Source: Asterias rubens (Eukaryota). From it: a stretch of DNA of 64,000 bases. The notes below the pieces were generated by a model. It worked only from the letters and a program-made list of their open reading frames with translations, had not been told where the DNA came from and searched no databases. The stretch covers positions 10,501,160 to 10,565,159 of the forward strand of contig NC_047064.1 of assembly GCF_902459465.1 (NCBI RefSeq). The letters are read 5' to 3'. Below are positions 1-64,000 of the stretch, in pieces. Positions within the stretch are counted from its first letter, which is position 1, and each line of letters opens with the position of its first letter. Position numbers and translations under genes: made by a program.

Positions 1-96
1 GGTATGTTTAGCGTCACACGCAAGGTTTACCAAAAGTGTCCAGTGCGCTTAAAAATAACAAATTGAGCTTGATATTAACTTGCCATGCATACATAC

Positions 97-233
97 CTTA
101 TCAGGGAAGTTATCAGTCCAGTGTTCAAACTGCATGGGAGTTCCATCAGCCCATTCATATGAACCATCAATCTTATTCAGTCCAATCCATGCATTGGTAC
201 GTCTCATCATGAACATCATGGCTTCTAGCAAAG
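97..233 (-). CDS. exon: CTLD16 middle part (WIGL..WxDG)
   Basis: S-LLEAMMFMMRRTNAWIGLNKIDGSYEWADGTPMQFEHWTDNFPDK; acceptor ttgccag|, donor GATAAG|gtatgt; phase 1 in, 0 out. The C-terminal exon of this domain lies beyond the window start. The polypyrimidine tract is supplied by a SINE tail. Confidence 0.65.
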
Positions 234-244
234 CTGGCAAGTTA

Positions 245-772
245 GACAAATAATAATAATATAATAATATCAAAGTCTTATATAGCGCACGTATCTACCA
301 AACAAGGTACTCATGGCGCTGGGTATATACAAACTTTCAGAAAGATTATTGCAGTGATGAATTATGAGACCCAATTGTGTACATGTAGGACCTTGAAAGG
401 GTTTACAAGGTGCTACGACGCATACATGTACGACATTGAAAGGGTTTACAAGGTGCTACGACGCATACATGTAGGACCTTGAAAGGGTTTACAAGGTGCT
501 ACGGCGCATACGGCAGCCACAGCCAGGAACACCGGGGTTAACACCTTCTCTTTTTCAATAAGTGCACTAGGTGCTTTTACATGCGTTTACAACACATGGG
601 ACCAACGGCATTTATGTCCTATCCGAAGGACAAAGCAATGGTTATGTCTTGCTTAAGGACACAAGTGTCAGGGCTGGGGATTCGGACCCACACTCTGCTG
701 ATCAGGAACACCAGAGTTTGAGTTCGGTGCTCTAACAGCTCGACCACGACCACAAATACATCACACAGATAA
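245..772 (-). mobile_element. SINE family A copy (tRNA-like head, body with 43-bp x3 internal tandem, (ATT)n tail)
   Basis: Tail aataataatatcaaagtcttatatagcgcacg at 250..300 and tRNA-like head ..ggacccacactctgctgatcaggaacaccagagtttgagttcggtgctctaacagctcgaccacgac at about 680..770. Internal ggaccttgaaagggtttacaaggtgctacgacgcatacatgta x3 at about 380..500. Same family at 12075..12645, 16415..16700, 28105..28412, 28840..29000, 33125..33470, 34300..34650, 40575..41010. Confidence 0.6.
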
Positions 773-1085
773 GTAGGATTTGAAACTTTGCAGGGTGGAA
801 ATACGATATAGAAAGATTTGCGGTGACATCATGAAATGATAATCTTTAAATGAGTTGGGGGTGGTTCTGAAAGGAACCAATGGTTTCAACTCGACGTTTT
901 GACCAGTATGCTTTGATCGTCTTCTTAAGAAAAAAGAAGAACAAAAGAAAGAAGACGATCAGAGCATACTAATGAAAACGTTGAGTTGAACCCAACGGGT
1001 CTTTTCAGAACCACCCCAACTCATTTAGAGATTACCAATAAATGGTGTGACCGCAAACCTTTCTATATCACACAGATAACAGAAA
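755..1085. mobile_element. MITE family G (long-stem foldback)
   Basis: Outer arms aggatttgaaactttgcagggtggaaatacgatatagaaagatttgcggtgacatcatgaaatgataatctttaaatgagttgggggtggttctgaaagg.. mirrored by ..ccttttcagaaccaccccaactcatttagagattaccaataaatggtgtgaccgcaaacctttctatatcacacagata. Inner perfect palindrome of gacgatcagagcatactaat.. type. Copies at 21790..22090 (complete), 30715..30925 and 37795..37990 (partial). Confidence 0.6.
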
Positions 1086-1573
1086 CAGCCTAACTAAAAA
1101 AGTTACATTATGAGAAAAGCAAGTACAGAGATAAGCTGTTTTCGCTAAAACTGGATGAAAGTGTAAAAAGAGGCCTAGCCTGGACATATTATGAACCCAG
1201 TATTGTTAAACTCAATGTGGTTAGGACCAACTTGGTCCCAGAAATGTGTACACGTGCGAGACTTGCACTGCCTGTTTACATAGAAATAATGCAGAAGGAA
1301 CCAAACTTAAACTTCAAGACTTAAGCCCGGCTCACACTTCCTGCGAATGCGGGTGCGAAGCAAATGTTGATGTCACAAATTAGCAACGAATAATTCGCAG
1401 CAGTTCAACTCTGCTCAACTCACTTGCGAATATCGCTGCAAGGGGGGTAACAACAAATTAACGTCAAATTCACATCGCATTCGCAGGAAGTATGATTCAA
1501 GCATAAGGCTAGGACTAATTTAATATGTCAACAAAAGCAAAAATACAAGAAACTGCAGACATAAGTGACTTAC

Positions 1574-1729
1574 ATAGGACATTCTGACCATAGACAGTAG
1601 CTAAGGTTCCACCCTTATTCTCGCAAGACTTATAAGCTTCAGTCCACGTTAATGATTCGGGCTCGTTGCTGCCAAATGCTCCGTAACATAAGTTGTTCAT
1701 CCGGTACCAATCTTTCTCACAACCGCCAA
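1574..1729 (-). CDS. exon: CTLD16 N-terminal part
   Basis: V-GGCEKDWYRMNNLCYGAFGSNEPESLTWTEAYKSCENKGGTLATVYGQNVL; acceptor ttccaaag|, donor CTAT|gtaagt; phase 1 in, 1 out. Confidence 0.65.
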
Positions 1730-2099
1730 CTTTGGAATGGAAAAACAACAAATATATTAAGTTTGACATTGGGGGTTTAGGTGGCAAGTGGTTTATTGCA
1801 CGGGAATCAAAACCCTGCTAAGCTCAATTTCAAATTCTCTGCTGCTTAAGAAGAAACTTTTGCTTGGCAGTTTTCGCTGCTCGGTAGAAAAGATCAGGAT
1901 ACTAATCACAGATGGTACTATAATGACGCTCAAATCGCATGGGCGCCGCCATTGTTTTCTTACCCCCCCCCCCCCACCCCACTACACAACGCTACGCGGC
2001 ATTTTAAACATAATGATTTCTAGCGAAGCGCTTCATCCCGCTAGTGTGACATGGTTTTAAGCTGGTATAATCTTTAGCTTTGCCAACTGTTGAGCTTGG

Positions 2100-2425
2100 A
2101 GGATCAGGCGAGTTGGTTTATGAAAAGGGTTTGTAATCGTTTCTTATGAAATGTATACGATTAGAAAGATGTTTTAATAGTAGAATATAATGATCCACAC
2201 AAACATTCATCGAAATTGTAAAACTTACACAGCACTTTAATTTGTGGAGTCTATTTGACTTCACAAAATGTCTGACCATGTTAGTTCTCAAGGTAAAAGG
2301 AAAACCACGCAATTTTGAGGCATATTTGTGTTGACTATATTCTACTTTTAAAACATCTTTCTAACCATGCATTTCATAACAAACGGTTTACAAATGCTTT
2401 TCACAAACCTACGATCCAAGGCAAT
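2100..2425. mobile_element. MITE family I (foldback; arms gaaagatgttttaa[at]agtagaatataatgatccacacaaa)
   Basis: ..cgattagaaagatgttttaatagtagaatataatgatccacacaaacattcatcgaaattgtaaaac.. mirrored by ..tttgtgttgactatattctacttttaaaacatctttctaaccatgcatttcataacaaacggtttacaaatgcttttcacaaacc. Copies at 31935..32045 + 32425..32745 (split by other sequence), 51935..52330 (complete) and 56680..56815 (half). Confidence 0.55.
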
Positions 2426-2504
2426 GGTCCCTTTAGGCGGCTCTAATAAACATTGAACTCTGTGTTGTCCAAAATGTGAGTTTGGGTTTACAGTCAAAAC
2501 AAGC

Positions 2505-2690
2505 CTGCCATCAATTTCAAAACTCTTCCTTACTCAGAATTTATCCTAGGAGTTAGGACAAGTTAAGTTCTGTATCCATAGATGTGAGGACACATTGAAC
2601 CCATCGTAAGTTGAACGAGTTACTCGTTCTAACTCACGGTAGGATTAATCCTAGCGTTTCGTGACATTGGATGCAGGCCCATGATGTATT
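2505..2690. mobile_element. MITE family E (TIR cagccgtcgatttcacaaa; gttaggac / gtcctaac stem)
   Basis: aaactcttccttactcagaatttatcctaggagttaggacaagttaagttctgtatccatagatgtgaggacacattgaacccatcgtaagttgaacgagttactcgttctaactcacggtaggattaatcctagcgtttcgtgacattggatgcaggcc. Other copies at 6935..7115, 12262..12463 (nested in SINE A), 19045..19185, 19601..19775, 23075..23270, 30265..30465, 37325..37505. Confidence 0.55.
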
Positions 2691-3027
2691 TCATGTGAGG
2701 TCATTGGTGGAATGAAATAATAATAATGGGCATTTATAATGCACCGGTATCCATCTAAAGATGCTCACAGAGATGCCAACATTGAATTTTAAAAAAGAGT
2801 AGCATCTCCCAAATGTTAAGGGCGAGCGCATCTTGGGCTCCCTATACCGATCTTTCTATTACTCTCTACAATGCTAATTAGCTCAGTTTCAGGCAGTGTT
2901 GTGAAATAACAATTACCTGTATGCATCAACAGAACAGCTACAAATGTTTATAATGGCCAGTGAAAAAAAACTTGAAAAAAACCCTGATTTCCCTCATCTT
3001 CTGACTATGTTTCAAAAATAAATGTAA

Positions 3028-3210
3028 CATAAAAAAGGGTGGCCTTACTTAAAGGTAACATAAAAAAGGGTGGCCTTACTTAAATGTTTTTGTTTTAATG
3101 ATCAGAAACGCAACAACAAGCTATTGGGAGAGTGAGGAGGAAAAAAAAAAAAAAACGTGTCCGGATTTTGGGCAAAAAATACGTGTCCGTATTTTGGGCA
3201 TTGTCTGGGC
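3028..3210. repeat. Two small local tandem duplications
   Basis: aacataaaaaagggtggccttacttaaa x2 (3028..3083), and aaaa(a)cgtgtccg[gt]attttgggca x2 (3150..3205), preceded by an A15 run. Confidence 0.6.
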
Positions 3211-3880
3211 AGTGTCTGGACATCGGCGCTACAATTACTGGTAGGAAAACATGGAAACTGTCTAGCTTAGACCTCACAGGCCACTCAGTTGAAGGTATTT
3301 TTGTTCAGAAGGTCTCCTTTTTTTGTCGCCATTCTTTCGTACTTTTTTTGCCAAGCTTCGATAAAGTACATGTACAGCCAGCGTGGGCACAATAATAGTG
3401 GATACATGAGGAATGAGGTTACTGTGACACGTTAGCTCACACACAACCTCATTCCCCACGCACGTGTGCACTATTCCCCCCATCGTGTAATAGAGATCAA
3501 TGGGTACGATCTTGCAGAAATGCACTAGCGTAAAAAATGCACACTCAGCCAGCCGGCCAGCCAGCGGGGGAGGGCACGCAACAATCATGCCGTCGAGACA
3601 CGTACATTGTTCGAGTGAATTCGCCGCTATTATTCAACACTGCGTTCTAAAATTAAAAGTGTTTTTTTTTCTTTTCTGTTTTGATATTTTTCTTAATTTT
3701 TATTTCCACTTAATAGTTCATTAGTTGTTTGCATGTATTGTACAATTTAATAAAATTATATTGGCCGGCTTGTTTAGCGTGTTTTATTGAGTATTATCGT
3801 AGCGTCGTAGTCACGGCTCGAAATCGTATTTGCTACGCCCAAATCGTGTATGTTGGTATCTCTGTGCTCATGGCGCATAA

Positions 3881-4249
3881 GCTTGGGCGATATCGATTTA
3901 TTTTATTCACGATATATCGCCGACAATATATCGCGATATTCGATATAATCGCGATTAATTAAATTTGACATCATCAGTCTTAAAACTCCAAGTGAAAGTT
4001 GTAGAAGAGACAGTCCTTGCATAAGAGAGGTGTTCTAATGACCTATTCTTCTGGTTTTACTCCAAACCTATGGGGTGCAAGATGTCTCAGCTAGCAAATA
4101 CATCGCGATATTTAATCCATATATCGATATATCGCGATATACCGTGATATATCGATATTTCGATTAAAACCAAATCCATCCGATATCGAAATCGTGTCCA
4201 AATTAATATCGCAATATTCGATAGTATCGTGATATCGCCCAAGCTTAAT
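3881..4249. mobile_element. MITE family J (TIR aagcttgggcgatatcg; atatcgcgatat-rich); second copy in opposite orientation at 46641..47010
   Basis: 3881 aagcttgggcgatatcgatttattttattcacgatatatcgcc .. atagtatcgtgatatcgcccaagctt 4249. The 46641..47010 copy is about 85-90% identical as reverse complement, including the internal block ccaaacctatggggtgcaagatgtctcagctag. Confidence 0.6.
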
Positions 4250-5927
4250 GGCGCAGTGACACAATAAACGGGGAAATGTTATGAAGTCCTCATTAGATGA
4301 GTCTTGAGGGAAGTTTTGAACAAAGCTATTGGTGGAGAAAGTTTAACATGATTCGGCAAGTCGTTCCATAATGAAGGAGCAGCAGAAGTAAATGATCTTT
4401 CACCCCATGATGTTCTGGCCAGGGGTTTCCTTAAAAGATGTTTGTTATTAGATCGCATATAGACTGGCGGTCGGAAATATGGGGTTGGAGTCCTTCTGAG
4501 AGATATGGTGGTAAAGTGCCTTTTGATGAGCGATAGACATACACAAGGATCTTGAAGAAGATTCTTTCCTTAAGTAGCCAATGTAGATCTTGTAGGATAG
4601 GTGTGATGTGTGCTCTAGTTAAGGAGTGTTTGTTCTACCACAAAAATATGTGCCTGTTTACAGTCTGAAACCCTTACTACAAAAAACACTGTGATGTATC
4701 AAGCGGCCGTGTTTATTAATGATCTTAAAGAAAACATTGAAGGATCAAAGAGATATTAACTCACCTGAGCTTTTGTCTGTTGAGAAAAAGCAGAAACATC
4801 CATTTAGAATACAATATAAAAAATAGCATGGAAAAGGTAGGGACTGTAGATTAGTAAATACTAACAAAGTTAATGAAATGAGGAATTGGTAAAGGAATTA
4901 TAGGTATCATAGTTCAAAAGTAGCTAGAAATACCTTGAAGGAAAAAATACTGAGCGCTTTAATATGCCCCTTAATCGCCCCTTAGGGGTCTGATACATGA
5001 CATTAAACTTAACTGTAGATTCGTAAAAATAATCTACAGTTGAGTGTAGATTCATTACAAACTTAAAGTAAATAGTTCAACTTGAAAATTACTGTCCCAA
5101 ACTGAAAGATGGCATGAAGTGCAACAAAACATAGCTGACAATATGTTATCTTTCAAATTACAGAACTAACCCAGTTTAGAAAAATCACTTTAGTAAGTAG
5201 AGTAGACTAACTAGTGTTGTTACTATTGAGAAATCCAATTCCTTGAAACTGTTACAAAACCAATGGGGGAAATAGTTTAAGTCAGAGAATAGACTCTAAA
5301 GTGTAGATTCGTGATTACAATGTACTCGCCTTCAGCTCGTACATTCTATTCCTGAATCTACACTTTCTCCTATATTCTCCTTTAACATATAAGAACTTAG
5401 TATTATTATTATTAATTACCATTTTATGGAGTATGGAATTTGACGCATTGCATGGTGAGGTATCAATAAACATTCGATTATAAGAAGAAACTATAAATAA
5501 ATAGTAAACTTGCGGGTACAACCATGTGTAAATCTCTTAAGGTGAGTGTTGGCTCTGAAAAAAGAGCTGGTTTGGTGTCGCCATCATGTGTGCATCTCCT
5601 TTCTTAGTAGATTATGTTCGTATGAGAATTTTTTTGCTTTAATTTTTACTACCGCTGAGCAGATTTTTTCAGATATCGGGAGACTTCTCAGTTCTGAAAA
5701 GAACTGCTTTTTAACTACCACCTGGGCCGTGGAGGTAGGAAATAGGCTGAGACTACTACCCTAGCTTTAAGTGGATTTAACTTCACTACCGTGAAATGAG
5801 TTTTTAGTTGGGTCTCAATGTTTCGACATAGCTTGCTCTAGTTATCGTCGGTATTATTATTATTATTATTTACCATTTTGATGAGGTTCCTATACACAGA
5901 CTATATCGGAAGGCATTGTGTACGTAC

Positions 5928-6113
5928 CTTTGGGTCTCTTGCAGACTAACTGCGAGTAAGAGGCGCATCCAGTGTCTTCCCACTTGCCGTACTCTGATGT
6001 CATTATGCGTACACAGTCCTCGGAATCCAGCTCGTTGTCTGGTTCTCCTACTTTCCAGTTTGTGTAATCCACCGGCTGACCGTCGTTCCAGAGAAACTCC
6101 TGCTTGTCTACAG
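5928..6113 (-). CDS. exon: CTLD15 C-terminal two-thirds (EPD motif)
   Basis: AVDKQEFLWNDGQPVDYTNWKVGEPDNELDSEDCVRIMTSEYGKWEDTGCASYSQLVCKRPK; acceptor cctctgtag|, donor CAAAG|gtacgt; phase 1 in, 1 out. Paralogous to exon 18792..18959. Confidence 0.7.
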
Positions 6114-7454
6114 CTACAGAGGAAAATGAAACAAGGCAAGTTATTTAATAGATGGAAATTTGAAAAACTTACTTGGTAACAAGCAATGGAGAGAGCTGTT
6201 GATAGAATTGTGAGAAACGGCTCCCTTTGAAGTATCAGAGTTATTGTGAAAGAAGTAATTTTCCAAGAGTTTGATTTCGACACCTCAGAATTAAATTTTG
6301 AGGTCCCGAAATCAAGCATCTGAAAGCACAAAACTTCGTGTGACAAGGGTGTTTTTTCTTTAATTATTATCTCGCAACTTTGTTGACCAACTGAGTTCAA
6401 ATTTTCACAAGTTTTTTTTTCGTGTAGAGTTGAGATACACGAAGTGAGAAGACTGGTATTTGACAATTAACAATGTCCAGTGTCTTTAACTCGCATACAC
6501 CAATGTGTAAGCACTGTATACTCTGTACTTTCCCAAGCTCTTTGACAAAAAGAAACCAGAGGAATTTTACTCAGGTGAGTTTTGAAACCACAACCTTTGC
6601 AATTTTAGAGCAGTGTCATTCCAACTAGACCAGTATGGCATTTATAGAGCCCCCTTTAAGAGGTTGGAAAGTGCCAGGATGTATGTTACACAATATATGG
6701 TCCAAAACAAAAATCACTCTTGACGAAACAAGATGGCCTAATCATTTTCTTCAATGGTTCAATTAAGTTTGTTTTCAGGAAGTGAATTCCTCCAGGCCTG
6801 CATTGGAGAAGGCTTGGTCCCCTTCTTTATATTATTTATCCAATGCTCGAAAAAGAAGGATGCACGAGGAAAAGTGATAGGTTGCAAGTTGGTTGATGTT
6901 GCTGAAGCCTGTCATGAGTTACAATGCCGGTTTCAAACTCTTCAGCTGTTTATTTCACCAAACTCTTCCAAACTTAGGATTAATCTTAGTACTAAGGACG
7001 AGTTAAGTCCCGTATCCATATTTGTTAGGGCGCAGTGAACCCAACCTAAGTTAGGCTGAGTCAAGATGGGATTAATCCTAGCGTTTCCTGAAATCGGCTG
7101 CTGGAGCACGGAAACACAGGCTTCACAGAGCGCCCTATTAAGTGCAGAATTCCATGGTAAGCAGGCCCAGCGACATGAAATTGGGCCAAGCTGAAAATCT
7201 AAGAAGTTGCATTCTCGACTTTAGGAAATAACTTCTCATGCCCAGATGCTACTGGCATAAATAAACTTTTCTTCAACTGCCAAAGAATTTTATCTTAAAT
7301 TTTGGCTTAAACACTGTATTGCGTACAAATATATCTACATTTATATAGGATTAAACCAATGAAACAGATAAAAAACATAAAGGTAGACTTTCCCTTTATA
7401 AGCTTAATTTTTAACCAAATTTTGTTCAATTGCCGCCACAGCTTGTTAACTTAC

Positions 7455-7715
7455 CAGTTGTGTTACGTGTCAAGCCCAGCCACACTCCATAGTACCCATA
7501 TTTCTCTGCAGCTACCCTCTTGACGAACGCGTTCTCCCCTCTACTGTGGATGTTCAAGATGTGCGAATTGTCAAAGGTTTTCTCGCAGAAATAAGACGCC
7601 TCCCACCACGACACGTACTGCAACTCTGCTTCAAACATGTAGCAGTTGTCACCGAACCCTATCCATTTTGGGGGACAGTTGCCAGGAATAAACGTGGGCG
7701 GTGTTGGGGGAACCA
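7455..7715 (-). CDS. exon: Pro-rich linker + CTLD15 N-terminal part through WLGL
   Basis: MVPPTPPTFIPGNCPPKWIGFGDNCYMFEAELQYVSWWEASYFCEKTFDNSHILNIHSRGENAFVKRVAAEKYGYYGVWLGLTRNTT; acceptor gtggacag|, donor AACTG|gtaagt; phase 1 in, 1 out. Paralogous to exon 19991..20251. Confidence 0.7.
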
Positions 7716-9075
7716 CTGTCCACGAGAAAACAAGAGGTAAGTTATTGTTTTTATGAAATGGACTAAAATGAAAAAACAAAACAATGAAAACTCATCAATA
7801 ATAATAATAGTGGCTTCTTATATAGCGCTTCAACATTATTACCCCTGGTCACTGGGCCTTAAATCATTCCTTAAACCATCTCAGCTCCTTGTGGAGTATA
7901 CAGCCTGTGCCGCCAAATATGTAGCACAATCAAGGCTAATCAATCACAAGAACCAACTCCTGCCCTCACAGGTACCCATTCACCCCTAGGTGGAGAGAAG
8001 CAATTATAGTGAAGTGTTTTGCTCAGGGACAAAAGTGTCACAACCGAGATTCGAACCCACACTCCGCTGAACAGAATCACCAGAGCTTGAATTCGGTGTT
8101 CTTATTCGCTCGGCCACGACACCCCATAATAAACAAACAAATTATCATAGCATGGGCAAGAAACAAATGCTCTGTACATTTTTAGTCTGCCGTTAGGGTT
8201 GAATGTTAATAAATTGCTGGCAAGTGGACTATTTTGTAAAACGTGAAACCTAATTTCTACTTGCGAAATAGTAAAATACTCCAGGTCTTATGAAGCCCCT
8301 TTTAAGGCATCTGAAAGCACAACAATTTGTGCAACAAGGGTGTTTTTTATTTCAATACTCTCTTGCAAATTTGATGACCAATTGAGTCAAAATTTTCACA
8401 GGTTTGTTATTTTATGCATATGTTGAGAAACACCAAGTAAAAATACGGGTCGTTGACAATTACCAAAGGTGTCCAGTGCCTTTAAAATGAATTTTCAGGC
8501 CTGGAATTTCAACTTTGAGAGGGCAATGCTATTTTCATTTTGCCAATGGCACTTTCATTGCAGAATCTTTAAGTCTAAGAGAAAGTTTTGAAGGGGCAAC
8601 CAAGGCCAGGGGGTGACAGAGGCCACTGCCACCATGTAATTCTAATGTTTGTCTTGAAAAAATGCTTTTGTTGACGGCACATGTTCATCTTGTTGACATT
8701 CCATGGATTATGAACAATGACTGGATTCTTATTTAGTCCAAATTGTTGAGTTTTGTGCTATCACAAAAAAGTGTTTTATATATCTCTAAATAACTATTTT
8801 TCTTTTCCGTGTGTATCTGTAATTTACTGCTAATGCTTTTAATAATTTGTATGGCTTTTGTAAACTGCACATTTTGGCTTTTAGTCGATGTATTCAGTCA
8901 TTTCACTTTCTTATTGCAAAAAAAAGAGAGAAAACGACCAACCACACTTAACTTTGGTAGTGTTTTTCAGTTTTCTCTGGGACTGTTTAAAAAAGAAATA
9001 GAGGAAATCAGCTGAAAAGCTGCATGCTTAAGTATTGCAGTATATTTAATAAACCACTAGTAATAATAAACTTAC

Positions 9076-9247
9076 TTTCTGTTGTATGACAGACAAATGC
9101 ACGTTTCAATGTACATTTGATAGAATCCCAGTCAGCACTGTTGGTCTGTACAACGCAACCCTCTCCGTCTTTTTCACTTGGTTCGTAATCAGCCCAGCTT
9201 GTAAACATCAATGGCCAACGATCAATCCACTTGAATGTACCGGTATT
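9076..9247 (-). CDS. exon: CTLD14 C-terminal two-thirds (EPS motif)
   Basis: NTGTFKWIDRWPLMFTSWADYEPSEKDGEGCVVQTNSADWDSIKCTLKRAFVCHTTE; acceptor ttttatag|, donor GAAA|gtaagt; phase 0 in, 1 out. Paralogous to exon 22365..22545. Confidence 0.7.
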
Positions 9248-9261
9248 CTATAAAACAAAAT

Positions 9262-9517
9262 TCTCATATTAATCTTGCTTTTCATATCATTTGGTAATGG
9301 AGAAACACACACAATACAGTAGAGAAGAAAAACAAAATGACTTGTATAACGTATAACGGCACACTTGTACAATGTTGTATGTAACGGTAGTGTGCAAAAA
9401 GAAAAAATAATTCACATAAAATTTGGAAAAATGATAAAAGAATCCACATAAAACTTGTTTTTTTATATCATTTGATAATGGAGAAACAAACATATAACAG
9501 TAAAGAAGAAAAACGAA

Positions 9518-9530
<13 letters not shown>
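9262..9530. repeat. Direct repeat, 2 x about 80 bp, spaced about 185 bp
   Basis: tt[ct][ac]tatcattt[gt][ag]taatggagaaaca[ca]acaa(ta)tacagta[ag]agaagaaaaac[ag]aaat at 9270..9345 and 9455..9525. Confidence 0.5.

Positions 9531-9548
<18 letters not shown>
9519..9548. repeat. poly(A) run about 30 nt, followed by C/A-rich low complexity to about 9715
   Basis: aaaaaaaa..aaccgaaacg; then ccacacccctcccccataaagccccaaat..ccaacccctccccccaaaaaaaccctc. Confidence 0.8.
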
Positions 9549-9550
<2 letters not shown>

Positions 9551-10045
9551 GAAACGATTTGTTCAGGGTGGAGTGCCCAAACAGCTAAAATACCGTTGAA
9601 ATAACTCATTAAAAATAGCTAGAATAGAAGAACTACCACACCCCTCCCCCATAAAGCCCCAAATAGACAAATACAAACAACAACCAACCCCTCCCCCCAA
9701 AAAAACCCTCAATACAATACAGGTATAGTGTCCCATTGCAGTTTTAGGGAGAGGGATTTCGACAAATTCAGAAGATCAAATTTGTGAAGTATCAGACCTG
9801 CTGGTTTTTGGAGTGTGGCAGGACGGGGCACACGGTCTTGTTCTATTATAGTATTAAGCGCGGTTCATACTTCTTGCAATGCAAATTTTGGCATCACAGG
9901 GCTGTTTTCACAGCGAAAGGTTTCACAGGAGTTCAGCACAAGTCAACTGATGAGAATTATTTGTTTGCAAATTTTTTGATGTCAAAATTCATATCACATT
10001 CGCAGGAAATTTGGACCAGGCTTTCAAGAACATCCTACTTCATAA

Positions 10046-10076
10046 CAACAATAATAATAATAATAATAATAATAAC

Positions 10077-10168
<92 letters not shown>

Positions 10169-10180
10169 TAATAATAATAA
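10046..10180. repeat. (AAT)n microsatellite, about 135 bp
   Basis: ataataataataataata.. with two aac interruptions. It creates the artefactual poly-Ile ORF 9784..10215. Confidence 0.9.
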
Positions 10181-10372
10181 GTGAATCAATGTGTGGTGCA
10201 GAGGTTTTTAACTAGTGGTTTAATCCCAACGAGGCCTGGTTCTTGATAATTTTACCGAGACGAAGGTGCTGGTGTCCTGGTGAAGACTATAGTAAACCAG
10301 GGCAGCAGCACCAAAACAAAGAACCATATATAAACAAATTAAGCAAAATAAATGTGAGAAATATAAACATAC

Positions 10373-10623
10373 ATCATTTATTGTCAAGCCAATCCAAGCG
10401 CTGTCTAAATTATTCTTGTACAACATGTTGGCCACGATGAACGCTTCCGAGAAGCCATCCCGGACGGAGGCCAGGGTAGCTGTCTGTCCTTCGCAGGCCT
10501 TCTTAGCATCAATGAATGACATCGGAGTAGTCATTAGCTTGAAGCAGTCGGTGCCATACTGGAGGAATCCGTTGGCTGGGCACAGGCCGCCAAAAGAGGG
10601 TTCTTGAGTGGGCAGTGCTGGAT
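10373..10623 (-). CDS. exon: linker + CTLD14 N-terminal part through WIGL
   Basis: D-PALPTQEPSFGGLCPANGFLQYGTDCFKLMTTPMSFIDAKKACEGQTATLASVRDGFSEAFIVANMLYKNNLDSAWIGLTIND; acceptor gcttgcag|, donor AATGAT|gtatgt; phase 1 in, 0 out. Paralogous to exon 23371..23615. Confidence 0.7.
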
Positions 10624-10694
10624 CTGCAAGCAAAGTAATAGTTAAAAAAAAAAAATTGCATTGGGGATAAAAACATTTTTTTTTTTTTTTTACC

Positions 10695-10990
10695 CTTAGC
10701 ACTGTATACTCAGTACTTTCTCGGGTGGGACTCGAACCCACATATCTTGCAATTCTAGGGCAGTGTCTTACCAACTAGACCACTGAGATTGCCCTGTACC
10801 CGCAGCCAAAGTATAGAATTCGAACTGCCTTTAGCAATCAGGCAAAGTAGTCTAGTTGGTAAGACACTGCTCTAGAATTGCAAGAGTCGTGGGTTCCAAT
10901 CCCGCCCAAGTAATATGCATGTGAACATTTTTCACAGAACTCGGGAAAGTACTCGGGAGTAAACACCATGTGTATATCTACTTGCTTGGT
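10695..10990. mobile_element. Inverted pair of tRNA-like SINE family C heads forming a large hairpin
   Basis: ..gtactttctcgggtgggactcgaacccacatatcttgcaattctagggcagtgtcttaccaactagaccact.. (minus copy) and ..ggcaaagtagtctagttggtaagacactgctctagaattgcaagagtcgtgggttccaatcccgcccaagtaatatgcatgtgaacatttttcacagaactcgggaaagtactcgggagt (plus copy). Related copies at 37085..37290 and 59700..59905. Confidence 0.5.
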
Positions 10991-11227
10991 AGATTACATA
11001 TGTTCTTGTGAGAACTTGTCTTGCTTTATATTCTACTACCGGGAAATAGTCTTTTGAAGTTCAGAAGAGTTTCTCTACTACCGCGGAGTAAGATTTTCGG
11101 AATTCAGGAGACTTCTCTGTCCTAAAAAAAAACTGTCCTGCTTGTTAACTTGAAACTTGGCACAGGAGGGAAACAGAACTAGCCAAAAACCTTTATTATT
11201 AAGACATTTTTTTTCTCAAAACAAGTT

Positions 11228-11333
11228 TGTATCTTACCCAAGGGTTTGTAACAAAGGTAGCCATGTTTTTCAGAGCAGTCAACGTCGTCCCATCTGCCAG
11301 GGTATGATGGATCATTCACCAAAACTCCACAAG
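11228..11333 (-). CDS. exon: CTLD13 C-terminal part (WDD..C)
   Basis: VDNACGVLVNDPSYPGRWDDVDCSEKHGYLCYKPL; acceptor ctaacgaag| (A at -3, less common), donor CTTGG|gtaaga; phase 0 in, 1 out. Paralogous to exon 24587..24698. Confidence 0.6.
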
Positions 11334-11574
11334 CATTATCAACCTTCGTTAGACAAAAAGGACACAGTATACAACATTACATTGTGACAAAAATACTTAT
11401 TACAAAGTAAACATTTTCTTTTTTCAATATAGGCATGGAATTACGGCAGTGGCCACTACTGAGGCCATGTATTCTGTTCTGTTGCCCTGGTCTTGGCCTT
11501 GGTGCCCATCATAACATTCTGAGAGACTTTCCTATGGAAATGCCCTTTGGGAAAATGAAAATGGCCTTGTCCTC

Positions 11575-11930
11575 TCAAAGATAATAATAACAAATTCTTA
11601 TATAGCGCATTTCACAATAAACCGTATCAGTGCGCTTTACATTAGTCCCCTGGTCATTGGGCCAATAAACATCCCTTTAATCTTTCTCAGCTCCCACTAG
11701 GGAGTATACAGCCCCGAGATGCTGTGGCGCTCCGAAAGCTTTTCATTCACAATATCAACCTCTACCCTCGCAGGTACCCATTTCTACCCCTGGGTGAAGA
11801 GAAGCAATTTTAGTAAAGTATCTTGCTCAAGGACACAAGTGTCACGACCGGGATTCAGACCTACACTCCGGTGACTGCACCAGAACTTGAATTCGATGCT
11901 CTTAACCACTCGGCCGCGACACTCTACAAA
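11575..11930 (-). mobile_element. SINE family B copy (tRNA-like head shared with family A, different body)
   Basis: Tail ataataataacaaattcttatatagcgcatttcacaataaaccgtatcagtgcgctttacattagtcccctggtcattgggcc .. head ..gtcacgaccgggattcagacctacactccggtgactgcaccagaacttgaattcgatgctcttaaccactcggccgcgacac. Further copies: 7795..8130(-), 22565..22745(+, 5' half), 40262..40557(-), 42415..42770(-), 49555..49745(-, 3' part), 55430..55720(-), 55975..56115(-, head only), 57545..57725(-). Confidence 0.6.
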
Positions 11931-12074
11931 GATGAAATTCCAGTGCTGATGAAGCTGAACATTTTAAGGTTCATCTGAATGTAGCCACACATTTCTAGAA
12001 AGCAGTGCGTAGGATTCCTAAGTGCTTGTAAGAACATAAATTTATGTAGTAGAAAAAAGCTGATAGAGTGTCAC

Positions 12075-12645
12075 TACTGGAAGTGTCATGGCCGAGCGGT
12101 TAGGAGCATCAAATTTGTGGCGGGTGTTTCTGATCAGCAGAGTGTGGGTTCGAATCCCCAGCCGTGACACTTGTGTCCTTAAGCTAGACACTCGACCATT
12201 GCTCCGTCCTTTGGAATGGACGTAAAGCCGTTGGTCCTACGTGTTGTGTAATGCATGTAAAAGAACCCAGCCGTCGATTTCACAAAGAGTTAGGACTCGT
12301 CTTATCTCGAGTTAGGACGAGTAACTCTTCCTAACTTAGGATTAATCTTAAGGTCTGCATGCTACAGTGCAGGGTTGGGACTCGTCCTAAGTCCTAAGAT
12401 TAGTCTTAAGTTAAGAAGAGTTTTGTGAAATCGACGGCTGTGCACTTATCGAAAAGAGAAGGGGTTTGCCCCGGTGTTCCTGGCTGTGGCTGCTGTATAC
12501 GCCGTAGCTAAATCAACGGGTCTCAGAATTCATCACTGCAAAAACCTATCTTTCTGAAAGTTTGTATATACTCAGCACCTTGAGTACCTTGTTTGGTAGA
12601 TACGTGCGCTATATAAGACTTTGATATTATTATTATTACTACTTA
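12075..12645 (+). mobile_element. SINE family A copy carrying a nested MITE-E insertion (12262..12463)
   Basis: Head gtgtcatggccgagcggttaggagcatcaaatttgtggcgggtgtttctgatcagcagagtgtgggttcgaatccccagccgtgacac and tail gcgctatataagactttgatattattattatt. The body is interrupted by a complete cagccgtcgatttcacaaag..ttgtgaaatcgacggctg foldback element. Confidence 0.6.
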
Positions 12646-12646
12646 C

Positions 12647-12795
12647 ATAGGGATAGTTTGGTTGGTTGCTAGCCCAGTGCTGGAAGTCCACATTGGAGTT
12701 ATCAGACCAATGATACTCATAATAGTATCCTACTTTGTTGCTTAGTCCAGTCCACAGGTTCCCAGTGGAGAACTTCATCAACGAGGTCAATAAAG
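12647..12795 (-). CDS. exon: CTLD13 middle part
   Basis: S-LLTSLMKFSTGNLWTGLSNKVGYYYEYHWSDNSNVDFQHWASNQPNYPY; acceptor tgtttacag|, donor CCCTAT|gtaagt; phase 1 in, 0 out. The SINE-A tail begins immediately after the donor hexamer. Confidence 0.65.
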
Positions 12796-13531
12796 CTGTA
12801 AACAAAAACAAACACATCAACCCTGTTTGCTAAATCTTTAACGTTTTATACTTGTCTTTATTTTCACAGAATGAGTTGGTTGGATTTCATTTTGTCTTTC
12901 CAAAAGCTTCTCCAGAAATTCCGAAAAATAAAAATTCAAAACAACTGAGCAGGCCCCGATTTGAACCTTTATTCTGTAAATAACAAAACTTGAGTCTGTC
13001 GCCCCAAACCATCTTACATTGAATACTACACAACTTAAGTCCACTGCCCGAAACTGTTCGGCCGCGACATCCTGACATCTTATATACAATATAGGATTAT
13101 AAATTACAGAACTAGAGTCCAATGCTTCAAACCGTTTCACAACAAAACCCCACCATCTTACATAAGACATATGATTTTGGGGCATGGTTGGCTTGTGTGT
13201 AAAGCGCTCGCCTCTCACCAAGGTGACCCTGGTTTGATACCCGGCCAGGGCCATTATGTGAGTTGCGTTGTGCCCTGGTTCTATGCTGTGCCACTAGGGT
13301 TTTCCAGACCATCTGGTTTTTCCTCCTTCGGGGAAAAATCAAACACTTTTGATCTCTGGCTGTGCTCCGTGGTCAAAATGGGTTGATGTGGCTGGCTGCC
13401 AAAGGCGCCCTGGCATGCCTGCCTCTCGAAGACGTTGTAGCCGCGTCCTTCACATTTCAGCTCATAGCTGCGGATAAGGATGATTAGTCTCCCAAGTTAA
13501 TATTATTATATTATTGTAACAGCAGACTTAC

Positions 13532-13792
13532 ACTGAACCGCTTGATTATGAATGGATGCAAGGCCTCCTCCCTCGTTTGCCTTACACGCAGTGCGAGCGT
13601 CGTCCCACGTCTTGAAATTACTGGTGTCTCCGTTGATCTGGTAGCAACCTTTGTCGATCTTGAACCACCCATTGGGGCAGTTACCTTCTGCGGGCGGAGG
13701 GTCAGGCTTCACAATCGGAACCTTGTTATTGTAATCTTTCTTGCAAACAAAGTGCTGTTCTATACCACAGTTAGTATCACCCCAATAGCCAT
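13532..13792 (-). CDS. exon: CTLD12 C-terminus + Pro-rich linker + CTLD13 N-terminal part
   Basis: D-GYWGDTNCGIEQHFVCKKDYNNKVPIVKPDPPPAEGNCPNGWFKIDKGCYQINGDTSNFKTWDDARTACKANEGGGLASIHNQAVQ; acceptor tgtccgcag|, donor CAGT|gtaagt; phase 1 in, 1 out. Paralogous to exon 27091..27357. Confidence 0.75.
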
Positions 13793-14384
13793 CTGCGGAC
13801 AAAACAACAAGTCAAATATTTAACCAACAAACAAAACGACCAAAACGCAAATTTTCATGCTAGCTGCAACAGAATAATTTGCTTAAGCAGAAGCGCGTAT
13901 TACAGGTTAGGCAGCAATCTTGCGCATTCACTAGGGATTTACATGTGACGTCATGCATTTTCGTGCAGTAAGCGCAGTAAGGTTAGCACGCCTTTTTATA
14001 TGCTTACGGTTAGCTATGAAATGGAAATTGTAAGCACAAAATCTCCCATAAAAGGCAGTAGACACTATTGGTAATTATAATCAAAATAATTGTTAGCATA
14101 AAAACTTACTTTGTAACAAGCAATGGTGAGCTGTTGATAGTATAAAACATTGTGAGAAACGGCTCCCTCGTAGTTTTCAAGAAAGAAGTAACTTTCAACG
14201 AATTTGATTTCGAGACCTCAAAACCTCAAAATCAAAGACTTGTGTGACAAGGGTGTTTTTCTCTCATTATTATCTCGCAACTTCGACGACCAACTGTACT
14301 CAAATTTTCAGGTCTGTTATTCTGTGCATATTTTGAGATACACGAAGTGAGAAGACTGGTCTTTGACAATTATCAAAGGTGTCC

Positions 14385-15455
14385 AATGTCTTCTTTAAGC
14401 AGCAGTGTTCTCCACACACGTAAATTGCGAGGGCGGGCCGCCCTCCTAAAATTTAGGCCGCCCTGCCAAAGAATTGGCTGCCCTGCTAAAATTATTGGCC
14501 GCCCTGCCCAAAAAAGGACAAAGAGACTATTTTTAGAGTGCATTTAATAAGATCAAACGAGTACCTGACAAGCCATAGCCGACTTCAAAATTATAGCATC
14601 AGAAATGCGATCGTAAACAAACGTTAATACACAATGTACATGTACACAGGGCCACATGGTTCGTATTTATATGCAGAGTGCATCAACCAACCATGCACAC
14701 ACACCACGCACACCGTCGACGATGAGAATACCCACTGCATGTATAGTGCATGAACAGTCCGCACGCTGTGATTGGCCGTTGATAGTCTCCAACACAATAC
14801 GCACATTCACAAACTGAGACAGAATTGCCACACAGTGTGCCGCACGCATGTACAGAATGGTACAATGTACAGCCTCGAAGCATATTAAAACATGTCGACT
14901 TTCGCCCATTGAGGGCGTGCGCGATGCGGGGCAAAGTTCCTTGATAAATAAATTGTTCGGTGCGTTACCGATCGTTGAATCTTGATTATTTTGTTACAAA
15001 CGAAGTTCTTAACGACGGAACCGCTAATCGCTAATTCATAGAAACGGTTTTGGATGGAAAAAGTATTATTTAGGGCCATAATTTGGGGATAATATCGTTT
15101 TGAAAATTGCACACGAAGACCGTCCGATCATGGTCCGATCACCCGCTTTCTAAACTCCGACGTGCGGCATGCCGATCATCCCTTTGAGGTTATTGGCGCG
15201 GCACACAAAGCAAAATGTATAACAAATTGTAGTTTTGTTTTAGTTTTTAAAATAAGGTTGTTCCAACCGAAATGGATGCCCATCAATACATTATTTTAAG
15301 AAAATGTTTTTCTCAAGCATTTGTTGATTTCACGTCCGCTGACGTCATATCAAAATGGGCGCCATTTTGATTACGTCATACTGACGGGCGCCATTTTGAT
15401 TACGATGCCGCCCTCCTAAAAAAAAAAGTCTGTGGAGAACACTGCAGCAGCACTA
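14385..15455. mobile_element. About 1.07-kb element bounded by 15-bp TIRs (gcAGTGTTCTCCACA), possibly a non-autonomous hAT-like DNA transposon
   Basis: Left end aagcagcagtgttctccacacacg (14397..); right end cagtctgtggagaacactgcagcagc (..15450). Subterminal 22-bp repeats ggccgccctgc[ct]aaa.aatt x4 (14400..14520) and gggcgccattttgattacg x2 (15355..15410). The interior has Cys/His-rich ORFs with no recognisable transposase. No clear TSD seen. Confidence 0.3.
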
Positions 15456-15521
15456 TGAAATTTGGCCCTGAAGGACAGGGGAACAGTCTAGGGTGCACCT
15501 ATAGAAGAAGGAGCGACTTAC

Positions 15522-15616
15522 CATCCGCCATGTCAACACATTTCTGCATTCCCAGGCCGTCATTGGGTTGTCCATAATCCCAATTCGTGAAGTCACTTGG
15601 TGACGAATCACTCCAC
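15522..15616 (-). CDS. exon: CTLD12 long-loop part (QPN)
   Basis: R-WSDSSPSDFTNWDYGQPNDGLGMQKCVDMAD; acceptor tttcatacag|, donor GGATG|gtaagt; phase 2 in, 1 out. Confidence 0.65.
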
Positions 15617-16717
15617 CTGTATGAAATCATTCAAATCATTATCAGTCAACACACCTATAAGCTGGATACACCTGTAAGACATTACTACACTCGTAGACAA
15701 GCGGAAGAAGGACGCAACACGAAACCACTGAGCTTAGAACTCTGATGCCGGACTGGGATGAGTTGAAGGCGACCATCAGAGGTTTCCTACCACAGGGAAC
15801 TTTCAGATGTTCCAACATCTCCAAATGCAACGTCTGTAGAAAATACATCAGGGAATCTCATTCTTTCACCAGCCATACCCATAAGACAAGCAAGGGGTCA
15901 TGTCATGCATAACCACTATTGCATCTATCTGATATCTTGCAAAGCCTGTGGTGTTATACATGTAGGTGAAACAAGAACTACAATCAAGAGGCACTTCTAC
16001 AGCCACAGATCCACAGTCAAGACCCAAAAGCTGGACACACCTGTAAGGACATCACTTCAATATTCCTAATCACTCCGTTCCTGAAATGATTTTACAAAGC
16101 ATTGAGGTAATAGGTAACTACCGAGAGATTGTTCGTTGAGTAAGGGGAAACTGTGGATTAGGCGCCTTCAGAACATTCAATCCAATGGTTTGAACATCTA
16201 ACAAGAAAATGACTAATAGATTTTTTTTGTCTTTTCCTTCTCCCTTTCCAACAGATATCTTCATTTTAATCTGCCTTATTCACCACTGAAATATTTGTTC
16301 TCCCTCTGTCCTCCAGCGTTTCAACTTCATGCAGTCAACTCCAACCCACTCTTTTGTCCCCTTATTTATTGCTTACCCCTTGGTTTTCTTGTTTGCATTC
16401 TGCCTCTCTCTCTCTATACATCCCCAGCCGTGACACTTGTGCCCTTAAAGCAAGACACCTAATCATTGCTTTGTCCTTTGGATGAGACATTAACCCGTTG
16501 GTCCCGTGTGTTGTGATAAAAGAACCCAGTGCACTTATCGAAAAGAGATGGGGTTCGCCCCGGTGTTCCTGGCTGGATGGCGGCATATTGCGCCACAGCA
16601 CCTTGTAAACCATTACAGTGCGCATAAAACACTTTATGTTTCAGCGCTTTGAGACGCCCTTCTGATGTATGAAGCGTTTTATAAATATCACTTATTATAC
16701 ATGGAAAATGAACCAAC

Positions 16718-16791
16718 CTGTATTCATCAACACTGTTACTATCGTCAAGTTTCTTTAATCCGATCCAGAAATAATTGTAGGAGTATGGAGT
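16718..16791 (-). CDS. exon: CTLD12 short WIGL exon
   Basis: TPYSYNYFWIGLKKLDDSNSVDEY; acceptor tttttcctccag|, donor ATACAG|gttggt; phase 0 in, 2 out. Required to connect phases of the flanking exons. Confidence 0.55.
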
Positions 16792-17148
16792 CTGGAGGAA
16801 AAATAGAGAAGTTGATAAAAACTATTGTAACAAAAAATGTGCCACTTATTGTTCGCTTATCCGGTAGCTTTAAATGGAAGATGTACATTTGGAATTCACT
16901 CTTAAAATTAATGACAGCTTGTGATGTGCTGCCAAAATCAGTTTTGCAAGCAATTTGTCACAATTTGTCACATGGAGGGTCGAGGACCGTACGACCTTGC
17001 GTTGCCGCATGGAATCTGGCATACTGCAGCGCAGGGTTAAAATAAAGGAAAACAGACAAGCTCAACCAAATATAATATATATTTATACTGTGGGCATAAG
17101 GCCTTAGTTCTTGTACCTAAAATGATCAGAAGACAAATGAGAACGTAC

Positions 17149-17318
17149 CAATCCTTTGACAAGTATCTGCTCCTGATCGTCGAGTATTGATGCCAGGTAG
17201 CCTCCTTTGGTGTTACACCATGCTTCAGCATCATACCATGTCTTCTCTTTGGTGTCTTCTACATAGTAGCAGTATGGACTAACAAATAGCCAATCAGGGT
17301 CCGTAGGACAATACGGTG
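17149..17318 (-). CDS. exon: CTLD12 N-terminal part
   Basis: S-PYCPTDPDWLFVSPYCYYVEDTKEKTWYDAEAWCNTKGGYLASILDDQEQILVKGL; acceptor ctaaccag|, donor GGATTG|gtacgt; phase 1 in, 0 out. Confidence 0.65.
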
Positions 17319-18791
17319 CTGGTTAGAAACAAAGTAATGTCAGTTGTTAAAGAAAAATTCGTTACCTCTAAAATAAAATTCAAACACAATATGTCAAACT
17401 TGGTGTCCTCTATGCAGTTCATGTTTTAATACGATTGTATATTCAAGCATCGATGTTCGGCTTCAAGTGTCTTATGCTGTTTATGTGCCGCAGCAATACA
17501 CGCTACGCGAGGGCGCAGATTTCACAGAGCTACATAAAAAACAAAATCTAGCTGAGCAAAACAAAATTATGCATACCAGAATTTAAAATAAAAAAATTGT
17601 TATGCAAGTCACTAGACAAACAAGGCCTGAAGGCCGCGTCAAGGTGTGGGTTACAATAAAAAAAATTCTAGAGCCCGTTGCCACCTACTCCTAGGGCTGA
17701 AACAGGGTTACCCCTTTTACAGTCCATACGGATGTAGGCTTGGGTAAGGTGACCACCCAAAAATGTTCAGTATGTTCAATTTGTGAATGGTATCCTACTC
17801 ATTCTGGTAAGCAGAAAATTGTGAAGCAATATGTTTTGCTTCAGCAGCTCTTTGAAATCAGGCCAAGGGCCTTGATGGGGGTAATCTAGCTTCTGTGTCC
17901 AGTTCTGAGAGCAGTTTTTCAGTGCATTAAAGAAGAGGACCAAAATGCCCTAGCTAGTTGGGTTATAGTTGCCAACACCTTTGCAGACCAGTTTAACAGT
18001 ATCATAGCCTCATAGAAGCTCACATTAAGGAAGGTTTTCCATTTTCAAAATGGCCGCCAAAGCCGTGAGGAGCAGAAATGGAAATGGCCCAATATCCAAA
18101 CAATTTTGTAACACATTAAATTTACCTATATACCAAATCCCTGGCTGTTATCATAAAATGCAAGATTGTTATTGGTTTGTGTGTTATGCTGCCTAACTAT
18201 ATAAACAAATTGACACAACGAAGTGGTCTTCAATCGCTGATCAAATGGCACTGGGGTTTTGCAGAATTGAAGTTAAATCTCGACACAGCCAATTTGCAGA
18301 AGTAGGTGCCGACCCAGGACAGAAAACGGCTCTTCATATTGTGATGATGAGCACAATGTTACACATAGTTAGCTCATAACACCCTTAGTGAATAATTCCA
18401 TAAAAAGATGACCATTACTGAAATCAAATTGTTGTCTTACGTTTAGTGAAGGGTGCTTCTGTTGTGAAAAGAGGCACTGTGGAAAAAAAAAACACAAATA
18501 TACAAGTTAGGTCAACAGGAATTTAAAAAGAAACAATCACACTATACATGTATATGCAGCTAACATTGAAATACACTGGACAAAAATAGTAGGTGTCAAA
18601 GACCAGTAGGGCTTTACCGTTTTTTTTTTAACCACCAATATACAAATAAAATAGCATACAAGCAGCCATAAAAGTTTGCGCTCAATCGGTCATCGAGGTC
18701 GCAAAAAATACAGTTAAAAACAGGTTGAAAACCACTTTAAGTAGTAAGGGGCTTCAAGAAGAAGAAAATATTAAAGATGAATGTAACTTAC

Positions 18792-18959
18792 ATTTGGGCA
18801 TCTCACAGACATAGTGGCTATTGACAGTACAGGATACGTCAAACCATTTGCCCTGCGAATCTGGCCAGATTTCTGCACAGCCTGCCGAGTCATCGTCAGG
18901 CTCGCCACTAGCCCAGTTGGTAAAAGCCACTGGGGAGCCATCAATCCACTTCCAGCCAC
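18792..18959 (-). CDS. exon: CTLD11 C-terminal two-thirds (EPD)
   Basis: G-GWKWIDGSPVAFTNWASGEPDDDSAGCAEIWPDSQGKWFDVSCTVNSHYVCEMPK; acceptor cgtttgcag|, donor AAAT|gtaagt; phase 1 in, 1 out. Confidence 0.7.
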
Positions 18960-19039
18960 CTGCAAACGTCAGAGACATTTGATTGTCATTTGGTAGTTTA
19001 GGTTGGCTTAAAAAAAACCTTTCCCCATCTTCTACATCT

Positions 19040-19990
19040 AGGTCCCTGCCGTCCATTTCACAAGGAGTTAGGACTCGTCTAACTTAGGATTTATCTTAAG
19101 GTCTGTATGCTACAGTGCAGGGTTGGGACTCATCCTAAATAATCTAAAGTTAGGAAGAATTTTGTGAAATCGACGGCTGGTTCAAATCCTTCTGGGAGCA
19201 CTATGTTAATTGAGCTTTCAGTCCCAATCTGCTGGCAGGGATCTTCTATTTTGGGTGCGTTCGTTTAGATTCTCTGGGTCTGTCCCGTGGTGCTCACTCG
19301 GGTGAGCCCCTGACAAGAGCTCATGGTGACGTCGTTTACCCGGGGCCAGCCCCCAAGTGACCCACTCCACAAACAGGGCACTGGGGGCTGACCTGGGTGA
19401 GCCCCTGGACTGACGTCAAAAGCTATCCAAACACACCGGGACAGACCGGGGATGACCCAGGGAAGCTAAACGAATGCACCCCTAGTAAATTATCTGGGCT
19501 TTTCCTGAAATCTCCTACTTTTTCTTCTCTTCACGTGGTACGTACTTGGCTAGTTAAGCAATTGAGTTCAGTTTTCTGAGAATTATTGGCTTCACAATCA
19601 GGGGTCGATTTCACAAAGAGTTAGGACTTGTCTTATCTCGAGTTAGGACAGGCGAGTAACTCGTCCTAACTTAGGATTAATCTTAAAGTCTGCATGCTAC
19701 AGTGCAAGGCTGGGACTCGTCCTAAGTCCTAAGATTAGTCTTAAGTTAGGAAGAGTTCTGTGAAATCGACGGCTGGTTCAAATCTTTCTGGGAGCACTAT
19801 GTTGATTGAGTTTTCAGTCCCAATCCAATTGCAGAGATCTTCCCTTTAGTAAATTATCTGGGCTTTTCCTGAAATCTCCTACTTTTTTATCTGTTCACGA
19901 GGTACTTGGCTAGTTTAGAAATTGAGCTAAATTTCGTGAGAATTCTTGGCTTCACAACCAGAGTGAAACAAAACAATTCTTGCATCTTAC
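19040..19990. repeat. Intronic tandem segmental duplication (2 x about 480 bp), each copy containing a MITE-E plus flanks
   Basis: 19045..19260 ~ 19601..19860 (MITE-E + gttcaaatc[ct]ttctgggagcactatgtt[ag]attgag.. flank) and 19480..19600 ~ 19850..19975 (agtaaattatctgggcttttcctgaaatctcctacttttt..ttggcttcacaa[tc]cag). Confidence 0.6.
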
Positions 19991-20251
19991 CATTGTTACT
20001 TCGATGAAGCCCCATGATCAGCCACGACACGCTAAATGACTTCTGAGCCAGTCCCAGCACAAAGTGGTTCTCGTCCTTGCTGCTGATGGTGGCCAGATCC
20101 GCTCCGTAGTTTGTCTGACAGTCATACCGTGCCTCTGGGAATGAGCCTGTGGAGAAGAACCCAGATCCCATGATGTAACAGCTGGATCCATATGCCGTCC
20201 AATCGTCTGGACACTTGCCTTCTGAATCTGGAACCTTGGTTGGTGGGACCG
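19991..20251 (-). CDS. exon: Pro-rich linker + CTLD11 N-terminal part through WLIMGL
   Basis: A-VPPTKVPDSEGKCPDDWTAYGSSCYIMGSGFFSTGSFPEARYDCQTNYGADLATISSKDENHFVLGLAQKSFSVSWLIMGLHRSNN; acceptor cgaatgcag|, donor ACAATG|gtaaga; phase 1 in, 1 out. Confidence 0.7.
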
Positions 20252-21789
20252 CTGCATTCGTAAAATCAAACAACGACAATAGTAAAAACAAGCCAAAAAA
20301 ACCCAATAAAGTTAAAAATATTAGAATATTGCTCTATTTCATTACCTGAATCACCCATTAGTAGCAAACCCTGTTTTATTGGTTAATGGAACCATGTTTT
20401 TTTTTTGGGGGGGGGGATTAATTTAAAAGATTAATTTAAAAGAAAGACAAAAAGAACTATTCAACTGAACGAGGGCGGTATACTTGGGTGTTGTAGTTTT
20501 TAAGTTATGACTATTATCAAAGTGTAATTTGTCATGTTTTTTGTGGTCGCTAGCGTCTAGTGACCACCTTGTGCATCAAAGGGTTAAACCATTACATCAG
20601 AAATGTGTTGTTTTTGCTCGAATATCGCTCGTTTTCATTACCTGAATCACCCATGAAAGCAAACCCTGTTTCCTGGTTTAATGAAACCTTGTTTTGTGTT
20701 TAAAAGTGTAATAGTTTGGTTTCAGCTACCATTGACAATTGAAACACCGATTTTGTATACAGAGGATGCTGGCAGATTTTTGTCCTACCCCCTTCTACCA
20801 AATCATTTTAACACCACTTGATTTACAACCCCTCTATGACGAGTGGTATGGTCCAGCTTAGGATATCATGGCACTATGAATGTGTGTAGAATGCAGTTAG
20901 AGGCACTGGACACTATTAATAATTGTCAAAGACCAATCTTCTCACTTGATGTGTCATAAAAATAACATATGCATAAAATAACAAACCTGTGAAAATTTGA
21001 GCTCAATTGGTCAAAAGAGATTAGTGGAAAAAAAAACACCCTTTTCGCACAAGCTGTGTGCTTTCAGATGGTTGATTTCGAGACCTCAGCTGAGGTCTTG
21101 ATTTCAATTAAAGAATTTGAGTGAGAATTTACTTTTATTCTCAAACACTACGCTACTTAAGAGGGAGCTGCTTCTCACAATGTTTTATATTATCAGCGGC
21201 TCTCCATTGCCTGTAACCAAGTTTTTAAGCCAACACAATACGCCTTTCTTACTGATCAATCCAAAATGAGGTAATGCAGCCACTGCAAGTGATGGGGGAT
21301 GTGCGCCAATAGCCTCATTTTGGGTGAGAATTATGACGTCATGCATAAATATTCAAGAGCCAATAAAGGATGATCTCAATATGTCAACTGTTACCTTTCT
21401 ATGGCCAAATAGACATAGCAGATACCGGTAATAACCATTTTACTCTCAAAATTTGCATTTAGTAATAAATAACTCGAGTCAAAAATGCACCCGGCCGCGC
21501 GGCTTTTTCAACAGAGAGTCAAAAACGGCTTATCTATTATGATGACCCTGGACGCCAGTGACGATTATCCCCTATTGGTTTTGAAAACAGTTCTCCAGCT
21601 TTGGCATTTCCACTCCAAATAGCCGCCACTGACGTCATGATTCCTTTGTCGCACGGGCTTGTTTGAGCCCACGTTTTTCAGAAGTTTGGCTTGGAGCGTT
21701 CTGGCAAAATCCCATTTTTACCATGTTTAACGTGAGCTAACAGACTCGTTATATTTTTTATGTTTCCTGGATGGACTTCAGCTGTTAGA

Positions 21790-22090
21790 AAACTGTAATA
21801 TCTATATATTTGAGTAGGATTTGAAACTTTGCATGGTGGAAGTAAGATATAGAAAAGTTTGCGGTAACACCATGTAATAACAATCTCTAAATGAGTTGGG
21901 GTGGTTCTGAAAAGAACCGTTGGATTAACTCGACGTTTCGATCAGTATGCTCTGATTCTCCAGAAGACGATCAGAGCATACTGATCGAAACGTCGAGTTA
22001 ATCCAACGGTTCTTTTCAGAACCACCCCAACTCATTTAGAGATTGTTATTACATGGTGTTACCGCAAACTTTTCTATATATATATTTGAG
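21790..22090. mobile_element. MITE family G copy (near-perfect 300-bp hairpin)
   Basis: gagtaggatttgaaactttgcatggtggaagtaagatatagaaaagtttgcggtaacaccatgtaataacaatctctaaatgagttggggtggttctgaaaagaaccgttggattaactcgacgtttcgatcagtatgctctgattctccagaagacgatcagagcatactgatcgaaacgtcgagttaatccaacggttcttttcagaaccaccccaactcatttagagattgttattacatggtgttaccgcaaacttttctatat. Confidence 0.65.
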
Positions 22091-22364
22091 ATCATCCTTT
22101 ATTGGCCGTTTAAGAGGGTGCCTTTAACAATGAAAAAATTTAAGTAAAGGCCCAGTCACATTGCAGCGATAACGGAAACAATAACGATCACGACGTCAAC
22201 AGAACGCATTCTATTGATTTAATGAGCGTGTGCGTATTCTGCGTGGAGCAATTCACCCAATAGAAAGTGTTCTCTTTGCTTCGAGATCGTTATCGCTTTT
22301 GTTATCGCTGCAGTGTGACTTTGCTTAAAGTCAGCATGAGCCGTCAGGGTTAACCCTTTCCTAC

Positions 22365-22545
22365 CTGTGGTGTATTTGCAAGCTGTGTATGACTTAAGAT
22401 CGCATCCTTGGTTTGACCATTCGCCTGCCTCGGTGAAAAATCCACCTTCCTTCATGACAACACATGGTAAACCTATAGGAGACAACCAGCCCCAGTTGGT
22501 GTAATACAATGGCCAGCCGTCTATCCATGTAAATACTCCAGTAGC
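22365..22545 (-). CDS. exon: CTLD10 C-terminal two-thirds
   Basis: ATGVFTWIDGWPLYYTNWGWLSPIGLPCVVMKEGGFFTEAGEWSNQGCDLKSYTACKYTT; acceptor tctcttgtag|, donor CACAG|gtagga; phase 0 in, 1 out. Confidence 0.7.
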
Positions 22546-22721
22546 CTACAAGAGATAAAATAAGTAGAAAAAGGGAGTCATGGCAGAGTGGTTTAGTAGA
22601 ACATCAACTCAAGTGTAGATGGTTAAAGAGTGGGTTTGAATCCTGGTCATGACACTTGTGTCCTTGTATTCAGCCAGATACTTTAATATAATTGCTTCTC
22701 TTCACCTAGGGTTATAAATGG

Positions 22722-22978
22722 GTACCTGGGCCCAATTTCATAGAGCTGCTAAGCACACAAATTTGCTTAGCATGAAATTTCTTCCTGGATTAAAACAGGT
22801 TTACCAACCAAATTTCCATGTGATTTTCAGGATAGGCAAACAAAAGCTGAATACCAGTAACAAGCAGTATGCAACAAATGGAAATTGCCTGGTAATCCTG
22901 TTTTTATCGCGGAAGAAATTTCATGCTTAGCAAATTTTTGTGCTTTTAGCAGCTCTATGAAACTGGGCCCTGCAAAGG
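22722..22978. mobile_element. MITE family H (TIR gggcccaatttcatagagctgctaagcacaaaaatttgcttagcatgaaatttc), near-perfect 255-bp foldback
   Basis: gggcccaatttcatagagctgctaagcacacaaatttgcttagcatgaaatttcttcctggattaaaacaggtttaccaaccaaatttccat .. atggaaattgcctggtaatcctgtttttatcgcggaagaaatttcatgcttagcaaatttttgtgcttttagcagctctatgaaactgggccc. Related copies or fragments at 25630..25905, 25975..26060, 26195..26270, 34920..35135, 43318..43572, 48195..48535. Confidence 0.6.
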
Positions 22979-23370
22979 AGGAGGTTGGTTTGAAAAAGCC
23001 TTTGGAACCACAGCAGCCCGAGGCTTTATACTCCTTGGGGAGGTGAGAAAAACTACAGGAATGACATTGGCTCAATGACCAGCCGTCGGTTTCACCAAAC
23101 TCTTCCTAACTTGGGATTCATCTTCGGACTTATGTTCAGTTCCGTATCCAAATACATACATGACGTAGGACGAATTGAACCCATCCTAAGTTAGGACAGG
23201 TTACTCGTCCTAACTCGTGTTAAGATTAATTCTTGCGTTTCGTGAAATCGGCTGCTGGACACTAATGTATAAAACCTAAAAAAGCTGGGCATTTTAGGTT
23301 AAAAATGCAAAAGAAAATGCATGCACTGAAAGTACAAGAAGAGTTTTGTAAATTATAAGTTTTCAATTAC

Positions 23371-23615
23371 AGGGTCGTCAAACAAGCCAATCCAGACACT
23401 TTGATCCGCTTTCATGACCATGGATTGCAACTTGGCCTGCTCGTAACCGTTGCGGATCGAGGCCACGTTTGCTCCATCCTTCTGGCAGAACGTCTTGGCT
23501 TCCTCAAATGTCCTCTTAGTAGTGATGTCAACCTTGAAGCAGGCATCTCCGTACTTCTCGTACTCAGGCAAGCCGTCACACTTCGGCGGGGTGGTTGGAT
23601 TTGTGTATTTATCAT
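23371..23615 (-). CDS. exon: linker + CTLD10 N-terminal part through WIGL
   Basis: D-DKYTNPTTPPKCDGLPEYEKYGDACFKVDITTKRTFEEAKTFCQKDGANVASIRNGYEQAKLQSMVMKADQSVWIGLFDDP; acceptor tcatttcag|, donor GACCCT|gtaatt; phase 1 in, 0 out. Confidence 0.7.
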
Positions 23616-23689
23616 CTGAAATGATACCATGGTTGATCATAAGAAAATTAGTATTTGTTTCTTTCAAATTAGTATTACCAGGTTTCATG

Positions 23690-24610
23690 AAACAACAGTA
23701 AGGTACTACAGGGATGAGACTGCATGTTAGTACATGTACATATGTATCACCAGGTATCATGAGACAAAGTTAAAGTACTTAGAATGAGAATGCATGTTAG
23801 TTACCAGGTATCATGAGACAAAAGTAAAGTACTAAGGATGAGACTGCATGTTAGTATCACCAGGATTCATGACACAAAGGTAAAGTACTTAGAATGAGAC
23901 TGCATGTTAGTTACCAGGTTTCATGACACAAAGGTAAAGTACCAAGGGAGAGACTGCATGTTAGTATTACTAGGTATCATGACACAAAGGTAAAGTAGTA
24001 AGAACGCGATACTGCATACTAGTATTACCAGGTTTCATGACACAAAGGTAAAGTACTATTGATGAGACTGCATGTTATTATTACCAAGTTTCGTGACACA
24101 AAGGTAAATTACTAATGAGGAGATTGCATGTTAGTATTACCAGATTTCATGACACAAAGGTAAAGTACTAAGGATGGGACTGCATGTTGGTATAACCAGG
24201 TATCATGACACATAGGTAAAGTACTAATGATGAGACTGCATATGTATTACCAGGTTTTATGACACAAAGGCAAAGTACTAAGGACGGGACTGCATGTTAG
24301 TATTACCAGGTTTCATGACACAAAGGTTAAGTATTAAGGATGGGACTGCCTATAGTTTTACCAGGTATCATGACACATATGTAAAGTACTAATGATGAGA
24401 CTGTATGTTAGTATTACCAGGTTTCATGACACAAAGGTAAAGTAATAAGGTTGAGACTGCATGTTAGCATTACCAGGTTTCTTGACACAAAGTTAAAGTA
24501 CCAGGGTGAGACTGCATGTTAGTATATCACCAGGTTTCTTGACACAAAGTTAAAGTACTAATGATGAGACTGTACATTAGTATTACCAGGTTTCATGACA
24601 CAAAGGTAGC
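23690..24610. repeat. Minisatellite, about 56-57 bp unit x about 16
   Basis: Unit taccaggtttcatgacacaaaggtaaagtactaaggatgagactgcatgttagtat with about 10-15% divergence between units. On the gene strand each unit reads ..ctttgtgtcatgaaacctggtaatactaa.., which is the 3' end of exon 24587..24698 plus its donor. Confidence 0.8.
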
Positions 24611-24698
24611 TGTTGAGGGCCATACAGTCCACATCATTCCAGCGGCCTGGTTCCTCTTCCTCATTCATCATCAAGACACAGTCTGTTCGATTTCCCAT
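24587..24698 (-). CDS. exon: CTLD9 C-terminal part (WND..C)
   Basis: MGNRTDCVLMMNEEEEPGRWNDVDCMALNSYLCVMKP; acceptor gcataattcag|, donor ACCTG|gtaata; phase 0 in, 1 out. The 3' end of the exon is the first unit of the downstream 56-bp minisatellite. Confidence 0.65.
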
Positions 24699-26275
24699 CT
24701 GAATTATGCAAAATAATCAAACAATACAATAAAGCAAACAAAATAGTAAAACACAATTGTATCTTACAGCATGGTTGCATCAACGCTGTGTGGTGGTGGT
24801 TGCATTTTGACTTTTCGCCACAGTTATAAAACAAACTAAATGCAATCATGACAGAGCCTTGGTTTTGAAAAAATAAGACATACATGTACATGTACCAGTA
24901 CAAAGGCAATCTTTGGAATTAAAGGGGCTGTATATGGTTGGTAATGAAAATTATTGACAATAAAAACACACTTGTAAAGAAGCACATAGTATAATACATT
25001 TGTAGACACTTTTCACATCAAAGTACTGCGGTTATATGGAAAAGATATCACTTATTATCCACAAACGTTTGAATCTGAGAAACATTACCGACAGTAATGT
25101 TTCTCAGATTGTCTTTTGCAGATTATTCTTTCTGCGTGGACATAAATGCTCCAGATTTTTGGCAAAATCGAAAATACACAATCACCTTTTGAAATTTGGA
25201 CATAGTTTTGTGATGTCTACATTTATATGTACATGTATATATAGAATTGAGAATTCTCCCTTGGTGTATCCAAACATATTCATAAAATAACAGTTCTTTT
25301 GAAATTTGGACTCAATTGGTTATCAAAAGTGCAAGAGACAGGCCTAGAGAAAATAAAAACCCCCTTGTTGCACAAATTAGTGTGCTTTCAGATGCCTTGT
25401 AAAAAAAGGCTTCAGGCCTGAAATCGTTTAATATTTGAGTGAGAAATGATGTTACATCAGAGGGAACCATTTCTAATAATGTTTATACTATCAAAAGCAT
25501 CCTCAAGACATTTCTTTTTCCCCACCCATCCTAGTTTGTTTGTTTTTCTTTTGTTTTGTTGTCATAGTCTCATGTAAAGCGCTCTGTTCTCCGTAGAGCG
25601 CTATATAAATGTTTCATATTATTATTATTATTATTATTAACAGGGCCCAATTTCATAGCGCTGCTAAGCACAAAAATTTGCTTAGCATGAAATTTCTTCC
25701 TTAATAAAAACAGGATTACCAACCAAACTCCATTTGTTGCATGTTGGTTCTTACACTGGTATGCAGCTGTTGTTTGCTTTTCCTGGAAATCACGTGGAAA
25801 TTTGGTTGGCATTCCTATTTTTATCAAGGGAGAAATTTCATGCTAAGCAAATTTGTGTGCTTAGCAGCGCTATGAAATTGGACTCAGCTCTCAGTTGCTT
25901 GTTACCAAGTAAGTTTTTATGCTACCAATTATTTTAAGTACATACCAATAGTGTCCAGTGCCTATAGGCAAACAACCGACACTAAACACCTGGGCCCAAT
26001 TTCATAGCGCTGCTTAATGGTAAGCAAATTTTTGTGCTTACTGCAGCAGAAAATGTTGCTTAGGTATATACAAGTGTATTTCACAGGTTAGCAGTTAGCA
26101 GAAAAAATAGGGACCATAACATTGTGATGATATTTATTTTTGTGCACTGCGCACCGAAAGGTTAGCATGCCTTTTTGTGTGCTTACAGTCATCAGCACTA
26201 TGAAATGGAAATTGCACAGTAAGCACAAAATTGGCTGCTAAGCAGCTGTATGAAATTTGGCCCTGAATGACTTAC

Positions 26276-26421
26276 AAAGGGCCAATCAGGTTGGTTGAAG
26301 CCCCAGTTGAAGTAGTCTGTCGGTGTGTTGTCTGCCCACAGGAAGTTACCGCTGCTACCAAGGGATGACATACCAATCCACACATCAAAGTTGACATCAA
26401 TCAGGTCAGCTGTCAAGTAGG
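26276..26421 (-). CDS. exon: CTLD9 middle part (QPD)
   Basis: T-YLTADLIDVNFDVWIGMSSLGSSGNFLWADNTPTDYFNWGFNQPDWPF; acceptor cccctatgcag| (alternative ..ttgacag| 12 nt downstream), donor CCCTTT|gtaagt; phase 1 in, 0 out. Confidence 0.65.
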
Positions 26422-26679
26422 CTGCATAGGGGCAAGATGTACATGTAAGGGTATATTTAAAAATGATTTGGGTACAAGAAGCTGCTGTGCACTCTGCAGC
26501 CACTGCCAAACCGGGGGAAACCCCTTTTCCTGGAAGTTCATACATTACACAACAAATGGGACCAACGGCTTTTACATCCCATCCAAACGACAGAATAGCC
26601 ACATTTTGTGTATTATTTCGCAATACTACATGTACTTTACATGTATATACAAGGGACAGTGTGCTGGAAATGAGTACTA

Positions 26680-27090
26680 TCCTCTGCACAGCGGTATCGT
26701 GTATGGACTCCAGGCTTGCGATAGTATACAAGGGAAACTATTTTCGAAAGGAATAGACAAATCCAGGCGCGCAAGTGCTGGGCACTATGCGCCGCTGCTG
26801 CGGTGTACACGTGCCTAGTTTTATGCACATTGACATGAGAAAATCATGTTCCTGTTCACTCTTTCTGGAAATAAGATGTTTTCCTCAACGACTTACATAG
26901 TTTCCTTAACAGAACATCATCTATACCAATAGATATCTATACCAAACACCATCTATACTTACTCTGCACAGCGATATCCAGGCTGGCGAAAGTATGTTTC
27001 CGAAAGGAATACTTACTCTGCACAGCGATATCGTGTATGGACGCCAGGCTAGCGTACTTTACAAGGGAAACGGTTTCCGAAAATACTTAC
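26680..27090. repeat. Tandem copies of the 3' end + splice donor of exon 27091..27357
   Basis: Gene-strand motif agcctggc[ag]tccatacacgata[ct]cgctgtgcagagtaagtat occurs at the true donor (27085-27100) and again about 27010-27060 and 26955-27000. A degraded 4th copy lies at 26680-26760 (donor lost). Spacing is about 55-75 bp. Confidence 0.7.
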
Positions 27091-27357
27091 TCTGCACAGC
27101 GGTATCGTGTATGGATGCCAGGCTAGCCGCTGCATTCAAGGTTTGACACTCCTTCCTGGCATCTTGCCAATTCTTCTTGGATCCTTCGTTCTTTCCACCA
27201 ATGGTGTAGCAACGATTGTTGTATTTTTTCCAGCCGTTTGGACACTCGCCGGTCGGAGGTGTGGTTGGTGCATGTGTTACCAGAGGAACGTCGTCCACGG
27301 TTTTCTGGCAGATGAACTTTGCCCAGTCGCCACAGTTGTTGTCTCTCCATTCACCAG
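27091..27357 (-). CDS. exon: CTLD8 C-terminus + Pro/Thr linker + CTLD9 N-terminal part
   Basis: T-GEWRDNNCGDWAKFICQKTVDDVPLVTHAPTTPPTGECPNGWKKYNNRCYTIGGKNEGSKKNWQDARKECQTLNAAASLASIHDTAVQ; acceptor catacccag|, donor GTGCAGA|gtaagt; phase 1 in, 1 out. Confidence 0.75.
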
Positions 27358-27755
27358 CTGGGTATGAATTCAAATAATAAAGTAATAATAATAAATAGTG
27401 GCTTCTTAAGCTGGCCTCAGGTCGACCTACGACTTCCTTGCGCCCACAACAAATTGTCGGCAACGCGCGGATGAAATATGCTCCGGTCACAACAACTGAG
27501 AAATAGTGGGCCTGCTGCGATTGGTTCTGGACTATCTGGATTTTGTCGTACAAGTTGAAATTGTTCTACTCTTGCGACTGTTGATTTTTTTGAGCGGTGG
27601 CTGTTTCAGATTGTCTGAAAATCATCGCAGTTACGCTGTATGTTGTAAATAATCGCAGACTGAAAAGCTCCCCATGGTCTGAGCTCAGGGTTCTTAATTT
27701 CATTCGACGATGAATAATAAGTGAACCAGAAAAATAAACAAAAAAGGGAACTTAC

Positions 27756-27859
27756 TGTTTGGGAACATCTTCATTTCAACGCAGAGCTCAGCACCATTCA
27801 CTGAATCTGGCTGGCCCTTTTGCCAGTTGACAAAGTCTAGATTGGTTTGGTCTGCCCAC
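27756..27859 (-). CDS. exon: CTLD8 long-loop part (QPD)
   Basis: Q-WADQTNLDFVNWQKGQPDSVNGAELCVEMKMFPN; acceptor ttcctcag|, donor AAACA|gtaagt; phase 2 in, 1 out. Confidence 0.65.
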
Positions 27860-28104
27860 CTGAGGAACACATTGAAAACTTGTTAATAGACAATAACTTT
27901 GCATCAGGGTCAAGAATGTTATTTGGTTTCTGACTTTTCACCGATGTGTATACCAATGTGCATGAGCACTGTATACTTTGTATTTTTTTACAAAAACATA
28001 ATATTACTAGGTTCTTATATAGTGCTTCATCACATCCACATATAGAGGCTTCTCAAAGCGCTCAGTATTTTGTCCTGCACTGTTGAGCTACGTTTTTTAG
28101 TAGA

Positions 28105-28412
28105 GACCTATTCCTTTGAAGCACCATGTAATCATTTACAAGGTGCTGCGGCCCAATATGCTGCCAATAAAACCAGGAACACCACAGCTAACCCCTTCTC
28201 TTTTCAATAAGCGCACTGGGTTCTTTTACAAGCGTTACTCAGCACACAGGACCAACAGCTTTACATCCCATCCACAGGCCGAAGCAATGGTTTAGTGTCA
28301 TACTTAAGGACACAAGTGTGTCATGACTGGGACTCGACCCCACACTCTGCTGAACAGAAATCCCAGAGTTTGAATTCAGTTCTCTTAACTGCTCGGCCAT
28401 GACAGTTAGGTG
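28105..28412 (-). mobile_element. SINE family A copy (5' portion); 3' portion of another copy at 28840..29000 on +
   Basis: ..cttaaggacacaagtgtgtcatgactgggactcgaccccacactctgctgaacagaaatcccagagtttgaattcagttctcttaactgctcggccatgacag. Confidence 0.5.
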
Positions 28413-29009
28413 TCTTTATGGCAGACTACTTCAAAACCATGAAAAACAGCTCACATAGATTGTAGTGCTTTTGGCAGTGGCTGCCAAGTGCTGCGCAGCA
28501 CTCTATAAACCCCTAAAGGTGCTACAATAATGGGTCATATATTTAGTTTAAAATTTTTACTACAATATCTGTGTGACAATTTCTGGGAGGGCATATCTTT
28601 TTTGATGACATTTTTTTTACTTTTGCCATTGCCTGGACAGCCTCTGCTTGTTATAAAAATATTGTTTGGTCCACTCCAAATAATAAAAATAAACTAAAAC
28701 AAATAAATAAATAAATCTTTAAAAAATGTTTCTTTTTGTACAATCACCTCGAGCACCATATTGGTGGATACCTGTGCAATGTAAGACTCAAATTTTATTA
28801 CTTGGCCAATAAAAACATCTTTTTCTCCAGAAGGGGTTCGTGGCTGGATTGGCAGCACTTTGCGCCACAGCACCTTGTAAACTATTACATGGTGCTAAGG
28901 ATTAGGTCTCATAATTCAAACTTGTCCCACTCACTTTGCAGTAAAATACTTGGCGCTTTGTATCCTTTGGAAAAAAGCGCCTTATAACTATGGTTATTAT
29001 TAAGGGAAT

Positions 29010-29165
29010 CAATGTGTGTTGAAGAAGTTTTCAACTAGTGGTTTAAACACGCGCCGAGGCCTGGACTTGATAATTTTACCGAGACGAAGTCGAGGTAAAC
29101 TATCAAGAACCAGGCCTCGGCGGGTTTAAACCACTAGTTGAAAACCAATTCAACACACATTGATT
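29010..29165. mobile_element. Foldback element family K; half copy at 10185..10275
   Basis: gtgtgttgaagaagttttcaactagtggtttaaacacgcgccgaggcctggacttgataattttaccgagacgaagtcgaggtaaactatcaagaaccaggcctcggcgggtttaaaccactagttgaaaaccaattcaacacac. Confidence 0.5.
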
Positions 29166-29603
29166 CCCATTCATAAATACCTTTTCGGTCAAAAAACATC
29201 AACACTTCTTTGTCAAAAGGTAAAATAAATGCAAAAATTGTAATTCTTCAATGATTTCTTTCAACACAACACCCCTCCAGCTATGAAATGGTAAGGCCCT
29301 CGGGCAAACAACTTCTTATAAGGAGATGATGTGCACGTCGCGCGTGATGTGGCACAGCTGTTTCAGCCGTTGCTCTCGACCAATAGGAATGAAGAAACTG
29401 TCTTATAAGCGCTGGTGAAAGCTCGCGTGTCACGCCCATGTTGTAACACTTTTTACTGGTGTTATATCATCCGTTCAAACAACCCCTCGTGATGCCCTCT
29501 CGACCAATCAGAATGGATAAACTGTCTTAGGTATTTATGAATATTATATTTTAGAGGTCTATAGAAGGGAAACAACTGAACAAAGTCTGTGGCTTCAACT
29601 TAC

Positions 29604-29671
29604 TGATATTCCCCTGGGTGAGTCATGTTAGACCGCAGACCGATCCAGTAACCACTAGCGAAGAAGCTTGC
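29604..29671 (-). CDS. exon: CTLD8 short WIGL exon
   Basis: ASFFASGYWIGLRSNMTHPGEY; acceptor tgatttcag|, donor TATCA|gtaagt; phase 0 in, 2 out. Paralogous to 16718..16791. Confidence 0.55.
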
Positions 29672-30499
29672 CTGAAATCACATGAAAAATATCACAATTC
29701 AGTTTTAACCAAACTCAAATCAAATTGTATGGTAGTCCCAAGGACTCTGCTCTAAAACTGTCAATCGTCATCAATTAAATTCATTGTAACACAAAACACA
29801 ATGTCCACAGATTTACATTAAACTTACACTGTTTGAAGATAATGACAGTAGAAAGCATACCTTAAAATATTAGTTGCTGAGGTGCTGTAGTTTTTGAGAA
29901 AAGAGCAAAACAATGTCATGAAAATACGTTTTTACATGCTAAAGTAATTGTTGTCTCATGGATGACCAGTTTTACTCATTTCTCAAAAACTACAGCACCT
30001 CAGCAAGTAATATTTTCAGAATCGCTTTCTACTATCCTAATCTTAAAACTGGGTAAGTTTAGTGTAATTCTGTGGACATGGTGTTTTTTGTCCTACAAAA
30101 AGTACCTAGATCATTTTAATGCAAAATGAACATACAGTGTAAATGTAATTATAAAGATGGTCTATTGAACGAAGAGGTATAAAGAACTGCTAGCACAATA
30201 ATTAAAGTAGACACAATTAAAAACGAGGCAATCATGAAAGCAAATTTATTTAATAATAATATGAGCCAGCCGTAGATTTCACCAAACTCTTCCTAACTTA
30301 GGAAAAAAACTAGGACTTTGGACGGGTTCAGTCTGGATACTTCCAAATACGTTACGACGCATTGAACCCATCCCAAGTTAGGACGAGTTACTCATCTTAA
30401 TTCGAGTTAGGATTGATCCTAGCGTTTCGTTAAACCGGCTGCAGCGATCACACCTCACTTTACGATACAACTTGTCAAATGAACACATTTCAAACTCAC

Positions 30500-30675
30500 A
30501 TATTTTTTGAGGAATGATTGTTCGTCGTTGCTGTGGACAGACACCAGATGTGCGTTGTTTTTATGACAGAACTCTTCTGCTTCAGCCCAGCCAACAACAC
30601 CATCCATTGCTTTACTGAAGTAATAACAGTATGGGGCACGATGAATCCATTTATCATCGCCTGGACATGGGTCAC
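30500..30675 (-). CDS. exon: CTLD8 N-terminal part
   Basis: G-DPCPGDDKWIHRAPYCYYFSKAMDGVVGWAEAEEFCHKNNAHLVSVHSNDEQSFLKKY; acceptor tcgtctcag|, donor AAATAT|gtgagt; phase 1 in, 0 out. Paralogous to 17149..17318. Confidence 0.7.
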
Positions 30676-33600
30676 CTGAGACGAAAAACAAGGTGCAAAA
30701 TTTACATGTAGTCAACTTGCATTACGTGAATCTGTGAATTTTAAATAGGATTTAAAACTTTGCATGGTAGAAATACAATATGGAAAGGTTTGCGGTAACA
30801 TGTAATGACTACCATGTATCTCTCAATGAAAGCTTTCTCCAGAAGACGATCAGCGCATACTGATCGAAACGTCGAGTTGAAACCAACGGTTCTTTTCAGA
30901 ACCACCCCAAGTGTGAATTTTAATCGCCAGTTTATATCTGTGTGACTTCTAAGCGGGCACTGGACACTATCGGAAATTACTCAAAATGATTGTTAGCATA
31001 AAAACTTACTTGGTAAGGAGAAAATGGAGAGCTGTTGGTAGTATAAAACATTGTGAGAAATGGCTCCCTCTGAATTAAGGTAGTTTTTGAGGAGGAAGTA
31101 ATGTAATTTCTCACTAAAATATTTGAATTGAATTCGAGACCTCAGGCGTCTGAAAGCACACAACTTGTGTGACAAGGGTGCTTTTTCTTCCTTTATTCTC
31201 TCGCAACCTTCGACGACCAATTGAGTTAAAATTTTCACAGGCTTGTTATTTTATGCACATGTTGAGATACAACAAGTGAGAAGACGGGCCTTTGACAATT
31301 ACCAAAGGTGTCCAAAGTCTTTAACTGTGTTATCAGTAAAGTAGTTGTTTTACAACAATTCATCCTTGAAACAACTTTCCAAGGGCTAGTAATCCTGACC
31401 CACATGCATATTTGCTGGTGTCAAATAATGAAATTGTTGAAGAGCACAGAGAAAGTCCTGCAGTTTCTTATTTGAATTCTCAAAATAGTATTTGGTCAAT
31501 TTTTATGTTTCAAAGTTACTTTGACCATAGTTAATTCCTATATAACTATTTATTTATTATTTCCTTTAAGATTATATTGTTTCTGTACAATTAAAGGTGC
31601 TTTAGATTTTGTTACATTTCTATGTACTGTTTAGTTCTTACAATTGTCCTTTTTCTACAGCGAGAGTATGGAATAAACCTATTATTTAATTGAATTGAAT
31701 AATTTCATTATGATATTTAACACTGTTTCCCGATTCTTCACACAGGATGTTGAAACGGAAATTAAATTCATTTCCCTTCGCCCAATGTTTACTGTATTCA
31801 GAAAGAAATTATATGATTCCATTGGTCAAAGTGACACAGATTTCAGTATCTTATCTAAGAAGGACAAATTTATTTTCCTAATGAGCTCTCAGGATAAAAC
31901 CACTATGAATTGTGTTACGAAGTACTTATTCTCTGCTTTTAAGTTAAAGGAACACGTTGCCCTTGATCGGTCGAGTTGGTCTTTGAAAAGCGTTTGAAAT
32001 CGTTTGTTATGAAATGCATATGGTAAGAAAGATATTTTAAAGGGCTCAAACTCATCTCTTTTAAATGTAATAATAAAACCTATCTTTTTAATACCGCTTT
32101 TTAGCTTTTTTATGTCTTCTTCTATGGTCACCTCGCCAGTTAGTTTAGAATTTTAGCATAGATAGGGTTAGAGGCGTCTGTCTCCTGAAAAGGTCAAAAC
32201 ATTACCGATGCCAGCAGAGATAGGCCTATGTAATAAGTAATTAATTAGTTCTCTGTTGGCAGGACAGACATATCCCCATACTTTTGTTTGGGCACTGGCC
32301 TGGTGACCAGTCTTTTTTCTTTGTCTTTTTCTTCCACTCTGCCCTTTTTAACAAGTGTTCTGCGCCTCTGATCATTTTGTATGTAAGGGGCAATATAAAT
32401 TTTAAATATTATTATTATTATTATTAAAGATATTTTAAAAGCAGAATATAATGATCCACACAAACATGCCTCGAAATTTCAAGGTTTTCCTTTTACATCG
32501 CAAAGAAACACTGTCGGCCATTTTGTGGAGTCAAAATTTGGACTCCATAAACTGCCAACCGTGTTAGTTCGCGACGTAAAAAGAATACCGTGCAATTTTG
32601 AGACATGTTTGTTTGGATCATTATATTCTACTTTTAAAATTTCTTTCTAACCGTATGCATTTCAAAAGAAACAGTTTCAAACGCTTTTCAAAGACCAACT
32701 CGACTGGTCCAAGGCAACATGTTCCTTTAAAGGAAACCCAAACATAATTTAATATTTGATCATGCTAAACTCTCCTTCTTTGTTATATTGTTGTAACCCT
32801 TCCCAAGGGTATGGGGTTTGTTCCATTAAAATGAAAAACTCAATACTATACAATTATAAGCAAGAACCTCCTGGTGAGCAGATTCCTGCGATAACATTAT
32901 GTGAATCCATCCAAGGCTGGACTACACAGCAGCACAAATCAAAAGTCTATTTCAGTTTTTTTCTTCTTCCCATTTATAAATTTATACTGCAATATTAACT
33001 TGCCTGTTGGAATTGTTGGCGCTGGGGTTGTTATAACGCTATCCCCTGGAACAGAAACGCATCACAAGAAACAATTAAACACAATACTAAATTTGAGAAA
33101 TTGTTTTATCACATTGTGGCTATAATAATAATAATAGTGGCTTCTCATAGCCCACAAATTCGTCACTCAGCAACGCTCATGGTGCTTCAACATTCAGTGT
33201 TTTCCTGCAAGGTATGTGGAGCTACAAGTGTAACACTATTTTCTAAACAAAACACCATGTAATGGTTAACAAGGTACTGTGGCACAATATGCAGCCAATC
33301 AAACCAGGAACACCGGTGGCGAAACCACTCGTCTTCACGATAAGTACACTGGGTTCTTTTGACGTGCATTACACAACAAACTGTCAACAACCTCCGTCTA
33401 CGGCCATATTTCCATTCGACTTCCGCTACCGCGCGGTGAAATGACCGTGACTGACTTTGTGTAATTCTACCATGTGTTCCCACCTGGACTTACATTTCGT
33501 GAAGTTTGTATAGCGTTTTATAGCAAGTCGAGGTAGGTTTTTACAGAGCGGAGCTGTTTCCATTGGATTTGTTAGCACCCCTGTAAAGGTACGTGGCTGC

Positions 33601-34036
33601 GCGGAAGTCTGCCACGACCTCTTTAGGCCTGTTTTTTTCATCACGGTCGGGGTAAGTTGACAGGGAGGTCAGTTTACCATGCAGTCCCATTGGATTTAAT
33701 TTTGTAATTCTACTGAAAAGTAGTGGTACTTAAAAAATTTAAAAGTCCAATAGGAACACAGCTTTATACAGTCATTCAAATGAAGAGTAAATAAATACCT
33801 TATGTGTAAGTAACGTCCTGTTTTACGGCAATTATGATTGCAGGTGATGCTAGTTGTTGTGTCTCTCATCACTTTCTAGTGAGTGAGGCACAGTCCAATA
33901 ACTATTATTTATTTTCTTTTATTTTCGTTCTTTTTTATCATGGGACGGTCTGTTGAAATTAGGACTTAGCTATCCCTATAGCATATTATGCTGTTTTTTT
34001 CATGGGGTACTCCGTAAGAAAAAAAAAAAACCAAAC

Positions 34037-34207
34037 CTTTGGGTATTTGGCAGATGAAGTTTCTCTGATACCAGCAGTACAGATCGTTCCATTTATTGTC
34101 GGACTGCAGATAAATCTCCACGCATTCCTCCTGGCCACCGTAATCATTGGGCTCTCCTGGTGCCCAGTCAGTGAATTCAACTTGTGTGCCGTCACTCCAT
34201 GCATAAC
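34037..34207 (-). CDS. exon: CTLD7 C-terminal two-thirds (canonical EPN + WND)
   Basis: G-YAWSDGTQVEFTDWAPGEPNDYGGQEECVEIYLQSDNKWNDLYCWYQRNFICQIPK; acceptor tcttgaccag|, donor CAAAG|gtttgg (weak donor); phase 1 in, 1 out. Confidence 0.7.
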
Positions 34208-34299
34208 CTGGTCAAGAAACAAAATCATGTGGGATTCTTGGCCTGAGCACAACTGTTTAAGCAGAAAGAGCTGTTTAAGCAGAAAGTATTGCTAATATA

Positions 34300-34650
34300 T
34301 ATATATAAACATCAAAGTCTTATATAGCGCACGTATCTACCAAACAAGGTACTCAAGGCGCTGAGTATATACAAACTTTCAGAAAGATATGTTATTGCAG
34401 TGAGGAATTCTGAGACCCATTTATTTAGCACCTTCTAAGGGTTTACAAGGTGCTACGGCGCATAAAGCAGCCACAGCCAGGAACACCGGGGCAAACCCCT
34501 TCTCTTTTTGATATCGGTAAGTGCACTAGGTTCTTTTACATGCGTTACACAACACATTACATGCGTTACACAACGGCTTTATGTCCCATCCGAAGGACGA
34601 ATGGTTAAGTGTCTTGCTTAAGGACACAAGTGTCACAGCAGGAAACGAGC
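34300..34650 (-). mobile_element. SINE family A copy
   Basis: Tail catcaaagtcttatatagcgcacgtatctaccaaacaaggtactcaaggcgctgagtatatacaaactttcag .. head region ..cttgcttaaggacacaagtgtcacagcagg. Confidence 0.5.
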
Positions 34651-35861
34651 AGGACAACAGTCATGTATGAACATGGACCTTTCCTGGTATCCTTTTTCTG
34701 GTAAGAAGAGTTTTGTTTTGCTTAGCTCATTTTTGTGCTTACACAGGTATATAAGCTGTGAAATTTGGGCCCTGTGGGCTTGGGCCCTAAAATATTTGGG
34801 AATATGTGGGCTGTGACGATTTTGTCCAGATACAACCCACGTCAGTCCCAACAACTACTGAGAATGAGAATATGTTCCAGTCAACGCCACTGTTGAGAAC
34901 TGAATAAAAGTTTATGCCTGGCTAGACTAATTAGCGACAAGGGTCCAATTTCATGGCTTTGCTAATCATAAGCAAAGAATCGGCGCTTACAGAAGTAGGG
35001 AAATTGCGCTTATGTCAAGCATATTTTCTGGATAAGCAGGGAATTTTTAATGTGGGCACTCTAGTTACTAGGCATCCTTCACTTACACACAGCTGGCGCA
35101 GAAATTCGGCGCTTGCACAGTAAGCGGAGAATGGTGACCGTTCACTCATAATTTGGCGTTAAGCAAGAGCCATGTAATTGGAACCTTTTCTTTCTGAGAC
35201 TGAGACTGTTGGTTGTTGAGACCATGATGAGGTCTTGAGACCTGCCATGAGGGCAAGTAATCCATTTTGACAATTTGTTGACATTTTGTGTTATTGTTTC
35301 CCTTCTATGATGTGCAATAAAAAAGTAATTTACACTCATGCCTTTCTGTATTACTAGAGCAGCTTTTTTTTTTTTACAAAAATATTTTTTGGGGGTGAGG
35401 TTTAGTGATCACTAGGTATACAACATGTAGCAATTCAATCCATTGTAAAAAATACAACTGAACTTTAGTTTTTAGTTTTCATTGAAGTGTACTGTGCCTT
35501 GATCAATCTGTGGGGACAGGTGCACACTAATTGTTCTTATTATAAGCCCTTTATCACGATGTGGCCATCTTGATTTTACTCCATTTCAACTCATTGTAAC
35601 CAAACTGAGGATGGGCGAATGTTAGCATTCATTACTGTGATTGGAAACAGGGAACATGACCAAGATGGTGACAGCGTGATAAAGGTCAATGGGAGACTTT
35701 CTGGGACGATAGAGGGCAGCAGACTTACCGGGTAAATCCATTGTTCTCAGAATTATGCGCATGTTCAGAACTACGTAAACAATGGAAATTTACCCGGTAT
35801 GTCTGCTGCCGCCTAGCGTTGGAAAGTCTCCTATTGTAAGAAATGCCAGACCAAAACTTAC

Positions 35862-35920
35862 CTCCCTCTTTACGTTGGTCAGACAGTCCAATCCAAAATC
35901 CGTTTGAAGACGTGGGTGTA
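35862..35920 (-). CDS. exon: CTLD7 short WIGL exon
   Basis: F-TPTSSNGFWIGLSDQRKEG; acceptor gtctgcag|, donor GGGAG|gtaagt; phase 2 in, 1 out. Confidence 0.55.
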
Positions 35921-36379
35921 CTGCAGACATAAACACAATTGGTATTAACAGATGTTAACCCCAAATTATCCACAGCAATCCAATAACATTGATCAATAGA
36001 TGCTGATGGATAACAAATATTCATAGCCAGTTTCAAATAAAGTGAGCACCTTGTACATGTACACACTTAAATAAACACAATAAAAAAGGTTATCAATGTC
36101 TTGCTGAATGTATGCAAAGTAGCAATTGGGATTTTAACAAAAACAAATCAATGGTTTTATTAAACTAGAACTCCTTAAAGTAATAAAAAGAGCTTTTTGG
36201 ATGAACTGACCAGAAGAATACACAGGCAGGCCCCAAACAGAAAATATTATGTGGTTGGCATTTGTGGAGGCCTTAAAGCTGTCACAAAGAGAGTATCTAA
36301 AGGTTTGGTCTTACTTCATTGTGTAGAATTTGTTCTTTGGATGGGTGGCAGTTATGCGCAAATGTTCCTCTTGACTTAC

Positions 36380-36507
36380 AATTGTTGAACGAGGTACTTT
36401 TGCTGATCAGGATGGTGAAAGCTGGCGAGGTTTGCTCCCATGTTAATACACTGTCGATTTGCCTCATCCCACGTCACCATGTCTGAATCGGACTGGAACT
36501 CAAATAT
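36380..36507 (-). CDS. exon: CTLD7 N-terminal part (continues from previous exon)
   Basis: IFEFQSDSDMVTWDEANRQCINMGANLASFHHPDQQKYLVQQ; acceptor tgtttccag|, donor CAATT|gtaagt; phase 0 in, 2 out. Confidence 0.65.
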
Positions 36508-36554
36508 CTGGAAACAACAAATATCACCCACATTTAAAAAAACTATCTTGAACT

Positions 36555-36685
36555 CCTTAGTTATCAAAATGTCACTGTGGTCCAGTGGTTAGGCTGCAGG
36601 ACCTGCAATCAAAAGGTTGTGGGTTCGAAGGACCTGCAATCAAAAGGTTGTGGGTTCGAATCCCCCAGCTAACCGCTGATTTCAC
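36555..36685 (+). mobile_element. tRNA-like SINE head with internal 31-bp duplication
   Basis: gtcactgtggtccagtggttaggctgcaggacctgcaatcaaaaggttgtgggttcgaa ggacctgcaatcaaaaggttgtgggttcgaatcccccagctaaccgctgatttcacaatgac. Confidence 0.4.
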
Positions 36686-37324
36686 AATGACTAGAATAAA
36701 TATTGTCATCTAGTTCCTGAATCACAGTTTCTTGATTTGTGCAATTCATAATCATAGACATTAAACCAATGTTTATACGAGAGAGATTAGCTGTTTCCTT
36801 TGACAGATGAGAATTTTTTCAAGAATTTTGTACAAATAGAAGTTTAAGAAGAAGACCCCCCGTTTTGTCTCCCTATTCATTGTTTATCCCTTGCTTATTT
36901 CTGACTCTCTCTCTCTCTATTCATGTACTTCCACCCGACTACTTATGTTACACTTAGTTACCTGTTCACGTTTGTTGCGTTGTCAACTTCGAGAAAGACT
37001 CTGTTAGGGCTGAAACTATTATTTGCATTTATACCATGGGTCCTTTTGGTTGGTAAGTTGTTTGCAACAGCTAATTCTGCACAAAACATAGGATTCAAAC
37101 TGCCTCTAGCCACCGGGCAATCTCGTGGGGGGGGGGTCTAGTTGGTACAACACTGCTCTAGAATTGCAAAGGTCATGGGTTTGAATCCCACCCGAGTATT
37201 ATGCCTGTGATATTTTTCACAGGACTCGGGAAAGTACTGAGTATACAGTGCTAACACACATTGGTGTATACAGGTAAAAACCAAAATGAATATCCTTTAT
37301 TCCTGATGCAAATTTAACATCAAT

Positions 37325-37505
37325 TAAAACAGCCGTCGATTTCACAAAACTCTTCCCAACTTAAGACTAATCTTAGAACATAGGATGAGTCCCAACCCTA
37401 CACTGTAACATGCAGACCTTAAGATTAATCCTAAGTTAGGAAGAGTTACTCGTCCTAACTCGAGATAAGACAAGTCCTAACTCTTTGTGAAATCGACGGC
37501 AGCTA
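37325..37505. mobile_element. MITE family E copy (complete, both TIRs)
   Basis: cagccgtcgatttcacaaaactcttcccaacttaagactaatcttagaacataggatgagtcccaaccctacactgtaacatgcagaccttaagattaatcctaagttaggaagagttactcgtcctaactcgagataagacaagtcctaactctttgtgaaatcgacggcagc. Confidence 0.6.
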
Positions 37506-37565
37506 ATTCTATTTTCTCAAGAAGATTCGATCTCACAGGAAAAAACAAAATCTTTTAAAGCTAAC

Positions 37566-37777
37566 CCTGAAGCATTGTGTTCCATAGCCCGTCCATCCAT
37601 CTTGGCAGTCAGTGTCCGATGGTTGGGTAGGTGTGATGGCAGGAGGTGGGGTCAGAGGTGGTTGACCATTCCCAGCTTTCTCACAGATGTAACGACGTTT
37701 CACACTGCAATCCCTATCTGTCCAGTAGCCAGCATCCATGCCGGAGTTCATTGTTACACAGTTACCGGCTTGATCAT
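37566..37777 (-). CDS. exon: CTLD6 C-terminus + Pro/Thr linker + start of CTLD7
   Basis: D-DQAGNCVTMNSGMDAGYWTDRDCSVKRRYICEKAGNGQPPLTPPPAITPTQPSDTDCQDGWTGYGTQCFR; acceptor tttctacag|, donor TTCAGG|gttagc; phase 1 in, 0 out. Confidence 0.7.
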
Positions 37778-38190
37778 CTGTAGAAATAAACAATCATCAG
37801 AGTTATAAGAAGGATTTGAAACTTTACATGGTGGAAGATTGAACAAGAGAGGTTTGCGGAAACACCACGTGAGAATCTCTTTTTAGTAGTGTTGGTTAAT
37901 CAAGAGGAACCAGTGGTTAACACCTCAACGTTTCAATCAGTATGCTCTGATCGTCTTCAGGAGAATGCTCGACTCTGCTGCTTAAGTACTGCCTAGTAAC
38001 TGGTAGCAACTATGCAAAAGAGATTTTAACATGGCGTTACTGAAAACCTCACTTAGTTACATGATGTTACCCGCAAGCTGTTTTAGAACTACAATTAAAA
38101 ACTTGTTTTAGGGGTGAAACTGTTTGAAAAAATCATATCTGTTGAAATTAAATCTAAAAGACTAAATGATAATATAGTGTTGACTCTGAC

Positions 38191-38339
38191 CAGGTTGTCC
38201 TTCAGCCCAGTTGGTGTAGGTGACTGAAGATCCATCCATCCACTCATAGAGTCCTGGTGTTTTACTGTCGCTGAAACCGATGAAGAAATCATCGCCATTC
38301 TCCATTCCCAGCTGAGCACTCAGGAAAGACAACTCATAC
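38191..38339 (-). CDS. exon: CTLD6 middle part
   Basis: K-YELSFLSAQLGMENGDDFFIGFSDSKTPGLYEWMDGSSVTYTNWAEGQP; acceptor (caaa)n..tgttacag|, donor CCTG|gtcaga (weak); phase 2 in, 1 out. Confidence 0.6.
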
Positions 38340-39408
38340 CTGTAACAAAAAAACAAACAAACAAACAAACAGATGCTCTAAATAAACAAGGTAGTGTTTT
38401 CATCCCGATACAAATTGTATTGCTTGCCAAATTCACTCTTGGGTTAATCTGGGACAGTTAACTGAACGCTGAGCTGTATGTTTCATTCAAGAATATTACA
38501 TGACAAAGCAGTCTGAGCCGAGCACATGCGAAAGATAACTCATACCTTTAAAAGAAAAAAGGCAGTTGCTCTTAATAACAAATTTCTAAAGCTCTTTTGA
38601 CACTACTCTGCCTAGGGTCGCCCCAGGGAATAACAGCCAGCCTTTTCATCACACTAAAGCACCTTTCATACTTATAGCCCTATATAGGACTCTTCCTCTG
38701 TACACAGATACAGAGTCCTAAGTATGAAGGCCCGTTTCTAGGGCGGAAAATTTTCAAAGCCTCATAACTCAAATCTTACCTGCAACAAGCCACTAATTTC
38801 AACAGAATCACATTCTATGGCGGCATACATTTTTCTGTAGTGGGTTTTGGTCCTCATGTATTCCTCACAAGTCCGTCATTTTCTTGAAATAATGCAGCTC
38901 CCAACATTAAAAAATTCCCGTTTTGATCGTTTTCTCGATCAATACTAGTGGGAAATGAAAGCGAGTTTTGCTTACCCCAGTTTATGTCTTGCAAACGGCA
39001 GACAGTACAAATTTACCCCCTAATGTGAAACATGCGCCGGGGTAACCGTGGGGTAAAAAAAGTCCTGCGGCCTCCCTAGTACTGTATTCCACAGTATGAA
39101 AATTGGGTTTAAGTCACTTTCCAGTTTCACTCGGGGTCATTTTTCATTCTGGGATTGTTCAAGAACAGTTAACTGACAGCTGAGTTGTGTGTTTACATTG
39201 AAGAAAATCAGACTTATCACTTTTACTTTTTTTTTTTCCTTGTAATTGCATAGCTCAAGAGCTGTTTTAATGTTTTACTGATTTATCAGTATGCAAGCAT
39301 TTGAACTACTCCTATTTGATCTAGGAAAGAGTAGTTGAATTAAATTGAAATTGAATTCAATATGAATCTATAGAGTGTATTTCAAACAGTTGATCAGTGC
39401 ATATTTAC

Positions 39409-39524
39409 TTGTCTTCAATGATGACCAGTCGACCACCAGCATTCTTGCATTGAGTACCAGCATCAGTCCATGTAGCCTTGGTAGAGTCCATCTTGTAGCA
39501 CACATCATTCCAGCCTGTCCAGCC
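39409..39524 (-). CDS. exon: CTLD6 N-terminal part
   Basis: GWTGWNDVCYKMDSTKATWTDAGTQCKNAGGRLVIIED; acceptor attgttgccag|, donor GACAA|gtaaat; phase 0 in, 2 out. The first Cys of the domain is in the preceding exon. Confidence 0.65.
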
Positions 39525-39594
39525 CTGGCAACAATTGATCAAGTACAGTTAATTTTAGTTATCAATATAAACCACTAGGGAAACTGACTGGCTA

Positions 39595-39790
39595 AATTTT
39601 TAAATGATTTTTAGGGTTGAACAAAGAGTTGACTAGAGTGGGATTAGAACCAATGACCTCCGGATTAATGTGCCAGCGCTCTACCAACTGAGCTATCTAG
39701 CACTATGTTTGCAGTGTCCCTATTTTGTCAGGATCTTTGTTCGAGGGTGCCAGTCAGAATTTTAGTGATCATTTTATTTATTCTGGTTTC
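39595..39790 (-). mobile_element. tRNA-derived SINE family D copy
   Basis: The reverse complement reads gtgctagatagctcagttggtagagcgctggcacattaatccggaggtcattggttctaatccc (tRNA-like, but the anticodon stem does not pair) followed by ..ctggcaccctcgaacaaagatcctgacaaaatagggacactgc. Related copies at 43655..43870 and 45470..45720, plus a fragment at 45740..45790. Confidence 0.5.
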
Positions 39791-40574
39791 GAAGCCAAGG
39801 ACTCTCGGAAAAGCCAAAGAACCCAATGGAGAGAAGACAAGGAAGTAACAGTTTTAGATGTTGGAGGTAAACCCCAGAGAAATATTCCAGGGAAAACCTA
39901 CGCAGTCAGGTAGGTACTTCAAACCCAATCCCTGGGAACCTACAGCTTAATGTCTCATGACAAAGCAACTATGGTAAAATTGCTCGAGGACATAAAAGCC
40001 ACGACCGAGACTCAAACCCTCACTCTGCTATTAACAGAAACCACTCAGCCGAAGACAAGCCACTTCACGCAGAGTGAATTATGTGACGCAAATAATCAGG
40101 TACGCAAGGAAGTGTGCGTCGCTTTTGCAGTTCATATGAAGTATAACCCTGTAAGCTTTATGAATAAATCTCAAAGACATCATCAGGTTAAGGGTTTAAA
40201 TCTGTATCTACTCTAGTAGACAGCTCTGTACGTTGTTTGAAGCTTTGCATTGTGAGAAAAATAACAAGTAATAATAAAAGTAATGATAACAACCAGTTTT
40301 GATATAGCGCTTATCACACAAGGGCATCTAAGCTCCCTTTGCAACAACTATGGGCAACTAAGCTAAATCAATCACAAGAACCATCTCTGCCCTCACAGGT
40401 ACCCAATTACCCATGGGTGGAGAGAAGCAATCATAGTTAAATGTCTTGCTCAGGGACACAAGTGTCATGACCGGGACTTGAACCCACAATCTGCAGAACA
40501 GAAGCACCAAAGCTTGAGTTTGGTGCTCTTATCCACTCGGCCACGACACCCTAAGTAACTATAACTAGTAAACT

Positions 40575-41010
40575 TGCGGGTACAACCATGTGTAAAATCT
40601 CTTTGTGTCGTGGCCGAGCGGTTAAGAGCATCGAATTCAAACTCTGGTGTTTCTGATCAGCAGAGTGTGGGTTCGAATCCCCAGCCGTGACACTTGTGTC
40701 CTTAAGCTAGACACTTAACCATTGCTTCGTCCTTCTGATGGGACGTAAAGGGACGTAACGCATGTAAAAGAACCCAGTGCACTTAATCGAAAAGAGAAGG
40801 GGTTCGCCCCAGTGTTCCTGGCTGTGGCTGCTGTATGCGTCGTAGCACCTTGTATTATAAGGTGCATAATAATTGGGTCTCAAAATTCATCACTGCAATT
40901 GCCTATCTTTCTGAAAGTTTATATATACTCAGCGCCTTGAGTATATTGTTTGGTAGATACGTGCGCTATATAAGACTTTGATATTATTATTATTATTATT
41001 ATTTCAAAGG
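40575..41010 (+). mobile_element. SINE family A copy (complete), head-to-head with a SINE family B copy at 40262..40557
   Basis: gtgtcgtggccgagcggttaagagcatcgaattcaaactctggtgtttctgatcagcagagtgtgggttcgaatccccagccgtgacacttgtgtcc .. gcgctatataagactttgatattattattattattatt. Lies 35 bp from the donor of exon 41046..41153. Confidence 0.6.
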
Positions 41011-41045
41011 AGTGTTGGTTCTGAAAAAGAGCTGTGTATACTTAC

Positions 41046-41153
41046 AGTTGGGCATGTTGCGGCTGGCAAGTGTACTGGGTTACCAGAAGAGAGAGGCTTC
41101 TTACAGATGGAGCTGTAGGTGTATCCTTTACAATTCAAGTCATTCCAGTAACC
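41046..41153 (-). CDS. exon: CTLD5 C-terminal part + linker
   Basis: GYWNDLNCKGYTYSSICKKPLSSGNPVHLPAATCPT; acceptor ttgacag|, donor CCAACT|gtaagt; phase 0 in, 0 out. Confidence 0.65.
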
Positions 41154-41229
41154 CTGTCAAATAGTAATTCCAAACATGTATAATCATTTAATAGTAGGGA
41201 TAATATGCACATATTGACTGGCAATGAGG

Positions 41230-41595
41230 TCATTAAAAACACTGGACACTATTGGTAATTATCAAAGTGTATCTAATGCATAAAATAACAAATCTGTGAA
41301 AATTTGAGCTCAACTGGTCGTCAAAGTTGCGAGATAATAATAGAAGAAAAAAACACTGTTGTCACACGAACTTGTGTGCTTTCAGATGCTTGATTTCGAG
41401 ACCTCAAAATCTAATGTTGAGGTCACGAAATTAAATTTGTGGAAAACTACTTCTTTCTTGAAAACTACGTTACTTCAGAGGGAGATGTTTCTCACAATGT
41501 TTTACACTATCAACAGCTCCCCATTACTTGTTACCAAGTAAGGTTTTATGCGAATAATTATTTTGAGTAATTACCAATAGTGTCCACTGCCTTTA
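41230..41595. mobile_element. MITE family F copy
   Basis: ..aaaaacactggacactattggtaattatcaaagtgtatctaatgcataaaataacaaatctgtgaaaatttgagctcaactggtcgtcaaagttgcgagataataatagaag .. cttgatttcgagacctcaaaatctaatgttgaggtcacgaaattaaa .. gtaattaccaatagtgtccactgcctttaaag. Confidence 0.55.
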
Positions 41596-42235
41596 AAGCC
41601 ACTCCTATTCCCCCCAAGGACTATGAGAGACCATAAAGAGGGACCTATTTCCCCCCAGGGCCGAAGACCCAGAGAAAAAGGTCCCTCTTCTGGCCACTCA
41701 CAGGCCAGAGGAGGGATAGACGTGCATTATTAACTGAATTATGCCAGTCCATATGTGTTTTATAACACACCTCTGTTTAACGTGAAATAGGAAAAGAACA
41801 TGTTCAGGGTTTTACTAGACTGTTTAAATTCAACAATTAATCCATGGGCAATCGAATCAAAATATTTAATTAAAAAAAGGAGCTAATTTAATTTTTTATA
41901 AAGTTTTTGAGTTGCTGTCCACGGTTCACATCATGAGAGGGCGCTGTAACCAGTCAAAAATGTTAAGTCTATTGCCTGCTCCAGGAACTTTTTCCTGCAA
42001 AATATGCGCACACTAAGTATTGTCTAGTTCACAGTGGCGTAAATCACATGCACTATTTTAATTCAGCCCCCGTTACTGTGTTTCAGCCAACCAGAATACA
42101 GAACAAGCAACAGGTGTGTTTATAAAGAATATTAATGTTTGGTTTTGTATACCAATATGTGTTCACACTGTATACTCAGTACTTTCCCATTGGAATTAAT
42201 CATTGATGAAAAGTGATATAAATAGTGTTTCTTAC

Positions 42236-42393
42236 AATGTCAATGTACATCTCGACGCAATCTTCACCGTTGGCATCGTTGGGTTCATGGGCATACCAGT
42301 TGGTGTAGGTCACCGGAGTACCATCGGACCATTCATACAGCATCTCTGTCTTCTTGTCATTCAGACCGATCCAGTAGCGAGTGATGGTCTTTG
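42236..42393 (-). CDS. exon: CTLD5 middle part (EPN)
   Basis: T-KTITRYWIGLNDKKTEMLYEWSDGTPVTYTNWYAHEPNDANGEDCVEMYIDI; acceptor ttctcaacag|, donor GACATT|gtaaga; phase 1 in, 0 out. Confidence 0.7.
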
Positions 42394-42414
42394 CTGTTGA
42401 GAACAACAAGGATA

Positions 42415-42770
42415 TCAGATGATAATAATAATAATAAGTTCTTATATAGCGCATTTTACAATAACCGTCTCAATAAACTTTACATTAGTGCCCTGGTCAT
42501 TGCGCCAAAAACATTCCTGTTATCTTTCTCAGCTCCCTTGGGAGTATACAACCTGGGCTACCGTAGCGCTCCAAATGCTTTTTCATACACAATATCAACC
42601 TCTACCTTTGGAGGTACCCAATTATACCCCTAGGTGAACAAAAGCAATTATAGTTAAGTGTTTTTGCTCAAGGACACAATTGTCGTGACTTGGATTCAAA
42701 CCCACATTCCAATAACTTAACCACCAAAACTTGAATTTGATGCTCTTAACCACTCGGCCACAACCTAACT
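42415..42770 (-). mobile_element. SINE family B copy
   Basis: ataataataataagttcttatatagcgcattttacaataaccgtctcaataaactttacattagtgccctggtcattgcgcc .. gtcgtgacttggattcaaacccacattccaataacttaaccaccaaaacttgaatttgatgctcttaaccactcggccacaac. Confidence 0.55.
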
Positions 42771-42869
42771 TGCACAATTTATTTTTAACTGATTAGGGGT
42801 CTCTAATGGAGAAAGGGGTTACTTAAAATTCAACTTTTGTTTGCAGTACTACTTTTTTGAAATACTTAC

Positions 42870-43088
42870 TTTTTTCATAGATGTTAGCCCTCAGGAAGTT
42901 ATTGGCGTTCATATCTAAAATGGAAGCCATTTCAGCTCCTTGATTCTTGCAGGCTTTCTCTGCCTCAGCGAACTCCAGTATGGCTAGATTGGCAAAGTAG
43001 CAGAACCCCTTGTATCGACCCCAACCTTTGGGGCATCCCATGTCGGCACCAGGAGCTTTAGTTGGTATTGGAACTGCCACAGAGAAAT
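42870..43088 (-). CDS. exon: linker + CTLD5 N-terminal part
   Basis: D-FSVAVPIPTKAPGADMGCPKGWGRYKGFCYFANLAILEFAEAEKACKNQGAEMASILDMNANNFLRANIYEK; acceptor ttttggcag|, donor GAAAAAA|gtaagt; phase 1 in, 1 out. Confidence 0.7.
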
Positions 43089-44343
43089 CTGCCAAAAAGA
43101 AACACAGATAAAATATTATTATGTAGTCCGCCAGCACACCCTACTCGATTTCACAAAGATCTAAGATTGATCATAACTGCAAATCAAGCGTAGTTGCTGA
43201 GAACAGTGTGACATCACAATACAAATCTGGCAAAAAGAAACACAGATAAAATATTATTATGTTGTCCGCCAGCACACCCTACCCTTAATCAAATCTTTTC
43301 TGTCTTCTATGAAGGCAACCAGTTCTGGGCCCAATTTCATGGCTCTGCTTACCGTTACCAAAGAATCAGTGCTTACTGAAGCAGGAAATTCCCCCCTTAC
43401 GCCAAGCAAATTTCACAGGTTCACATTTTTGCTTGTGTGCTTGCGTACTCCACGTTACTGAGCATTGTTTGCGTAACAAGCTATAGCGCAGAAGATCGAC
43501 ACCCGCACAGTAAGCAGAGAGTGGTAATTGCAAGCATAAAAATAAGTGGTAAGCAGAGCCCTGATAAATAGGGCCCTGTTGTGGTCTCCGCACCAGTATC
43601 ACACCAGAGGACACCTACATAGCCAGTCCTCTGTCTGCTGTCAGCCTTACCCCATGAGTTGATTCCCACAAGAAAAAATTACCAGAGCGGGATTTAAACC
43701 AACAACCTCTGGAATGCTGTACCTGCGCTCTACAAACTGAGCTATCATGCCCTACGTTGGCGGTCTCCCTAATTTGTCACAACTTTGTTCAGGGGTGCCA
43801 GTCAAAAGCCATATAACCGCCAACTGCCGTGTAGCCCGGGATCACATCCAAGTTTATGCTACAACCAGGGAAGCGGCAAACTGGGAAATCTCCTTATAAA
43901 GGGGATGCTTATTTCTATTTCAGATATCAAATATTACACCACAAGAGAAACCGACTGATTTTCAGTAATTTTGGGTCATTCTGTGTGGCTGCTCCACGAG
44001 TTTGGAACACTCTCACATCCCTGTAGTGCATCAAGTCCAGTTTTAAAGACATATTTGTTCAAGCATTCTTTCTAATTCTGATTCAGTATCATGTTTTCTG
44101 TGTTATAATGGACCATTAATTTCCTCTATGTGCGACTTGGGTGTCTTTATCGACAGATATGTGCGTAGTATAAGTAAACTATTATTGAACAAAGACAACA
44201 AAATCACAGGTAAGCTGCGTAGTATTTAAAAAAAAAAAAGAGAATTTGACTAAAATGTTTGTTAAAAAAATCAGTGATAGGTCACTTTTAGGAAGAATTT
44301 AGACAATCCTTTGTTAAAACCAATCTGTTTTTATATTGCCTAC

Positions 44344-44589
44344 CTCTCTCATAGTAGTCAAAGTGCTGCGATTCAAACGATGGTACAAGTCCTCCCGCCA
44401 CGTTCTTGTCGGTCTTACTGAGGTAGCATGTCATCTTGTTGCGTTCGTAGTCAAATGAGCGACAGGTGAAGTCTGTTTCGGTGACGCAGCGTCTTGCGCA
44501 CTCACTCGGAAAGATGTTCTTCAGCGTCTTGTCGTCGTTTCCAAGGAGCTGCTTCTCGGGGAATGAGATGTAATACTTGAAGATGTAAT
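44344..44589 (-). CDS. exon: PAN/apple-like domain (single-exon module between CTLD4 and CTLD5)
   Basis: D-YIFKYYISFPEKQLLGNDDKTLKNIFPSECARRCVTETDFTCRSFDYERNKMTCYLSKTDKNVAGGLVPSFESQHFDYYER; 4-Cys pattern C-x3-C-x7-C-x(10-11)-C with F/Y-rich flanks typical of PAN_1; acceptor cttactctag|, donor GAGAG|gtaggc; phase 1 in, 1 out, a symmetric module. Confidence 0.6.
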
Positions 44590-45177
44590 CTAGAGTAAGG
44601 GAAGACAATGATCAGGGCGGATCAGGCGGCAGTCCAACTTTTTCAACATTTCGGACTTCACAATGCCCATCCCTGTTAAATACTGTTAAGTATTAACAGT
44701 TACTAATAGTTTTAGTTAATTACTTAGCCCTGGCGACCTTACACTTTCGTATTATACTACAGTGACGTCCTGGATATCAGGGTCCATTTCTGGGGCGGAA
44801 AATTTTCAAAGCTTCATAACTCAAAGCTTCCTGCAAGAAGCCACCAATTTCAACAGATTCACATTAACTGGCAGCATACATTTTTCGGCGGTGGGTTTTG
44901 GTCGTCATATGTTCCTCACAAAAAAAAATCCCGTTTTTGATCGTATTCTCACAGTCTGCCGTGCGTACACAAGATGCAAATATCGTGCATTTCGTTTGCG
45001 TGTTAACGCTGGCAGTCAAGATATTACATGAACTTATACCCGTACACACAGCAGCAGAGAACACAGTGGGAATATGATCAAAACAGGAATTTTTTAACGC
45101 TGAGAGCTACATTATTAAATAGACCAGGTGGGCAGTGTTCACAGCAACTCAAGAAAAACCAGAAACGGAGCATTTAC

Positions 45178-45303
45178 CATCACGATTGCAGCTGTACCCT
45201 AAACCACTTTCACAGTAGTTATCGTTCCACGTTCCAATGCTATTGTAAAACTGGCAGCAGTGTTCACCAGTGCTGGAGCCACCAAACCAGTTATCTGGCT
45301 GAC
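45178..45303 (-). CDS. exon: CTLD4 C-terminal part (QPD + WND)
   Basis: G-QPDNWFGGSSTGEHCCQFYNSIGTWNDNYCESGLGYSCNRD; acceptor atgttcag|, donor TGATG|gtaaat; phase 1 in, 1 out. Confidence 0.7.
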
Positions 45304-46402
45304 CTGAACATGAACAATGAATAGAGGATTTACAGATCAGTTATTTCTTATTTGAGTTGAATCTTTTCTTTTTCCAAATGATTATATTTCAGCCTATTTG
45401 AGCAGTTGTCAGTGCTTATAGCTTTCATATAATCCCTGCAGTGTCACGTATTAAGTAAATGTGTTGGGCACACATTATGGGGTTCAACACAGACAAATTG
45501 ACTAAAGCAGAATTTGAACCGATGACCTCCGGATTAACTAACCAACTGAGCTAGCACCAACTTGGCATGTCTCCCTATAATGTCAATATGTTTATTCTGG
45601 GGTGCCAGTCAGAGACTGTTCAACCTGTCAGTGCCGTGAGCCAGTGATCACACCCAAGTTTACAATACAATCTGGGAAGAGGCAGCCAGGGGATCACCTT
45701 AAAGGGGGATGCAACTTTTAAATCATTTGGGATTGAACAGAGAAAACTTTACTAAAGCAGGATTTGAACCAATGACCTCAGATTAAAAATTATTTATATT
45801 CACCCATTTCACTTAAAGCCACATAACAAAAAAATTGTTGATCGTCCTTTTTTTTTGCGGATAGGGGAAGGAGGGAGGTTTTTTAATTTTTTTAAAAAAA
45901 GTTTTGTTGACATGCCAAATATGAAATCAAGAATAAAGAAATCATCACAATCACTACAAAACAGAGGTTTTTTTGTTGTTGTTGATGTTTTCAATAGTTT
46001 TGTCAAACAAATTTAACTCCTAGATGACATTTTCTGTAAACCTTTTCAAACAACTAAGCACAGTGTAGCCCAAGTAAATATTTGAAGATTTGTTCTTGCT
46101 TTGCCAACATGAATAAAAAACCTTCTTTAAACATCTTTTAAAACCTGTACATTTTGAAAAAAAACTCAGCTGAAAAATTTGGGCAGTAAAAGTATAAAGA
46201 GATATCCAGACATGGGAAGAAAGAAAAAATAAAATAAATAAAAATGGGTCGTGGGTTTTGAAGGGTCGGGCGGGGACGATCAACAATGTTTGTTTTTTTA
46301 TGTGGCCTAAATTTAAATGCTTTTACTAACTGTTTGACTGTTAAGCGCTTTGATGCTTGCACAAAGCGCTCTATAAACCCATTAGTATTATAATTAACCT
46401 AC

Positions 46403-46519
46403 CTGGATTCCAGTCAATGAATACAAACGGTTTCTTGTCAGTCCAGACCCATCCTCCTTCTACTCCGAGGTCATTACATCCAAGCCATGAAATACTCTCT
46501 GTGCTCGTTTTCAAACGAC
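46403..46519 (-). CDS. exon: CTLD4 middle part
   Basis: S-RLKTSTESISWLGCNDLGVEGGWVWTDKKPFVFIDWNP; acceptor gtttaaacag|, donor ATCCAG|gtaggt; phase 1 in, 1 out. Confidence 0.65.
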
Positions 46520-46640
46520 CTGTTTAAACAAATTACAACCAAGATAAAATACGATCAGAATGATAATCCTGTGGTCAATTGCATGGCATTGCTCAACTAC
46601 TGTCAATGAAAAGTCAGTGCTCAAAACCCAAGGCACACTA

Positions 46641-47010
46641 GAGGTTAAGCTTGGGCGATATCTCGATATTATCAAATATCGCGATACTAACTTGAAAACG
46701 ATTTCGATATCGGATCGATTTGGTTTTTATCGATATATCTATATATTGCGATATATCGCGATATCGATTAATTATCGCAATATCGGGATGTATTTTCTAG
46801 CTGAGACATCATGCACCCCATAGATTTTGAGTAAAACCAGAAGAATAGGTCATTAGAACACCTCTCTTATGCTGTGACTGTCTCTTCTACAACTTTCACT
46901 TGGAGTTTTAAGACTGATGATGTCAAATTTAACTAATCGCGATTATATCGAATATCGCGATATATTGCAGGCGATATATCGTGAATAAAATAAATCGATA
47001 TCGCCCAAGC
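46641..47010. mobile_element. MITE family J copy
   Basis: aagcttgggcgatatctcgatattatcaaatatcgcgatactaac .. cgtgaataaaataaatcgatatcgcccaagctt. Confidence 0.6.
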
Positions 47011-47968
47011 TTACTAGAGATAAAATGAGCCAGAAAGCCATCGGAATGAAAACTTGTTGTATATTCCTGGATGTTCGAAGTGTATTGTAAAGATGCTTAA
47101 AACTTTCGATGTGCATTCCAATTATTCAGGTCCATTCTTGTCGCCGGCCAGAATGTTTTGCTCATGCTTAAAACTTTCGATGTGCATTTTGTGGAGGAGA
47201 ATTCAAACGTCATTCTTACAAAGCTTGCTCAATTTGAAAATTCCCTCCCGAATATTATACAAATTTTGAAAATTCTTAATTCCAGCTGGTTCTGCTTCAT
47301 TCCGGCTGGTTCTGCTTCATTCCGGCTGATTCTGAATAAGTGTAAAGGGGGTTCAAAGGAAGCAGAGAATATAGCACTTATTGGGTCTGTATACATTCAG
47401 TAATTACTCTGAAGATTAATGACAATAAAAACTTACGTGGTAAGAAGTACAGCAGCTTTGGATAATATAATACATTTTGAGAAACATTTCACTTCCAAGT
47501 ACTGCGGTGATGGAAAAAGATATTGCTTTTTATTCCAAAAAATCAGAGTGTGTTTCCTATATTCCTATATTCCTGCGCGTTTCTGCATATTCCTGCATAT
47601 TTGCTCCCATCTACATGTAGATATATACATGTACAACAAAACTAACCTGTAAGAACTTCATTTTTAAAGGTGTAGCGTTTCTGAGATATTGCCAAAAATC
47701 AGGAGCGGCTATGTCTTCGCAGGAAAAATATTACGAAACTGGAATACACAATCTGAGAAACGTTTCTGACAACAAAATTTCTCAAACTCAAATTTTGCGG
47801 GATTCAAACCGAAATAGTTTCTCAAATTGCTTTATACGATTGACAGCTGCTGAAGACTTCTAACAAAGTAAGTACGTATTGCCAATAAGTTTAGGAGTGA
47901 TAACCAAATGTACACAACATTCCATTTCATAATTTTAATTCAACAACCAATTTTGTAACGTGACTTAC

Positions 47969-48142
47969 TTGCGGCATACGTCTGATCAACTGGGTTCGAT
48001 AGACTCATAAGATCCCCTCCTTCTACACGGCACTGGTAGCGCGCATTGAACCAGTTCTTGTAGTCATATGGCCGAAACAGGAAACAGCGGTCAGACGGTT
48101 TGTAGTACTCCCAACCGTTTCCACATCGTGCGTAGTAATTCA
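47969..48142 (-). CDS. exon: CTLD4 N-terminal part
   Basis: M-NYYARCGNGWEYYKPSDRCFLFRPYDYKNWFNARYQCRVEGGDLMSLSNPVDQTYAA; acceptor tcattttag|, donor GCCGCAA|gtaagt; phase 1 in, 1 out. Confidence 0.65.
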
Positions 48143-48194
48143 CTAAAATGAAATATTTGACATATGGCTCTCTTTGCAAAATCAGTTTTGTTAC

Positions 48195-48535
48195 GTCAAA
48201 TGTTCAGAACAGGGCCTAATTTCATAGAGCTGCTGACAAGATTTTTGCTTACCAGAATAAAGGTTACCAGCCAAACCACCTTGTTATTTGTGCAATTTGT
48301 GACTGGTATCCTGCTCATTGCACTAAGATACACTGACATTCTTATTAATGGACACAGGTCAGCAATTAGCAGATTTGAAGACGGCATGAATAGGAGACAG
48401 AAAGGCATATAGAACCATTGTGATTCAAGGACATCAATCGACATACGCAAGTAAGCAAGCATCCTGCTCATTTTAGCTCAGCAGAAAATGTTATAGGCAG
48501 TACTTTCTACTGAAGCCCCTTTATGAAATTGGGCC
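48195..48535. mobile_element. MITE family H-related element (same TIRs, different internal sequence)
   Basis: gggcctaatttcatagagctgctgacaagatttttgcttaccag .. ctgaagcccctttatgaaattgggccc. Confidence 0.45.
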
Positions 48536-49113
48536 CTGGTATATTTTGTTCTTGGGGAAAAAGTAGGAACATTTTGCTACGTACAAGGGCTGAACTACTT
48601 GTTCTTATAGACCCTTCTATTGCTGATAAACTAATGTTGGTGGTTTGCATGGTCGGCAGATTGTTACATGCAGCAAAACATCCAATCGTGTTAACAGATG
48701 TGACCAAATTCAACATTTCTGCAAACTTTAAATTGAAACAAATTACATCGCATGACTGATGTCTGCGTTTTCATTACAAACTTAAATTTGTGTAAAATTG
48801 TTCAAACTGTTTCCAGTTTGAATTTATGCCTTCTAATTGTTTAACCTTTCTTAGCAAAAAGTTGGGCTGTGGCATTACAATAGAATAGAACATGGTGCAG
48901 GGTTTAAAAAGACCTTACAGGCAATTTCATCACATTTTTTAAATGTTTTTCCAAGGGCAAAAAAGAAACAAAAAATCACTAAAGTAGAAATAATATCATG
49001 CCTGTTTCGTCGTCCAAATTTGTGTTAGAGACTGAAACATCTAGATTTACACAAAATAATGGAACTTGTGACTACCTTAAATTCTTGATTATCACAAATA
49101 AAAGGGAACTTAC

Positions 49114-49152
49114 TTGTAGGGGGAGGAGCATTGGTTCCACCAGACCCCGGAA
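49114..49152 (-). CDS. exon: short Pro/Gly/Thr hinge (13 aa)
   Basis: I-PGSGGTNAPPPT; acceptor ctccccag|, donor CTACAA|gtaagt; phase 1 in, 1 out. Needed for phase continuity between flanking exons. Confidence 0.45.
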
Positions 49153-49396
49153 CTGGGGAGGATAAGGAAAATTAAAGTCAAATATTTAAAATATTAAAGG
49201 AAAATATTGCCTTCAAAAAGCTATAAAAGAATTTGACGTAAACTGAATTGGAAAGATGTTTTAAAAGTAGAATAAAAAGATATGTACAAATTTGCCTCAA
49301 AGTTTTGTTAATTAAAAAAAACTTACTAATAACAATTTAGCATACTGAAAACTGAATTTCAAATGCGTCAAACACTGCAACCTTGTGTTTACTTAC

Positions 49397-49535
49397 TCTT
49401 CATTTTTTGGCAAACAAAGTAATACTTCTTAGTACAAGGGCGCGTTCTCCAGAGCCCGTAGTTATTTGCCCCAGAAACCATGGTGACACAGTCATCAGTT
49501 TGGGGATGGCCAGGACTCCAATTGTTGTAGTCATA
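49397..49535 (-). CDS. exon: CTLD3 C-terminal part
   Basis: YDYNNWSPGHPQTDDCVTMVSGANNYGLWRTRPCTKKYYFVCQKMK; acceptor tgccttcag|, donor GAAGA|gtaagt; phase 0 in, 1 out. Confidence 0.65.
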
Positions 49536-51320
49536 CTGAAGGCATACAAGAGCTTAATAATAATAATAGTCAGATTTATATAGCGCTTTTCACAATCGAA
49601 GGGCGTCCCAAAGCACTTGACATATATTACCTCCTTAAACCATCTCAGGTACCGGGGGAGTAAACAGCCTTGAGCAACAAATAAGCGCTACTCGGCTAAA
49701 TCAATCACAAGAACCATCTCTGCTCTCCCATCATTACTTGAATCACCCAATAAAAGCTGACCTGAGGTTGCCTATGACAAACTCAAGGTTGGTACGATCA
49801 CTGGTTTGGGAAAGAGCAGTTTTCTGCAAGATATTTCTCATCTGATCAAAAGTTCCAGAGGTATAAACCCATGGTTAAGGGCACCCATTACTGTAAGTTT
49901 ACTGACACAACCAGTCGAGTTTCCCAGGTTCTTGTATTGACCCAATTCACCTGGCGTCATCCTCAGAATAATCTTTGATGCGCCCTTTATCTTTTGGGTA
50001 GGCAATGTCACTGTGCGTTACTCAGTGAAGTGGACATTTTAGGCGACGCGGTGTTTGCACGCCATCTGACATGTATGGTGAGCGTGGCACAGTCGCCGCG
50101 TGTGACGTGCGTGCAAGGAGTTAATTGTGAAACAGTGTTAACTAGCTTTGAATCATGAAAATCTACAAATAATATCTTAAAAAATAAGAAAGTACAGAAT
50201 TTTCTCTCTGCTGTTCTGCATTTGGAGACACCAGCAAGAAGGCCCATGCGTCAGGATCACTTGCCTTGGGGAAGTGATCTCAAGGGTGAAAGTTTATATT
50301 TCTACTTCCCTGATAACAGCTGATAAGGGTCACAGTGAAACCAGTGGGTATTATGAATCGGAGATTTAGTTAATGAGAAATTCTTGTAATGCTATCATAG
50401 CTATATCAACAACTCACATTGTGGAAGGTCATTCTGTTAGGCAACATTTTTAAAGGCAGTCGACACTATTGGTAATTACTCAAAATAATTTTCAGCATAA
50501 AACCTTACTTGGTGACGAGTAATGGGGAGAGGTTTGTAGTATAAAACATTGTGAGAAACGGCTCCTTCTGAAGTGATGTAGTTTTCAAGAAAGAAGTATT
50601 TTTCCACGAATTTGATAGCGAGACCTCAAGTTTAGAATTTGAGGTCTCGAAATCAAGCATCTGAAAGCACACAACTTTGTGTGACAAGGGTGTTTTTTTT
50701 TTCCATAGTTATCTTTTTACTCCAACGACCAATCGAGATCAAATTTTCACAGGTTTGCTATTTTATGCATATGTTGAGATACACCAAGTGCGAAGACTGG
50801 TCTTTGACAAAAACCAATAGTGTCCAGTGTCTTTAAGGACGCCAACATGGAAGGCTCGAAAAGTTAAAAAGCTTGTTGACTTGAGGGGAACATTGTTTGT
50901 ATTAAATGGCATGCAATCAAGGTGGCTGGCTTTATTTGACTGGTTAACAGGAGTGATGTAACCAAACATTTTTATTTGAGGGAGGGGCAAGCAGAGGAAC
51001 AGACAAACTATTTCTTTTTTTGGCTGCTATATTGATTTTTGAACCATTCACTAATTAATTTTGACACCACTGGTAAACAGACAGGGACAAAAGGCACTTA
51101 GACAAAAAAATTAATCAACCTTTATATCTTAAATTTTGTTTTATTAAGCACAAATCACAATATTGCTTAATAGATGCTGGAAAGCAGTCAAAATGCCATG
51201 CGAGTCAAATGGTGCCCTGCTCCATTTTGCTTAGCAAATGACAATTTGTTCGCTAAACATCTGCAGTTCCTAGACATTCTATCATAGATAACTAGATGTA
51301 AGATTGGATACCAATACTTA

Positions 51321-51409
51321 CACTTGAACCGTCTGTCCAAACGTAGGTCCCTTCAACAGCTTTGTCGTTCAGGCCTATCCACATCCACGAGCTGAGAGTA
51401 TTCATTCGC
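51321..51409 (-). CDS. exon: CTLD3 middle part (WIGL..WTDGS)
   Basis: V-RMNTLSSWMWIGLNDKAVEGTYVWTDGSS; acceptor tttcatgcag|, donor TCAAGT|gtaagt; phase 1 in, 0 out. Confidence 0.7.
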
Positions 51410-51934
51410 ACTGCATGAAATAAAGGAACAAGTGTTGCACAAGTTTTAAATGTCAACATTTTATTAGCAAACAGTGTCTGAAACAAAGATTTCAAAAATA
51501 GTTACAGAATTGGTATAAAAAACAAAAATCGTGAAGATCACTAATTTACATTAAACTTACACGGGCTAATGATGATGATAGTAGAAAACATCTCTTGAAA
51601 TATTTCTGTCTGAAATTTCATATTTGATGAGAAATAAATAATCTAATTTCGCGTTTTGAGTTTATCGCTCAGCGAGCGTTTTATTAATTTTTGTTTTGGC
51701 ATTGATGCAATGCAAAATTTGTAATCGTTTTGTCACTATTCTCTCGTGACCCAGATGGCTGATCGATCTCAAACTTCTACAGGTTTGTCAGTTTATGTAT
51801 ATTGTGGATTACATAGAGTGCTGTCACTGCCAGCAACTTTTTTGCTAGCAAAACCAATTCTGTAATGTTCCTTTAACTTCAAATGTGGTTTTCTCCAAAC
51901 ATGAAAGTTTGGCTGCAGTTGCTAAGTTTGCCCT

Positions 51935-52330
51935 TTGTTAAAGGAACACGTCGCTTGGATCGGACGAGTTGGTCTATAAAAAGCATTTATAACCATTTGT
52001 TATAAATTGCATATTGTTGGAAAGATGTTTTAAAAGTAGAATACAATGATCCACACAAATTTGCCTCGAAATTGCACGGTTTTCCCTTTACCTCGTCGAT
52101 GAACACGGTTGGCCATTTATGGGAGTCAAATTTTTGACTCCCATAAATGGCCGACCGTGCAAAGTAAAATGAAAACCACGCAATTTCGAGGCAAATTTGT
52201 GTGGATCATTGTATTCTACTTTTAAAACATCTTTCCAACCATATGCATTTTATAACAAACGGTTACAAAGGCTTTTCAAAGACCAACTCGACTGATCCAA
52301 GGCAACGTGTTCCTTTAACAGTGATGAAAT
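51935..52330. mobile_element. MITE family I copy (complete foldback), abutting the LINE fragment
   Basis: aaaggaacacgtcgcttggatcggacgagttggtctataaaaagcatttataaccatttgttataaattgcatattgttggaaagatgttttaaaagtagaatacaatgatccacacaaatttgcctcgaaattgcacggttttccc .. gggaaaaccacgcaatttcgaggcaaatttgtgtggatcattgtattctacttttaaaacatctttccaaccatatgcattttataacaaacggttacaaaggcttttcaaagaccaactcgactgatccaaggcaacgtgttccttt. Confidence 0.6.
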
Positions 52331-53110
52331 GTCCATTTTGTCACTCCTGGCATCTCCCGCATTGCATCTCCCTCATGCCCAATGTTCAACTGCAAATTGG
52401 AGATGAAATTATCACACCCACTAAAACTGTTCGGAACCTTGGCATTGTCTTTGACAATCTTATGTCTATGTCTTCACAAATAACATCATTGTCTAGGTCT
52501 GTGTCATACTATCTGCGTAACATTACACGTATAAGAAGGTTTCTAGACGTTGACACATGTAGAAGTGTTACAAGGTCTCTTGTTCTTTCACGATTGGACT
52601 ATGGCAACGCACTTTTACTTGGAGCAAAAACAAATCAAATTAATAGACTTCAACATCTTCAGAATTGGGCTGCCAAACTAATACTTTGTGCTTCTAAACA
52701 ACTCTTTTCTCAAAAAGCTACATTGGCTCCTGGTGAAAGAGCGCATTCAATTCAAAATATTGGTGCATGTGTATAAATGCTTAAATGGACTTGCACCAGC
52801 ATATCTTTCATCTTGTTTTTCTTTTCACATTCAAACTAGGGCTGGGCTTCGCTCAGCATCAGACAAAATCCGTCTTGCTGAAAATAAACCGAGCAGCAAA
52901 TCTCTTCAATCCGCTGCATCTAAATCATTTTCCTAAGCCGCTCCAGGACTGTGGAACCGTCTTCCCATCACAATACGCACCTCAATTTCACTGCCTATTT
53001 TCAAGAAAGCACTTAAAAAACATCTTTTTCCTTAGTGTCTGTTTATTGCTTTATTGTTCATTTGTTGTATTATCTGCATTGCTATTGTTCGTTTAAAGCG
53101 CTGTGGTCTA
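52325..53110 (+). mobile_element. Truncated non-LTR retrotransposon (LINE) ORF2 C-terminal fragment
   Basis: Track ORFs 52201..52776 and 52688..52936 (frameshifted). They read ..TVRNLGIVFDNLMSMSSQITSLSRSVSYYLRNITRIRRFLDVDTCRSVTRSLVLSRLDYGNALLLGAKTNQINRLQHLQNWAAKLI.. and ..LHWLLVKERIQFKILVHVYKCLNGLAPAYLSSCF..LRSAS.., matching the conserved region downstream of the RT domain in L2/CR1-type LINEs. The first ~40 aa of the track ORF are MITE-I sequence. Ends in (gtatt)n at 53140..53165. Confidence 0.55.
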
Positions 53111-53572
53111 AATGAAATGGCGCTATATAAAAACCCATTGTATTGTATTGTATTGTATTGTTGCAATACGCGTCATTGACCTCCATCTTTGATGTAAAAC
53201 AATGGAAAAGTGAATGTACGCACTGTGTGTGACTCTCAGCCAATGGTAGCTCTTCACAGTTCATCAAATATGGCTGCTGATGGCGTCTATTGCAATCCAT
53301 CTATAGACGATATGACCAATGTTTACATTCAAACCGCCCTGTTGACAAAACACTGTATACGTCATGTTTCGCCGGGCAAAAAGACGCATAGTCATGGTAA
53401 GATGCATTTCTAGCTGGCTGCCAAAACACAAAAGTTTTGCCTGGAGGTATGCGCACTAATCATGTTATGGTTTTCTAGTGATGTCAGAGGTCAAATCGTC
53501 TATAGAAATGTGATGTCTAGTTCATCTGAGGTACAGTTTCATAATGGGAGATCATAGTAGAGATTTTGTTAC

Positions 53573-53734
53573 CTGACATATATGATTGTGTGCCATCATT
53601 GTGTATACTGGCAAGCTCTGCACCTAGATTTTTACACTTTGAACTTGCAGAGTCCCAGGTGGACTGGGAGGTCGTCACCTTGTAACAGTAATCACCATGC
53701 AAGTCCCACTTCGAATTTTCACAAGAACCGTCCA
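53573..53734 (-). CDS. exon: CTLD3 N-terminal part
   Basis: V-DGSCENSKWDLHGDYCYKVTTSQSTWDSASSKCKNLGAELASIHNDGTQSYMS; acceptor cctaaacag|, donor GTCAG|gtaaca; phase 1 in, 1 out. Confidence 0.7.
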
Positions 53735-53764
53735 CTGTTTAGGATAATAAGAAAGTTACATTAA

Positions 53765-54500
53765 CAACTTTTAAAGGCAGTGACACTATCGGTTATTACT
53801 CAAAATAATTGTTGGCATAAAAACTTACTTGGTAACTAGCAATGGAGAGTTGTTGATAGTATAAAACATTGTTAGAAACGGCTCCCTTTGAAGTAACATA
53901 GTTTTCGAGAAGGAGGTAATTTTCCAAGAATTTAATTTTGAGACCTCAGAATTAGATTTTGAGGTCTCGAAATCAAGTATCTGAAAGCACACACAAGGGT
54001 GTTTTTTCTTCCATTATTATTATTATTATTATCTCGGTTTTTATGCATATGTTGAGATACACCAAGTGAGAAGACTGGTCTTTGACAATTACCAAAGGTG
54101 TCCAGTGCCTTTAAAGGCAGTGGACACTATTGGTAATTACTCAAAATAATTTTTAGCATAAAACCTTTCTTGGTGACAAGTAATGGGGAGAGGTTGATGG
54201 TATAAAACATTGTGAGAAACGGCTCCCTCTGAAGTGACAAAGTTTTCGAGAAAGAAGTAATTTTCCCTAAATTTGATTTCGAGACCTCAGACTTAGAACG
54301 TGAGGTCTCGAAATCAACCATCTAAACGCACACCACTTCGTGTGACATGGGTGTTTTTTTCTTTCATTGGTATCTCGCAAGTTCGAAGACCGATTGAGCT
54401 AAATTTTTCACAGGTTTGTTATTTTATGCATATTTTTTATGTTGAGATACCCCAACCGTGAAGGCTAGTCTTTATCAATTACCAATAGTGTCCACTGCCT
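53765..54500. mobile_element. Two tandem copies of MITE family F (TIR ggcagtggacactattggtaattac; central tttgatttcgagacctcag..ctgaggtctcgaaatcaa hairpin)
   Basis: Copy 1 about 53765..54125, copy 2 about 54115..54500, sharing one TIR. Other copies at 6165..6500, 8225..8500, 14010..14395, 20895..21255, 25290..25500 (partial), 30965..31330, 41230..41595, 50445..50845, plus fragments near 24930..25040, 25935..25990 and 47400..47510. Confidence 0.6.
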
Positions 54501-55156
54501 TTAATCAAATGTAATTAATTCTTTTGAAATTATCAAATTCTAATCACCTATCTGAAATCATTAAAAATCCATTAAGAAAACAACTTCAAAAACATTATAA
54601 TCATAGGAATGTGAGCCTATATTTGAAATAAAACTTGTTCAAATGAATTAAGATAATGCTGGACTAGTTGTTATCACTAACAAAAGTGTAACATTCAATG
54701 TGGAAGCAAATGTATTTTAACATTTTATAGACTGTGCAAGTCTCACGCTTGGGACCACTTTTTTAGTTGCACGTAATTTACTTGAAGGAAAAAGTCTTGT
54801 GCGCTTGAACGCCTCCCAGTATTATTTCAATACACTCATAAGTTGCAAAGCCTAATCCCTGTCACCAAACTTCCTGGGAAATGTTTTTATATGTATAGGA
54901 AAATAATAAAAAAACATAAACCATGGCATATGAATATTCAAATCATAAATTCATTGCTACAATGGCAAGTTTGGCCGTTTCACTACTTTTGTTTTTACAG
55001 GTTAGTTGTATGATGTAAGTTGATAATAAAAAGATTGCAAACAAATACAAACAAAACAACGACAATGATGTACTGTTTATTCAAGGGCAGAAGATGATTA
55101 TTTTAGTTTTTTCTTTTTATCCTCTCAAATTTGGAAAAGTTAGTCTTCGTACTTAC

Positions 55157-55189
55157 CAACTCCGGGTGGCACTGGTGTCACTTTGGTAC
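55157..55189 (-). CDS. exon: short Pro/Val/Thr hinge (11 aa)
   Basis: G-TKVTPVPPGV; acceptor atgtttcag|, donor GTTG|gtaagt; phase 1 in, 1 out. Confidence 0.45.
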
Positions 55190-55429
55190 CTGAAACATTC
55201 ATATAATTAAATAAAAGTGTCATTTTCATGATTGTATTAACCAAAAAGGCATTTATGAATGGGAATAAAAGGGTAGCTTCTAGTTCTTTCACGGCCGTTC
55301 AAAACCTTGCAAGGCCAAATTGCCGTGTGATAAAGGCCCTCGTCACACGGCAATTCGACCCTGCCTGTTTTAAACGGCCGTGAAAGAACTAGAAGCTACC
55401 CTTTTATTCCCTTAGTTACATAGGGCCTT

Positions 55430-55720
55430 TCTAATAACCGTCTCAATGCGCATTACATATAGTGCCCTGATCATAGGGCCAATAACATCCCTTTAATCTT
55501 TCTCAGCTCCCTGGGGAGTATACAACATGGGCAACCTAGCTCTCCAAGGCTTTATCAAACCCAATATCAACCTCTACCCTCGTAGGTACCCATATACCCC
55601 TGGGTGAAGAGAAGCAAGAGTAAAGTATCTTGCTCAAGGACAAAAGTGTCACAAACAGGATTTGAACCCTCACCCAAATGACTTAACCCACTTTGCCATG
55701 ACACCTCATCACTGGGCACG
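55430..55720 (-). mobile_element. SINE family B copy
   Basis: ..tgcgcattacatatagtgccctgatcatagggccaataacatccctttaatctttctcagctccctggggagtatacaac .. aagtgtcacaaacaggatttgaaccctcacccaaatgacttaacccactttgccatgacacc. Confidence 0.55.
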
Positions 55721-56510
55721 ATAAAGCCACTTTCCACACATCCATTGGACGCCCCTAATTGGCATGGTAACACACTTGTATCATTGGAGATTGCCCAACA
55801 TCACAAGGCCATGGAAGACCATTTATAGGTGAGGGCTACACTTAGCTGACACAAGGGGCACGTTGCCACCTACTCCTGGGGCTGAAATGAAGCCATCTCT
55901 TTCACAGTCTATAAGAATAGGCATGAGTATCATACATTAAGAGTCTGGCTGGTAGAGCAGAATGCACTACCTTCCAAATGTTTTACAAAGCAACTATGGT
56001 TATAAGTGCCTTGTTCAAGGCACAAGTGTCATGACTGGGATTCGAACCCACACTCTGCTGCCGACAGCACCAGAGCTTGGGTATGGTGACCTAGACCGCT
56101 CGGCCACCACACCCACTTTAGGCCAACAGTGGGTGACATAATAAAAGCTTTGGACGTTCCATTGTCCAGTGTACATGCACTCATATATGGTACTCTGCTA
56201 GGTTTGCCACATGCAAACAGGGACAGAAGGTACTGGAATTTGCTCAAAATCTCCCTTTTAACCCGGGGTTACTGTAAATTTCTGATTCCAGACCTGTACA
56301 TGGGTTTATTATTGTTCTGTTTTTTTAACTTATTGCGCTGGCAGCCAAGCAGGCCACAAAGTACATTTACAAAATGTATACAATTGTTAAAAAAATGACA
56401 AGAAAACCACAAAAGCAAAAAGAACAACAAAAACCACAAAAGCAAATACAAAATGCTTGAACTGACAAAGAAAAGCTACATGTGAATGGCAATAAAAAAA
56501 ATGTACCTAC

Positions 56511-56585
56511 CCGCATTAATCTTGCAAATGAACGCACCAAGCATGAAACAGTCACCCACGGTCCAGAATGCATCATTTGAATCAC
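56511..56585 (-). CDS. exon: CTLD2 C-terminal part
   Basis: G-DSNDAFWTVGDCFMLGAFICKINA; acceptor ctttaatttcag|, donor GCGG|gtaggt; phase 1 in, 1 out. Confidence 0.6.
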
Positions 56586-57924
56586 CTGAAATTAAAGACT
56601 TGTTATTTAAATACAAAACTGGGGAAATACAAAAAACCTGCATGTGAGGCGCCAAGTCTTTGACATCATACCTGATTCACTAGTGTGGATGATTATATTC
56701 TTCTTTTAAAATATCTTTCTACCCATATGCATTTTATAAACAAACGGTTACAAACGCTTTTCAAAGATCAACTCGACCGATCCAAGGCAACGTGTTCCTT
56801 TAATAATCATTTTGTTAACATTCATTTTTTCGCCAAGGGTACCATTTTCCCTCGAAGGGTACCATTTTCCCACAGCGTGCAACACTTGTTTTGTTATACC
56901 TTGGCAACATTGTTCTTCCTCTTCTCGAAGTTCTGTTGTCATCTTCAAACGACAGAGTATGCATTTAATAAGTAGACGAACAGTTGTTCGAACAAAAAAC
57001 AATTATTCACTGTTCCCTCGACCCGCGGCTGTTTCGTACAAAGCTCTGGAAACTGACCATTGGTGGGAACGATCAAGGTTTTGCACACTGGTAAACAAAA
57101 ACGCACGCAAGGCCTACCATGGCTAAGGATGTGCACTACGCATAATGCGTAGCACGCATCCTTAGCCATAGTACAGACTATTTTGTATCACATCACGTTA
57201 CCAAGGTAAAACAAACAAACAAACATGACAGAGCAAATTTGTCTCAATCCAATTTTTTTTGTATCGCATAAAAATTTTAAATGTTGAGAAACTAAATGTG
57301 ATCATATGAAGCACCTGTGAAGATACATTAAAATGGTGTAAATGGGTCTTTACATTTTTGCTCACAAGTGACTTTTTCAGAGAGAAATATGTCATTGGAT
57401 TTGTTTTGTTTGTTTGTTTCATTTCCAAATATCACAATAATTAATCATAAAACATAGGCCTACACGCATCTCAACAACTAAAAACTATTATAGATGAATA
57501 TTTTATAATACTAGAAGGATTTTTTTATGTCAAAAGGTCAAATTAAAGGCCATTTTCATTTAACTCTCACCCATGTATACCTCTGGGTGAAGAGAGCCAA
57601 TTATATTAAAGCATCTGGCTCAACAAGGACACAAGTGTCATGACCGGTTTTCAAACCCACACTCCGATGACTTATCCACTAACACTTTATTTTGATGCTC
57701 TAAACCATTTGGTCATGACTCCAGATGTTTTGGAGGATGGTAACACACTTTGCACTGGTAGGGTACCGAACCCAATGGCAATTTACACTATTTTAACATG
57801 ACTCAGTTTAATGGGAAATTATTAGATCACAAAATTGAAATAGTCATTTTGAAAGTCTAGTTTCTTGAAACCATGGTTATAAAATAAACCCCAGCCTTTT
57901 GAGCTGTAAACTTCATCAGTATAC

Positions 57925-58047
57925 CTGTAGTAATGTAGCCGCAGTCTTTAACTTTTGGGGTTAATTTTGGTTGGCCTTGGTTCCAATGTTTGTATGAACC
58001 CAGCTTCAAGCCATCCACCCATCTCAATTCATCATCCTTTGCCACAT
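57925..58047 (-). CDS. exon: CTLD2 long-loop part
   Basis: D-VAKDDELRWVDGLKLGSYKHWNQGQPKLTPKVKDCGYITT; acceptor cactatacag|, donor ACAG|gtatac; phase 1 in, 1 out. Confidence 0.65.
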
Positions 58048-59365
58048 CTGTATAGTGAGAAAAATGAATATGCAAATATTTTAATTACACTGTAGTATTT
58101 GCTGGAACACAGTTTGTCATGCACACATTATCTTCTTTCTGGGTGTAAAGCCCGGTTCATACTTCCTGCGAATGCATGCGAAGCGAATGTCGACGTCACA
58201 AATTCGTAACGAGTAAATCGCAGCAGTTCAACTCCGCTCTACTCACTTGTGAATATCGCTGCAAAATGTGTGACGCCAAATTAACGTCAAACACTCGGGA
58301 AAAGAGACATTCACCTCGTGGAATATAGGTTTTAGCAATTGACTACCCAAACTCCCTACATGTACATGTTGGTTTTCTTGCTCAAGGCACAGTCCCAACC
58401 CAATGACAATACATATTTTTAATATCATACAGCACATCATTGGTAATTTGTCAAAGACCAGCAGGTCTTGAAATTCGCTCTTGAAGGGGCAAGTCTATTT
58501 TTCTTCTGGAAATGGCCACTTCTATGAGGAAAATGTAAAATTTGTAAAACTGTAACGGGCATCACAGCAAAAGCACAAGGCGCTGCAGCAATAGACCCTT
58601 CCCGTGAAATATGTAAATTGCACATAGCGCGTGCGCACTATGTTTTGATTGGCAAAATGAGGGAACATCGCACTGTTATGTACACGGCTAATGGGTGCGT
58701 GACGCAGATGCGATTGCGCATCTGCTTAGTGCACAACTCTATGGCGTTTGCCAACCAACAGGGTCTGTACGCATGCGTGAATGTAATTAGCATATTTCAT
58801 GGGAAGCATCCATTGCTGTGATGCCGTGGTTGAATTCAAGTCCTGGAACAGTATCCACAATTTATGTGACACAACATGAAGTAAAAAACCTTAGAAACTT
58901 TGTTTTGATCCTGATGTGATAATCACAATTCGTATACCCGATCACACTGATCTCGTCCTCACTATGTTCTGAACATGTAGCCTTGGTGCAAGATGATAGT
59001 ATTTGTAATGTGCGTAGTGCGAGGAGGGAGCGAGTGACCGCAAAAGTTGAGTGATAGTGTTAATAGCAACGTCTTCCACCAAGACTAAATTTGTAGTGAG
59101 AACGAGTTCGGTGTGGTGGGGGTATTGAACCCTTGCATGCACATCACATGCGGCGACTGTGCCACGCTCACCATTTTGGTGGGCAATATAAATGCGCACT
59201 TTGCTGAATAACGCACAGTAACATTGCCCACCAGTATGGCGCATCTAAGATTTTTCTGATGATGGCGTCAGGTGAATTGGGTCAATAAGATACATTAGCT
59301 ACAATCATTTATGCCAACTCATGTAATTGAGACTAAGCTCAGTTTAGAATGTCTAATCAACCAAC

Positions 59366-59448
59366 CTGATAAGCCAAAGTAAAGTACATTGATGTTCTGG
59401 TTGTTCATGTCCACAAGAAACTGCTTGAAGAAATTGTTTTCAGCGTCA
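59366..59448 (-). CDS. exon: CTLD2 short (W/Y)xGL exon
   Basis: T-DAENNFFKQFLVDMNNQNINVLYFGLS; acceptor gaaattgcag|, donor TATCAG|gttggt; phase 2 in, 1 out. Found by requiring phase continuity between 61393..61522 and 57925..58047. Confidence 0.55.
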
Positions 59449-59699
59449 CTGCAATTTCAAAATTTTCACAAATAAATAATCAGTACACTATTGTTATAAA
59501 ATACGTCTTCTTTGGGAGGGTGCGTTCTGTGAGTTTTCCATTTTGAACCTACCGTAAACAATAGACAATGAGAAGACTGTTAATGTTTCTCTAAATTTCT
59601 ATTGATGGCTTGATGCCATTGTAAACTGACTATGGTTCTTCTTAGCCCACTAAATGGCTCTCAACATCGGTCCTATCACGGTAAATGGCTCTCTTTTAA

Positions 59700-59905
59700 C
59701 ATCGGTCCTTAACATCGGATTCAAACTGCCTCTAGCTACCGAGCAACCTCGGTAGTCTAGTTGGTAAGACACTGCTCTAGAATTGCAAGGGTCGTGGGTT
59801 CGAATCCCACTCAAGTAACATGCCTGTGATATTTTTTTCACAGGACTCGGGAAAGTACTGAGTATACAGTGCTAACACACATCTGTGTATGGGTAAAAAA
59901 CCAAG
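59700..59905 (+). mobile_element. tRNA-like SINE family C copy, followed by a 100-bp palindrome (59890..59995)
   Basis: ggtagtctagttggtaagacactgctctagaattgcaagggtcgtgggttcgaatcccactcaagtaacatgcctgtgatatttttttcacaggactcgggaaagtactgagtatacagtgctaacacacatctgtgtatgggtaaaaaaccaag. Then ataacatcggtcctatcacgactgtgataggatcgatgttat. Confidence 0.5.
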
Positions 59906-60224
59906 ATTTAATAACATCGGTCCTATCACGACTGTGATAGGATCGATGTTATTAAATTCACAGTCGCGATAGGACCGATGTTAAAAGAGAGCCATTTGCA
60001 GATCATTAAGGTGGGCTAGGTTCTCCCATGTAATTCCCACTTTCTTAAAAACTACAGCCTTGTGCTTGGTGGTGGTCAAACTTTTGGTATTCTCCAATTT
60101 ACGTAGTTTCAATTTTAAAATCTTTGATGTTGTGGAAAAGTGTCCGTATCCTGCCGCCACTTTTGTATTCATTATTGAAATAAAATAGTATCTAATTAAT
60201 TCAAAAATATGGTACTCCTAAGCC

Positions 60225-60365
60225 AAGGCGGAAAAGTTTCCGTATGGCGCCACCACTTTTTCATTCGAAATAAAATAATGTAGTATCTAATTTACCTGAT
60301 TGATATATCCCTTTTTGTAAAAATGAGTGAAAAAGTGGTGGCGCCATACGGAAAGTTATCCGGCC
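60225..60365. repeat. Inverted repeat (about 35-bp arms, about 60-bp loop)
   Basis: ggcggaaaagtttccgtatggcgccaccactttttcattcgaaataaaataatgtagtatctaattt .. gagtgaaaaagtggtggcgccatacggaaagttatccggcc. A third related arm lies at 60135..60175. Confidence 0.6.
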
Positions 60366-61267
60366 AATAAAATAATTTCAAAAACACTAACTAAGATTGG
60401 TCGAAGGGCCGAGTTGACTACTTGGGACCGAGTTCTGTATCTGTATCTCATTATGTATAGTTAGGCCGGCAATTTTTTTTCTATTTCTTCCTCCATGGTG
60501 GGACCGAGTTGACCGGTACGTACCCAATCCAATGCACCATTTAGAGGGTGACCAGCCAGCCACGGTTGCACACGCCGCACGCACACACTAAAATCTACTC
60601 TTGCCGCACATCATGGACTCCGTCCATTAATATCAGCTGCGGGGAGCTCCCACCACCATTCTCGCCCGTGACTTGTAAAGTTGTACTGACAGCATACACC
60701 ACTTGTTTGTAGAGTGATTGGAACTGATTAACCACACAGACTTGACGATGTTGGCAGATAGTGAAAATCATCCTTGAGAGTCTCAATCTTAGTGTTTAAA
60801 ATTGAGCAACAGCTGCTGCTCAAGTGAGAAAAAATATTGTATCTAAAGAAGTACGCGATGGTCAATACCGCCCTCTCACGGCCGATTTTGTCCCGAGTCC
60901 GTCGCGTTTCGAGCTGTGCGCTTGGGCCTATTATGGCGGGAATTTTGACCAAAGTATGAACACGCTGCAGCACAAAAGTGACGGAATTATTGCAAACAGA
61001 TCGCGTAAACAGATTGCAAACAGGATCGGTTCGTTTAAGATAAAATACTAGTAGTCAACCATAAATTAAAATATTGCAAATTCTGTTTGATTGGTGGCTC
61101 GACTCGACCACGGACCTTCATGGTTCGCTCCCATTATTTTTTAGCTTTCGATGCATAAAATATTATGCATGTCAAAAGGGACCATTGCCCAAGCTTTCCT
61201 AAATGGACCCCTCCGCAGTGTCACTTTTGCAACGTAAGGGCTTATGTATAATTATTTCTTTTTATAA

Positions 61268-61290
61268 AACCCTAACCCTAACCCTACCTT
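61268..61290. repeat. Short interstitial telomere-like repeat (CCCTAA)3
   Basis: aaaaccctaaccctaaccctacc. Confidence 0.5.
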
Positions 61291-61392
61291 TTGTTTTTGA
61301 TGCTGTGGATAAATGAACCTTGAACCTTGAACCCCCGCACACTGAAGGGTTGATAGCCTCAAACCCCGAGTCAGTGATACGTTATTACTTAC

Positions 61393-61522
61393 GTTTTAAT
61401 TGTAGCCAGATATGCAGACTGCTGAGTACAGTAGTCCTTGGCATCAGTCCACGTCATTGGTGTATTGGAATTGACTTGATAGCATTGTCCATTGAAGAAA
61501 TGCCAACCTTGTGCGCATGCAC
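61393..61522 (-). CDS. exon: CTLD2 N-terminal part
   Basis: G-ACAQGWHFFNGQCYQVNSNTPMTWTDAKDYCTQQSAYLATIK; acceptor ttgtttgtag|, donor AAAAC|gtaagt; phase 1 in, 2 out. Confidence 0.65.
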
Positions 61523-61785
61523 CTACAAACAAAATTAAACATTTTGGGCTACGTTTTTGTTTTATAAAACTTGAAGGTAGATTATATCATGTTGAAAAAC
61601 AAGAACAAGAAGGGCAAATCTATTTTACTAAACAACTTGGTCAACAGTTGGTAGTAGATAGCGCAATCATAATGTGTCGTTGGTTCAATTCTCTGAGACT
61701 CATTGTATTTGTTTTCAAATTTACCCAGTCAGTTTCCCTTGTTGGTTATTATACACATAATGAATGTTTATGAGTGCAATGGTGC

Positions 61786-61895
61786 GAATATGTTCATGAG
61801 TTGAAAGATGGAATGTTCTATTCAACGAGGCGGAGCCGAGTTGAATGGAACATTCCAGCTTTCAACGAATGAACATATTCGCACCATTGCACGAA
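61786..61895. repeat. 110-bp near-perfect palindrome
   Basis: tgcaatggtgcgaatatgttcatgagttgaaagatggaatgttctattcaacgaggcggagccgagttgaatggaacattccagctttcaacgaatgaacatattcgcaccattgca. Confidence 0.8.
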
Positions 61896-62085
61896 TGAAA
61901 AACATTCATTATTTGTTTTATATAACATCCAAGTAGAACTTTGTCATTTTGATTGAAAGAAACAACTTTCAAAACAAACAATTTCAACTGTAGAAGCCGA
62001 ATGCTAGTAATTTTACTATGCCTTCTTGCAGTAACACCTGCTGCGTTACCAAAGACACGCGCACGCAGTGATGTTTTTACTCAGC

Positions 62086-62200
62086 TTTTTCGTTCCATCC
62101 GAAAAGTACCATTGCACGCTGGCAGCGTGCCAGCGTGCAATGGTACTTTTCGGATGGAACGAAAAAGCACGGTGAGTGACTCAGCGTGCAATGGTACTTT
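62086..62200. repeat. 80-bp perfect palindrome plus a third partial arm
   Basis: ttcgttccatccgaaaagtaccattgcacgctggcagcgtgccagcgtgcaatggtacttttcggatggaacgaa, then ..cagcgtgcaatggtacttttatttgc. Confidence 0.8.
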
Positions 62201-62528
62201 TATTTGCTATCACGTGACGGACAATCCTCCAATCAAATGGCAAGGATCTGCTTGGGTGTTATATAAAACTTGATATAGAACATGATACGAGTTTCAGATT
62301 GAACATTGGCTCAGTAGAAATCATTCGTGTACTAGGCTTAGTCCCTATAAATAGGCATTATTTGGTTGTGTTAGCTATGGTATCCTCTTCTAATGAAGCA
62401 GTTCTTTGAAATCGGGTCTATGGTCCTATTTGTTGCCTTTCATCTGATTTGTAGAGATATAGACAAAGACGACTGCATGTGTACCTTATTTTGTATAGGT
62501 GTTTAAACTAGACTTAGTTACCACTAAC

Positions 62529-62632
62529 CTTCTGGAATAGCACACACGTATCTGCTCTTGTCCGTGCACTTTTGAGTGTACCAAGAACCGGTTGTCCTGA
62601 CCCTTGTGCAGTCGCCTTCCTTCCCATAGAAC
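62529..62632 (-). CDS. exon: CTLD1 C-terminal part
   Basis: Q-FYGKEGDCTRVRTTGSWYTQKCTDKSRYVCAIPE; acceptor ccgcatag|, donor AGAAG|gttagt; phase 2 in, 1 out. Confidence 0.6.
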
Positions 62633-63381
62633 CTATGCGGTAGTGAATTAAAAGTCATAGGTTATTTTCTTACGACTTGGTAAGGAATAATTCTTATACC
62701 CGTTTCATTATTGAAAAGGGAGAGACAGAAACTTGAAAACAACATAAGCCCTCCCTTTGCGAATTCTGTGACTATTCTATTCAGGCGGAAAAAACCCTTC
62801 ATGGTCAGAATTTTCCCTGTTGTACAGGCCTAATGTCAGAATTAAATTAATAAAATAAAATAAATGAGCAATTTTGCTTCAACAAAAAGATTCGCGCTTT
62901 GAGATAATGACTTTGGCGTTTTTGAAACTTTTTAGGGACCCAAACATCAAATGTCATTATTCAAACATAAATTCATGGCCGATTTGTATAATTGAATAAC
63001 TTGAATAACTTTTCGTTATCTTAAAAGGTTTTAAAAGATAATGCCTTTTCAAACTGAAAAACAACCATAAACTTTTACATAATACCACGGCATAAAATGT
63101 ATGCAACTTTAACAACTCTTTGTAACGGCTGAGGAATGGAGATAAGAAGGATTGCCGACATTACATAATTTTAGTGATTTTATATAATAGTATATCACTC
63201 ACGCTAGTTTAGTGTTTATAAGTAGAGTTTTGTTGTGCGATAATGTGGGCCAGCCTTAAATAAAAGCGTTTAACGTTTTCGAGTCTATGGAAATAGTTGT
63301 TCAAAATATTAATTAACATTAATTATGACTAGTATCAGCCAAACCTTTTAATCAATAATTTGATATCTTCGAAATACTTAC

Positions 63382-63479
63382 TGATTTGAAGGTTGATTTT
63401 TGTCCCATTTAGAGAAATCATTTGTTGCGTCAAATGCTGAATCGTCACTCCATTTATAAACGCCCTGTTTGTTACTTTT
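63382..63479 (-). CDS. exon: CTLD1 middle part (first exon recognisable in window)
   Basis: KSNKQGVYKWSDDSAFDATNDFSKWDKNQPSN; acceptor ttttttaacag|, donor AATCA|gtaagt; phase 0 in, 2 out. No N-terminal exon for this domain found in 63480..64000 (AT-rich, non-coding), so the gene continues upstream of the window. Confidence 0.55.
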
Positions 63480-64000
63480 CTGTTAAAAAAAAGGTAAGTT
63501 AAATTTTTGTTTTAATTGTCTGCAAATGTCTATTGGGATTATCAATACTTAAAAAAAAAATGATGCCTGTGAAAAATTGTCTGTCGACGTTGATAAAAAT
63601 AACACAAAAAAATATTGACTGGGCCTAAATTGTTTTCAAAAGACAAAACTACTGACAAAACAACTGATATTATTTTAAAATGACTTATTAAATTCAAATG
63701 TTAACTTATAACTTAGTCTGTAGCTTGAAAAACTCAGGCAACATGTAAAAAAAATAATTGCTTGTAGCTCAGCACTTTATTACTGGGCGGAGCCTCAGTA
63801 CATCAATCAATCATAGAACATTTATTTCAACATTGTTATGATAATACATAATACATACACCATTAAGTTAACACTATTATAACAACATATTTTAAAAGAC
63901 GAAATAATCATTTATAACAATATTAACTTAACGAAGCTTAGTTTAAACATTATTCACATAACAACATTGGGCAAAGGGTGAAGCAAAGCTTTTGTACCCG

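Follow-up and report, generated by a model that had tools for sequence, protein, structure and literature searches.

Central part of a probable single gene for a putative endocytic 19-CTLD membrane receptor in Asterias rubens

The 64-kb window of Asterias rubens DNA analysed here is very probably the central part of a single gene for a type I endocytic membrane receptor with 19 tandem C-type lectin-like domains (CTLDs) of the long form. The 49 exons in the window encode everything from the C-terminal portion of CTLD2 up to a point two thirds into CTLD17.

The reading frame in the window

The CTLD signal lies on one strand only. A jackhmmer search seeded with the CRDs of DC-SIGN and MBP-A, run against every stop-free six-frame piece of the window, matched 35 pieces on the minus strand and none on the plus strand. 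These pieces make up 16 CTLDs in succession, from 63482 down to 52. Exons were placed by tblastn and spliced alignment to the best homologue, a protein of Asterias amurensis; this gave 47 exons, and two mini-exons were added later. The final model (Table 1) has 49 exons on the minus strand, 6894 nt and 2298 codons without a stop. The frame runs off both ends of the window: exon 1 begins partway into the full protein's CTLD2, and exon 49 closes with roughly the last third of CTLD17 still to come. All splice acceptors are AG and all donors GT, with the sole exception of a GC donor at exon 25, and 32 of the 49 exons start in phase 1. Pfam recognizes 16 Lectin_C stretches in the model (E=1.8e-269) and one PAN_1 domain (E=8.6e-11; model aa 504-579, exon 15), but no FNII domain. 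No CTLD-like pseudo-exons were found outside the model in the 64-kb window.

A first-pass annotation had described a stop-free spliced frame, open at both edges and beginning mid-domain, with at least 16 CTLDs and an embedded PAN module. All of this is borne out, and its first and last exons are reproduced exactly. Its totals (46 exons, 6804 nt, 2268 codons) equal our model minus three exons. The difference of 90 nt indicates that mini-exons 25, 36 and 47 (42, 36 and 12 nt) were probably missed; that the 44 internal boundaries also agree is inferred from the exon, nucleotide and codon totals.

Table 1. Exons of the window model, in order of transcription (positions in the window).
Exon	Position	Strand	Length (nt)	Content	Remarks
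1	63382..63479	-	98	mid-CTLD2	frame open upstream of window; tblastn, 97% identity to A. amurensis protein aa 231-264; AG acceptor, GTAAGT donor; identical to A. rubens XP_033624652.1
2	62529..62632	-	104	CTLD2 end	XP_033624652.1 terminates by read-through into following intron
3	61393..61522	-	130	CTLD3 start	absent from all A. rubens RefSeq proteins; 97.7% identity to A. amurensis protein aa 299-342
4	59366..59448	-	83	CTLD3	internal Met is start of XP_033624651.1
5	57925..58047	-	123	CTLD3	
6	56511..56585	-	75	CTLD3 end	
7	55157..55189	-	33	linker mini-exon	phase 1-1
8	53573..53734	-	162	CTLD4 start	
9	51322..51410	-	89	CTLD4	XP_033624651.1 ends reading through consensus donor AGT/gtaagt (slash, exon-intron boundary)
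10	49397..49535	-	139	CTLD4 end	absent from all A. rubens RefSeq proteins; 91% identity to A. amurensis protein aa 532-577
11	49114..49152	-	39	linker mini-exon	absent from all A. rubens RefSeq proteins
12	47969..48142	-	174	CTLD5 start	Met at exon start is start of XP_033624819.1
13	46403..46519	-	117	CTLD5	
14	45178..45303	-	126	CTLD5 end	QPD...WND (galactose-type motif)
15	44344..44589	-	246	entire PAN/apple module	single symmetric exon, phase 1-1; Pfam PAN_1; 100% identity to A. amurensis protein aa 730-811
16	42870..43088	-	219	linker, CTLD6 start	
17	42236..42393	-	158	CTLD6	EPN
18	41046..41153	-	108	CTLD6 end	WND
19	39409..39524	-	116	CTLD7 start	
20	38191..38339	-	149	CTLD7	
21	37566..37777	-	212	CTLD7 end, Pro/Thr linker, CTLD8 start	
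22	36380..36507	-	128	CTLD8	
23	35862..35920	-	59	CTLD8	
24	34037..34207	-	171	CTLD8 end	EPN...WND; 100% identity to A. amurensis aa 1195-1252
25	33004..33045	-	42	linker mini-exon	GC donor; in XP_033624819.1
26	30500..30675	-	176	CTLD9 start	
27	29604..29671	-	68	CTLD9	
28	27756..27859	-	104	CTLD9	
29	27091..27357	-	267	CTLD9 end, linker, CTLD10 start	
30	26276..26421	-	146	CTLD10	
31	24587..24698	-	112	CTLD10 end	
32	23371..23615	-	245	linker, CTLD11 first half	
33	22365..22545	-	181	CTLD11 second half	
34	19991..20251	-	261	linker, CTLD12 first half	
35	18792..18959	-	168	CTLD12 second half	
36	18441..18476	-	36	linker mini-exon	LPLFTTEAPFTK; in XP_033624819.1
37	17149..17318	-	170	CTLD13 start	
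38	16718..16791	-	74	CTLD13	
39	15522..15616	-	95	CTLD13	
40	13532..13792	-	261	CTLD13 end, linker, CTLD14 start	
41	12647..12795	-	149	CTLD14	
42	11238..11343	-	106	CTLD14 end	
43	10373..10623	-	251	linker, CTLD15 first half	100% identity to A. amurensis aa 2139-2222
44	9076..9247	-	172	CTLD15 second half	
45	7455..7715	-	261	linker, CTLD16 first half	
46	5928..6113	-	186	CTLD16 second half	
47	4765..4776	-	12	micro-exon	DKSS; in XP_033624819.1
48	1574..1729	-	156	CTLD17 start	
49	97..233	-	137	mid-CTLD17	frame open; gene runs past window edge

The introns are rich in interspersed repeats and hold one minisatellite and one perfect palindrome. The last 19 nt of exon 31, together with its 5' splice site, recur in about 15 copies in the next intron.

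Could the array be a decaying pseudogene, or an assembly artefact of duplicated CTLD exons? Beyond the intronic repeats, minisatellite and palindrome, nothing specific speaks for this, and we give it almost no credence. Over 2298 codons the modelled frame has no stop, whereas the alternative frames of the 47-exon concatenate have 86 and 187, and the protein is 97.4% identical to that of A. amurensis. The CTLDs are only 21–42% identical to one another, so there are no recent duplicates among them; nor are there exon-level DNA repeats or N characters in the window. The open frame and its conservation effectively refute the idea. Within the array, CTLD9-12 match CTLD13-16, and CTLD14-15 match CTLD17-18. 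Old internal duplication built up the array, whose modules are joined via phase-1 introns.

One gene, three RefSeq models

Apart from about 115 codons, A. rubens RefSeq already covers the coding sequence of the window, which it divides among three models: XP_033624652.1 (299 aa), XP_033624651.1 (184 aa) and XP_033624819.1 (2343 aa). Model residues 359-2298 are identical to residues 1-1940 of the largest over 1940 consecutive positions, and residues 1-68 and 125-299 match the two smaller ones, in that order, at 100%.

The orthologues tell of one gene. In A. amurensis, these exons, in unchanged order, encode a single 2933-aa protein (XP_071789139.1; 97.4% identity over 2282 aligned residues), from a gene with an annotated span of 110 kb. 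CTLD1-18 pair one-to-one and in order with a single Acanthaster planci protein (2825 aa; 42–64% per domain) and, likewise, with a single protein of Patiria miniata (2642 aa). Two paralogues (P0004 and P0005) also preserve this order across almost the entire CTLD1-16 stretch. On the strength of the single A. amurensis protein and the Acanthaster and Patiria orthologues with the same domain order, we consider the single-gene reading well supported. The first-pass claim that a single gene exceeds the window and codes for far more than 2300 aa is supported.

That annotation had also set several short genes against its own reading, and RefSeq does hold three models here. Taken at face value, these would be independent genes with their own starts and ends: one for a short secreted lectin with two CTLDs (299 aa), one for a 184-aa product and one for a membrane protein of 2343 aa. 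All three map inside the window, the two smaller ones meet in-frame stops shortly after entering introns 2 and 9, and A. amurensis isoform X2 shares its initiator Met with the 184-aa model. Nevertheless, we regard three genes as very improbable. The 184-aa model starts inside CTLD3, without the first cysteines of that domain, and the 2343-aa model begins 6 residues ahead of CTLD5; neither has a signal peptide, despite their extracellular, disulfide-bonded modules. Exons 3, 10 and 11, which the trio leaves unused, are intact, with good splice sites and 91–98% identity to A. amurensis. Moreover, the donors at both break points are strong sites, poly(A)-like hexamers occur in introns 2 and 9 at background rate only, and four other annotated sea-star proteins contain the complete array with its order unchanged. 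Given two models without a signal peptide, a start within CTLD3 and the omission of the conserved exons 3, 10 and 11, we read the trio as fragmented predictions of one gene. Since the predicted isoform X2 shares its internal Met with XP_033624651.1, a transcript might start near exon 4.

The composite protein and its 3' end

When the window model is extended on either side with the adjoining RefSeq fragments, the result is a composite type I membrane protein of 2932 aa with a signal peptide, 19 CTLDs and one PAN/apple module between CTLD5 and CTLD6. Beyond exon 49, coding continues as residues 1941-2343 of XP_033624819.1. The C-terminus has one transmembrane helix followed by a tail of about 45 residues with the sequence GFDNVLY. 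Signal peptide, helix and tail lie outside the window and are tied to it via the RefSeq models and the orthologue.

A further reading, which extends the single-gene explanation and does not exclude it, is that the gene has alternative 3' ends. CTLD18 would be followed either by CTLD19, transmembrane helix and tail (19 CTLDs, ~2930 aa) or by a downstream six-CTLD cassette with its own transmembrane helix and FDNVLY tail (24 CTLDs, ~3630 aa). We hold this as a tentative possibility, somewhat short of an even chance. In A. amurensis, two isoforms, X1 (3633 aa) and X2 (3278 aa), run from CTLD18 straight into the cassette, and the gene is annotated across 110 kb. In A. rubens the cassette is annotated as a neighbouring gene (XP_033625168.1, 916 aa), among whose CTLDs CTLD17 and 18 have their nearest relatives (63% and 55% identity). 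Its product opens with MDSYCYK, inside a CTLD and without a signal peptide, and is therefore not plausible as a stand-alone gene. However, X1 and X2 are automated predictions that may have fused two tandem paralogues by read-through, and the cassette region, outside the window, is represented here by predicted proteins.

Predicted function and relatives

The product of the single gene is likely to be a type I endocytic lectin receptor that acts like members of the mannose-receptor family. Motifs and analogy point to a cell-surface, constitutively recycling multi-lectin receptor. In A. rubens, A. amurensis and Acanthaster, EPN/WND or QPD/WND is kept at CTLD1, 5, 6 and 8. The Patiria model has no CTLD1 but keeps the motifs at the other three. 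Calcium-dependent sugar binding would probably be confined to the CTLDs that keep this canonical site across sea stars: CTLD1, 6 and 8, with EPN/WND, would be of the mannose, GlcNAc or fucose type, and CTLD5, with QPD/WND, of the galactose type. The remaining CTLDs may be spacers or protein-binding modules. Through its FxNxxY motif, the tail could engage clathrin adaptors, so that microbes or glycosylated ligands would be taken up; among 124 large homologues, 68 have F.N..Y in their C-terminal tail, and every asteroid homologue is one of these. Sugar binding, endocytosis and an immune role are thus predictions from motif and analogy. In the literature, echinoderm mentions are family-level ("MRC1-like" transcripts in other echinoderms).

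The protein might instead be a structural, adhesive or cell-cell/matrix-binding molecule, most of whose CTLDs would bind proteins and not sugars. Indeed, 14–15 of the 19 CTLDs have no canonical calcium/sugar site, PAN/apple modules usually make protein or carbohydrate contacts, and Endo180 and PLA2R, of the closest known family, are collagen or protein binders. Yet four CTLDs retain conserved sugar-site motifs, the FxNxxY motif and short tail are conserved across homologues as in endocytic receptors, and the collagen-binding FNII domain is absent. We consider an adhesive role unlikely, and an endocytic receptor remains our preferred reading.

The gene is real and intact. The suggestion that it is unusual and may be undescribed is not supported: nearly all of the window's A. 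rubens coding sequence and the full-length A. amurensis orthologue are already in RefSeq, and of the 120 best homologues at least 37 are CTLD+PAN proteins. These have 9–19 CTLDs (median 13), come from echinoderms, hemichordates and one annelid, and are transmembrane. With its 19 CTLDs the Asterias protein is at the top of the range; one predicted isoform of A. amurensis has 24. Given its presence in public databases and its membership of a family common in echinoderms, we judge the gene ordinary.

The closest solved structures are FcRY, PLA2R, DEC-205, MRC1 and Endo180, with single alignments covering eight consecutive CTLDs. We propose that the sea-star receptor works similarly to the mannose-receptor family, although it lacks the ricin-type and fibronectin type II domains, and that vertebrate MRC1 and DEC-205 are its functional parallels.

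A spliced minus-strand lectin gene

The coding signal in this window lies on the minus strand. G+C content ranges from 37 to 43%, and there are no long prokaryote-style ORFs. C-type lectin-like domain (CTLD) motifs are confined to stop-free pieces of the minus strand: 12 of these carry at least two, and no plus-strand piece does. phmmer searches with the CRDs of rat MBP-A and human DC-SIGN gave matches that are nearly all on minus-strand pieces; upon jackhmmer iteration 35 stop-free pieces matched, 35 of 35 on the minus strand. The matched pieces cover the profile in a repeating start, middle and end order that describes 16 successive CTLDs, running from 63482 down to 52.

A pseudo-protein built from the matched CTLD cores has one match that is best by far: XP_071789139.1, the 2933-residue isoform X3 of Asterias amurensis, annotated as an "uncharacterized protein" and encoded by the same gene as the one in our window. 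tblastn of this orthologue against the window returned 43 colinear minus-strand HSPs that account for its residues 231-2530, mostly at 90-100% identity. With exon junctions optimised for GT/GC-AG sites, reading frame and similarity to the orthologue, the initial spliced model comprised 47 exons (6846 nt, 2282 codons) with 0 stops; read in its two remaining frames, this concatenate contains 86 and 187. The model is 97.4% identical to the orthologue over 2282 aligned residues. Two short gaps in that alignment led us to two further exons with textbook splice sites, which bring the final window model to 49 exons, with 2298 stop-free codons in 6894 nt. All acceptors are AG preceded by pyrimidine tracts. 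Donors are GT throughout (GTAAGT in most), the single exception being a GC at exon 25, which gives a GC-AG intron.

The first-pass annotation, made from sequence alone, had proposed 46 exons and 6804 nt. Its first and last exons are reproduced exactly here, and its totals are those of the window model minus the mini-exons of 42, 36 and 12 nt. The reconstruction was accurate; arithmetic on the exon and nucleotide totals suggests that the remaining boundaries agree as well. Its claim of at least 16 CTLDs and a PAN module is likewise borne out by a Pfam search of the spliced translation, which found 16 Lectin_C stretches (PF00059; 874.9 bits, cut-off 22.6) and one PAN_1 domain (PF00024; 42.0 bits, cut-off 21.4, E=8.6e-11, profile positions 3-74 of 76). 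Pfam searches gave no match to the Ricin_B family in the full-length A. amurensis orthologue, and none to fn2 (PF00040) in either that protein or the window model. Within the window, tblastn with six paralogues and with the composite protein (the window model joined to flanking A. rubens RefSeq fragments) revealed no CTLD-like sequence or pseudo-exons beyond the model exons. Moreover, ten long intronic or plus-strand ORFs gave 0/10 Pfam matches; neither a nested protein-coding gene nor a recognisable transposase is present.

One gene or three

Of the A. rubens RefSeq proteins, four fall into the 90% cluster of the A. amurensis orthologue, along with three isoforms from A. amurensis itself. The A. 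rubens RefSeq annotation divides this coding sequence into three models. Residues 1-68 of the window model correspond to residues 232-299 of XP_033624652.1 (299 aa), residues 125-299 to residues 1-175 of XP_033624651.1 (184 aa), and residues 359-2298 to residues 1-1940 of XP_033624819.1 (2343 aa), with 100% identity wherever model and fragment overlap. Two stretches are absent from every A. rubens RefSeq model: residues 69-124, from exon 3 and the beginning of exon 4, and residues 300-358, from exons 10 and 11, ∼115 codons in total.

The evidence favours a single gene, as first proposed, over this three-model split. The RefSeq models look like fragments: the 184-aa protein starts at a Met within CTLD3, the 2343-aa protein starts six residues ahead of CTLD5, and neither has a signal peptide, though both consist of extracellular, disulfide-rich modules. 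XP_033624652.1 and XP_033624651.1 reach their stops by reading through the donors of exon 2 (AAG/gttagt) and exon 9 (AGT/gtaagt), both of which are strong. The exons left out of the annotation are all intact, with 91-98% identity to A. amurensis; in that species the same exons encode a single protein, from a gene whose annotation spans 110 kb. Finally, CTLD order is colinear: each of CTLD1-18 is most similar to the domain of the same rank in Acanthaster planci LOC110978072 (42-64% identity) and in the Patiria miniata protein, and in 16-CTLD paralogues nearly all of CTLD1-16 follow this order. Poly(A)-signal hexamers occur in introns 2 and 9 at background rate and are uninformative.

Read-through of introns 2 and 9 may yield short soluble isoforms. 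There may also be a minor internal start near the Met of the 184-aa model, because A. amurensis isoform X2 is predicted to begin at that residue.

An alternative 3' end at the locus is plausible from the predicted proteins. In A. amurensis isoforms X1 and X2, CTLD19 and the transmembrane helix are replaced by six more CTLDs and a second transmembrane helix and tail, giving 24 CTLDs in X1. The A. rubens counterpart of this cassette is a neighbouring 916-aa model, XP_033625168.1, which likewise starts within a CTLD and has no signal peptide. Only tentatively do we go further and suggest that the locus is a single gene, over 100 kb long, whose two 3' cassettes are mutually exclusive, so that one promoter would give rise to receptors with 19 and with 24 CTLDs. 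If true, no homologue seen here would have a larger CTLD array, and its membrane-proximal lectin modules would be switchable.

For the A. rubens annotation, the single-gene reading means that the three RefSeq models should be merged into one receptor gene of ∼2930 aa, probably together with the neighbouring fourth. Merging restores the unannotated codons and provides the large fragment with a signal peptide.

Intron repeats and flanking genes

The introns are filled by several interspersed repeat families (80-330 nt, 65-95% identical, in both orientations). The minisatellite in the intron after exon 31 has a unit that copies the last 19 nt of the exon, its 5' splice site and also a TACTAAC box (CTTTGTGTCATGAAACCTG up to the splice junction, then GTAATACTAAC...). 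Since each unit copies the donor, this intron opens with ∼15 tandem decoy donor sites; read-through from exon 31 into the minisatellite meets an in-frame stop within ∼10 codons. The palindrome in the intron after exon 33 has arms that are 100% complementary, each with a match to the Rfam Histone3 stem-loop (35.6 bits, just over the gathering score of 34); the arm belongs to a repeat family with other copies in the window. The palindrome is a foldback element or else an assembly artefact.

ARAGORN called two intronic tRNA-like sequences tRNA-Ser(AGA), an identity we reject because 72-73 nt is too short for the long variable arm of tRNA-Ser. The tRNA-like sequences share 80-90% identity that extends beyond the tRNA part, and, instead of being functional tRNA genes, most likely represent the heads of a tRNA-derived SINE family. 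At the orthologous A. amurensis locus, a gene for a PARP/VIT/VWA protein flanks upstream, a Lectin_C gene (1108 aa) lies downstream on the opposite strand, and a 119-aa gene with no Pfam match is called inside an intron.

Features of the window (positions in the window; exons of the window model numbered 5' to 3')
Feature	Position	Strand	Details
Mini-exon, linker	33004-33045	minus	42 nt; exon 25, with the GC donor; used in XP_033624819.1
Mini-exon, linker	18441-18476	minus	36 nt; found from gap relative to A. amurensis orthologue; used in XP_033624819.1
Micro-exon, linker	4765-4776	minus	12 nt, alone within a 4.2-kb gap; found from gap relative to A. amurensis orthologue; used in XP_033624819.1
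PAN/apple module, exon 15	44344-44589	minus	model residues 504-579; confined to a symmetric phase 1-1 exon
Minisatellite	23744-24608		∼15.5 copies of a 56-bp unit; intron after exon 31
Minisatellite overlap with exon 31	24587-24608		last ∼20 nt of the exon
Palindrome	21847-22079		perfect, 233 nt; two 110-nt arms, 13 nt apart; intron after exon 33
Other copies of palindrome arm	772-860, 30744-30832, 37808-37896		
tRNA-like sequence	10717-10789	minus	intronic
tRNA-like sequence	10847-10906	plus	intronic
tRNA-like sequence	37133-37218		intronic
tRNA-like sequence	39630-39702	minus	intronic
tRNA-like sequence	59746-59817	plus	intronic
Interspersed repeats (sites include)	41276-41603, 50449-50770, 53769-54068, 54104-54431, 6207-6361		
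Microsatellite, (ATA)46	10042-10180		95% pure; intron after exon 43

Receptor architecture and its relatives

Joining residues 1-231 of XP_033624652.1, the window model and residues 1941-2343 of XP_033624819.1 gives a composite protein of 2932 aa. The signal-peptide exon and the gene's 3' end, both outside the window, are deduced from these proteins. The composite would begin with a signal peptide (MRSLQILALCSLLASAVAQ, assigned by inspection), with the first CTLD of XP_033624652.1 following immediately from residue 25, and would continue through 19 long-form CTLDs, with the PAN module between CTLD5 and CTLD6, to a transmembrane helix and a tail (KTRQTKSLLTDPGLPPTLGFDNVLYTPSSEEVKVDTKTGMSDA). 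The C-terminus of XP_033624819.1, outside the window, carries the hydrophobic helix followed by ...GFDNVLYTPSSEE.... A local profile picks out all 19 CTLDs, and 17 of them have exactly six Cys.

The pattern of similarity among these domains indicates that the array grew through block duplications that are old, not recent. Pairwise CTLD identity is low (21-42%) and the closest pairs are 10/14, 11/15, 12/16 and 9/13, with 14/17 and 15/18 in addition; there are no exon-level DNA repeats in the window. The exon layout mirrors the duplication pattern, with a fused "end-linker-start" exon in both CTLD9-10 and CTLD13-14 and two exons for each of CTLD11, 12, 15 and 16. Exons start in phase 1, the usual phase for shuffled extracellular modules, in 32 of 49 cases. 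The gene illustrates, with good resolution, the growth of ambulacrarian multi-CTLD receptors by block duplication and phase-1 exon shuffling.

Motif conservation points to CTLD1, 5, 6 and 8 as candidate sugar-binding domains. CTLD5 (QPD/WND), CTLD6 and CTLD8 (both EPN/WND) keep the site in all four sea-star species; CTLD1 (EPN/WND) keeps it in A. rubens, A. amurensis and Acanthaster, the Patiria model being without CTLD1. The QPD/WND site of CTLD10 is found in Asterias only, and in all other CTLDs the canonical Ca2+/sugar site is degenerate. The tail motif F[DE]NxxY, of the same kind as the FENTLY of MRC1 and the FDNPVY of the LDL receptor, occurs in 68 of 124 large homologues, every asteroid one included. 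The closest solved structures by sequence are FcRY, PLA2R, DEC-205, MRC1 and Endo180, and single PDB sequence alignments span eight consecutive CTLDs. From these three observations we infer, by analogy, that the protein is most likely an endocytic multi-lectin receptor in which few CTLDs would bind sugar and many would be non-lectin modules.

We found no study of, or experimental data on, this gene or protein in literature searched by accession and by Asterias with mannose receptor. At family level, and not necessarily for orthologues of this gene, "MRC1-like" transcripts are reported to be up-regulated in wasting-exposed Pycnopodia (10.1101/2025.07.05.662347) and in a holothurian coelomocyte cluster (PMC11925454).

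The architecture had been thought unusual and perhaps undescribed. Instead, gene and family are already in public databases, the architecture is unremarkable for an echinoderm, and what is new is a small annotation correction; no new kind of protein is revealed and no long-standing question opened. Among the best 120 matches, 37 combine PF00059 and PF00024. On sequence grounds, the Asterias protein belongs to this broad, automatically annotated, experimentally unstudied group of CTLD+PAN membrane proteins, whose RefSeq names are "macrophage mannose receptor 1-like" or "lymphocyte antigen 75-like" and whose members come from sea stars, brittle stars, urchins, sea cucumbers, crinoids, acorn worms and one annelid. 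Asterias and its relatives in the group share CTLDs that start directly after a signal peptide, a PAN module set among these CTLDs, and a transmembrane helix with a GF[DE]NxxY tail. The 37 PAN-bearing matches have 9-19 CTLDs (median 13), so that the 19 of Asterias stand at the top of the range, with 24 in the predicted isoform X1. The asteroid orthologues, Acanthaster LOC110978072 (2825 aa) and the Patiria miniata "lymphocyte antigen 75-like" protein (2642 aa), correspond one-to-one with Asterias in the order of CTLD1-18, at the same 42-64% identity per domain, and likewise place PAN after CTLD5.

Comparison with the vertebrate mannose receptor family (MRC1/CD206, MRC2/Endo180, PLA2R1, LY75/DEC-205 and avian FcRY) shows how far the likeness extends. 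Similarly to these receptors, the Asterias protein is a predicted type I membrane protein with tandem long-form CTLDs joined by short Pro/Thr linkers, a sugar site kept in only a minority of CTLDs, and a short tail (outside the window) with an FxNxxY-type internalisation motif; it also has roughly three exons per CTLD, apparently as in human MRC1. By analogy, then, it would work like a member of the mannose receptor family, yet it is not one: it has neither the N-terminal ricin-type cysteine-rich domain nor the fibronectin type II domain, it has 19 CTLDs in the composite (16 within the window) where the family has 8-10, and a PAN/apple module is inserted in its array.

Follow-up and report, generated by a model that had tools for sequence, protein, structure and literature searches.

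Two collinear four-CTLD blocks in a sea-star mannose receptor-like gene: a probable ancient in-frame tandem duplication

The question raised by this locus is whether two series of ten exons, each encoding four CTLDs, are the two copies of an ancient duplication within a single gene. The series lie on the minus strand of a 64,000-nt stretch of the Asterias rubens genome (contig NC_047064.1, positions 10,501,160 to 10,565,159), hereafter the window. An earlier note on this DNA had proposed that a block of four CTLDs was duplicated in tandem within the gene long ago, and type-specific introns, positional profiles and a collinear protein alignment all bear the proposal out. We consider it very likely, with a probability of about 0.85, that the two series are copies of an ancient in-frame tandem duplication of a ten-exon module of four CTLD types (a, b, c, and d) in one gene.

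The two exon series and their host gene

Both series were found to have canonical AG...GT borders and one continuous open frame, series B once its sixth exon had been corrected (Table 1). The coordinates first given were exact for 19 of the 20 exons (10/10 in series A, 9/10 in series B). Exon B6 had been placed 10 nt too low, at 11228..11333, and was reassigned because the reading frame closes only with the corrected borders (acceptor AG at 11345-11344; donor GT at 11237-11236, with GTAAGA from 11237). A peptide quoted in the earlier note itself, VDNACGVLVNDPSYPGRWDDVDC, is compatible only with the corrected exon, and all three quoted peptide pairs are present. The block A exons were recovered again by an independent spliced alignment with the sea-star protein P0001. 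Block A spans 11,884 bp and block B 11,391 bp, close to the 11.5 kb per copy first estimated, and the claimed correspondence of exon boundaries and intron phases was confirmed, the phases being 0,2,1,1,0,1,0,1,1,1 in both series. Phase-1 introns bound the module on both sides, so that a second copy leaves the reading frame intact.

Table 1. Features of the gene within the window, in order of transcription; columns refer to the CTLD profile.
Feature	Position	Strand	Length	Content	Exit phase	Basis or remark
Upstream gene part	33421..63467	-	25 exons	partial CTLD W01, W02-W04, PAN (44344-44589), W05-W07, 34-nt linker exon		spliced alignments with P0001 and P0004; Pfam, seven Lectin_C stretches and PAN_1
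Block A	18792..30675	-	ten exons, 575 aa	W08-W11 (types a-b-c-d)		open frame, AG/GT, four Pfam Lectin_C stretches, spliced alignment with P0001
Exon A1	30500..30675	-	176 nt	a-type columns 2-53	0	entry phase 1
Exon A2	29604..29671	-	68 nt	a-type columns 54-75	2
Exon A3	27756..27859	-	104 nt	a-type columns 76-109 with QPD	1
Exon A4	27091..27357	-	267 nt	a-type CTLD end, linker, b-type columns 1-47	1
Exon A5	26276..26421	-	146 nt	b-type columns 48-97 with QPD	0
Exon A6	24587..24698	-	112 nt	b-type columns 98-128 with WND	1	final 22 nt (24587-24608) within a 56-bp tandem array
Exon A7	23371..23615	-	245 nt	linker, c-type columns 1-70	0
Exon A8	22365..22545	-	181 nt	c-type columns 71-128	1
Exon A9	19991..20251	-	261 nt	linker, d-type columns 1-72	1
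Exon A10	18792..18959	-	168 nt	d-type columns 73-128 with EPD	1
A-B junction	17319..18791	-	1,473 bp	phase-1 intron		joins in frame as ...CEMPK/SPYCPTD
Block B	5928..17318	-	ten exons, 574 aa	W12-W15 (types a-b-c-d)		open frame, AG/GT after exon 6 correction, four Pfam Lectin_C stretches
Exon B1	17149..17318	-	170 nt	a-type columns 2-53	0	entry phase 1
Exon B2	16718..16791	-	74 nt	a-type columns 54-75	2
Exon B3	15522..15616	-	95 nt	a-type columns 76-109 with QPN	1
Exon B4	13532..13792	-	261 nt	a-type CTLD end, linker, b-type columns 1-47	1
Exon B5	12647..12795	-	149 nt	b-type columns 48-97 with QPN	0
Exon B6	11238..11343	-	106 nt	b-type columns 98-128	1	corrected
Exon B7	10373..10623	-	251 nt	linker, c-type columns 1-70	0
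Exon B8	9076..9247	-	172 nt	c-type columns 71-128 with EPS	1
Exon B9	7455..7715	-	261 nt	linker, d-type columns 1-68	1
Exon B10	5928..6113	-	186 nt	d-type columns 69-128 with EPD	1
W16 (16th CTLD)	85..1729	-	two exons (1574-1729, 85-233)	b-type, downstream of block B		profile, intron position and phase

Judged from its sequence, the host gene is a very long minus-strand "macrophage mannose receptor 1-like" gene with multiple CTLDs and a PAN domain, encoding a predicted membrane protein; its best matches are echinoderm proteins. The gene model in the window comprises 45 exons and 2,179 amino acids with no stop, and the gene extends off the window beyond W16, whose exon starting at 1729 is entered in phase 1, matching the phase-1 exit of exon B10. 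The numbering of the duplicated domains as CTLD8-11 and CTLD12-15 starts at the window edge, and the array continues upstream of the window with at least one further CTLD; the partial W01 presumably occupies position p02 of the array, since W02 maps to p03. The joining of A to B in one predicted chain rests on the gene model, in which the linker between W11 and W12 has about 3 residues, compared to 14-50 in relatives, and a small linker exon could be missed from the model.

Correspondence between the two blocks

Alignment of block A with block B by blastp gave a single collinear match (residues 3-575 versus 3-574, 36% identity, E 7e-111); the best match obtained out of register had 29% identity and E 2e-28. 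When introns were placed on the CTLD profile, as position/phase, both copies showed the same type-specific pattern (a, 53/0, 75/2, and 109/1; b, 47/1 and 97/0; c, 70/0; d, 68-72/1), with coincidence of all seven intra-domain positions and 10/10 exon phases, while the upstream CTLDs (W02-W07 compared) have positions and phases other than those of types a-d. Position-specific profiles, built from the single-block relatives described below, assigned W08 and W12 to p09, W09 and W13 to p10, W10 and W14 to p11, and W11 and W15 to p12, with margins of 24-60 bits.

These intron patterns and positional profiles are stronger evidence than the identity of the CTLD cores, which barely tops background. The earlier note cited a protein identity of 30-45%; the measured values are 36% for the blocks and 37-41% for the paired cores. 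The core values are little above the background, as CTLDs of the same gene compared in any combination give 22-44%, and the best within-gene match of W15 by score is W08, not W11. A phylogeny pairing CTLD8-11 with CTLD12-15 had also been anticipated, and the outcome was only moderately favourable, with the pairing obtained for three of the four types. By neighbour-joining, the distance method used for all trees, the a-, c-, and d-type domains were each monophyletic (bootstrap 71.5%, 61.5%, and 51%), whereas the b-type domains formed no clade (2.5%), with W04 and the other upstream CTLD outgroups nested among them.

The motifs previously listed, QPD/QPD/-/EPD for A and QPN/-/EPS/EPD for B, had been read correctly except in CTLD13 (W13), entered as a blank, which carries QPN in WASNQPNYPY. 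The full EPN/QPD + E + WND set is kept in none of the eight duplicated CTLDs, and since all eight have an incomplete set of partner residues at the calcium/sugar site, little can be read about ligands from the motifs. The duplicated CTLDs are probably spacers or non-classical protein- or glycan-binding units rather than classical mannose/galactose binders, because their usual calcium and sugar contacts have diverged.

Age of the duplication and number of events

The duplication is not confined to this genome, as two blocks also occur in annotated orthologs from sea stars and brittle stars. Patiria miniata P0001, Acanthaster planci P0002, and Amphiura filiformis P0003/P0099, all bearing the automated RefSeq name "macrophage mannose receptor 1-like", share with the window gene the order CTLD, PAN, three CTLDs, and two a-b-c-d blocks, as well as the ten-exon pattern per block, although overall protein identity is only 41-43%, which places the window protein in a lineage other than theirs. 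The brittle-star locus (L001) has the same two-block layout, and the orthologous RefSeq models place both blocks in one product. In P0001, the exons measure 182/68/104/270/143/112/251/184/264/191 nt in block 1, where the last exon continues into a linker, and 186/52/98/267/134/106/239/172/264/183 nt in block 2. Block A was shown to be the ortholog of the first of the two copies in the sea-star genes, with which it groups at 100% bootstrap at the block level and 97-99% per domain, and to which it is 54% identical; its identity to block B (36%) is no higher than that to single-block paralogs (36-39%) or to a hemichordate protein (36%). We infer that the duplication predates the split of the window lineage from the compared sea stars, and it probably also preceded the separation of the ophiuroids.

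Single-block relatives comprise 12-CTLD, PAN-containing paralogs in ambulacrarians (P0004-P0010) and 12-CTLD proteins in molluscs and other protostomes (P0013-P0036). Their order is five CTLDs, PAN, three CTLDs, and a-b-c-d once, followed by a terminal transmembrane segment; each CTLD of the window finds a single place in this array, and the single blocks are 34-40% identical to the window blocks. The block of the sea-star paralog P0008 shares the exon pattern of the window blocks, in lengths (176/71/95/261/149/106/251/172/255/165 nt) as well as phases. The ambulacrarian single-block members represent the undoubled state.

The starting state would have been a 12-CTLD ancestor with a single module, which unequal crossing-over, or some other form of tandem segmental duplication, would have doubled after breaks in the phase-1 introns on either side of it. 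The ectodomain would have gained about 575 residues, from a module that in single-block relatives sits just outside the membrane. Both copies, which retain intact frames, splice sites, and cysteines, would then have been kept under selection, a view with which the conservation of A relative to its sea-star counterpart is consistent, while diverging in the calcium- and sugar-binding residues. Block duplication is an ordinary route of growth for such domain arrays, and the event, although real, is an ordinary one.

A further round of duplication is possible because the b-type W16 comes after block B. The gene would then hold three copies, some incomplete, namely A, B, and a third starting with W16, and the ortholog of the sea-star second block would be this third copy, not block B; tandem block duplication would stand, and the number and timing of events would change. 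We regard this as a tentative alternative, on the doubtful side. W16 is b-type by profile as well as by intron position and phase, and its partner in the trees is the b domain of the sea-star second block (bootstrap 39% with all domains, 67% with b domains only). However, both are long branches that neighbour-joining may attract artificially, the identities of W16 to all b-type domains are flat (26-38%), and no a-type exon was found ahead of it. At 55%, block B is grouped with block 2 of the brittle star, and support for its union with the sea-star second block is no more than 36%; by score, the better match of W13 and W15 is to the first sea-star block, not the second. On the other hand, block B has exon lengths (106, 172, and 95-98 nt) and a type-c EPS in common with the sea-star second block and the single-block paralog; this fits orthology, but the shared features may be ancestral. 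Downstream of its two blocks, the brittle-star gene range takes in another Lectin_C gene model, of 475 residues, whereas the sea-star gene has exactly two blocks and then a transmembrane exon. Where the window gene has its extra b-type CTLD, the sea-star genes and the P0099 model have a transmembrane segment, and the a-type domain of the sea-star second block keeps EPN+E+WND, which neither window copy does.

The reading of A and B as the two copies of an ancient duplication within one gene also has to be weighed against a tandem duplication of whole genes, in which A would end one multi-CTLD gene and B and W16 would be part of an adjacent paralog. Stand-alone genes that combine a signal peptide, b-c-d CTLDs, and a transmembrane segment do occur in sea urchins (P0100, P0101), and splitting of public gene models is common in the family, with a separate upstream model at both the sea-star locus and the brittle-star locus. 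Such an arrangement is nevertheless very improbable here: the 1,473-bp A-B interval contains no CTLD exon and no transmembrane-like, tail-motif, signal-peptide, or stop-bearing terminal exon, and is spliced in frame and in phase; the interval between block B and W16 is likewise free of such exons, and no transmembrane, FENxxY-tail, or signal-peptide exon was found elsewhere in the window. The sea-star and brittle-star RefSeq proteins, moreover, have both blocks in one chain with one terminal transmembrane segment and a FENxxY-type tail.

A generic resemblance between runs of four CTLDs, with coincident exon structure and no block duplication, can practically be discarded: although the W05-W07 pair is 44% identical, above every A/B pair, and a four-CTLD profile matches other such runs at 200-280 bits, the shared phases and intron positions set the blocks apart from the seven upstream CTLDs, both members of each pair are typed alike, the native order of block B scores best against A among 24 permutations (949; next 841, worst 467), and the block profile reaches 1141 bits on A and 1137 on B versus at most 102 elsewhere in the gene. 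No supporting points were found for a recent duplication or a segment falsely doubled in assembly, which is dismissed just as firmly, as blastn between the copies revealed no exon-to-exon match and no collinear intron similarity, protein identity is low, and the sea-star and brittle-star orthologs have the same structure. The blastn matches were only scattered interspersed-repeat copies in non-homologous introns and in both orientations; the statement that the intron repeat content "differs entirely" was too strong, since repeat families are common to the introns of both copies, at non-homologous places.

Relation to vertebrate mannose receptors

A correspondence of the block with CTLD5-8 of vertebrate MRC1 was shown both for the individual domains and for their introns. 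In three vertebrate MRC1 proteins, CTLD1-8 match p05-p12 in order (8/8), and in fish MRC1, CTLD5-8 have the intron positions and phases of types a-d, and CTLD1-4 those of W04-W07. Exon lengths in fish MRC1 and the window are nearly equal (for example, 116/149/200 versus 116/149/212; 164/65/101 versus 176/68/104). The equivalence rests on introns and positional profiles because sequence comparison on its own does not favour CTLD5-8: in the solved PLA2R and DEC-205 chains, CTLD1-4 are matched by block A at least equally well. A duplication of CTLD5-8 was not seen among the MRC1 sequences examined. The closest solved structures are those of DEC-205 (7jpt), PLA2R (7qsr), and FcRY (9wyt).

The vertebrate family of MRC1, MRC2/Endo180, PLA2R1, and LY75/DEC-205 (CTLD group VI) consists of type I receptors in which, as here, a long run of CTLDs is arranged in tandem. 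The proteins of the orthologs of the window gene close with a tail of the FENxxY type, as does MRC1, where the motif is FENTLY. The vertebrate members carry an N-terminal ricin-type cysteine-rich domain and a fibronectin type II domain, followed by 8-10 CTLDs, whereas the echinoderm relatives, for which neither of these two domains is on record, have additional CTLDs at the N-terminus and a PAN domain set within the array.

Exon-for-exon correspondence of the two blocks

The earlier note had set out two series of ten exons, one for block A (CTLDs W08-W11) and one for block B (W12-W15). The borders of all ten series A exons and of nine of the ten series B exons proved correct (AG/GT signals, open frame), whereas exon 6 of series B had been displaced by 10 nt; as read from the sequence, B6 spans 11238..11343, flanked by an acceptor AG (11345-11344) and by a GTAAGA donor starting from 11237. 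With B6 corrected, the concatenated exons of both series translate stop-free on the minus strand. All ten series A exons were recovered independently by spliced protein-to-genome alignment with a sea-star protein as the guide; the few spurious micro-exons that the spliced aligner produced with distant guides were discarded, and the simpler gene model was kept. Intron phases match between A and B, as had been claimed, and are 0,2,1,1,0,1,0,1,1,1 at the ten exon ends of either series.

Exon lengths of the ten-exon block (nt, in gene order)
Block	Exon lengths	Remark
Series A	176/68/104/267/146/112/245/181/261/168
Series B	170/74/95/261/149/106/251/172/261/186
Patiria, first block	182/68/104/270/143/112/251/184/264/191	last exon continues into the linker
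Patiria, second block	186/52/98/267/134/106/239/172/264/183
Patiria, single-block paralog	176/71/95/261/149/106/251/172/255/165

The pairwise block alignment, proposed earlier as a check, yielded a single collinear, full-length blastp match of the 575-residue products (36% identity, E 7e-111), compared with 29% (E 2e-28) for the best out-of-register alignment of A and B. The native domain order of B was the best of 24 against A (score 949; next 841, worst 467). When all non-overlapping four-domain windows were scored, the A/B diagonal ranked first (917), windows sharing part of that diagonal scored nearly as high, and the rest fell at 471-705. A block profile scored 1141 bits on A and 1137 on B; over the rest of the gene its score never exceeded 102 bits.

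Pairwise identity of the CTLD cores was set aside as the main test because it is weak: the paired cores are 38, 41, 40 and 37% identical, against a background of 22-44% within the gene. Best matches were reciprocal in three of the four pairs, and for W15 the score with W08 slightly exceeded that with W11, its partner. The four CTLD types of the block (a-d) carry the same introns in both copies, to within four profile columns for d, and the intron patterns of the seven upstream CTLDs differ from those of a-d. Using positional profiles built from single-block relatives, one for each of twelve array positions, W08 and W12 were assigned to position 9, W09 and W13 to position 10, W10 and W14 to position 11, and W11 and W15 to position 12, with margins of 24-60 bits. 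A neighbour-joining tree of 70 domains recovered monophyletic a, c and d types (bootstrap 71.5, 61.5 and 51%), whereas the b type formed no clade (2.5%), with W04 and other upstream CTLD outgroups nested among the b domains. The pairing of CTLDs 8-11 with 12-15, on which the earlier proposal had been staked, is thus seen in the tree for a, c and d, at support that is not high, and is unsupported for b. Intron positions, positional profiles and domain order provide strong evidence beyond generic CTLD similarity. The two series are best read as an intragenic tandem duplication of an exon block, and the original interpretation is essentially right.

Spliced alignments gave a stop-free gene model of 45 exons on the minus strand, from 63467 to 5928, predicted to encode 2,179 residues. 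Pfam reported seven Lectin_C stretches and a PAN_1 domain upstream and four Lectin_C domains in each block, and every CTLD-like piece in the window lies on the minus strand. No terminal or initial exon was found between blocks A and B, the junction is in frame, and RefSeq orthologous proteins hold both blocks in one chain; these observations lend indirect support to a single predicted transcript carrying both. A search of the whole window for a transmembrane segment or a FENxxY tail returned only low-complexity intronic runs; the window has no transmembrane or tail exon, and the gene therefore extends past both of its ends. When a protein collection was searched with both blocks, the matches were proteins named "macrophage mannose receptor 1-like", ~2,000 residues long. 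Sea stars supplied the top matches (Patiria and Acanthaster, 42-43% identity), together with the brittle star Amphiura at 41%. A second echinoderm and hemichordate group came next (about 32%), ahead of mollusc, annelid, flatworm and crustacean proteins ~1,900 residues in length and of vertebrate MRC1. This search found no near-identical protein on record, and none above 43% overall identity. Judged by these matches, the affinities of the window protein are echinoderm.

Coordinates of the domains and repeats
Feature	Position	Strand	Remark
W01 (partial CTLD), W02-W04		minus	upstream end of window model
PAN domain	44344-44589	minus	after W04
W05-W07	W05, 42236-42393; W07, 34032-34207	minus	after PAN domain, before block A
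Block A (W08-W11)	18792-30675	minus	followed by block B
Block B (W12-W15)	5928-17318	minus	followed by W16
W16, two exons	1574-1729, 85-233	minus	b-type by profile, intron position and phase
tRNA-Ser(AGA)-like sequences	10717-10789; 59746-59817	minus; plus	intronic
Repeat family with tRNA-like head	10847-10932, 37133-37218, 59752-59837
56-bp minisatellite	23744-24608		begins inside exon A6
110-nt inverted repeat	21847-21956 / 21970-22079		intron between A8 and A9
Copies of the inverted-repeat arm family	772-860, 30744-30832, 37808-37896
(AAT)n microsatellite, long	10042-10182		intron after exon B7
140-bp tandem array (Amphiura filiformis)	L001:35633-39913		brittle-star locus

At the DNA level, blastn between the 11-12-kb copies aligned no exon of one with an exon of the other and found no collinear intron similarity. 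The matches found were short (up to ~350 bp), linked non-homologous introns in both orientations, and in many cases belonged to repeat families present elsewhere in the window. The lack of a collinear DNA match is in keeping with an old event and rules out an assembly artefact; the loss of residual DNA similarity is expected at such an age and is no argument against duplication. The view that intron repeat content differs entirely between the copies has to be given up, as the copies do share repeat families, though no homologous insertions.

The introns hold several further repeats. The tRNA-Ser(AGA)-like sequences and the family with the tRNA-like head are probably tRNA-derived SINEs, and several further interspersed families, about 90-330 nt in size, occur repeatedly across introns in both orientations. 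The minisatellite comprises 15.5 copies (83% matches) of a unit that repeats the last ~20 nt of A6 together with its GTAATAC donor, which places ~15 decoy donors after the true one; read-through of the true donor would add nine residues before a stop codon. In the Amphiura locus, ~31 tandem copies of a 140-bp unit reproduce the final part of the last d-type CTLD exon, and this array accounts for the tail of RefSeq model P0003, in which 'DQYGKWEDTDCQSNAAYVCMVPK' recurs. In two related genes, the window gene and its Amphiura ortholog, a tandem array has thus arisen from an exon end. The inverted repeat is perfect (arms 100% complementary, 13-nt spacer), has one arm belonging to a repeat family, and may represent either a MITE-like element or a palindrome of very recent origin.

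Age, distribution and origin of the duplication

The duplication had been described as old, and this is borne out by the 36% protein identity of the copies and by the two-block state shared with sea stars and a brittle star. Sea-star proteins contain two full blocks and the brittle-star protein two, and proteins of the second echinoderm group and of hemichordates contain one. In the single-block paralogs P0004-P0010, the block is followed by a transmembrane segment, which represents the undoubled state. The loci of relatives were fetched and exons were derived from genomic sequence for Patiria and the brittle star, whose locus presents the ten-exon layout twice. Since both the single-block paralog and the two-block orthologs have the ten-exon pattern, it is older than the duplication.

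Block A grouped with the first sea-star block (54% identity) at 100% bootstrap at the block level and 97-99% per domain, to the exclusion of block B; both copies were therefore present in the ancestor in common with asteroids. Derived exon lengths of 104, 112 and 181-184 nt and the type c motif loss are common to A and its sea-star counterpart, and B shares exons of 95-98, 106 and 172 nt and the EPS triplet with the second sea-star block and with the single-block paralog. B and brittle-star block 2 were joined at 55% bootstrap, and by the second sea-star block at 36%. Block A is 36% identical to B, 36-39% to the single-block paralogs and 36% to the hemichordate protein, and the age of the duplication may come close to that of the echinoderm gene family split.

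The two copies lie side by side in one orientation, and the single-copy state exists in relatives. Each block is entered and left through phase-1 introns, and because such introns bound the module, a tandem copy stays in frame. Unequal crossing-over, or another form of tandem segmental duplication, with breakpoints in the two flanking phase-1 introns, would have converted a 12-CTLD gene into a 16-CTLD gene with an ectodomain ~575 residues longer, and both copies would have been kept under selection and then diverged. The membrane-distal copy A may be the slower-evolving one between classes, at 54% with its sea-star counterpart; B is 35% identical to the second sea-star block, a value comparable to A's 54% only if those two are orthologous.

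The event is of the textbook type, in which an exon set between same-phase introns is doubled in tandem, and is ordinary and old. It holds no surprise for specialists, because it is common to already annotated sea-star and brittle-star genes. The duplication explains how a 12-CTLD receptor reached 16 or more CTLDs, and the paralog pairs identified among the domains are of use in annotation, in ligand mapping and when orthologs are assigned across echinoderm classes. It is visible in annotated orthologs, yet no paper describing it was found; a literature search of incomplete coverage returned no description of the duplication or of the 12-CTLD/PAN architecture. A study of clam mannose receptors chose its "mannose receptor-like" genes by Pfam Lectin_C matches (PMC12321717).

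A sixteenth CTLD and a possible third copy

Another CTLD, W16, follows block B at a distance of 4.2 kb and is entered in phase 1, matching the end of exon B10. The stretch between B and W16 (1730-5927) was searched and contained no a-type CTLD, linker, transmembrane, tail or signal-peptide exon, only noise with E above 0.4. In the trees, W16 grouped with the second sea-star block's b domain (bootstrap 39% when all domains were used, 67% with b domains only), both being long branches. Stand-alone genes of the sea urchins Lytechinus pictus and Strongylocentrotus purpuratus (P0100, P0101) encode b-c-d CTLDs along with a signal peptide and a transmembrane segment; aligned with b-d of the second sea-star block, their products show 35% identity. 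The protein searches brought up no sea-urchin gene with two blocks. When b-c-d of the second sea-star block served as the protein query, these three-CTLD genes were found, and no brittle-star third block. The brittle-star gene range encloses an additional Lectin_C model (475 residues), and the 10 kb downstream of the second brittle-star block contained only the 140-bp tandem array and no more CTLDs. Given the b type of W16, the fit of its phase to B10 and its place in the trees, the block may have been duplicated a second time, with W16 as the start of a third copy that lacks the a type; we place the odds of such a second round well short of even.

Ligand sites and the vertebrate mannose receptor family

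The classical Ca2+/sugar site consists of an EPN or QPD triplet, a glutamate after the conserved cysteine, and WND. The full set is present in none of the eight duplicated domains W08-W15. The triplets listed in the earlier note are right except for CTLD13, which has QPN. Two window CTLDs alone, W05 and W07, keep the full EPN, E and WND; in position they correspond to MRC1 CTLD2 and CTLD4, respectively, and it is chiefly through CTLD4 that MRC1 binds sugars. Since the a-type site is complete in single-block relatives, in the second sea-star block and in brittle-star block 2, both window copies have lost it. Judged by these motifs, the duplicated window domains are predicted to lack a classical Ca2+-dependent carbohydrate-recognition site.

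Intron positions (profile column/phase) in window and fish MRC1 CTLDs, and ligand-site states (triplet/E/WND) of the duplicated domains; a-d introns are those of both copies
Window CTLD	Window introns	MRC1 CTLD	MRC1 introns	Block A site	Block B site
W04	51/1, 90/1	CTLD1	51/1, 90/1
W05	55/1, 110/0	CTLD2	56/1, 109/0
W06	4/0, 43/2, 93/1	CTLD3	4/0, 43/2, 93/1
W07	15/0, 53/2, 73/1	CTLD4	15/0, 50/2, 82/0
a	53/0, 75/2, 109/1	CTLD5	53/0, 75/2, 110/1	QPD/E/WRD	QPN/D/WGD
b	47/1, 97/0	CTLD6	12/0, 47/1, 101.5/0	QPD/L/WND	QPN/V/WDD
c	70/0	CTLD7	70/0	SPI/V/WSN	EPS/V/WDS
d	68-72/1	CTLD8	34/1, 72/1	EPD/E/WFD	EPD/R/WED

CTLD1-8 of frog, amphisbaenian and fish MRC1 match ambulacrarian positions 5-12 in order (eight of eight in each), several of the margins being small. 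Exon lengths are nearly equal between the fish MRC1 locus (L004) and the window at 33421-48142 plus 5928-30675, and the last eight CTLDs of mollusc 12-CTLD proteins map to the same array positions. Because profiles and introns agree with MRC1, the module is read as the counterpart of CTLD5-8, and gives no indication of a 4+4 make-up of the eight-CTLD array itself. A sequence search of solved structures did not tell CTLD1-4 apart from CTLD5-8; in the solved PLA2R and DEC-205 chains, block A matched CTLD1-4 at least as well as CTLD5-8. We assign a probability of about 0.5 to the joint reading that the module is an exact exon-for-exon counterpart of vertebrate CTLD5-8, that W04 and W05-W07 correspond to CTLD1-4, and that the consequences drawn from this hold. 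If so, an eight-CTLD core with fixed identities and intron positions would predate the deuterostome ancestor and, judged from the mollusc 12-CTLD proteins, probably the bilaterian ancestor, and group VI receptors would not be a vertebrate invention. Echinoderms would have doubled the membrane-proximal half of this core at least once and perhaps twice, with W16 as the start of a third, a-less copy that would bring the array to at least 17 CTLDs, and all duplicated domains would have lost the classical sugar-binding residues that the ancestral a type keeps in single-block relatives. The domain-by-domain tie to MRC1 CTLD1-8 is more useful than the duplication, as a naming frame for invertebrate "mannose receptor-like" CTLDs; no paper stating the correspondence of MRC1 CTLD1-8 to W04-W07 plus a-d was found in the literature search, the coverage of which was incomplete.

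The vertebrate family has 8-10 tandem CTLDs with position-specific identities; the window array holds 16, and shares such identities with MRC1 CTLD1-8. PF00652 and PF00040 are carried by the vertebrate matches, whereas the full-length echinoderm relatives list Lectin_C and PAN_1 and neither of those two; the echinoderm relatives of the window gene have extra N-terminal CTLDs and a PAN domain, and neither a cysteine-rich nor a fibronectin type II domain. The N-terminus of the window gene itself lies outside the window, and PAN_1 sits inside its CTLD array. The 3′ end of the gene likewise lies outside, and the transmembrane segment and FxNxxY motif are absent from the window. Like the vertebrate family, the orthologs of Patiria miniata (P0001), Acanthaster planci (P0002) and Amphiura filiformis (P0099) carry a C-terminal transmembrane segment and FENxxY-type tail (TGFENATYF, TSFENVLY). 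By domain content and order, the window gene is not a canonical member of the vertebrate mannose receptor family.

Follow-up and report, generated by a model that had tools for sequence, protein, structure and literature searches.

Two exons of a single lectin domain each have their 3' end and splice donor repeated in tandem within the downstream intron. The two arrays are in all likelihood intronic minisatellites of the "mirage" type, generated by neutral tandem duplication and by slippage or unequal exchange, with the most upstream donor used for splicing at each junction. The exons concerned lie in the window, the term used here for the whole 64-kb stretch of DNA that was analysed, and are henceforth referred to as follows:

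Exon A, 27091..27357, minus strand: end of the preceding CTLD, linker and first third of the affected CTLD (translation and Pfam Lectin_C)
Exon B, 26276..26421, minus strand: middle third of the CTLD
Exon C, 24587..24698, minus strand: last third of the CTLD (translation and Pfam)
Exon D, 23371..23615, minus strand: start of the next CTLD and acceptor exon of the VNTR-bearing intron

When spliced together, the 3' half of exon A, exon B and exon C encode one complete Pfam Lectin_C (PF00059) domain (E=9.9e-30, profile positions 2-106/107), and at least 15 further CTLD-like exon sets are present on the same strand of the window. The coordinates given for exons A, B and C in a preliminary description of the locus were reproduced from the junctions and the translation, and its assignment of both amplified exons to one lectin domain was confirmed by the single Lectin_C match extending over all three exons; the ordinal CTLD9 given there depends on a gene model and is putative. 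Exon A ends in phase 1 with ...GCTGTGCAGA and the following intron begins with GTAAGTAT, the authentic donor being the GTAAGT at 27090-27085. The exon A boundary had previously been drawn one base off, the last exonic bases being ...CAGA and the first intronic ones GTAAGT. Exon C ends with ...CATGAAACCTG and its intron starts with GTAATACT, a junction derived from the translation; the exon closes with ...TACCTTTGTGTCATGAAACCTG in phase 1, and its authentic donor is the GTAATA at 24586-24581. The start of the next exon after exon C was also corrected, to 23615. No repeats were found at the exon B junctions.

The larger of the two arrays begins inside exon C and continues through the intron:

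56-bp VNTR, 23667..24608, minus strand: ~16.4 units (TRF and unit table; seen again in scaffolds L002, L003 and L004)
Pseudo-donors of exon C, 16 sites, minus strand: G at 24530, 24473, 24417, 24361, 24306, 24250, 24196, 24140, 24084, 24028, 23970, 23914, 23860, 23804, 23750 and 23678

The first unit of the VNTR consists of the final 22 nt of exon C (rather than the ~25 nt originally proposed) and the initial 34 nt of the intron. For the 56-bp period, TRF gave 15.5 copies at 23744-24608 (83% matches, score 1148), making this the largest array in the window. A register scan identified 16 donor-like sites in register with the authentic exon C donor, 17 sites in total, which bears out the earlier reading of a 56-bp minisatellite seeded by the exon end and its donor. 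The unit core, searched with up to three mismatches, matched 16 times in the window against 0.01 matches expected, and all of these matches fall inside the array. The dinucleotide GT is present in 17/17 sites, seven of which match the authentic donor over a 9-mer. The proposal that every unit retains gtaata was too broad, since the site hexamers comprise GTAATA (nine of 17), GTGATA (three), GTAACT (two) and one each of GTAATG, GTAAAA and GTTATA. The units are ~9% diverged from their consensus and each is individually recognisable. A 110-bp period was also reported by TRF, units 13 and 15 share 91% identity, GTGATAC is common to units 14 and 16, and variants are common to units 1, 4 and 7. These are local two- and three-unit footprints; a regular higher-order repeat was considered and rejected, as the units were on average hardly more alike at lag 2 (mean identity 0.814) than at lag 1 (0.793).

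At exon A, the repeated segment is present in fewer copies:

Exon A repeat unit 1, 27054..27127, minus strand: 74 nt, 37 nt from the exon end and 37 nt from the intron start, authentic donor included (repeat search, exact 19-mer)
Exon A repeat unit 2, 27000..27053, minus strand: 54 nt, copy of the exon end with two substitutions and an identical pseudo-donor, AGA/GTAAGT, with GT at 27016 (+74 nt)
Exon A repeat unit 3, 26955..26999, minus strand: exon-end copy that has an internal deletion; its pseudo-donor is identical and has its GT at 26962 (+128 nt)
Exon A repeat unit 4, 26667..26749, minus strand: detached and decayed copy of the intron part and the exon end (self-BLAST, repeat search)

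The 19-mer CGCTGTGCAGAGTAAGTAT occurs exactly three times in the window (GT at 27090, 27016 and 26962) where no occurrence is expected. In unit 4, self-BLAST aligned the exon-end copy (26682-26719) to 27090-27127 at 92% identity, and the donor GT of this copy is now GG, so that GT is retained in three of the four exon A sites. Both searches thus agree with the earlier count of three intact copies of the motif and one degraded copy. The copies differ from one another by substitutions, indels and a deletion. As had been noted, use of the pseudo-donors at +74 or +128 would shift the reading frame, and both extensions run into an in-frame stop.

Variation in the exon C array was assessed with L002, L003 and L004, three environmental scaffolds of this species that were obtained independently from other samples and match the window at ~99%. 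The sample names suggest metagenomes of seawater from the Mediterranean coast. Exact-ORF look-ups for same-species scaffolds gave matches solely for the exon C to exon D interval; they found no scaffold for exons A and B or for the proximal intron. The last eight units of the array are reproduced in L002, private variants included. There are 17 units in the window and in L004 and 19 in L003, in which the extra 112-nt two-unit block adjoins the exon; its two outer units are identical. Further small indels and SNPs were observed among the haplotypes, and variable columns made up 1.8% of the array, 2.1% of the other intron sequence and 0.3% of the exons. One haplotype carries an insertion at the pseudo-donor at 24361, and others carry substitutions just 5' of two more pseudo-donors (24422 and 24315). 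The recurrence of the exon C array in three scaffolds, with 19 rather than 17 units in one of them, establishes it as a genuine VNTR rather than a product of assembly. The array still varies in copy number in the population, and the copy-number polymorphism that had been predicted for the locus holds for it.

Protein homology searching returned a single ORF, from an environmental contig of a related species (L001), with 75-83% amino-acid identity to the window over 18 collinear conserved blocks. Both exon ends and their junctions are present in this ortholog (exon A at 5528-5791 and exon C at 7057-7164 of L001), where the junction sequences are single-copy and no tandem repeat was found in either intron. 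What the 56-bp unit has taken from the exon is the conserved CTLD coding end (...CVMKP), which is found in L001 too. Judged by this comparison, both arrays are lineage-specific and the exonic part of their units is ancestral. The donors in L001 are GTGAAA at exon C, which is equally non-consensus, and GTAATA at exon A, which is weaker than that in the window.

Donor strength was estimated by U1 duplex energy and by an approximate position matrix, and the scores are indicative only. On this scale the authentic exon C donor, CTG/GTAATA, is weak, ranking 13 of 17 window donors by U1 pairing and scoring ~0.9 bits with the approximate matrix, and among its 16 pseudo-donors 14 pair with U1 equally well (~-5 kcal/mol, likewise indicative). 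Both exon A pseudo-donors match their authentic donor over 19 nt. This near-equal pairing and the 19-nt identity make some use of the pseudo-donors plausible, as in IFI6 and CBS. All pseudo-donors (18/18) are followed through to an in-frame stop, a TAG nine codons past exon C or a TAA ten codons past exon A; at each junction the open reading frame is maintained by the first donor only.

No constraint on the exon C array was detected, either across unit positions or in haplotype diversity relative to the flanking intron. The mismatch rate against the array consensus was 12.2% at donor positions +1 to +6, compared with 6.7% for exon-derived positions and 10.1% for the remainder, differences that are not significant (p ~0.23-0.34). 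When units were compared with unit 1, the exon-derived and donor part appeared three times better conserved, but against the array consensus the difference was not significant, and selection on that part of the units was rejected. The apparent conservation arose from the use of unit 1 as the reference, as its exonic part is under coding selection.

The chance of finding two such arrays was modelled by random placement of the 12 tandem duplications of the window. At least two junction-spanning events were obtained in ~10% of random trials, and at least two donor-side events in 2.8% (P=0.028); the value falls to P=0.004 if the two donor-side events are further required to be no more than two exons apart, a restriction imposed post hoc. 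Two arrays in one domain are only mildly unusual, and the word "striking" in the preliminary description overstated the case. Its further remark that the pattern occurs nowhere else in the window stood in part: downstream copies were found at no other donor junction in the 64 kb, but one weak acceptor-side junction copy was observed near 38560. Repeats at 19847-19961 and 9265-9338 were rejected as junction copies because they end ~18-30 nt short of the junction and resemble transposable-element copies. Rfam and tRNA scans revealed nothing bearing on the arrays. Hairpin-driven slippage was likewise rejected for the 56-bp units, as their folding as single-stranded DNA was no more stable than that of shuffled sequences (z=+0.85). 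The exon A repeat region was weakly more stable (z=-1.84, with 11/200 shuffles at least as stable), which does not support such a mechanism.

Several other explanations were weighed. Assembly often goes wrong in tandem repeats, and the copies at exon A are known from the window alone, yet collapsed or expanded repeats are a very improbable source of the arrays. Artefactual expansion would give identical copies, not units ~9% diverged; unit order and private variants of the exon C array recur in three scaffolds at ~99% identity; and the exon A copies have accumulated their own substitutions, indels and deletion. A satellite derived from a transposable element and inserted beside the exon, with a resemblance arising by chance, is comparably improbable. 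The window is indeed rich in interspersed repeats that the related species has too, but the unit core and the exon A 19-mer are confined to the two arrays within the 64-kb window, the exon-derived part is a conserved CTLD coding end, and the array stands in exact register with the junction. The evenly spaced ladder of GT sites of similar strength could also suggest alternative 5' splice sites yielding extended lectin isoforms, given that the first two pseudo-sites are used in IFI6 and CBS (PMC1557585). Every extension contains an in-frame stop, so an extended protein is impossible and this explanation has hardly any likelihood.

Somewhat less improbable, though still unlikely, is a function of the arrays as decoy donors, whether by loading U1 for a weak donor, by blocking premature cleavage and polyadenylation or by tuning expression through unproductive splicing. 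The weakness of the authentic exon C donor, the retention of GT in all 17 sites, the matching U1 pairing of 14/16 pseudo-donors, the perfect copying of a strong donor at exon A and the occurrence of two arrays in a single domain would all fit such a role. Against it, the ortholog lacks the arrays although its exon C donor is just as far from consensus and its exon A donor is weaker, donor positions are kept no more strictly than the rest of the unit, and the array varies as the neighbouring intron does and in copy number. [quoted passage not shown] The decoy-donor, U1-titration and alternative 5' site readings raised in the preliminary description found no support, given unconserved donor positions, haplotype changes at or near pseudo-donors and premature stops. 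It is improbable, too, that the ladders are used by the cell in a wider sense, as a U1 platform, in length-tuned expression of an immune-type lectin, or as a boundary shift or intron birth under way.

The duplication and slippage reading, which had been offered as the other option, fits all of the evidence, namely lineage specificity, variable copy number, neutral intronic variation and multi-unit footprints. Under neutral duplication, 22 nt of exon end and 34 nt of intron would have been duplicated in tandem at exon C, and 37 nt of exon end and ~37 nt of intron at exon A, both in the lineage of the species. Replication slippage or unequal exchange would then have enlarged the arrays and renewed their units, frequently two or three units at a time; this mechanism is suggested by the arrangement of the units. 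The duplicated exon ends lie 3' of the first donor and are simply intronic as a result, and the gene would be unaffected for as long as the spliceosome takes the most upstream donor. Exclusive use of that donor is probable because it alone keeps the frame, because the junction is conserved in the ortholog and because precedents behave in this way. The downstream pseudo-donors would be expected to be silent, and their occasional use would give premature-stop transcripts that are degraded. The arrays themselves are probably without function.

Junction-spanning minisatellites were recognised in human genes decades ago and in lancelets in 2002. In intron 7 of human F7, a VNTR of a 37-bp monomer is present in 5-9 copies, with the first monomer over the exon-intron boundary, and similar arrays occur in IFI6 (6-16) intron 2, CBS intron 13, LMNB2 and PDGFA intron 4 (PMC1557585). 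The most upstream site is used in these genes (PMC1557585), and the pseudo-sites of experimentally studied precedents are silent or marginally used (PMC1557585; PMC3087553). The human arrays resemble those described here in having a series of identical or near-identical pseudo-donors downstream of the authentic donor, in their variable copy number and in their range of sizes (units of 37-100 bp, 5-25 copies). By contrast, the present units have diverged further and are older (~83% matches), the gene that carries them encodes an invertebrate lectin, a single domain is affected at two of its junctions and the donor choice is presumed; the exonic share is also larger than in F7 (22 and 37 nt versus 4 nt).

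Lancelet mirages have been described in Adh3, troponin C, the globins BflGb6 and BflGb9, and PGBD5; their length varies between haplotypes, their units are 81-100% identical, AG/GT is kept in many of them, splicing is reportedly undisturbed and several can occur in one gene (PMC3087553, PMC3902484). Somatic instability and intron gain have been discussed for them (PMC3087553, PMC3902484). In comparison, clear copies in the window are donor-side only, accompanied by the weak acceptor-side relic near 38560. The model of Rogers, in which introns are gained or boundaries shifted by duplication of an AG/GT segment (PMC3087553), draws on the same raw material, extra and potentially usable splice sites. 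Unlike in that model, the duplicated exon pieces here carry in-frame stops and sit within a pre-existing intron, with no sign of a new intron or exon.

The exon C array shares with VNTRs and mirages its head-to-tail units, the exon end in its first unit, the repeated GT and the variable copy number, and the exon A copies share the tandem spacing (74 and 54 nt), the exon end in the first unit and the repeated GT. Features expected of a functional array are lacking, as the arrays are not conserved in the ortholog and, at the exon C array, neither donor positions nor diversity show constraint. The locus behaves like a neutral example of an already known class of minisatellite. Gene predictors may pick the wrong donor at such junctions, which is a warning for annotation, and the locus is usable as a polymorphic marker. 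Its value is modest and lies in providing a natural test case of 5' splice-site choice outside vertebrates, with three donors identical over 19 nt and spaced 74 and 54 nt apart at exon A, and a weak donor followed by 16 near-equal competitors at exon C.

A large multi-CTLD gene lies on the minus strand of the window, with many C-type-lectin-like exon sets detectable in it. The exons of the C-type lectin domain referred to as CTLD9, and the exon that follows them, are listed below with a slash marking the exon-intron boundary.

27091-27357, minus strand, exon A, ending ...GCTGTGCAGA/GTAAGTAT
26276-26421, minus strand, exon B
24587-24698, minus strand, exon C, ending ...CATGAAACCTG/GTAATACT
starting at 23615, minus strand, exon D, the exon following exon C

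The coordinates of exons A, B and C in the preliminary description are correct, with AG/GT boundaries throughout and an unbroken reading frame. When spliced, the 3' half of exon A together with exons B and C forms a single complete lectin domain, matching Pfam Lectin_C over profile positions 2-106 of 107 (E=9.9e-30). Within a set of 17 donors of the gene that hold the same positions in the ortholog, that of exon A is one of the stronger, and that of exon C, ranked 13th of 17 by U1 pairing, is weak yet within range. The window has T at 23371, the final base of exon D (donor -1), where three of three environmental haplotypes have G; the difference is synonymous (CCT or CCG, Pro), and the T weakens the already poor donor CCT/GTAATT (U1 pairing, -1.4 kcal/mol). 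An open segment between CTLD exons (44291-44611, minus strand) codes for a PAN/apple domain (Pfam PAN_1, E=2.5e-13). Either this domain is an addition to the same protein or a second multi-CTLD gene begins here, and the numbering "CTLD9" is affected by which reading applies.

The tandem array at exon C was identified by Tandem Repeats Finder at 23744-24608 (period 56 bp, 15.5 copies, 83% matches, score 1148); no other array of the window approaches it in size, and it extends 22 nt into the exon. An in-register scan located 17 donor-like sites, comprising the authentic donor (G at 24586) and 16 intronic copies, or pseudo-donors, the last at 23678. The sites are spaced 54-58 nt apart with the single exception of a 72-nt unit containing an insertion. 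The earlier claim that every unit retains gtaata holds for the GT, kept at 17 of 17 sites, but not for the full motif: GTAATA is present at only nine, the others reading GTGATA (three), GTAACT (two), GTAATG, GTAAAA and GTTATA. The exact 9-mer CTG/GTAATA is common to seven sites, and 14 of the 16 pseudo-donors equal the authentic site in pairing with the U1 5' end (about -5 kcal/mol). Allowing up to three mismatches, the unit core gave 16 matches (0.01 expected), all inside the array, and none elsewhere in the 64-kb window. In most 56-bp units (23667-24608) the GT is directly followed by TACTAAC, a perfect branch-point consensus, and seven nt on by CAG. On paper, each unit thus holds donor-, branch-point- and acceptor-like signals, and splicing inside the array is conceivable from its sequence.

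At exon A, there are exactly three occurrences of the 19-mer CGCTGTGCAGAGTAAGTAT (0 expected), giving the following GT sites.

27090, minus strand, authentic donor
27016, minus strand, pseudo-donor (+74)
26962, minus strand, pseudo-donor (+128)

The second copy retains the full 37-nt exon end with two substitutions, and the third has an internal deletion. A fourth copy lies approximately 400 nt downstream, where 26682-26719 is 92% identical to 27090-27127; the intronic part of the unit, also copied, stands before this match, and the GT has become GG. Read-through meets TAA 10 codons after exon A and TAG nine codons after exon C, so use of any of the 18 pseudo-donors would lead to a premature stop regardless of extension length, and none can yield a protein isoform.

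A protein search returned a sole homologue, on L001, which is an environmental contig of 15.8 kb from a related species. Eighteen conserved blocks, almost all exons, are collinear between L001 and window 37730-13721; exons A-D share 75-83% amino-acid identity and the introns are unalignable. The junctions occupy the same places (...GTCCAGA/GTAATATT and ...CATGAAACCAG/GTGAAATA), each junction sequence is single-copy in L001, and the two corresponding introns contain no tandem repeats. The exonic part of the units is thus ancestral as coding sequence, the arrays being later additions within the lineage of the window.

Despite the unalignable orthologous introns, interspersed repeat families at 70-85% identity are common to both species (L001 2677-2786 and 11094-11277; in the window, for example, 7964-8064, 11766-11839, 28174-28349, 34478-34630, 40391-40462 and 55578-55672). 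Other repeats and elements of the window are as follows.

380-511, 43-bp tandem repeat, 3.1 copies, 94% matches, with single diverged unit copies at 33244-33289 and 34420-34465
10042-10180, (ATA)46 microsatellite
10717-10789 (minus), 10847-10906 (plus), 39630-39702 (minus) and 59746-59817 (plus), tRNA-like sequences inside or near lectin gene introns
21877-21923 (minus) and 22003-22049 (plus), Rfam 'Histone 3' UTR stem-loop' matches, 35.6 bits each, an inverted pair in an intron
52168-52773 (plus), 202-codon open segment similar to a LINE reverse transcriptase (C-terminal part)

The LINE-like segment is one of several transposable-element fragments opposite the gene strand. The tRNA-like sequences, two of which were called tRNA-Ser(AGA) by ARAGORN, are probably tRNA-derived SINE heads, and the stem-loop pair probably belongs to a transposable element and not to a histone gene. 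The single copies of the 43-bp unit approximately 33 kb away suggest that this repeat is carried by a transposable element.

Three same-species scaffolds from different environmental metagenome samples were retrieved by exact look-up of the read-through ORFs. L002 (1329 nt) aligns to window 24129-22806 with 99.1% identity and carries the last eight units in the same order, private variants included, with only one substitution in the array. In L004 (2264 nt), which runs from exon C to exon D, the array has 17 units but differs by several small indels and substitutions; the first ~65 nt of this scaffold, set against window 25560-25495, align to neither the window nor L003 and reflect either an upstream-intron insertion/deletion polymorphism or a chimeric scaffold end. 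L003 (2500 nt) has 19 units (17.5 copies by Tandem Repeats Finder), including an extra 112-nt two-unit block directly after the exon; both outer units are identical to each other, which points to a recent event. The exon C array is thus a real, copy-number-variable VNTR, as the preliminary description had predicted. Variants touching the pseudo-donor region include a T insertion at the 24361 site and substitutions, at 24422 and 24315, just upstream of two other sites. As tabulated below, the array varies like neutral intron.

Variable columns in the four-way alignment, with the 112-nt indel and the ~65 nt of unalignable sequence at the start of L004 set aside.
Array: 17/924 (1.8%)
Other intron sequence: 30/~1420 (2.1%)
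Exons C and D: 1/359 (0.3%)

The mismatch rate against the array consensus (units 2-16) was 6.7% for the 19 exon-derived nt, 12.2% for donor +1 to +6 and 10.1% for the other 31 nt, with no significant difference between unit parts (Fisher p=0.34; column resampling p=0.23). A three-fold better conservation of the exon-derived part was rejected, as it appeared only because unit 1 had served as the reference. No unusual folding propensity of the repeat DNA was found. The units are related by local two- and three-unit duplications with no regular higher-order repeat, as is usual for minisatellites turning over through slippage or unequal exchange.

In self-BLAST and in a sensitive 24-mer scan of all 44 coding blocks, exons A and C were the only ones with downstream donor-junction copies, as previously stated, but the rarity of such copies had been overstated. 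When founding duplications of the 12 tandem arrays of the window (units of at least 20 nt) were placed at random, a mean of 0.54 events spanned a junction, with P(>=2)=0.10 and P(>=2 on the donor side)=0.028; requiring the donor-side events to be no more than two exons apart, a criterion set post hoc, gave P=0.004. The coincidence is mildly unusual and not compelling for an observation picked from a scan. One weak acceptor-side copy near 38560 (76% identity, ~206 nt upstream of the real acceptor) fits the local-repeat background, a local copy at the same threshold being found at ~5% of random control positions versus 3/88 junction tests. It relates 38486-38586 (minus strand) to 38280-38380, takes in the acceptor region and ~35 nt from the start of a CTLD exon, reads AAG in place of CAG, and may be an old junction duplicate.

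Similar arrays are known elsewhere. The human F7 intron 7 VNTR has a 37-bp monomer in 5-9 copies, the first across the exon 7 boundary (Borensztajn et al. 2006, PMC1557585); its pseudo-sites are identical and functional in principle, yet silent, the most upstream site being selected. Further such genes are IFI6 (25 pseudo-sites, first two used), CBS, LMNB2 and PDGFA (PMC1557585). Lancelet mirage minisatellites are length-unstable, have units 81-100% identical and leave splicing undisturbed, and are a suggested source of material for intron gain (PMC3087553, PMC3902484). The arrays at exons A and C agree with this class in every structural criterion tested, and we infer donor use from their anatomy and these precedents.

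The arrays begin within exons and are lineage-specific, and that at exon C varies in copy number and, at a neutral rate, in sequence. Very probably, tandem duplication founded the arrays and slippage or unequal exchange enlarged them, the first donor would be the one used by the spliceosome, and the copies would have no function, occasional use of a pseudo-donor being removed by nonsense-mediated decay. Slippage had been offered earlier as an alternative, and lineage specificity, local multi-unit duplications and copy-number variation support it. The decoy idea put forward alongside it is unsupported, and a functional decoy or tuning role for the arrays is improbable. Even less credence can be given to an assembly artefact, since the exon C array is reproduced in all three scaffolds, or to protein isoforms, since every pseudo-donor leads to a premature stop; a transposable-element origin of the arrays is likewise highly improbable. 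Boundary-spanning array architecture is already well documented, and this lectin locus is a further instance of it.
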